Below, piece after piece: positions 1 to 20,000 of a stretch of DNA of 20,000 bases. Position numbers and translations under genes: made by a program. Numbering within the stretch: position 1 is the first letter of the stretch; each line of letters begins with the position of its first letter. The notes below the pieces were generated by a model. That model saw only the letters and a program-made list of their open reading frames with translations. It made no database searches and was not told the DNA's origin. The DNA is taken from positions 51,772-71,771 of the IMG/VR virus record IMGVR_UViG_2654588052_000002. One strand, 5' to 3'. Source of the DNA: an uncultured virus (IMG/VR IMGVR_UViG_2654588052_000002). Lineage: Duplodnaviria; Heunggongvirae; Uroviricota; Caudoviricetes.

Positions 1-362
1 TCTGTGATAGGGGTTTGCCAAATTTCTGTTCCAGGAATAAATTCCGGTTCTATTGTTTGGAATCGTTCTAGGGTACCATTTGTGTGGATTTTAAAAATTT
101 TCATTTGCGCACCAAAATGTTCTCTACCAAAGTGCTGTGTTAAGTAAAATGTATCACCAGTTATTAAATTCTTAATCTTCCAATCTGGTTGATATGTACT
201 TTCCTCTGAATTTTGTAAATCCACAATGGTTTTAAATCCCCAATCATCATTAAGTGGATCTGAGTAAGCTGCAGCTGCTTGTGAGGTAGGCTTACTCATT
301 TCTATTGCAGTAAAACCGCTAAAAGTTAACGCACCAATTAATGCTAATTTTCCTAACTTCAT
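1..362 (-). CDS. Secreted protein, DUF5065-like (3' end outside window); paralog of 558..1028
   Basis: Manual translation MKLGKLALIGALTFSGFTAIEMSKPTSQAAAAYSDPLNDDWGF...AQMKIFK...; GGGGG RBS upstream; signal peptide nearly identical to the next gene. Confidence 0.8.
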   Translation of the reverse strand, partial: MKLGKLALIGALTFSGFTAIEMSKPTSQAAAAYSDPLNDDWGFKTIVDLQNSEESTYQPDWKIKNLITGDTFYLTQHFGREHFGAQMKIFKIHTNGTLERFQTIEPEFIPGTEIWQTPIT

Positions 363-473
363 TATTGTTTCCCCCTATTAATTTTTGTAAGTTTTAAAAC
401 CAGAAATCATACACACATAATAATATAATCCACTGTATTATATTTCAAATATTTTCTAAAAAAATCCATAAAT

Positions 474-518
474 AAAAAGGCACCTTTGGGGTGCCTTCCT
501 GTGACTTGAACCACTTTA
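474..518 (-). repeat. Cassette-junction repeat copy 1 (short: terminator + core)
   Basis: aaaaaggcacctttggggtgccttcctgtgacttgaaccacttta. Confidence 0.9.
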
Positions 519-557
519 TCATTACAATAAAGATGGCGTTTACAAGGATAATTGTTA

Positions 558-1028
558 TTATTTATTAATTGTAAACCAATCACTTACGCCGTAACCTATT
601 GAATCATTGACATGTTTTATAACAGCAATATAGCTACCAGGAGTATATACATCTGTAATTACAGTTGACCAAGTAGGGTTTTGGTAATTAGCATCAAATT
701 GAGGATAAATTGTTCTATAGCGTACAGGTTTTTTTCCAGCTTCAACTTTAAAAATCTTCATAACAGCTCCTGAGTCATCTTTTATTGAGCTAAGAGAGTA
801 ATTTAAGATATCTCCAGTTCTATATGATTTTTTAACCATGTGTGCATTTGGAAATTTGGATAGATATTCAAAATTATTTGGTGATGAAAATCCCCAACTA
901 TCATTATATGGATCAGAATATGGTTCTTCATAAGCTGCTGCAGCTTGTGAAGTAGGTTTAATCATTTCTACTGCAGTAAATCCCCCAAATGTTAATACTC
1001 CAACTAATGCTAATTTTCCTAATTTCAT
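558..1028 (-). CDS. Secreted protein, DUF5065-like
   Basis: 156-aa ORF, signal peptide with AAAA cleavage region, GGGGG RBS; paralog of 1..362; family name from recall. Confidence 0.8.
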   Translation of the reverse strand: MKLGKLALVGVLTFGGFTAVEMIKPTSQAAAAYEEPYSDPYNDSWGFSSPNNFEYLSKFPNAHMVKKSYRTGDILNYSLSSIKDDSGAVMKIFKVEAGKKPVRYRTIYPQFDANYQNPTWSTVITDVYTPGSYIAVIKHVNDSIGYGVSDWFTINK

Positions 1029-1127
1029 TAAAAATCCCCCTAAATATTTTAATTTAAATAATTACAATATAATGATATACTATTATGTATATTTTTTCAA
1101 ATAATTTCTAAAAAAAGTTATAAATTC

Positions 1128-1217
1128 AAAAAAAATACACCTTAAGGTGCCTTCCTCCGACTTGAATCACTTTAATTCTAAGAATATGTATTGGACTCCC
1201 ATTCAAGTATTATTTTT
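1128..1217 (-). repeat. Cassette-junction repeat copy 2 (long)
   Basis: aaaatacaccttaaggtgccttcctccgacttgaatcactttaattctaagaatatgtattggactcccattcaagtattattttt. Confidence 0.9.
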
Positions 1218-1304
1218 CTCAATGAATAATTGGTATATTTTAGGGTGTTTTTTACTATTTTTATGTTAAGATATTTTGGTTGATATTCATCTTATTTTAG
1301 GAGG

Positions 1305-1610
1305 TTGGAAGATCTGTTACATGCTTTTCATATGGATTTTAGTTTCTATACCGAAAGTATAAAAGTTTTAGGGTTATTAGGGAATTCTACTCGCTTATCA
1401 ATTGTTTGTAAATTGATTACATATGGATCGTTGTCAGTTTCTGATTTAAGTAAGCAAACAAGAATTACAGAGGATTTGATTGTACAACATTTGCGTAAAT
1501 TAGCCTCTGGAAATATTGTAATTAGTGAACGTATAGGGAAAAGGCTTTATTTCAAAATAAAAGATAATAAAACAATTGAGATTATTAAGGTATTAGGATT
1601 AATAAGTTAA
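1305..1610 (+). CDS. ArsR/SmtB-family winged-HTH transcriptional regulator (start codon uncertain)
   Basis: LGNSTRLSIV...LSVSDLSKQ...QHLRKL...SERIGKRLYF matches the ArsR pattern. AGGAGG at 1299-1304 is too close to the TTG at 1305, so the true start may be 1314 (CTG) or 1332 (ATG). Confidence 0.8.
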   Translation: MEDLLHAFHMDFSFYTESIKVLGLLGNSTRLSIVCKLITYGSLSVSDLSKQTRITEDLIVQHLRKLASGNIVISERIGKRLYFKIKDNKTIEIIKVLGLIS

Positions 1611-1705
1611 TTTTAATTACTTTCAATATAAATGATTTTGCTATAACTCAATTGTGCAAAATTATATTTAGCCCGCCTATGGAAATAGGTAGGTTTTTAA
1701 TATAC

Positions 1706-1734
1706 AAAAAGGCGCCCATATAAGGGTGCCTTTT
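1706..1734. terminator. Hairpin related to the junction-repeat terminator, between convergent ArsR and YjcZ-like genes
   Basis: aaaaaggcgccc-atataa-gggtgcctttt, A and T runs on both sides. Confidence 0.7.
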
Positions 1735-1744
1735 CCAATAGTTT

Positions 1745-1855
1745 TTAGCAGAAACAACTGCATCCGATAATGATTAATAAAATAAACAATACAACTAATA
1801 AAGCGAAACCTCCAGCGAAACCGCAGCCTTCGCCACAACTACCACCATATCCCAT
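1745..1855 (-). CDS. YjcZ/SscA-family tiny sporulation membrane peptide (36 aa), missed by the ORF track
   Basis: GGAGG RBS then MGYGGSCGEGCGFAGGFALLVVLFILLIIIGCSCFC*; GFALLVVLFILLIIIG is the family signature. Confidence 0.9.
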   Translation of the reverse strand: MGYGGSCGEGCGFAGGFALLVVLFILLIIIGCSCFC

Positions 1856-1974
1856 AACAATAGTGCCTCCTTTAGATTAGAGGGTAAAACTAGGGTTCAT
1901 TCCATGGATTTTAATGGGTTCACTTTACCTTATGTTTTCAAGAATGAATTGAGAAGGTCCTTTTGAAAATAGAG

Positions 1975-1999
1975 AAAAGACGCCATAAGGCGCCTTCCT
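1975..1999 (-). repeat. Hairpin-only remnant of the junction repeat
   Basis: aaaagacgccataaggcgccttcct; stem change is compensatory relative to consensus. Confidence 0.7.
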
Positions 2000-2055
2000 T
2001 TTAGGTAGATAAGACTTTAGTTTTCCAATAAAAAAGCCGTTAATTTGAGAATTAT

Positions 2056-2616
2056 TTATTTTTGGATTATAAGAGTGCTCTCACATTTACGACAAGTAAT
2101 CTTCTCTTCCTCAAAAATGAATAGATTTTCAGCATCACATTCTGGGCATACAACTGCAAATGGTGTTTTTATATTTTTATAGCATAGGAAAGAAAAGAAT
2201 GCCATGATTAGAGCAGGTATAATAAGCATCATAATTAAGAATAGGCCCGCAAAAACGCCTGTAATTATGGAAAGTGGTTTCATTAGTTTTCTACCTACGG
2301 AGTTTACTTGATTATCCTTTTTACGAAAAGCAGTAACAAGGTAAGTTTGGGTTTCTTTTACTGGCCTAAATGCATTTACCGTATTGCCATCTTGTTCATC
2401 CATAGTGGGATAGGAAGTGTTTGGTCCTTGATATCCTCGTTGTATATAATAATTGTTTGACTCAGCTATTCGTGGTGTATACGAGATTCCAGTTCCAGGT
2501 ACATAAGTTGTTGTTCTTGATTCAGGTGAAATAGAGTTCCCTCCCATACCTGTGTATGTAAAGTTAATTTTCACACCCGGAGAAAACTGGATAATTCTAC
2601 GAAATTTATAACCCAT
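2056..2616 (-). CDS. DUF4236-like N-terminal domain + transmembrane hairpin + C-terminal zinc ribbon
   Basis: MGYKFRRIIQFSPGVKINF...PGTGISY; hydrophobic segment; CPEC...CRKC; GAGG RBS. Confidence 0.75.
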   Translation of the reverse strand: MGYKFRRIIQFSPGVKINFTYTGMGGNSISPESRTTTYVPGTGISYTPRIAESNNYYIQRGYQGPNTSYPTMDEQDGNTVNAFRPVKETQTYLVTAFRKKDNQVNSVGRKLMKPLSIITGVFAGLFLIMMLIIPALIMAFFSFLCYKNIKTPFAVVCPECDAENLFIFEEEKITCRKCESTLIIQK

Positions 2617-2766
2617 AATATTGTATCCTCTCCATCTAATTAATATAATTATTTACTAATTATAACATTTTTTAACTTAATATTAATATATTAAGTTAAA
2701 ACAGAATAATAAAAAAGAGTAATATTGAAGTTTACTAATTTAAGGCGTTTTAGAGTCCTTTTTTAT

Positions 2767-2868
2767 AAAAAAAAAGACACCCAAAGGTGCCTTCCGACTT
2801 GAACCACTTTAATTTTAATAATATGTATTGGACTCCCGTCCAAATATTATTTTACTACCTTAAGTAAT
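2767..2868 (-). repeat. Cassette-junction repeat copy 3 (long, 3-bp deletion in core)
   Basis: aaaaagacacccaaaggtgccttccgacttgaaccactttaattttaataatatgtattggactcccgtccaaatattattttactaccttaagtaat. Confidence 0.9.
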
Positions 2869-2881
2869 GTCAGTTGTTAAG

Positions 2882-2911
2882 AAAAAAAGGCACTCTTTCG
2901 AGTACCTTTTT
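2882..2911 (-). terminator. Intrinsic terminator of the DUF4352-like gene (GCACTC/GAGTGC family)
   Basis: aaaaaaaggcactc-tttc-gagtaccttttt directly after the stop; related hairpins at 9428-9449 and 9678-9701. Confidence 0.7.
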
Positions 2912-2912
2912 C

Positions 2913-3431
2913 CTATTCTACTTTTAAATTAATTTCTTTACCTGTCATACCGCCACTAGCTTTTAAGAAAAGTCCTTCAGCATCTTTTGGTATATCAAAT
3001 ACAATTTTCCCTGTCTGTGTTAGACCAGGATTTAATTGTTTTAAGAAGAAGTCAGTTTTTCCACCGTTAGCTAAGTCAAAAGATGATTGACCTTGTACAG
3101 AAGATGTGAATTCACGACCTTTGTTATCTACCAATTTAAAGCTGTTAGTATCAACAGTGATAGCGTCTTTTTGATTATTAGTAAGTGTAACTTCTAAAAT
3201 CTTAAAGACACCTTGTGCTTGTTCTTTTGAGTATTCATTACCCACAGAATCTACTGTTTCCATAGATCCTACAGAGATTTTCACATCAGAAGATACACCT
3301 TCTTTTGATACCGCTTTAGTGTCTGTTGAAGTTTGTTCTGTTGAATCTCCACCACCAGCAACCATAGCAATTATTCCGATTACAAATAAAGCTATAATGC
3401 CTAGGCATCCAAACTTAAATATTTTTCCCAC
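2913..3431 (-). CDS. Membrane-anchored DUF4352-like (Ig-fold) surface protein
   Basis: GTG start with GGAGG RBS; N-terminal TM; VTLTNNQKDAITVDTNSFKLVDNKGREF...LNPGLTQTGKIVFDIP pattern. Confidence 0.85.
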   Translation of the reverse strand: MGKIFKFGCLGIIALFVIGIIAMVAGGGDSTEQTSTDTKAVSKEGVSSDVKISVGSMETVDSVGNEYSKEQAQGVFKILEVTLTNNQKDAITVDTNSFKLVDNKGREFTSSVQGQSSFDLANGGKTDFFLKQLNPGLTQTGKIVFDIPKDAEGLFLKASGGMTGKEINLKVE

Positions 3432-3473
3432 GTTTGTTCCTCCAATTATGTAAAATGTAAGATTGCCACGTTA

Positions 3474-3517
3474 ATAATAACAAATTAAATATCTTTATAT
3501 TGTCATATTATGTCGAA
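3474..3517 (-). promoter_or_regulatory. Putative Spo0A-activated sigmaA promoter (unit A)
   Basis: + strand TGTCATA(3501-3507)-tta-TGTCGAA(3511-3517); on - strand ATGACA-21 bp-TATTAT with TG extension. Confidence 0.7.
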
Positions 3518-3594
3518 AGGAAATAAAAAGATAGTTTAGAAGTTTTAGACTATATTTCTGTCCTATAATTTATTTTTCCCATCTATCTCTTATT

Positions 3595-3694
3595 CATAAA
3601 GAAAAGACACCCTAAGGTGCCTTCCTCTGACTTGAACCATCTTAATTAAAATAATATGTATTGGACTCCCATCCAATTATTATTTTACCATGTT
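3595..3694 (-). repeat. Cassette-junction repeat copy 4 (long)
   Basis: cataaagaaaagacaccctaaggtgccttcctctgacttgaaccatcttaattaaaataatatgtattggactcccatccaattattattttaccatgtt. Confidence 0.9.
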
Positions 3695-3716
3695 TATTAT
3701 CTGTTTTATTAAATTA

Positions 3717-4352
3717 TTACTGGGCCTCTTGCTCACCTTTAGCTTTCATTTGTTTTTCATATACATATTTTGCTGTTGAAAAATCAGTAGGAAAATCACG
3801 TAGTGCCTTATTTATAATATTTAATTCTTCTTGCGACTTAATTTCAATGTTATTTAAATAGTCAAATGCTTTGGATTGTTTATTTGCAACATAATTTTGA
3901 GTAGAATAATCATCTGGGAAGTCTTTCTTAGCTTTTTCTTTAACCTTATTCATAGCTTCTGTTTTGTCGATGTTCTTTACTGGGTTCGCTAATGTTCCAG
4001 TAGTTTGTTCCGGTTTAGGTACTTCTTTCTTTTCCGGTTGAGACTCCGGCTTTACGTCTTCTTTTTTAGGCTGTTCTTGTTCTTGCGGTTTAGGTGTTTC
4101 TTGACTCGGCTGTGTAGTTTGTTGAAGTGACCTAGTTTGCTCTTTTTCATAGGAGTCTACTTTAGATTTCAACTCTTTGATTTGTGTTTTTAATTCTTGC
4201 TGTTCATTAAAGTGTTGATCGATAAGTTTATCCATATCTTTTTGTGAATACTTAGGTTTCATATCTTCTGATTTGGAATCTTTAAAAATAGCTACGGAAG
4301 CAATGATAGCTACTAGTACAGCGATAATTCCAATGATTAGTTTTTTGTTCAT
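3717..4352 (-). CDS. Membrane-anchored/secreted protein: coiled coil, Q/P/E linker and a duplicated C-terminal motif
   Basis: N-terminal TM, AGGAGG RBS; internal repeat DFPDDYSTQNYVANKQ / DFPTDFSTAKYVYEKQ. Confidence 0.8.
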   Translation of the reverse strand: MNKKLIIGIIAVLVAIIASVAIFKDSKSEDMKPKYSQKDMDKLIDQHFNEQQELKTQIKELKSKVDSYEKEQTRSLQQTTQPSQETPKPQEQEQPKKEDVKPESQPEKKEVPKPEQTTGTLANPVKNIDKTEAMNKVKEKAKKDFPDDYSTQNYVANKQSKAFDYLNNIEIKSQEELNIINKALRDFPTDFSTAKYVYEKQMKAKGEQEAQ

Positions 4353-4411
4353 TTATGTTCCTCCTAGAATACAATAATATTATTATATAACAATTAAATG
4401 ATTGTAGGTAG

Positions 4412-4462
4412 AAAAAAAGACACCCAAAGGTGCCTTCCTCCGACTTGAACCATCTTAATTTT
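4412..4462 (-). repeat. Cassette-junction repeat copy 5 (short)
   Basis: aaaaaaagacacccaaaggtgccttcctccgacttgaaccatcttaatttt. Confidence 0.9.
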
Positions 4463-4563
4463 GAAAAATGGCATTGAAGGAATTTCTTTATTTATAACTA
4501 TATTAGGGATGTTAATAATGGTATTTTATAGTGATATGAAAAAATTAATTATTAATGAATTTA

Positions 4564-4618
4564 AAATAAAAAGAAGACCGAACTAGAATAACAATCTAGT
4601 TCGGTCTTCTTTTTATTT
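4564..4618. terminator. Perfect 24-bp inverted repeat downstream of the LCI-like gene
   Basis: aaataaaaagaagaccgaactaga-N7-tctagttcggtcttctttttattt. Confidence 0.8.
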
Positions 4619-4647
4619 GTTTACTTGGAAAACTTAATTAAAGTTTC

Positions 4648-4941
4648 TTAATTATTACTTGTTCGCCATCCTTCATAATGGCCTGTCCATGAATTTTTAC
4701 TTACTTCAGTTGCTCCTTTTAAATACCAAGTCACTCCATCCCACTCTTTTACAGTAGGTATTTCCCCTTTTGATTTGTAACCAGGAAAGTCTTGTTTTTC
4801 TTTTTTCTTAACAAAACTTTTTTTATTATCAATCGTTTTTAATTTTACACCTGTATCAGTAGGTGTTTCCGCAAGTACTCCTCCAGCACCAGATAACATA
4901 ATTCCAGTTGCTAATGTTCCAATTATTACTTTCTTGAACAT
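4648..4941 (-). CDS. Secreted LCI-fold protein (putative antimicrobial peptide precursor)
   Basis: Sec signal peptide ending VLA; C-terminus DGVTWYLKG...WTGHYEGW resembles B. subtilis LCI (DGTKWIFKS...WVGIYEVW). Confidence 0.7.
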   Translation of the reverse strand: MFKKVIIGTLATGIMLSGAGGVLAETPTDTGVKLKTIDNKKSFVKKKEKQDFPGYKSKGEIPTVKEWDGVTWYLKGATEVSKNSWTGHYEGWRTSNN

Positions 4942-5237
4942 GAAAAATCCCCCTTTTTTGGAATGAATATTACATAAATAACAATACCATATTATTTGTA
5001 TTTTCTAACATTTGAATTTATTTATAAATATTTAATTGAATATTCAAACTATACAATTAAAATGAAAAGATTTAAAAATAATTAGTTCTATTAGTAGTGA
5101 ATCTCAAGTCAATGATTGGAAGAAAACTAAATTATTTATGGGGTAAGAAGTATAGAACTCAAACTTTTTTTTGAATTTATATTCAAAAGTTTACTTTCAA
5201 ATTAGAAAAGGCTAGTCCCTCGATACCCTTTTTGGAA

Positions 5238-5282
5238 ATAAAGAAAAGACACCCTAAGGCGCCTTCCTTCGACTTGAACCAC
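5238..5282 (-). repeat. Cassette-junction repeat copy 6 (short)
   Basis: ataaagaaaagacaccctaaggcgccttccttcgacttgaaccac. Confidence 0.9.
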
Positions 5283-5748
5283 CTCATATTAATGCAGTAT
5301 AAATTAATAAAATAATTTATATAAATATTTTGTTATACTTCCATGTCCCCTAGCTGATATAATGTATAAGGAAATTATTGGCTAATTAATAGTACATATA
5401 TATTTGGTGTACTGCCAATATCTTAACGAAAATACATACTAAGCAAGATTTGACATGAAAAAGCGTTGATTTTACTACTCTTAGCGATATCTCCAACAAA
5501 TGCACTTTAATGTAAAAGATGCGCCTTCTCCAGTAATTATGGATGATATTTTACTGATTTTTATAAAGATGAATTATAAGAGGTTTACACTCTTATTTAT
5601 AAGCATCTAATATTTTTGGATACACACACATTAGATAGATCTAAAAGGGCTGTTATAAACGAATATGAGAAGCCTTTTTAAAAGATATTTTCTGGTTTAA
5701 TATTTTTATTAGAAATGAAATGTTTGTTTTTTAAAGGGGGTAGCGATA

Positions 5749-7326
5749 TTGATAAGATTTATAATGCTTGATAATAAACAAAATGAATTTAATTTCAAAA
5801 ATTATACAGATGAATTAATGCGTAAAGTTGAACAAACTTTAAATTTAACACACTTATCATTTAATCATACTGAGGAATCTAAACGTAGTTGTTCTCTAAT
5901 CTTAGCTGAAAAAGAATATTTTGTTGACTTTAGCATTATGTTTAATCTGCTTGGGGCTGATCAACTAAGAGTAGATATTTCAACAAAAGAAAATACTGCT
6001 GTTGATAAGGATTTACATAATTTGAAAATAATGTTGAAAGACCTAATGGTAGAAGAATGGATGCAATGTGTTTGGCTTGTAGATTATCAATCAGAAGAAT
6101 TTGCTGAAGATCTATATAAAAATATTCACTCTGTTGAAAATAGTTTACGACGTCTAATTAATGCTGTTTTATCTCATCATTTAGGAATTGAATGGTGGAG
6201 TTTCATGCCCACTCACTTAACAAAAAAATATTCCCAAAGAATCAATGGTTATCGAGAGAAAGCACCAGGATTTAAAGATGTCTATGCAAATTTGTTATCC
6301 ATTGATACTAGCGATTTGATTAGCATTCTAAAATTCAAGACATATAAGATAAAAAGTCAATCAATTTTTAACACACCTGACCCTTTTTCACCTGATTCAT
6401 TGGTTCATAATCCAGCTCTTGTTCAATTTCAATATATTATGAGTGATATTATAAATAATGATAAATCAATAGAAGATCATAGAGCTGATTTGACTAAATT
6501 ATTAGAGGAACAAATGGAAGTAGATATAGATTTTTGGGAAAGTTTTTTTTCTCCATTATTTTCTTGTACACTAAGGGAGTTTAGTGGGAAATGGGAGAAT
6601 TTTAGTAAGGATAGGAATCACGTAGCTCATAATAAGTTAATTGATGATAAGCTCTATCGAAAATTTAAGAGGGTTATGGATGATTTATTTGGGAAAATAA
6701 CCGAAGCAGAGGAAAAGTTTGAGGAGGTTCTAAAAATAAAATCTGATGACTTCCTAGAATATATGAAGATGTACGAAGCTGAAAATCTTCATAGAGTCCA
6801 AATCGAATCTAGACAGGCCATTGCAGAACAGGCAGGAATAGAGATTCTGAGTCAAGATCAAATCTTTTTCTTATTTCTAGAGCATGTTCATGAAACTTTT
6901 GGAAATATTAGCGATACAATTTACTATAGAACTGATATTGATGTGACTTATGATGAACCTGAAACATTAGAATCAGAAAAGATATTCGAGGTTAAAAATA
7001 ATATTCTTGGAACAAGTATACATGTAGATGCGGATACACTAATAGACGAAGAAGTTGGATGCACTAGTACATTGAAACTATCAGTTTATTATAATGCTAA
7101 TCTCAAGGAAAACTTTGAAATTAGTTTTTTAAATGGTGAGGCAGAATATAATGATGATCAAGGTACTTATATGCCTAAAATAGCAGATGAGCTTGACGTT
7201 TCAGATTTAGAAAAAATAGAGAATTATATCTTTGGATTATTAGAAAAAGAGATGCCAGAGATTTCTGAGGATGATCTTGCTTCCTTTATTCGTGAAACTA
7301 TAAAAAGAAATTCTGGAGATTTTTGA
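5749..7326 (+). CDS. HEPN-domain protein (Swt1-like), predicted RNase / anti-phage effector
   Basis: IHSVENSLRRLI...WW N-terminal HEPN helix and RNHVAH (Rx4H) catalytic motif; acidic C-terminal domain; TTG start with AGGGGG RBS. Confidence 0.7.
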   Translation: MIRFIMLDNKQNEFNFKNYTDELMRKVEQTLNLTHLSFNHTEESKRSCSLILAEKEYFVDFSIMFNLLGADQLRVDISTKENTAVDKDLHNLKIMLKDLMVEEWMQCVWLVDYQSEEFAEDLYKNIHSVENSLRRLINAVLSHHLGIEWWSFMPTHLTKKYSQRINGYREKAPGFKDVYANLLSIDTSDLISILKFKTYKIKSQSIFNTPDPFSPDSLVHNPALVQFQYIMSDIINNDKSIEDHRADLTKLLEEQMEVDIDFWESFFSPLFSCTLREFSGKWENFSKDRNHVAHNKLIDDKLYRKFKRVMDDLFGKITEAEEKFEEVLKIKSDDFLEYMKMYEAENLHRVQIESRQAIAEQAGIEILSQDQIFFLFLEHVHETFGNISDTIYYRTDIDVTYDEPETLESEKIFEVKNNILGTSIHVDADTLIDEEVGCTSTLKLSVYYNANLKENFEISFLNGEAEYNDDQGTYMPKIADELDVSDLEKIENYIFGLLEKEMPEISEDDLASFIRETIKRNSGDF

Positions 7327-7364
7327 GAATAATCTTGCTTTGTTTGTGTGTGAAAGGTAGGGGG

Positions 7365-7405
7365 AATTAACTACTTTAAAATAACAGTTTTTAAAGTAGT
7401 TAATT
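7365..7405. terminator. 17-bp perfect inverted repeat between HEPN gene and downstream membrane gene
   Basis: aattaactactttaaaa-N7-ttttaaagtagttaatt; AT-rich, so it could be an operator or mRNA-processing stem rather than a terminator. Confidence 0.5.
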
Positions 7406-7438
7406 TATGTTTAATAATATATAGAAGGTGAGAACATA

Positions 7439-8269
7439 ATGAATTGCAACAATGGTAGTTTTACTAACTATGCCAAACAAGATAAAAGTGGGTGGTACTT
7501 GCTTGTATGGAATAAAGAAACTAATAAAATCGAGAAAAATTTCGATTATAAAAATATACAGAAAATAAAAGGTGAGAATATCACTACAACAGCCTTAAAT
7601 TATTTGAAAAAGGATGGGTTGTTTCATACTGTTGATACGAAAAATGTATTGAAATATGAGATAACTCTTCTTTTTTATCAAAAAAAGAAAGTCACAAGTC
7701 GCTATATCATGAAATATAAGGAAAAAATAAACGCTATAGATGGTTATTATGATGGATGGGAATATACAGTGAAAAATGAGAATGGAGTGTTTGGAACTTA
7801 TGATAAAGATTATACTTTCTGGAAAGCACATAAAGTTCCAATATCACTAACCATCTTTCAGATACTTTGCATATTATGTTTATATATATACTCAGAGCAA
7901 ATAACTATTTTTATTAAAGAAATAATGTATAAGGACCACAATGTGGGAACTTATGATAGATATTATAGGTTGTTGAGTGGAATAGTTGCGTTTGTACTGT
8001 TTGTTGTAGCAATAATCAATTCTACTTTTACTATAATATTAAAAGATTCGATTAAGCAGCATTATTTAAAAGATAGTCAAATAAGACTTATTTGCTCAAT
8101 TGTTATTTTCGAAATTCCTGTCCTCTTAGCTACACTCATAACAGCATGGAATATAAGTCAGGTTGTAGGGGGAGCAACTTTTAACTCACTTTTAATCTTT
8201 AGTTGCATATTTATGGGTATAAAAATTGCATTTACATACTTTTTAGAAATAGAAAAAAGACAGAAATAA
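7439..8269 (+). CDS. Hypothetical protein with soluble N-terminal domain and about 4 C-terminal TM helices
   Basis: 276-aa ORF, AAGGTGA RBS, four hydrophobic segments in the C-terminal half. Confidence 0.7.
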   Translation: MNCNNGSFTNYAKQDKSGWYLLVWNKETNKIEKNFDYKNIQKIKGENITTTALNYLKKDGLFHTVDTKNVLKYEITLLFYQKKKVTSRYIMKYKEKINAIDGYYDGWEYTVKNENGVFGTYDKDYTFWKAHKVPISLTIFQILCILCLYIYSEQITIFIKEIMYKDHNVGTYDRYYRLLSGIVAFVLFVVAIINSTFTIILKDSIKQHYLKDSQIRLICSIVIFEIPVLLATLITAWNISQVVGGATFNSLLIFSCIFMGIKIAFTYFLEIEKRQK

Positions 8270-8444
8270 TTAAAGGTAGTGTTCAGTGACAATAAAATTT
8301 TTTAAAAAGATGGTATGGAATTTAGATTCTCATACCAACTTTTGTTACTTCTCTGTATAATAAAAAATGAATATTTCAAGTTAACGAATTAGCAGTATGC
8401 TATTTAATTTATATGAGTCGTGCATATTCTGCGGGGCTTTTTTT

Positions 8445-8566
8445 CATAAAGAAAAGACACCCAAAGGTGCCTTTCTCCGACTTGAACCATCTTAATTTTA
8501 ATAATATGTATTGGACGCCAATCCAATTATTATTTTATCACGTTAAGTAATATTGTACATTGAGAA
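8445..8566 (-). repeat. Cassette-junction repeat copy 7 (long)
   Basis: cataaagaaaagacacccaaaggtgcctttctccgacttgaaccatcttaattttaataatatgtattggacgccaatccaattattattttatcacgttaagtaat...cattgagaa. Confidence 0.9.
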
Positions 8567-8593
8567 ATTTGGCATACCTCTTTATTTAAACGT

Positions 8594-8622
8594 AAAAAGT
8601 CCTAGAGGGGCTAGGACTTTTT
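8594..8622. terminator. Bidirectional intrinsic terminator
   Basis: aaaaagtcctag-agggg-ctaggacttttt. Confidence 0.75.
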
Positions 8623-8716
8623 GACAGAATGAAAATGATTCAAAAAAGGACTTGTATAACGTAACATATGAATGTTTCATAAATGTATCGTAAAAGTGAA
8701 AAAAATCTATATTTTG

Positions 8717-9376
8717 TTATTTTACTCCATCTCTTTCTAATGCTTCTTTTAGCATTCCTTCAGCTTCTTTTCTAATTTCTTCAGGTGTCATCTGGTCCAC
8801 TGGTTTATAATTACCGTTTTTATCGTAGTCGGCTGTGTTAGTTTTTGGCTCATTTGTAGATGGCGGAACAGATTTATTAGGGTTCTCGTGTGTTATAACT
8901 TGAGATGCAGGAGATCCCTCTGTTTTAGACCTGTTTTGCTTTGTTAACTCTTCTTCTAACTTTTTTACTTGATCATCAAGAGCTTTATTTTCTGTTTCTA
9001 ATGTTTTTATGTTTTTGTGAAGTACCTCATTTTCTTCAACGATTTGTTCATTAAAGTTTAGTCGGTTCATAGGTTCTTTTTCTGGTGATATACCTACTAT
9101 AATAATTGCCATTAACATTAGTAATCCTGAAAAAACGAAATGATCTTTTGCTGTTTTTTTTAATAAGAGTTTAATAAATCCTTTAATTAAATAATAAATC
9201 CCGATAATTATAGTGTAAGTGAACGTCATAAACATGGTATGGAAAATCGTTCTAGATGTGAGGCTTGGGAATTCTCCAATTGTTTCATAAAGCGCACCAT
9301 ATGTAACTATTAAAATTGCAGCATACATTATCGTCAACATTAAGACGACAATTAAAAATCTTTTAAATAGTGTCAA
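8717..9376 (-). CDS. Membrane protein: 3 TM helices + coiled coil + small C-terminal domain
   Basis: TTG start with AGGAGG RBS; hydrophobic N-terminal half; heptad region LHKNIKTLETENKALDDQVKKLEEEL. Confidence 0.8.
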   Translation of the reverse strand: MTLFKRFLIVVLMLTIMYAAILIVTYGALYETIGEFPSLTSRTIFHTMFMTFTYTIIIGIYYLIKGFIKLLLKKTAKDHFVFSGLLMLMAIIIVGISPEKEPMNRLNFNEQIVEENEVLHKNIKTLETENKALDDQVKKLEEELTKQNRSKTEGSPASQVITHENPNKSVPPSTNEPKTNTADYDKNGNYKPVDQMTPEEIRKEAEGMLKEALERDGVK

Positions 9377-9452
9377 AGCTATTCCTCCTGTAAATCTTAG
9401 ATGTATTAGATAATTTAATAAAAAAATAAAAGCACTCTTTTGAGTGCCTATT

Positions 9453-9584
9453 TTAAGCAGATACAGTAGCTTTACCTTTACGGAAGATACCCATTAATCC
9501 ACCAATCATTAAAGCTATAAACGCGCAAATAAGACCAAAAATACCACCAATAAGACCTAATACAAATTCAGTTGTTCGTTTCAT
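9453..9584 (-). pseudogene. Internally deleted DUF4064-like membrane protein (43 aa)
   Basis: MKRTTEFVLGLIGGIFGLICAFIALMIGG fused directly to LMGIFRKGKATVSA; N- and C-termini typical of ~115-aa B. cereus DUF4064 proteins as recalled, middle helices missing. Confidence 0.6.
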
Positions 9585-9626
9585 TATAATCTCTTTAATT
9601 ATGTAAAATGTAAGATTTCCGAGCTT

Positions 9627-9670
9627 ATCATAGCAAACAATCAATTCAAATATTGTCATATTATGTCGAA
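9627..9670 (-). promoter_or_regulatory. Putative Spo0A-activated sigmaA promoter (unit B)
   Basis: TGTCATA(9654-9660)-tta-TGTCGAA(9664-9670); - strand ATGACA-21 bp-TATGAT with TG extension. Confidence 0.7.
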
Positions 9671-9711
9671 TGGAAACAAAAAAGCACTCATAAGAGTGCT
9701 TATCCTTCAAT

Positions 9712-10410
9712 CTAATGTTTTTTACTAGATTTTTTATGTCCTTTATTTCGTTCACAAGCTACACCATCGCCATCACGATCTAAATGCGAAGCATAAGCTG
9801 GGCTATCTGGAGTTATATCATAGTAACCAGCATTATTTGCATCTGTACAGTTTGCAAAGTGAACTTTCTCTTGTTTAGGTGCAGCTTGTTGCTGAGGTGC
9901 TGTATTAGCTGCAGCTTTTTGTTGCTCCTGTTCTTTTGCTCGAGCTGCTTCTTGTTGTTTCTTTTGTTCTTCCTGTTGTCTTTGAGACTCTTCTTGTTTG
10001 CGTTGTTCATCTAATCGCTTTTGCTCTTCGGCTTTTTTCTGTTCTTCCAATTGCTTTTGCTCTTCGGCTTTTTTCTGTTCTTCCAATTGCTTTTGCTCTT
10101 CAGCCTTTTTTTGTTCTTCTAACTTCTTTTGCTCGTCTAACTTTTTCTGTTCTTCAGCTTTTTGTTTTTCTTCATTTTCTTTTTGCTTATCTTTGTCCTC
10201 TTGCTTTACTTCAGCAGCAGTTGTTTTTACTTTTGTATCTTTAGCCTTTTCGCTTTTAGGAGAAAATGAGAAAAATACCATCGATAAAATTAAACAAGAA
10301 ATTGCTGAAATAGCGAGTTTCTTTTTACTCTTTCTTCTAACAGCAGCGACAATTAGCAATACTAAAAATATAAGTGCGGCTAAAAAGAATAATGCCATTA
10401 ATGCTTCCAT
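9712..10410 (-). CDS. Surface protein: 2 TM + E/Q/K coiled-coil repeats + C-terminal Excalibur Ca-binding domain
   Basis: FANCTDA...Y...LDRDGDGVACE Excalibur motif; ATG at 10410 has a GAGG RBS (ORF track start 10428 is likely too long). Confidence 0.85.
   Translation of the reverse strand: MEALMALFFLAALIFLVLLIVAAVRRKSKKKLAISAISCLILSMVFFSFSPKSEKAKDTKVKTTAAEVKQEDKDKQKENEEKQKAEEQKKLDEQKKLEEQKKAEEQKQLEEQKKAEEQKQLEEQKKAEEQKRLDEQRKQEESQRQQEEQKKQQEAARAKEQEQQKAAANTAPQQQAAPKQEKVHFANCTDANNAGYYDITPDSPAYASHLDRDGDGVACERNKGHKKSSKKH
10018..10163 (-). repeat. Coding tandem repeat, 36-bp unit (KKAEEQKQLEEQ) built from 18-bp subunits
   Basis: cttttgctcttcggcttttttctgttcttccaattg twice exactly, followed by degenerate copies. 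Confidence 0.9.
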
Positions 10411-10472
10411 AATCGGGCCTCTTTTCAAATAATATAGATTTTGAGAATCACATAATGTAAGATTTCTGGATA

Positions 10473-10516
10473 ATCATATCAAAATAAACATCTGTATATT
10501 GTCATATCGTGTCGAA
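10473..10516 (-). promoter_or_regulatory. Putative Spo0A-activated sigmaA promoter (unit C)
   Basis: TGTCATA(10500-10506)-tcg-TGTCGAA(10510-10516); - strand ATGACA-21 bp-TATGAT with TG extension. Confidence 0.7.
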
Positions 10517-10548
10517 TGAAAATAAAAAAGAGAGCCGAAGCCCTCTTA

Positions 10549-11019
10549 TTATATTCCTAATAGTTGTTTCTTTTTTGCTGTAAACTCTTCTTCTGTTAGA
10601 ATCCCTTGATCTTTCAATGCAGCTAGTTTAGTGATTTCGTCAGCGACAGAATAGGTATTTACAGGATTTGTTGTAGAAGAATGGTCATTAGAAGCGGAAG
10701 TATTTTTTTCTTGTTCGTTCATGTACCCTTCTATTAAATCTTTTGCTTTTAAGAAATTGTTATATTCGTGTTTATTAAACATGACAGTATTTTCATCTTT
10801 TGCCAAGTCAGAGGTGGATTTAGTTTTTACTTCAGAGCTTCCAGGGAAAACGAATTGAATATAACCATGTGAAAGGAAGCCTGGTGGTTTGAATTGTATA
10901 CCCGTAAGACTTTTGATTTGGATTTCTTTAGATCCCCTACCGATCAAACGAGAGTATTTAATAGTAATTTTAGTTGGTGTGACTACTAGTGTACTTAGTT
11001 GCCCTTTAAATTCTAGCAT
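10549..11019 (-). CDS. DUF4429/PH-like domain + C-terminal SHOCT domain protein
   Basis: KEIQIKSLTGIQFKPPG...GYIQF...DENTVMF and ADEITKLAALKDQGILTEEEFTAKKKQLLGI (SHOCT). Confidence 0.85.
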   Translation of the reverse strand: MLEFKGQLSTLVVTPTKITIKYSRLIGRGSKEIQIKSLTGIQFKPPGFLSHGYIQFVFPGSSEVKTKSTSDLAKDENTVMFNKHEYNNFLKAKDLIEGYMNEQEKNTSASNDHSSTTNPVNTYSVADEITKLAALKDQGILTEEEFTAKKKQLLGI

Positions 11020-11061
11020 GTATATCTCCTTTTTATAACAATTTATATTGATAATAAGATG

Positions 11062-11105
11062 ATAATAGCAAATTACACCTTCTTAATTTGTCATATTCTG
11101 TCGAA
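11062..11105 (-). promoter_or_regulatory. Putative Spo0A-activated sigmaA promoter (unit D)
   Basis: TGTCATA(11089-11095)-ttc-TGTCGAA(11099-11105); - strand ATGACA-21 bp-TATTAT with TG extension. Confidence 0.7.
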
Positions 11106-11112
11106 AGGTAAG

Positions 11113-11229
11113 AAAAAAGACACCCTAAGGTGCCTTCCTCCGACTTGAACCACTTTAATTTTAATAATATGTATTGGACGTCAATCTAAATATTATTTTA
11201 CCATGTTAAATTGTTTTGTTCATTGAGAA
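11113..11229 (-). repeat. Cassette-junction repeat copy 8 (long)
   Basis: aaaaaagacaccctaaggtgccttcctccgacttgaaccactttaattttaataatatgtattggacgtcaatctaaatattattttaccatgttaa...cattgagaa. Confidence 0.9.
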
Positions 11230-11380
11230 CAAGATAAGATACACGAGTCGTTTTTCCTTCTTCTCGATCAACTACATCTGGTTCTGCTGCTAATATATTT
11301 TCTCCTCTGCAATTATATATCTCTATCATACTATATAATTGTCAGCGGGTTTTTATATCGTTATTCAAATTTATTAATAT

Positions 11381-11602
11381 TTATATTTTTAAATACATAG
11401 CTGAAAAAGAATTCACGACACAATACAAATAAATTCCTATAGCAAAGAATGCTAGTAAAAGTCTTAATAATTTGTCCTTACAATATATACTTACTAGTAT
11501 TCCAAAAGGAACTAGTAAAATTAGTGGTGCGCACAACAATAAAATGCCTTTATATAAGCTGTCAGTTGTAAGCTGATTAATAAGTTCTATATAGAGTGAC
11601 AT
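11381..11602 (-). CDS. Small 2-TM membrane protein
   Basis: 73 aa, AAAGGA RBS, two hydrophobic segments; lies between two junction repeats. Confidence 0.65.
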   Translation of the reverse strand: MSLYIELINQLTTDSLYKGILLLCAPLILLVPFGILVSIYCKDKLLRLLLAFFAIGIYLYCVVNSFSAMYLKI

Positions 11603-11656
11603 ATGGTGTTCCTTTCTAAAACTAATCTATTTATTGTTATAATACATTATATATTC

Positions 11657-11712
11657 CATAAAGAAAAGACACCCAAAGGTGCCTTCCTCCGACTTGAATC
11701 ACTTTAATTTTA
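11657..11712 (-). repeat. Cassette-junction repeat copy 9 (short)
   Basis: cataaagaaaagacacccaaaggtgccttcctccgacttgaatcactttaatttta. Confidence 0.9.
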
Positions 11713-11826
11713 CTTTTACAATATTTCATCTGCTATTTGAAAAGAAGTTCCCCCTCTTAGTAAAAAAAGTATCACTTAATATACCTAAGGCATATAGTGA
11801 GTATGACTATATGGGAGGGGTTAAAT

Positions 11827-12204
11827 TTGAGTAGATATGAAGAACTGGAAGCGTTCGGAACTAGTTATCCTGAAATTCATCATTGGCATATCAAACATTG
11901 TAGATATAGAGTTTATGTAGCAATAGCTATTCCAAGTTGGAATCATGGTGATTTTAATGATTATGAAATAAGTGTTGTACGTAAATGCTTGGATCAGGGA
12001 GCAAACAGGGCACGACAACATCTTGCTCGATTTGGAGATAGTTTAGGTCATATAAACGAACTTTCTAAAGTCCAATCAGCACTTGATCATGCTCGAGAAG
12101 ATGTTATAGCGGTAATGTCTTATTGTGCGAGTCAAGATCCAGAGTTAGCAAAAATCCCTGCTAATATATTGGATTATAAAGTGTTTTCTAGAAAACATTG
12201 TTGA
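11827..12204 (+). CDS. Hypothetical cytoplasmic protein (about 125 aa)
   Basis: In-frame TTG at 11827 follows GGGAGGGG RBS (ORF track start 11797 lacks an RBS); no recognisable family. Confidence 0.65.
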   Translation: MSRYEELEAFGTSYPEIHHWHIKHCRYRVYVAIAIPSWNHGDFNDYEISVVRKCLDQGANRARQHLARFGDSLGHINELSKVQSALDHAREDVIAVMSYCASQDPELAKIPANILDYKVFSRKHC

Positions 12205-12270
12205 TAATGTTTTCTAAATTAGAAGTTATAACTTGTATTATTGAGCATAGATACTAATCTATGCTTTTTT

Positions 12271-12357
12271 CATAAAAAAAGACACCCTAAGGTGCCTTCC
12301 TCCGACTTGATCCACTTTAATTTTAATCATATGTATTGGACGCCAATCCACATATTA
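12271..12357 (-). repeat. Cassette-junction repeat copy 10 (long, abuts OLD stop codon)
   Basis: cataaaaaaagacaccctaaggtgccttcctccgacttgatccactttaattttaatcatatgtattggacgccaatccacatatta. Confidence 0.9.
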
Positions 12358-14064
12358 CTTCTCATTCCACCATTTTTGTATTTCTTTAATCAAAGGAAAA
12401 CGCTCAGCTTCTTCTTTAGACATTTTATTTGCGACTTCTTCCCCTACCTTGATTTTATTACGAATTCCAGGTACCTCATCAAAGTTTCCATAATCAAGGG
12501 TTTCAACTTCTTTACCTAAAACATCTGCCAAAATTTCCTTTGGATACATATTTTCTAATGTTCTATAGTCCTTAATCATTAAGAATTCAACATTATTTTC
12601 AATACATTCATCTTTATAATCTGATTTTACTTGTTTTATATTCCCGCCTTCAGCTTCGGATTTAGGTAGATCACTATCAATAATGACCATACTTTTTTCA
12701 TGCAACTTTTTTAAATCTTTTGCATCAATCTGAAAGAGATTTTCACCACCAAGAGGGATAATTAATATTCGTTCCCTTTCTATGTTTAAACCAACTTTAT
12801 CTAATAGTATGGTTAAGATGGTCACCTCAGTTTGTCCCTCAACAAATATTACACCTGTTGCAGAAAGAGCTAAAGGTAAATAAGCACCTAAAGTACTAAA
12901 AACAACATCTTTATTAGAGATATCAATTTCCTGACAATTTGTTTGTTGGCCATCATGCTTAATTAAATATAGTTTCTCTTTATCTTTTAAAGATTGTAAT
13001 ATAAAGGGAGAATGGGTTGCCAATACCCATTGTATTGAAAATTCACGAGAAATCTTTCTAATTAACTTAATAAATCTTTGCTGTAGCATTGGATGTAAAC
13101 CTATTTCAGGCTCGTCAATAAATACAATATTCATTTTGGAAAAATTATTTAGCACCTTGGCAACGAAAAACATAGTATTATAGATTCCATCACCACTTCG
13201 GGATAATGGTTGTTCTTTTTCATTTCCATTTTGGTTCCAAATTAAAAATATATCCTCAGATTTTTCATCTCCTTGAGTTCTATTTATTTCAACCCTTACT
13301 AATTCTGGAAGTAAAATTTTGAAATATTCCATGGATGTTTTATATTTTCCGGAAGTTTTCCCTCTTTCTGAACAAATCTCTTTGAAATAATTAACTAATT
13401 GTAATTTTTTATCCTCTTCTTTACTAAAAGCTTGTTCGTTACTTCTTGTAACACCTGGAACATATAAAGAATTCAGATTCTTCATAGAGTACTCAAATTC
13501 AGTTAAATATGTAATTATACGGTATAACATGTTTGGAAAATCAGTAATTTTATCATATCCAAAAAACTCTTGAACATGATTATTCCAAGATTTAAAATCA
13601 ACATAAGATTGAAATTCATCAAATATGCTTTGTCTAAGCGGGAGGCTTAGTAGTATTACTGCGTCTGAAAAAAACTGTTTAACCTTTTCTCTTTGAATAT
13701 CGATCCTTTGGTCATTTAAATCTTTTAATTCTTTTTCGAAATATTGATCTTCATCTACATACTTCCATAGTTTCTCTAAATCTTCTTTTGTACATTTAAG
13801 AGATAATCTGATACATTGTTGGGAGGTATCTTGAGAAAACCCTTTACGATGCGTACTTCCATCCAATAATTTAGATAGATCCTTATCCATTTCTGTACCG
13901 ACATTTATACAACTATTTAAACCTAAAAATGAGGCTAATAAAGCCGAAGTTTTCCCAGTATCATTAATTCCTGAGAGGACGGTAATGTTACTAATATCTA
14001 GCTTTAGTGGTGGATTACTTCCAATAGACCTAAAATTACTTATTTCAATACTATTTATATACAT
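12355..14064 (-). CDS. OLD-family ATP-dependent nuclease (ABC ATPase + TOPRIM), predicted anti-phage
   Basis: ISNFRSI, Walker A GINDTGKTS, signature SGDG, Walker B FIDEPEIGLHP, ATHSP, TOPRIM FVEGQTE and IIDSD, TLEN. Confidence 0.9.
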   Translation of the reverse strand: MYINSIEISNFRSIGSNPPLKLDISNITVLSGINDTGKTSALLASFLGLNSCINVGTEMDKDLSKLLDGSTHRKGFSQDTSQQCIRLSLKCTKEDLEKLWKYVDEDQYFEKELKDLNDQRIDIQREKVKQFFSDAVILLSLPLRQSIFDEFQSYVDFKSWNNHVQEFFGYDKITDFPNMLYRIITYLTEFEYSMKNLNSLYVPGVTRSNEQAFSKEEDKKLQLVNYFKEICSERGKTSGKYKTSMEYFKILLPELVRVEINRTQGDEKSEDIFLIWNQNGNEKEQPLSRSGDGIYNTMFFVAKVLNNFSKMNIVFIDEPEIGLHPMLQQRFIKLIRKISREFSIQWVLATHSPFILQSLKDKEKLYLIKHDGQQTNCQEIDISNKDVVFSTLGAYLPLALSATGVIFVEGQTEVTILTILLDKVGLNIERERILIIPLGGENLFQIDAKDLKKLHEKSMVIIDSDLPKSEAEGGNIKQVKSDYKDECIENNVEFLMIKDYRTLENMYPKEILADVLGKEVETLDYGNFDEVPGIRNKIKVGEEVANKMSKEEAERFPLIKEIQKWWNEK

Positions 14065-14263
14065 ATGAAAGCCTCCGATACAGTTTGAAATTTAAGTTTG
14101 AATAAAATAAAAAGTTTTTAAACATAAAATTATAATAGCATAAGTTTAGAATGTATCAGGGATATAGCTAGCTATATCTTCCCTTTTTATTACTCTCTAA
14201 TAAGGGATAACAACCTATTAATGTATTTTTAATCTTGTTGAGATACAAGTGTTTTGTCCAATG

Positions 14264-14365
14264 AAAAAAAGACACCCTCAGGTGCCTTCCTCCGACTTGA
14301 ACCACTTTACTTTTAATAATATGATTGGACGCCAATCTAATTATTATTTTACCACGTTAAGTAAT
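14264..14365 (-). repeat. Cassette-junction repeat copy 11 (long)
   Basis: aaaaaaagacaccctcaggtgccttcctccgacttgaaccactttacttttaataatatgattggacgccaatctaattattattttaccacgttaagtaat. Confidence 0.9.
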
Positions 14366-14429
14366 CTTTTTTCAAAAGGTTGGAAATTCAACCTGTTTTT
14401 TGATATATTTCGATTAAGGAGGCGTTGAG

Positions 14430-15779
14430 GTGTTACAACATTTTGAAGTTTATAAGTTACATGGAATTGAGGATAATAATATTTCCGTCAGGTTTAATAA
14501 TGATTTAACTTTATTAGTGGGAAAAAATGGTGCAGGGAAAACTACAACCCTTAATATTTTAAACATATTACTTTCTAAACAGTTTGAAAATTTATTTAGA
14601 TATAAATTTTCAAGGATAATTCTTACCACAGTAGAAGGTATCCTTATGATCAATAATAATGAGCGTCATTTAGATTTACAGTGGAATCCTACAAATAAGA
14701 AAAGTAGTTCTTCTGAACTTCAGATTAATAGAACAACATATTCTTATGGGTATAATAACAAACAAAGGATGACTTTTGAGTATGTTGGAAATCTAGATGA
14801 ATTTGCGAAATCCATAGATACAATGTATTTTCCTACCTATAGAAGGCTTGAAACAGATATATTTAATTTATTGTCTAATTCTATTAATAGTGATTCTGAG
14901 GATATCTCAGATTATTCAAGAAGGAAAGTAGATGAGGTATTTAACAATTTGTCTAGCTTCTCTTATGAAGCCAACAATAATATAGTTTTAGGTGTTTCTA
15001 ATAAAGAGATTAGTTCCATGATTAAGAATAAATGGGAAGAAGTCATAAAGTTTGAAAAGGAAAAGTTAAACCGTCTAGTGCGTAATTTTATGCTTTCCCT
15101 ATTAAGAACCCCTTCACCTAAAGATGCAATTCCATTAGAGGATCTACACAAAACATTTAATGCTAGTGAAGTTAGAGAGAAATTAAAGCAGTTTTTTACG
15201 ATGATAGGATATATAGATAAAGATAACCAAGTAGCGGTTTCATTAATAAATGAACACGTACAAAGGGTGGAGCAGGCTATAAACATGGATAGTGCAGGTT
15301 CAGAAATATCCCTAACCCAAGAGACTGTAGATGCTTTAATTTCTCATGATCAAATACATAGATTGTTAGAAATGTTTGAAGAAAGTCATGAAATTATAAC
15401 AGAGAAAAAAAAACCTTTTCGTGAATTAGTTAAAGATTTAAAGGAATTTATAGATGCGGATATCATTTTTGATGAGGGGCAGGGAGTACTCTCTTTTTCT
15501 AAAAATCATATTCAGCTAAATTCAGAAGATTTATCTTCTGGTGAAAAACAATTAGTTACTTTATTTGTATATACAAAATTATGCAACAAGGAAAACACTA
15601 TACTTTTAATTGATGAGCCAGAATTATCATTACATATTTCTTGGCAGAGAAAATTTTTAAAACATTTAATGAATAACAATAACAATGTTCAGTTTATTAT
15701 ATCATCTCACTCACCTTTTATAGTTTCTAATTATAAAGATAAGATAGAAGCATTAGCTCCAATGGGGGTTGAAGAGTAA
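14430..15779 (+). CDS. ariA: ABC-type (AAA_15/AAA_21) ATPase, PARIS AriA-like sensor
   Basis: GKNGAGKTT, YFPTYR, LSSGEKQ, LIDEPELSLHISWQ, SHSPFI; directly followed by a DUF4435-type TOPRIM gene. Confidence 0.8.
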   Translation: MLQHFEVYKLHGIEDNNISVRFNNDLTLLVGKNGAGKTTTLNILNILLSKQFENLFRYKFSRIILTTVEGILMINNNERHLDLQWNPTNKKSSSSELQINRTTYSYGYNNKQRMTFEYVGNLDEFAKSIDTMYFPTYRRLETDIFNLLSNSINSDSEDISDYSRRKVDEVFNNLSSFSYEANNNIVLGVSNKEISSMIKNKWEEVIKFEKEKLNRLVRNFMLSLLRTPSPKDAIPLEDLHKTFNASEVREKLKQFFTMIGYIDKDNQVAVSLINEHVQRVEQAINMDSAGSEISLTQETVDALISHDQIHRLLEMFEESHEIITEKKKPFRELVKDLKEFIDADIIFDEGQGVLSFSKNHIQLNSEDLSSGEKQLVTLFVYTKLCNKENTILLIDEPELSLHISWQRKFLKHLMNNNNNVQFIISSHSPFIVSNYKDKIEALAPMGVEE

Positions 15780-15780
15780 T

Positions 15781-16635
15781 ATGAATGAAGGTATCCCATT
15801 TTTGACAATTCAAGATAAAATGAATGCAGCTCTACTTGAGGGGAATGATATACCTTGTTTAATAGTAGAAGGTACAACGGATGTGCTTATCTATGAAAAA
15901 CTATTAGCTAATATAGAAATTGGAAGTGAACTTGATATTATAATTGGAGAGAGTAAATCTAATGTTAAGAAGTTTATTGAAGATGAGGGAGACGAGGTAT
16001 CTTTTCCATACTTAGCTATATTAGATTCCGATTATGAGCGTTATTTAGGTTGTTGTTTAAGTCATAACAATGTAGTTTATACTCATTCTTATACCATGGA
16101 GAACTATATAACTTCAAATGAAGTTATTGAAGAGGTTATTAGAAGTTTTACTACGCTAAAAACAAGAGGGATAACAGCTAATAAATTATTAGAGGATATT
16201 ATAAACTCTATAAAGCCCTTTATTTTTGCCTGTTTAGGAAAGCTAGAAAATGGGTGGGCTGTAAAGCTTGAAGATATAGGTTTAGAGACATGGGGTTATA
16301 GGAATGGTTTACAAGTAGATCAAGCGAAACTACTTAGTTATCTAAAAGAACAGTTAAAAGTTGATTTAGAGGATGAATTAAATAATTATGAAGTAACGCT
16401 TAATAAATTAATACAAACTGATCAATTGACTTTAGTATTAAGTGGAAAACGTATATATGATGCTTTATATTGGCGTTTTAAAAAAATATTCCCCAAATTT
16501 ATGGATGGGAAAAGTAAAAGGCTTTTTGAAAGAGAGTTATATTGCTATATACACTATGATTCCAAAGCACAAGAGTTAAGAAGTTATATAGAGAATCATT
16601 TTAAACAATATACGGCTGCTCTCACAATTCAATAA
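15781..16635 (+). CDS. ariB: DUF4435/TOPRIM nuclease, PARIS AriB-like effector
   Basis: LIVEGTTD, ILDSDY, YTHSYTMENY, SGK motifs; ATG 1 nt after the ariA stop (translational coupling). Confidence 0.8.
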   Translation: MNEGIPFLTIQDKMNAALLEGNDIPCLIVEGTTDVLIYEKLLANIEIGSELDIIIGESKSNVKKFIEDEGDEVSFPYLAILDSDYERYLGCCLSHNNVVYTHSYTMENYITSNEVIEEVIRSFTTLKTRGITANKLLEDIINSIKPFIFACLGKLENGWAVKLEDIGLETWGYRNGLQVDQAKLLSYLKEQLKVDLEDELNNYEVTLNKLIQTDQLTLVLSGKRIYDALYWRFKKIFPKFMDGKSKRLFERELYCYIHYDSKAQELRSYIENHFKQYTAALTIQ

Positions 16636-16773
16636 GCTAATGGTATTGATATAGATATATGTAAATTAGATAATAGCTAGTCTAATTTATAGTAAGATAT
16701 TTATAGAAAGGAGTTGTATTCGTACAGCTCTTTTTAGTATTTTTGTTTTATGTGTTCCTAAAATGAAAGCCAT

Positions 16774-16815
16774 AACGAAAAAGATCTGGCCTGTAAGGAT
16801 CAGATCTTTTTCGTT
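16774..16815. terminator. 15-bp perfect inverted repeat, likely bidirectional terminator
   Basis: aacgaaaaagatctg-N12-cagatctttttcgtt. Confidence 0.7.
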
Positions 16816-16940
16816 TACATGATAAAATACCTAATTAGTTCTAACAAAGTACTACCGGTAAGAATTGAAATGAATTTTTTTAAATCACATTCAAATTCAA
16901 TTTCTAATTTATCTTGTTTTCGTAAGTATTTTATTTTCAT
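16815..16940 (-). CDS. Small 41-aa ORF, hypothetical
   Basis: MKIKYLRKQDKLEIEFECDLKKFISILTGSTLLELIRYFIM*; AAGAAGG RBS; terminator immediately after the stop. Confidence 0.45.
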   Translation of the reverse strand: MKIKYLRKQDKLEIEFECDLKKFISILTGSTLLELIRYFIM

Positions 16941-17352
16941 GCATTAGGAAAACCTTCTTTCAACCGTATACTAATAAATTTTAACATTTAAAAAAATAGA
17001 ATACAAATTTGGGACTAGAAATTATACTTACTCTATGCATTTTTAATTGATTAATATAAATAGCTATAGAATATCTTTATTGTTTTGCAACATTTTCACG
17101 TACAATGATACTTACTTAGCAAAACGACCTTGTTGCCGTCCATAAAGCTCTTCATAAGTTTCTGTGGTTAATGTAAAACATGCATAAGAGTACTTCATAC
17201 AGAAAGATGCACTATTGCATATCCTTATCCGTAAGTGTGAGAAAGCATTGATATACAGCTATTTTCAAACTTTCTCAACATTTTTCTGATAACCACACGA
17301 CTGAATTTTGGCAAAAATATGATATTATGAAAATAATAAAATAAACGGACGT

Positions 17353-17542
17353 AAAAAAGACTCATGGCTGTGCAAGTAGTGCTGGTAACACTCTTCCACG
17401 GTCCGCCCTAATGTGCCTAGGGGAACACTTGTCATAAGTCTCGTACATAATTATAACACACATCCTAGATATAGTGACGCGTTTTCCTTAAATGTAAGAA
17501 ATCTAGGGTAACGTGTCTTTTTTGTCCAACAAGGAGGACAAA
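17353..17542. promoter_or_regulatory. Structured aimR leader with candidate antisense RNA and attenuator
   Basis: Stem gactcatggc/gtcataagtc (17359-17440); minus-strand TGtTATAAT at 17450-17458; terminator gacgcgtt...aacgtgtc-T6; competing cctagat/atctagg pairing. Confidence 0.5.
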
Positions 17543-17546
17543 GATT

Positions 17547-18695
17547 GTGCAAAGTTCAATAGTGAAGTTGCAAAATGATTTGTACGCTAAAGGAATAAGC
17601 GATAGAAATATTTCAAAACAAATCAGTTTAAGCAACGTGACGGTTTCTAAATTTTTTAAGGAGAAAGATGGAATTAGATTCGACAAGTACGGAGAACTTT
17701 TAAAAATCGCTTATCCTAATGATGTAGAGTTACGTCGAGATCTTTGCGCTAAATACTTTACTAATACTAAAAGACATCTTAATAAAAAAATTGCGATGAA
17801 TTATTTAATGGCTCATGGAGAGTTGGAACTTTTAAAACGACTAGTAGACCAAGAAATGACTTCAGCAAATAAAGAAAATCGCGAATGGGCAAGCTTGTAT
17901 GAACTGATTTATAAAAGATATAAAGGACACATAAAAGGCGAAAAATTACTTTTGGAATTAAATAAGAGAAAGAAATACCTCAAATTAAAAAGTAAAGAAT
18001 TAGAGATTTTATCCGAAGAAATAGAAATGCTATCAGCTTACGATCAAGGTAACTTTAAGTTAATGGTTAACAAATCCGATTTTTTAATGGAGAAACTAAA
18101 TGATATTAAAGATCCTTATCTAAAAGAATCGTTTTTTTATAAGATAAAGGAATGTGCAATTCATGGTCATTTAACCGCATACGAACTAGAAAAACTAAGA
18201 GAAATATGCGAAGAAGTGATACAAAGTATACCTATCAATAATCGTTTTCCTGTTGTAGAAGCAACAGTATATGGTGTATTGGGAGAATCGTTTATGCTAT
18301 GTGATGAATCCTTTGACAAATCGATATTTTATCTGAAAAAAGCATTGAGCATTTTAGAGAAAGAGTCGAGTAATCAAATGGAAATGAGAAGAACAATGAT
18401 AGCTAATACTATTGAGTTTCTAAAAATACATCATAAAGTTGATTTAGAAAATATTAAACCATTACATGCTGCTGAACAAGCATATTTAGAAATACAAAAG
18501 GGTAATAATGAACATGCAATTGAAATTTTAATGAAGTTGAAAGAAGAGAACGGGGAACTGAGCGCATTTCAAATTTACTATTTAGGCCTAGCGAAAAATG
18601 ACAAAGAACTGTTATTGAAATCACTAGATATGTTTGAGCGATTAGGGAATATTTTTTACGCTCAATTACCTAAGAAATCTCTAGGGATTATATAG
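17547..18695 (+). CDS. aimR: AimR-family arbitrium peptide receptor (HTH + TPR, RRNPP)
   Basis: 382 aa, N-terminal HTH (SDRNISKQISLSNVTVSKFF), NREWASLY and C-terminal GNIFYAQLPK motifs; GTG start with AAGGAGG; followed by a small signal-peptide gene. Confidence 0.9.
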   Translation: MQSSIVKLQNDLYAKGISDRNISKQISLSNVTVSKFFKEKDGIRFDKYGELLKIAYPNDVELRRDLCAKYFTNTKRHLNKKIAMNYLMAHGELELLKRLVDQEMTSANKENREWASLYELIYKRYKGHIKGEKLLLELNKRKKYLKLKSKELEILSEEIEMLSAYDQGNFKLMVNKSDFLMEKLNDIKDPYLKESFFYKIKECAIHGHLTAYELEKLREICEEVIQSIPINNRFPVVEATVYGVLGESFMLCDESFDKSIFYLKKALSILEKESSNQMEMRRTMIANTIEFLKIHHKVDLENIKPLHAAEQAYLEIQKGNNEHAIEILMKLKEENGELSAFQIYYLGLAKNDKELLLKSLDMFERLGNIFYAQLPKKSLGII

Positions 18696-18734
18696 AAAAA
18701 ATGTTATAATTTATGAGAGTGAGGTGATACATAA

Positions 18735-18890
18735 ATGAATAAGGTTTTATCGCTTATTACTATTTTAGCGTTGTCAGGTGGATTTTTATTCGCTCCTTCT
18801 GATAGCCAAAAAAAGCAACCTCAGCAGTTAGCTAAGGATACTCAACTTACAATTACATTAAAAATGTCTGATCCAGGGACGGGCGTTTAA
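18735..18890 (+). CDS. aimP: AimP arbitrium pro-peptide (51 aa), missed by the ORF track
   Basis: GAGGTG RBS, extended -10 TGtTATAAT at 18702-18710; MNKVLSLITILALSGGFLFAPS...KMSDPGTGV*; signal peptide with G/P-rich C-terminal mature peptide. Confidence 0.88.
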   Translation: MNKVLSLITILALSGGFLFAPSDSQKKQPQQLAKDTQLTITLKMSDPGTGV

Positions 18891-18904
18891 ATTATATATT
18901 TAAT

Positions 18905-18938
18905 GAATGACATCTTCTTTTTTTAGAAGATGTCATTC
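18905..18938 (+). terminator. Hairpin after aimP
   Basis: gaatgacatcttct-T6-agaagatgtcattc (14-bp perfect arms), weak U tract. Confidence 0.75.
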
Positions 18939-19035
18939 GTCGTTTTAGGGAATGTTAACTATTTTTCAAAAAAAATAAATAATTAACGAATGTGAATTGT
19001 TCACAAATTATATAGAGGATGCAGGGGGAATGAAC

Positions 19036-19143
19036 ATGGAGAATTTAGTTACAGAGTTATTGATAATGGAGACGGTCGAAGGGGTAAATATTGAACATCT
19101 CCGTGAAATGCTACTAGAATTATCAAACGAAGGAAAAGAGTAA
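19036..19143 (+). CDS. Small acidic ORF at the aimX position (35 aa), SinI-like candidate antirepressor
   Basis: AGGGGG RBS 7 nt upstream; MENLVTELLIMETVEGVNIEHLREMLLELSNEGKE*. Confidence 0.65.
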   Translation: MENLVTELLIMETVEGVNIEHLREMLLELSNEGKE

Positions 19144-19189
19144 AACAAAACTCCGTAGACAGTAATTAGTCTTACGGAGTTTTGTTTTT
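19142..19189. terminator. Bidirectional hairpin between aimX-position ORF and repressor, overlapping the repressor 3' end
   Basis: aaaacaaaactccgtagac-N8-gtcttacggagttttgtttt (one bulge). Confidence 0.75.
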
Positions 19190-19516
19190 AGATATAAAGC
19201 TTTGAATTGTTGATTTAAACAACTCTTTGTTGTCCTCTGATAGTTGATTAATCAGTGTCATCCATTCGTTAGTTTCTTTACTTATCTCTTCTGTTTCTTT
19301 AACTGTTAACTTTTGATGCATCGCTCTTCCTAATAAGTAATCAATAGAAACTTCGTATATGTCTGCTAGTTTAGTTAATGTTTCGTAGTCAGGTTTACGT
19401 CTTCCTGATTCGTAACTAGATAAAGTGGCTTTGTTTACGTCTAATTTTTCTGAGATGAAAGTCTGTGTGTACCCCTTCTTTTCGCGGCACGCTTTCAATC
19501 TTTCGTTTAAGTTCAT
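19172..19516 (-). CDS. Xre/HTH_3 phage repressor (ImmR/SinR-like, no peptidase domain)
   Basis: RLKACREKKGYTQ...ATLSSYESGRRKPDYETLTKLADIYEVSIDYLLGR; divergent from the cro-like gene. Confidence 0.9.
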   Translation of the reverse strand: MNLNERLKACREKKGYTQTFISEKLDVNKATLSSYESGRRKPDYETLTKLADIYEVSIDYLLGRAMHQKLTVKETEEISKETNEWMTLINQLSEDNKELFKSTIQSFISKNKTP

Positions 19517-19590
19517 AATTTTATTATTCCCCTTTATAAATAAGATCCCATTGCGAAGTATTATTCTTTAATTACAGTATATATACTTTT

Positions 19591-19702
19591 TGACAACTTT
19601 TCACTATTTGTAAAAAAAATTAAAACAAAGTGACAAAACAGGGGTTTACATTTACGAAATGACAACTTATAATGAAATTAAGTTGTTGTCGAAATGACAA
19701 CT
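19591..19702 (+). promoter_or_regulatory. Rightward lytic promoter and repressor operators
   Basis: TTTACA(19645-19650)-17 bp-TATAAT(19668-19673); TGACAACT half-sites at 19591, 19660, 19695; palindrome GTTGTC-N5-GACAAC at 19685-19701, repeated at 19922-19938. Confidence 0.8.
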
Positions 19703-19720
19703 ATAGGAGGTGAGGCGGAT

Positions 19721-19990
19721 ATGACATTTGGAAACAGAGTTAGAGATATTCGCAAACAAAAAGATATAACACAATCAAAACTGGCTAAGAGTCTTGGTTT
19801 TAGTCACGCTTCAGCTATTTCTTTCATAGAAAATGGCAAGAGAAGATTAGATGCTGAAAAGATACCTATTTTAGCAAATGCACTTGGAGTATCAATAGAT
19901 GAACTTTTTTTTACTCAAAAAGTTGTCATAATGACAACTGGAAGGCCGGAGGAGAAAGAAAATGAATCAATTACAGGTTTTCAACAATGA
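19721..19990 (+). CDS. Cro-like Xre HTH regulator
   Basis: ATG at 19721 after AGGAGGTG RBS; MTFGNRVRDIRKQKDITQSKLAKSLG...AISFIENGKR. Confidence 0.85.
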   Translation: MTFGNRVRDIRKQKDITQSKLAKSLGFSHASAISFIENGKRRLDAEKIPILANALGVSIDELFFTQKVVIMTTGRPEEKENESITGFQQ

Positions 19991-20000
19991 AGAGTTCGGT
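19962..20000 (+). CDS. N-terminus of BRO-N-type phage antirepressor (partial)
   Basis: GGAGGAG RBS then MNQLQVFNNEEFG, the typical start of Firmicute phage antirepressors. Confidence 0.65.
   Translation, partial: MNQLQVFNNEEFG

Follow-up and report, generated by a model that had tools for sequence, protein, structure and literature searches.

The attC sites of integrons are imperfect palindromes in which the structure is conserved and the sequence is not. SPRITE is an intergenic repeat of ~100 nt that occurs dispersed and is organised around a hairpin resembling a terminator, and we know of no cassette-array arrangement for it. A table in PMC3184786 lists SPRITE as a Rho-independent-terminator-like repeat of Streptococcus pneumoniae. 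In the Bacillus cereus group, the repeats bcr1–bcr18 (Tourasse 2006; Kristoffersen 2011) are described as intergenic sequences of 100–300 nt with predicted RNA structure, and some bcr groups are linked to rearrangements (PMC6542083, PMC6199540, PMC3184786). TTTAT has been reported as the target motif of bcr elements, and bcr2 and bcr3 have been reported from chromosomes only. The supplement of PMC6542083 counts each of bcr4–bcr17 at most four times in strain HD521 and bcr18 zero times.

The promoter-early stem-loop (PeSL) cassettes of T4-like phages are described by Arbiol et al. 2010 (PMC2839356) and Comeau et al. 2014 (PMC4122927). In these phages the PeSL motif marks the limits of the indels and replacements that separate close relatives, changes that are ascribed there to homologous recombination; mini-circles as well as promoter and terminator activity have been demonstrated. 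On our best reading, PeSL cassettes are the closest known system to the repeat analysed here.

The repeat array of pBTHD521-3

The window, i.e. the whole stretch of 20,000 nt that was analysed, is the lysogeny-side accessory region of the Bacillus thuringiensis HD521 phage-plasmid pBTHD521-3. A 25-nt core allowed ≤3 mismatches gives 10 matches in the window, on the plus strand only, and none in 200 shuffles. These start at 490, 1146, 3616, 4429, 5258, 8466, 11129, 11678, 12291 and 14281, which are the copy positions of an earlier sequence-only reading offset by the preceding ~16-nt hairpin. The eleventh copy named there, at 2767, has a 3-nt core deletion and was recovered by repeat search and an nhmmer profile, thus all eleven are confirmed. 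Over the complete record of 71,771 bp, the profile shows 15 matches, all on a single strand (two-sided binomial p = 6e-5), which agrees with the common orientation described before. The copies are also intergenic as claimed, save for overlaps of a few bases with stop codons. The matches span record positions 48255–66139 (window −3516 to 14368), therefore the array starts ~3.5 kb to the left of the window. All 15 matches fall within an 18-kb segment of the 72-kb element, with the partition module on one side and the AimR/cI module on the other, and the remaining ~54 kb of the record has no profile match. The accessory genes and the cI-like repressor share the same direction.

Structure of the repeat

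Two alignments, one of 11 and one of 67 copies, show the structure. On the minus strand the parts of the repeat are, in order, an extended −10-like motif, an AU-rich hairpin, an invariant purine-rich tract and a predicted strong intrinsic terminator. The unit is more than the 50-nt core proposed earlier: it is 65–150 nt long and is read on the minus strand, the strand of most genes. The constant 3′ part of ~55–65 nt consists of the purine-rich tract (GTGGTTCAAGTCGGAGGAAGG) running into the predicted terminator of 10–12 bp. In the long form this is preceded by the AU-rich hairpin (hairpin 1, a 6+7-bp inverted repeat) and the −10-like motif. The 5′ ends are ragged and give three nested forms; the promoter part is absent from about a third of the copies, some of which start right at a stop codon.

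In the alignment of 67 long-form copies the mean column identity is 73%, TG-n-TAAAAT is 85%–95% conserved and the core columns are invariant, the last in part by construction where contig-derived copies were picked by an exact 18-mer. The conserved tract, which would be single-stranded, contains GGAGG. The invariant 20-nt tract lies upstream of the stem and is not accounted for by terminator function, in keeping with the earlier view that termination alone is insufficient to explain the repeat.

The terminator stem has 10–13 pairs and is followed by T4–9 on the minus strand (terminator scan, RNAalifold); on the plus strand, TTCCTCC comes after the stem. In their commonest state, four of the 12 terminator pairs are G·U, which on the plus strand would turn into A·C mismatches; they can pair only in minus-strand RNA, thus the terminator is predicted to work as minus-strand RNA. 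Minus-strand folds have z = −2.5 to −3.6, compared with −0.6 to −2.0 for two plus-strand folds. Covariation gives no support for the structure, the observed values being equal to those of shuffles.

Repeat copies and cassette genes

All copies in the window are given here as minus-strand features. The first (c474) is at positions 470–578 (record 52241–52349), 3′ of the DUF5065 gene at 558–1028; it has the core and terminator, and its 5′ half is not of the hairpin-1 type. The copy at 1126–1233 is a long form found by core match, repeat search and profile. Two hairpin remnants noted previously, at 1706 and 1975, were both found again. The former (1706–1736), seen by sequence inspection, is the yjcZ terminator, GGCACCC..GGGCGCC with a T-run, where the hairpin occupies 1730–1711 and the T-run 1710–1706. 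The latter is a degenerate core and terminator (family D5) upstream of yjcZ, with a profile match at 1967–2000 and a terminator-like hairpin at 1998–1975 from the terminator scan. The copy carrying the 3-nt deletion (2764–2871) is a long form, and the terminator belonging to the DUF4352 gene itself (2875–2909) comes immediately before it. Another long form, at 3594–3702, was found by core match and profile.

In the copies at 4408–4519, 5234–5347 and 11655–11767 the core and terminator are present and the 5′ half is divergent; collinearity with pBCK802 stops at 5282, i.e. within the second of these. The long form at 8443–8555 (c8445) is an "orphan" between convergent genes. A different terminator (8598–8612) precedes it, and collinearity with pBCA2 stops at 8568. 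The long form at 11108–11216 (c11113) is followed by a copy of a second repeat family, D6, and by the SHOCT gene. The copy at 12272–12367 (c12271) begins at the OLD-like gene's stop codon and for this reason lacks the promoter-like part. The last copy, 14259–14368 (c14264), is a long form between the divergent OLD-like and AriA genes and has the best promoter-like match, TTGAAA-18-TAAAAT with TG. D6 is found on the minus strand at 3444–3529, in the upstream region of minus-strand genes, and by repeat search at 9597–9682, 10443–10528 and 11032–11117; it often comes directly after the main repeat.

The cassette blocks between positions 1 and 14064 are, in order: DUF5065a, DUF5065b, ArsR with YjcZ, DUF4236, DUF4352, a TM protein, LCI, a plus-strand pair of 525 and 276 aa, hyp219 with a 44-aa protein, Excalibur and SHOCT, a 73-aa protein, hyp125 (plus strand) and an OLD-like protein. 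PARIS (AriA, AriB) is located directly beyond the last copy at 14430–16635 on the plus strand. The labels DUF5065 (upheld for two genes), ArsR, YjcZ, DUF4236, DUF4352 and LCI given from the sequence are confirmed, as are OLD (an OLD-like ATPase-TOPRIM protein) and PARIS (AriA/AriB); Excalibur and SHOCT/DUF4429 are further labels in the array. The HEPN label for 5749–7326 is weak, with a Pfam match (E = 6e-4) under the curated cut-off. Most genes are on the minus strand, the same as the reading strand of the repeat; the plus-strand genes include ArsR, the pair at 5749–8269 and the gene at 11827–12204. Predicted promoter-like sites are found upstream of individual genes, e.g. TTGAAA-17-TATTAT at 448–420.

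Distribution of the repeat family

The family is B. cereus-group-wide and was seen only there, at 1273 places on 427 plasmid records, with 10–20 copies per genome; 10 phages have single copies. The same 55–110 nt recurs between unrelated genes in phage-plasmids, megaplasmids, prophages and chromosomes. Some chromosomal regions with family copies have no phage or recombinase genes among 58 ORFs scanned. A comparison with Rfam, proposed in the earlier reading, gave no family at gathering thresholds; at E ≤10 there are weak matches only, e.g. Atu_C8 with 19.9 bits (threshold 50) and BTnc231 with 18 (threshold 80.4).

Gain, loss and exchange of cassettes at the repeat

Cassettes are present, absent or reordered among relatives, with junctions inside the repeat. 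In pFORC087, window positions −1185 to 518 are fused straight to 2765–3700 and the junction is inside the repeat. pBCK802 has the order SHOCT-repeat-OLD where the window has two additional cassettes. Contigs of another strain show the joints 480>1138, 1979>4423 and 4454>5302, each within copies. A comparison among six related phage-plasmids, which are kin so that breakpoints are not independent events, places 132 of 366 BLAST homology ends within 30 nt of a copy (20.6 expected). For intergenic ends alone the count is 63 of 155, against 23.4 ± 4.4 expected and a maximum of 37 over 2000 simulations. The earlier inference that cassettes are gained, lost and shuffled at the repeat is supported in this respect. 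Short-form copies without hairpin 1 also mark junctions.

The copies are mosaic. Four polymorphic sites along the repeat show all four haplotype combinations in 6 of 6 pairs, therefore exchange appears to take place at several positions and not at one point; the placement of crossovers is resolved only to the shared core. The four-gamete pattern might in part stem from recurrent mutation. As a recombination site, the repeat thus fits the exchange by RecA or a phage recombinase that the sequence-only reading had offered as one option; the other, a site-specific attachment site, is unsupported given the all-combination variants and the lack of a tyrosine recombinase.

We consider the repeat, with a probability of roughly 0.6, to be a portable regulatory boundary that also provides a patch of homology, where cassettes would be gained, lost and swapped by homologous recombination. 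The 15 co-oriented copies would bound separately transcribed "moron" and defence cassettes in the lysogeny-side region and probably insulate neighbouring cassettes from one another. Since the same 55–110 nt is shared between unrelated genes across replicons, recombination between copies would exchange cassettes, with whole cassettes deleted, inserted or swapped. Host RecA may carry this out, or else the Sak-like annealing protein and RecU of the element itself; the plasmid encodes a Sak-like single-strand annealing protein (SSAP) and a RecU-like resolvase.

Transcription and the possibility of a small RNA

The repeat follows a co-oriented ORF of ≥60 codons in 81 of 132 distinct copies. Approximately 50 reads cross the hairpin and T-run in one stranded run (X23) of another strain, which would speak against termination; these reads may belong to either strand. 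Long forms are found directly after another terminator in 16 of 46 cases, compared with 18 of 230 control segments, and neither c8445 nor c14264 has a gene that it could terminate. Thus the module appears to be more than "the gene's terminator".

This bears on an alternative, which we regard as possible yet improbable, that the long form is a small RNA gene of ~80 nt, transcribed on its own and in 10–20 copies per genome, cassette exchange being a by-product of the multicopy state. Such a gene would comprise the extended −10 promoter, the 5′ hairpin, the single-stranded tract bearing GGAGG, and a terminator of its own. The position of long forms behind other terminators and the orphan copies between convergent or divergent genes are consistent with this, as are the TG-n-TAAAAT conservation, the promoters with TG predicted at c14264, c11113 and c8445, the stronger minus-strand folds and the G·U pairs peculiar to minus-strand RNA; no Rfam family contradicts it. 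However, about a third of the copies are without the promoter part, and promoter-like sites overall are not enriched (81, compared with 76.5 in shuffles). No 5′ end is found at the predicted start, and in one RNA run reads that link an upstream gene to the repeat point to co-transcription of the two. Covariation is absent and no target was found.

Somewhat less probable still is a mobile regulatory cassette, in which an ~80-nt RNA gene and an exchange point would be combined and the phage's Sak/RecU machinery would loop cassettes out in the form of mini-circles. If true, this would parallel the PeSL mini-circles in a Gram-positive host and a temperate phage, an RNA function being added, and phage-plasmids, megaplasmids and chromosomes would trade defence and surface-protein cassettes with one another. 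There is a hint that the added function could be e.g. a STAB-SD-like GGAGG stabiliser: 5′ ends in one RNA run are 3 nt upstream of GGAGG.

Mobile elements and recombinases

It is doubtful that the repeat is a non-autonomous mobile element of MITE or bcr type and that the array arose by repeated insertion instead of cassette exchange. The dispersed, clade-restricted distribution (10–20 copies per genome, 1273 places) and the many copies directly after an existing terminator would fit insertion, and 36 of 63 copies have TTTAT at the 3′ edge. However, just 5 of 63 have it at the 5′ edge, thus there is no symmetric duplication. The alignments display no terminal inverted repeats, and the ragged 5′ ends fall into three nested forms. 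No filled and empty site pair was found, each comparison also differing by a gene block; an orthologous empty site was sought at one locus, and this locus was not conserved.

A six-frame PF00589 search of the 71.8-kb record for a tyrosine recombinase gave no match (with positive controls in 14 of 14 genomes), and an integrase is absent from the record's annotation (87 features). The sole recombinase found on the plasmid, a small serine invertase, is encoded ~36 kb away from the first copy. An integron-like system, as first proposed, in which the repeat is the crossover site of a dedicated recombinase and cassettes are moved as circles, is very improbable: the single orientation of 15 of 15 copies, the junctions in the repeat, the invertase elsewhere on the plasmid and an inverted repeat in hairpin 1 that could be a protein-binding site would agree with it, but there is no tyrosine recombinase, the invertase is distant, junctions also occur at short forms lacking hairpin 1, all four haplotype combinations are found at each site pair, the family is present in chromosomal regions with no recombinase among the 58 ORFs scanned, copies have high primary-sequence identity and are not attC-like palindromes, and cassettes of mixed gene orientation have their own promoter-like sites. 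Ordinary homologous recombination is most likely.

Comparison with known systems

The array resembles attC arrays in having a co-oriented junction element between unrelated blocks, mostly of one or two genes, with gain and loss at the junctions. Unlike an integron, it is without IntI or another tyrosine recombinase and without attI/Pc. The repeat is conserved in sequence and asymmetric (hairpin, linker, terminator), whereas attC is conserved in structure only, and the cassettes differ from integron cassettes in their promoter-like sites, in some opposite-strand genes and in exchange at more than one point.

With bcr1–bcr18, as described in the sources cited above, the repeat shares clade restriction, intergenic location and predicted RNA structure. 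Published counts and descriptions argue indirectly that it is probably distinct: there are at least 12 copies on one plasmid, whereas bcr4–bcr17 are each counted ≤4 times in HD521. The B. anthracis Bcr1 copies in the PMC2267715 supplement look unrelated to the repeat by eye. SPRITE is similarly dispersed, intergenic and ~100 nt long with a terminator-like hairpin, and differs in genus and sequence.

Relative to PeSLs, as they are presented in the two papers on T4-like phages, the sequences are unrelated and the setting here is a Gram-positive host and a temperate siphovirus phage-plasmid; the B. cereus family is also on megaplasmids and chromosomes. The terminator here is downstream of the promoter-like part, therefore a repeat-initiated transcript would stop within ~80 nt, and there is an extra invariant tract. 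The promoter and terminator parts are predicted from sequence, whereas PeSL activities are demonstrated. Both are nevertheless short composite intergenic motifs with a promoter-like part and a terminator stem-loop (with G-T pairs in both), both crowd into a hyperplastic, ORFan-rich region of the phage genome, and in both the indels and replacements among close relatives end at the motif.

The phage-plasmid and its repeat array

The window forms the final 20 kb of a 71,771-bp record. The record is 100% identical to pBTHD521-3, a plasmid of Bacillus thuringiensis serovar indiana HD521, and is rotated by 468 nt; window coordinates equal record coordinates minus 52239. pBTHD521-3 is a siphovirus-type phage-plasmid (terminase, portal, tape-measure, holin and lysin genes) and it also codes for ParA, a replisome organiser, a Sak-like annealing protein, RecU and a small serine invertase. 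AimR, a small AimP-like ORF and a cI/Cro pair are encoded within the window. The repeat array is located in the accessory region, with the partition module on one side and the lysis-lysogeny switch on the other, and the majority of the accessory-region genes are co-directional with the cI-like repressor. The arbitrium-type module is at positions 17547–18890 and consists of AimR followed by a 51-aa ORF in the AimP position. The AimR gene of the related plasmid pBCA2 is annotated as two pieces (pBCA2 positions 30077–30592 and 30646–31248).

The sequence-only reading had described eleven co-oriented copies of one repeat, together with two remnants, and this description is borne out. A 25-nt core matches ten times in the window with three or fewer mismatches and is absent from 200 shuffles, and all ten core matches are on the + strand of the window. 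The copy at position 2767 (c2767; copies are named by their start) has a 3-nt deletion and was recovered by repeat finding and by a profile search. The remnant at 1967–2000 displays a partial profile match and a terminator-like hairpin, and that at 1706–1736 is the yjcZ terminator, whose stem is related to that of the repeat. A profile made from the 11 copies gives 15 matches in the whole plasmid, on one strand only (p = 6e-5). All 15 are within record positions 48255–66139, i.e. the array starts approximately 3.5 kb to the left of the window, and the remaining ~54 kb of the plasmid show no profile match.

The gene labels first assigned to the window also stand. PADLOC supports AriA/AriB (PARIS) and the OLD/GajA-like ATPase-TOPRIM protein; the HEPN label for 5749–7326 corresponds to a weak match. 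The + strand block at 5749–8269 has two genes, encoding a protein of 525 aa and a membrane protein of 276 aa, is bordered by repeats at both ends and is common to pBCA2. The 525-aa protein has a weak Swt1-like HEPN/PDC-M34B match, and the gene pair may be an undescribed defence pair. The DUF5065 cassettes are diverged tandem duplicates (246–384 compared with 912–1050, and 404–478 with 1056–1130) with a protein identity of 46% and a DNA identity of 72%–77% in the alignable parts, promoter regions included.

Structure of the repeat

The repeat makes sense when read on the minus strand. The long-form consensus, from 67 copies in many genomes, is TTTCTCAATGAAC-AAAATTACTTAACATGGTAAAAT-AATATTTGGATGGGAGTCCAATACATATTATT-AAAATTAAAGTGGTTCAAGTCGGAGGAAGG-CACCTTAGGGTGTCTTTTCTTT. 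It begins with an extended -10-like sequence, TGnTAAAAT (a promoter with the TG is predicted at c14264, c11113 and c8445), followed by an AU-rich hairpin of 7+6 bp (hairpin 1), an invariant tract that contains TTCAAGTC and GGAGG, and a hairpin of 10–13 pairs that precedes a T-run. G·U is the commonest state at four of the 12 terminator pairs. On the + strand the same pairs would become A·C mismatches, thus the terminator hairpin is shaped for minus-strand RNA. Neither hairpin displays covariation beyond that of shuffled alignments (observed values equal the shuffled values), and the rest of the structure is without covariation support because the copies are too alike. No Rfam family matches the repeat at either the gathering or a permissive threshold.

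The repeat is found in three nested forms that have the 3′ end in common. The full form includes the CTCAATG/-10 part. The second form begins at hairpin 1, e.g. c12271, whose start coincides with the stop codon of the OLD-like gene. The core-only form is about 55–65 nt (c474, c4412, c5238 and c11657).

The main alternative for the invariant tract and the long form is an independent small RNA. Other readings were rejected: a classical attenuator, since by direct reading no sequence upstream of the terminator pairs with either arm; a + strand promoter (TTGAAC as the -35, or an ECF-type motif), where by eye the spacings are unfit; and a protein-coding sequence, in view of 1-, 2- and 4-nt indels in hairpin 1 and the absence of an SD sequence. 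Two ORFs do cross the repeat, one on the minus strand from an ATG/GTG dimorphism and one on the + strand that ends at a conserved TAA.

Relation to neighbouring genes

Gene context was counted for 132 distinct copies flanked by 300 nt or more on either side. Of these, 81 come after a co-oriented ORF of 60 codons or longer, whose stop codon is 14–232 nt before the core, and 57 have a convergent ORF on the opposite side. This context is compatible with a 3′ boundary module. The repeat is nevertheless more than the terminator of a gene, because many long forms trail another terminator and two window copies are orphans. Another hairpin with a T-run directly precedes 16 of 46 long-form copies, compared with 18 of 230 random segments; c8445 is between convergent genes and c14264 between divergent genes.

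RNA evidence

Four RNA runs, all from other strains, were placed on the window. Two (X6 and X10) are contigs and inform on presence and joints only, and the reads of a third (X21) are almost all on a yjcZ-like stretch. The stranded run X23 has reads that span from the 3′ end of an Excalibur-gene homologue into the 5′ end of a long-form copy, and some 50 reads continue beyond the T-run, in a library of ambiguous strand convention. By first-mate orientation, four minus-strand genes are opposite to the Excalibur/SHOCT pair. The reads past the T-run could represent a leaky terminator; if they are + strand RNA, termination is not expected.

Ten X23 molecules start at position 12306 and its equivalent in other copies, 3 nt upstream of the core GGAGG, again with an ambiguous strand convention. 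STAB-SD is the 5′ stabiliser of B. thuringiensis cry3A. The 5′ ends at 12306 might mark a STAB-SD-like site of processing or stalling, or a transcription start, or be an artefact, and the resemblance to STAB-SD is only a lead.

X23 read starts also pile at 10418/10419, with the same ambiguity of strand, and may likewise be transcription starts. The Excalibur-domain protein is encoded at 9712–10428 on the minus strand and has a K/E/Q-rich tract that derives from 36-nt tandem repeats (9913–10185). An ATG at 10410, with the SD-like sequence GAAAAGAGG upstream, would give an N-terminal membrane anchor; the RefSeq start is at 10281.

Distribution

An exact 18-nt core word was scanned across a collection of species-representative genomes, and 100 stretches contain it. 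Seventy score at least 45 bits with the profile and were taken as true copies. There was no profile match for 26 of the other 30, and a score under 20 bits for four, in unrelated MAGs. The true copies with a listed title are from B. cereus-group species and from one record labelled ‘Paenibacillus sp.’. Five copy-bearing genomes have 10, 16, 20, 14 and 11 matches, and these are clustered. Matches are present in 18 of 31 relatives of one copy-bearing genome, the 13 without them being mostly smaller genomes. PLSDB shows 1273 places on 427 plasmid records, 425 of which are Bacillus; almost all are unannotated, and the maximum is 14 places per record among the 30 records listed. With 15 copies in 18 kb, as compared with 10–20 copies per 5–6 Mb, the plasmid is far denser in the repeat than the genomes searched.

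Ten distinct B. cereus-group phages (15 records) have a single copy each. In the plasmid prophage IEBH, the copy lies immediately 3′ of a DUF4352 gene, and the region, from rep/par to the repressor, is the same one. A gene for an Hfq-like protein (IEBH positions 3606–3878) is located approximately 1.1 kb from this copy and its DUF4352 cassette.

Repeat clusters are found on the chromosome of one B. thuringiensis genome among ordinary variable genes, i.e. those for a NEAT/LRR surface protein, a lactococcin-972-like cluster, an RNPP regulator, sortase with Excalibur, DUF4352 and transporters. Phage or recombinase genes are not seen among the 58 ORFs scanned around these clusters. From its distribution as a whole, the family is not a phage invention. 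The locus of one chromosomal copy is not conserved across 30 relatives, the repeats within it being the sole matches. The intergenic DNA round one chromosomal copy (positions 3700–5100 of the B. thuringiensis stretch L109) has at least three other short repeat families, at query positions 42–109, 316–402 and 921–994, each of which matches many places in relatives.

Evidence for exchange of cassettes at the repeat

The accessory regions of six related phage-plasmids were compared (pBTHD521-3, pBCA2, pBCK802, NR1 unnamed1, pBwiPL1-2 and pFORC087.3), with homology blocks defined by BLAST at 300 bp or more and 85% identity or more. The same cassettes are present, absent or reordered between plasmids, and breakpoints of gene gain and loss cluster at the repeat, as had been proposed. 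Block ends are 30 nt or less from a copy in 132 of 366 cases, where 20.6 are expected at random. For unique intergenic ends, the count near a copy is 63 of 155 compared with 23.4 ± 4.4 at random (maximum 37 in 2000 draws), the plasmids being related and the ends non-independent.

Individual junctions display the same pattern. Collinearity with pBCK802 breaks at 5282, within c5238, and that with pBCA2 at 8568, 13 nt from c8445. In pFORC087.3, DUF5065a is fused directly to the DUF4352 cassette within one repeat, the 5′ part of which equals that of c2767 and the 3′ part that of the c474 type. pBCK802 has the order SHOCT-repeat-OLD, where the window has two extra cassettes between three repeats. 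Contigs from the run of another strain show the joints 480>1138, 1979>4423 and 4454>5302, each in copies. Some breakpoints are elsewhere, at another repeat family (D6, e.g. 10517) or within genes such as Excalibur. By pairwise X-drop extension, homology stops at the 3′ edge of the repeat (28–33 nt beyond the anchor) or where the shared core ends on its 5′ side, which places crossovers no more finely than within the shared core.

D6 is an 86-nt family (3444–3529, 9597–9682, 10443–10528 and 11032–11117) located just upstream of minus-strand genes, often directly after the main repeat; its TTCGACAKAAT motif also trails repeat copies in other genomes. A third small family, D9/D13 (2875–2909, 9417–9451 and 9669–9703), has a distinct terminator hairpin, GCACTCTTTnGAGTRC with a T-run, and in several genomes is found ahead of the main repeat. 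A perfect 20-bp palindrome with A- and T-runs, which resembles a bidirectional terminator, is located at 4568–4614, downstream of the LCI gene, and is outside the repeat family.

Homologous versus site-specific exchange

Four polymorphic sites were tested in the 67 copies: the hairpin-1 loop type, AAAGTGG or AAGATGG, the terminator loop and the T-run. Each of the six site pairs shows all four possible haplotypes, thus the copies are mosaics in which exchange has taken place in several intervals; at single-base sites, recurrent mutation could play a part. No Phage_integrase match was found in six frames of the plasmid, and its sole serine recombinase is the small invertase, which lies about 36 kb away from the array. 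Core-only copies, which have no hairpin 1, also mark junctions. The plasmid encodes the Sak-like SSAP and a RecU-like resolvase, and Rad52-like phage recombinases are reported (PMC3945230) to bring about a relaxed form of homologous exchange among temperate phages. For these reasons general homologous recombination between copies is favoured. It would exchange the cassettes that lie between them, with host RecA, or the Sak-like protein and RecU, as putative agents. The recombination-site idea of the sequence-only reading is thus supported in the form of homologous exchange, at a regulatory repeat that is portable and bears a terminator, and is not supported as an integron-like system.

Significance and comparison with known systems

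In the B. cereus group, phage-plasmids and megaplasmids have a quickly changing complement of defence systems and of secreted or surface proteins, which in the present plasmid includes PARIS and an OLD-like nuclease. Should the repeat supply the homology for block exchange, this would explain assembly of a ‘hotspot’ with no integrase, and the repeat would be a simple sequence marker for cassette arrays and for new accessory and defence genes in the group. Abundant, non-coding and unannotated, the element may have an RNA function.

The repeat is not an integron site, as none of the three defining features tested was found, and the hallmarks of a MITE are absent. It is probably outside bcr1–bcr18, from which it is set apart by reported counts, locations and the look of printed copies. 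In HD521 itself, the supplement of PMC6542083 counts bcr4–bcr17 four times or less and bcr18 zero times. bcr2 and bcr3 are reported from chromosomes only, and the Bcr1 and Bant-1 copies printed in the supplement of PMC2267715 look unrelated to the repeat. No description of the repeat was found in full-text literature searched by sequence words and by topic (B. cereus phage-plasmid repeats and hotspots), a search that the primary bcr papers lie outside of.

The closest working analogue is the promoter-early stem-loop (PeSL) of T4-like phages. PeSLs are described (PMC2839356, PMC4122927) as composite promoter/terminator motifs with a concentration in hyperplastic regions. They recombine with one another by homology, which shuffles ORFans and yields mini-circles. 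The repeat differs from PeSLs in sequence, host, phage type, internal order and occurrence on chromosomes. If the proposed exchange is correct, the PeSL idea, i.e. a regulatory motif that is also a recombination module, would reach beyond lytic T4-like phages, to temperate elements of Gram-positive bacteria and to the chromosomes of their hosts.

Follow-up and report, generated by a model that had tools for sequence, protein, structure and literature searches.

What is the repeat of about 120 bases that recurs among the accessory genes of a phage-plasmid, and does its copy at 8445–8566 on the minus strand represent a gene for a small RNA, as was predicted from the sequence? The window, that is, the whole stretch of 20,000 nucleotides analyzed here, is the final 20 kb of a circular phage-plasmid of 71,771 bp, and the repeat is 100% identical to that of Bacillus thuringiensis HD521 plasmid pBTHD521-3, which is of equal length. 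Accessory genes are followed in the window by the AimR receptor and two XRE regulators, and the cargo includes lipoproteins, an OLD-like ATPase, and an AriA/AriB-like pair.

Copies of the repeat in the window

A total of 14 copies were identified on pBTHD521-3, all co-oriented, 12 in the window and two upstream. The original prediction of a multicopy minus-strand repeat was borne out, since all 12 window copies lie on the minus strand and seven of them are long. Besides the copy at 8445–8566, long copies include copy 4 (2762–2883, with a 3-nt deletion in the purine run and an upstream terminator of its own), copy 5 (3595–3716, adjoining the stop of the gene at 3717–4352), copy 9 (11108–11229), and copy 12 (14260–14381). 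The RNA part is present without the promoter half in copy 2 (1125–1210), and in copy 11 (12270–12357) it is fused to the stop codon of the OLD-like ATPase gene (12355–14064). Short copies are copy 1 (470–530, core and terminator), copy 6 (4408–4470), copy 7 (5237–5300, the crossover point relative to a sister phage-plasmid), and copy 10 (11657–11720). Copy 3 (1961–2000) is a remnant consisting of the terminator only, and the compensatory change noted there at 1975 was confirmed as double-sided.

Other features of the window were also recorded. The AriA/AriB-like (PARIS-type) gene pair is located at 14430–16635, and the OLD-like gene at 12355–14064 encodes an ATPase-TOPRIM protein. A second repeat family (3444–3529, 9597–9682, 10443–10528, and 11032–11117) lies 5' of minus-strand cargo genes and reads as a shared promoter; it contains what we take to be a Spo0A-box-like motif. 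A third repeat (2875–2911, 9417–9453, and 9669–9703) is a shared terminator, with a stem like that of the gene-linked leaders described below. Unlike four single-copy phages, the window has no XRE gene divergent from aimR (16635–17547), and a strong terminator-like hairpin is present at 16774–16845.

Anatomy of the copy at 8445–8566

On the minus strand, this copy starts with a promoter half (8532–8566) with a conserved 5' edge near 8566, including a weak -35 element (8559–8554) and an extended -10 element (8540–8532), the latter being confirmed in all four copies for which it had been claimed (3627, 8477, 11140, and 14292). The predicted transcription start is 8525, 7 nt past the -10 hexamer, as deduced from the pXO1 copy by alignment to NC_007322.2:459. 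Then follow a 5' hairpin of six pairs with a 4-nt loop (8511–8526, from the fold), an AU-rich linker that differs in length between lineages (8490–8510), a single-stranded core (8474–8489), and an intrinsic terminator with an 8-pair stem and a U tract (8448–8473). Within the core, the best-conserved part is 7 nt long (8485–8479), and a purine run (8478–8474) lengthens the terminator stem. The predicted RNA extends from 8525 to approximately 8448, or 78 nt. The stretch 8485–8479 resembles a tRNA T-loop; a cloverleaf is, however, absent, and no tRNA was found in the window by ARAGORN. Between the upstream gene (8717–9376) and the promoter of this copy lies a separate terminator-like hairpin (8598–8612, strand unspecified).

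Folding of the minus strand of 8445–8526 gave the 5' hairpin and the terminator (z -2.16; 4 of 200 shuffles as good), whereas the plus-strand fold was poor (z -0.98). The site 8559–8532 was listed in a promoter scan, and promoter-like matches around it were no more common than in shuffled sequences (2 versus a mean of 3.1). Judging from these elements, the copy would itself be transcribed, with the RNA ending at the U tract. The Rfam search suggested with the original prediction named no family, no copy and no gene-linked leader matching at or near the gathering score. Two other candidates were rejected: a small peptide, for which two frames stay open across many copies, though by eye with no ribosome site, variable starts, and frequent frameshifting indels, and a palindromic operator at the start site, which was indistinguishable from ordinary transitions.

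Evidence for transcription

Plasmid pXO1 carries one copy of the element, at 439–542, with 74% identity. In the published Cappable-seq table (PMC8407390), a start is listed at NC_007322.2:459(+) in the wild type (log2CPM 3.5, FDR 8e-9) and also in the atxA mutant. This start is on the same strand as the copy, 7 nt past its -10 hexamer, and aligns to window position 8525. Plus-strand starts in the same table number 35 in the first 36.7 kb by our own count, or about one per 1,050 nt, so that the chance of a match within five bases is about 0.5%. A start had been predicted about 6 nt after TAAAAT, and the published start falls, at 7 nt, on the predicted base of this single, diverged copy. In the available part of that report, start 459 is filed as belonging to a 139-nt 5' UTR of the next gene and no RNA is called there.

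The promoter is well kept. Among 111 full-length, related copies, the three key bases of the -10 element were changed in 1 of 333 instances, compared with 183 of 1,437 at the flanking positions. Of 152 promoter-half matches, 144 continue into the core, and the rest consist of five with a deleted or diverged core, one weak match, one decayed copy, and one filled with cargo (L140). For 38 of 87 long copies located behind a co-oriented upstream gene, a separate terminator intervenes.

RNA reads were taken from four raw runs, which are from other strains. All 152 reads on a copy extend past the element, and in the two runs that proved stranded about nine-tenths of the depth is antisense. This antisense depth is read-through from a convergent neighbor, although no matching flank was found for its source locus. 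No discrete short RNA was seen among the 152 reads, but libraries of 150-nt reads are expected to lose an 80-nt RNA, and thus these reads neither show nor exclude it. The proposal of an approximately 80-nt minus-strand transcription unit is accordingly sustained by the start site, the conservation of the -10 element, the linkage of promoter and core, and the covariation among distant homologues (see below), but not by a discrete RNA among these reads. We conclude that the element is likely a short transcription unit yielding an RNA of 78 bases.

Conservation among close copies

From 198 loci, 380 terminator-anchored sites were obtained, of which 278 with the core were kept, the primary matches having been selected for the core; taking one per flank combination gave 157 long copies. 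The stems had been described as mostly kept, with recurrent mismatches that are G-U on the minus strand. For the terminator both statements hold, as its wobble position is paired in every one of the 157 long copies, 152 of which have G-U there on the minus strand. For the 5' hairpin neither does: a pair is broken in four of the seven long window copies, no double-sided change was found among the 157 long copies, and the most common breaks, at three pairs (27/155, 8/156, and 7/156), would pair on the plus strand and not on the minus strand.

The purine run, earlier read as Shine–Dalgarno-like, is one of the core's more variable segments, and variation is lowest at 8485–8479. When sites were anchored on the promoter half instead of the terminator, the core as a whole did not surpass the linker in conservation (p 0.12 and 0.63). 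The 7-nt stretch changed in 23 of 420 positions versus 136 of 1,192 for the linker, and in 5 of 231 versus 40 of 676 in a second comparison (p 0.0003 and 0.02, for a stretch picked after the data had been seen). In some lineages the core is preceded by other promoters, sigma-A-like at 11 sites and sigma-B-like at 15 sites; the latter, which we take to be a sigma-B-like promoter about 43 nt before the terminator, replaces the usual promoter and hairpin and represents one flank type (L187, L139, and L222). A diverged paralogue, with promoter and terminator kept and the core changed, was observed in L015 (10312–10427) and L021 (7912–8027).

Range of the repeat

By BLAST, the repeat was detected at 1,649 places in 446 plasmid records, 444 of which are named Bacillus, and in 15 phage records. 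Pattern scans added 87 viral loci and 105 genome loci, the latter all titled as B. cereus-group species except for one record named Paenibacillus. Within the B. cereus-group genus, 62 of 71 genomes gave a match, some genomes being without close copies; in an order-wide sample, 4 of 151 genomes matched, all within this genus. In all four single-copy phages examined, the copy has the aimR region on one side and the replication region on the other. Chromosomal close copies have no single conserved home, their neighbors being varied in the 20 + 20 stretches inspected. No description of the element was found in the literature searched, the coverage of which excluded subscription journals and bioRxiv supplements.

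Distant homologues as leaders of a small gene

When 105 genomes of the family were searched with a profile, four weak matches turned up outside the genus, all in the genome G075. With a structured RNA model, eight strong matches were obtained in three of nine genomes of the genus to which G075 belongs, and all eight are located 31 nt upstream of a small gene of 48–52 residues (one copy is truncated and two are cut by contig ends). This small gene is present in 68 of 104 family genomes and in 65 of 70 scored genomes of the B. cereus-group genus. The 52-residue protein belongs to no Pfam or NCBIfam family, its Atlas neighbors are all unnamed, and identical or close proteins carry the annotation "hypothetical" both in Ectobacillus and in the B. 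cereus group. Among 40 further gene copies in the B. cereus-group genus, 11 have a clear leader match, two a partial match, five a tRNA, and 22 none. In front of the conserved chromosomal gene lies a degenerate leader, which can be aligned by eye but scores weakly (E 0.09–0.65).

In an alignment of 22 sequences not fitted to the model, six of 14 pairs showed double-sided changes, as high a count being reached in 2 of 500 shuffles, and in a model-fitted alignment of 42 sequences 13 of 14 pairs did so; relatedness inflates both counts. Covariation, which the original prediction had named among its tests, is thus present in both helices across distant lineages, but absent from the 5' hairpin of the 157 close copies. 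The small gene follows none of 273 close copies and is absent from pBTHD521-3. The linkage of leader and gene, the covariation, and the gene-less close copies together indicate that the motif is a real structured leader, of which the close copies are the gene-less form. We infer that the leader form is ancestral and that the gene was lost later. In a tree of 53 proteins the deep forks are unsettled and no direction is given.

Several observations concern the gene itself. In the B. cereus group, the chromosomal 52-residue gene that has the degenerate leader (L261–L269 and L305–L329; e.g., G001:C1:2323423–2323563) encodes a protein with a basic N-terminus, and many paralogues are found on other contigs, some behind genes resembling YolD or ImmA-type genes. 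Pairing of the core with the ribosome site of the small gene was considered and rejected as modest and not type-specific: the core pairs with the start region of the gene in some leaders, shuffled cores being equal in 6–222 of 300 trials, and the cores of close copies pair weakly with it, mostly at -4 to -6 kcal/mol.

The five tRNA-bearing gene copies (L346, L347, L348, L352, and L366) carry a complete CAT-anticodon tRNA, preceded by an element-like promoter and followed by the 52-residue gene; four of them also have a homologous terminator, which L366 lacks. ARAGORN names this tRNA as tRNA-Met; we take it to resemble the isoleucine-accepting type. Such loci raise the alternative that the element is a tRNA gene in decay, of which the promoter, a relic of the T-loop, and the terminator are left; such an origin would be compatible with a role at junctions. 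By eye, the core indeed matches the T-loop region of the CAT tRNA at 9 of 10 bases. The core, however, has no T-stem, it is not T-loop-like in two genomes of the genus of G075, and ARAGORN gave no match in the window. Furthermore, the tRNA-bearing loci form one clade in the protein tree (support 100/99), whereas leaders without a tRNA are spread over three groups, and therefore a single gain of the tRNA is more economical, even with the deep forks as they stand. We regard descent from a tRNA gene as distinctly unlikely.

Exchange of cargo at the repeat

At the 278 sites, 157 types of upstream flank and 141 types of downstream flank occur, paired in 250 different combinations. Of 321 ends of homology blocks, 155 fall at copies, which make up 8.6% of the array, a count that is inflated because homology alone draws block ends to repeats. 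A sister phage-plasmid, L052, is 99.8% identical over window positions 1–5282 and 99.7% over 17173–20000, and different in between; the left switch is located at the core of copy 7 and the right switch away from any copy. At the copy edges, the 3' side is sharp, whereas the 5' side is ragged, falling anywhere between 10 and 100 nt before the terminator.

The element had also been proposed to double as an insertion target in the way that tRNA genes do. Exchange of cargo at the repeat is supported, but in the form of crossover inside the shared sequence and not of insertion at a fixed, tRNA-like site. A target for site-specific recombination or insertion, comparable to integron or tRNA sites, or an expression cassette that is empty at first and takes up genes between its promoter and terminator, would account for the common orientation of all 14 copies and for L140 (1739–2500), the sole case among 152 promoter-half matches with cargo, about 700 bp, between the promoter half and the core. 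That same count of one filled site in 152 led us to reject the empty cassette, and the spread of the 5' boundaries argues against site specificity. Among the matches listed from 273 sites there was no clean empty site (at least three shorter cases were seen), and no integrase is encoded among the 21 window proteins. Altogether, a site of this kind is very unlikely. A serine-recombinase-like ORF was read elsewhere on the plasmid, outside the window. At six loci (L103, L015, L224, L226, L232, and L249), terminal repeats that we take to be Tn3-family-like abut the element on either side, and these look like independent insertions.

Several copies start within a few bases of the stop codon of a cargo gene, and such copies would act as cargo terminators. 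Downstream of long copies, the neighboring gene is co-oriented in 67 of 119 cases and convergent in 51. The most common downstream flank (33 of 278 sites, and window 1700–1960) is a promoter-like stretch in front of a gene for a YjcZ-family sporulation peptide; this flank and the next (10 sites) look like separate promoters. These numbers bear on the idea that the copies are still attenuators acting in cis, at which a factor permits read-through into the downstream cargo gene. The layout is that of the gene-linked homologues, more than half of the long copies have a co-oriented gene to read into, and the pXO1 start has been assigned to the next gene. Nevertheless, 51 long copies face a convergent gene, separate promoters seem to serve the commonest flanks, and no antiterminator fold is evident, so that attenuation at the present copies seems unlikely to us.

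Search for a function in trans

The original prediction offered a decoy, an antitoxin, or a regulator as the role of the RNA. Among 120 start regions on the plasmid no target was found, the best pairing outside the copies being -23.9 kcal/mol against a shuffled median of -23.3. Three conserved host matches were rejected as targets, as they are same-sense and within coding regions, two of them being merely AT-rich. A type I antitoxin was also rejected, there being no fixed toxin: 124 downstream flank types carry unrelated genes, 46 of them with a convergent ORF, and few of these ORFs are both short and hydrophobic. Hydrophobic ORFs of 27–35 residues, ending 145–180 nt past the copies on the opposite strand, were nonetheless observed in L050, L057, L090, L011, L041, and L145, and could encode type I toxin-like peptides. 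With no target, no consistent opposite toxin, and no discrete RNA among the 152 reads (from libraries unsuited to it), these suggested roles in trans are conjectural.

A selected RNA acting in trans, which would titrate a factor that reads the leader or pair with a target through its 7-nt core, stays a live rival because the promoter has not decayed. The conserved -10 element and the published start speak for it, as do the joint travel of promoter and RNA as one unit, the replacement of the promoter by others in front of the same core, and the better conservation of the 7-nt core than of the linker. The constant slot between aimR and replication in the four phages, and the presence of the small gene in nearly all scored genomes of the B. 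cereus-group genus, point in the same direction. On the other hand, the 5' hairpin does not covary among close copies, the plasmid offers no target and the best host matches checked lie in the same sense inside coding regions, the core pairs weakly with the start of the small gene, and copy number and position vary freely, down to genomes without close copies. Weighing these points, we consider a trans-acting RNA possible, though well short of probable. A bolder form, in which a host leader RNA stripped of its gene is mass-produced by B. cereus-group plasmids and phages, pXO1 among them, both as a decoy for the factor of the 52-residue gene and as a recombination joint, is rather improbable.

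A probable orphaned leader unit

The reading we prefer, with a probability of roughly 55%, is that the element is an orphaned leader unit, composed of a promoter, a 78-nt RNA, and a terminator, that serves as a terminator and a swap point. The unit probably started out in front of a small Bacillus gene, as its 5' leader, and subsequently lost that gene. It then likely spread by ending cargo transcripts and by offering neighboring cargo modules a shared sequence for recombination. The exchange of cargo would be ordinary homologous recombination between direct repeats; segments excised and reinserted between such repeats would leave every copy in the same orientation. The short RNA would be a by-product or a secondary use. 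Against this reading, 22 of the 40 further gene copies are leaderless, the chromosomal leader matches weakly, and the start is a single one in a single, diverged copy. In addition, the promoter of a mere by-product should decay, yet the -10 element is kept and alternative promoters occur, which fits selection for the RNA.

Through this analysis, a nameless repeat that is very common in plasmids, phages, and islands of the B. cereus group is connected to a structured leader RNA found in no catalogue and to a small, as yet unstudied gene. The analysis also explains the swapping of defense and surface cargo in these elements. Should the RNA be merely a by-product, a useful annotation and a shuffling mechanism like that of PeSL cassettes would still be gained.

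Comparison with known systems

Leader attenuators and small RNAs derived from 5' UTRs in Firmicutes involve a promoter, a short structured leader, a terminator, and a gene, and early termination frees a small RNA. The element differs in that its close copies are multicopy and have lost the gene, and in that it belongs to no Rfam family; we know of no ligand, protein, or antiterminator for it. The tRNA-Other of B. cereus is reported (PMC3399842) to be a tRNA-related, non-translating RNA located beside horizontally acquired DNA. It is a single predicted pseudo-tRNA, whereas the element has no cloverleaf and at most a T-loop-like stretch.

The bcr1–bcr18 repeats are interspersed sequences of 100–400 bp in the B. 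cereus group, some of which are transcribed and structured; in the portions available of the reports on them, bcr2 and bcr3 are given as chromosomal only and bcr18 as plasmid-borne, on pXO1-like plasmids, and located in 5' UTRs (PMC6542083, PMC3446304, PMC6199540, PMC3184786). According to the counts given in PMC6542083, HD521 has no bcr18 and at most four of bcr4–bcr17, and B. anthracis has three bcr18, compared with 14 copies of the element on one HD521 plasmid and one on pXO1; bcr4–bcr18 are thus excluded by these published copy counts, that is, set apart by number and not by sequence.

The small RNAs XrrA–XrrD of pXO1 are, as far as the available text describes them, also stand-alone promoter-to-terminator units on a B. 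cereus-group plasmid, XrrC and XrrD being 95 and 87 nt long (PMC7843513, PMC8407390). Identity with the element was rejected, as they are located at 105–142 kb of pXO1 (PMC7843513, PMC8407390) and the only copy of the element there is at 439–542; moreover, its start is not AtxA-dependent in the published table (PMC8407390).

The PeSL cassettes of T4-type phages, as presented in the available part of PMC2839356, resemble the element in that both are repeated modules of promoter and stem-loop in accessory regions, and in both the gene content is shuffled by recombination between copies. In PeSL, the stem-loop is located before or within the promoter, which drives the next gene via a Shine–Dalgarno sequence (PMC2839356). 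In the element, by contrast, close copies drive no gene, and a terminator follows about 80 nt past the promoter (144 of 152 promoter-half matches), so that the promoter would yield a short RNA.
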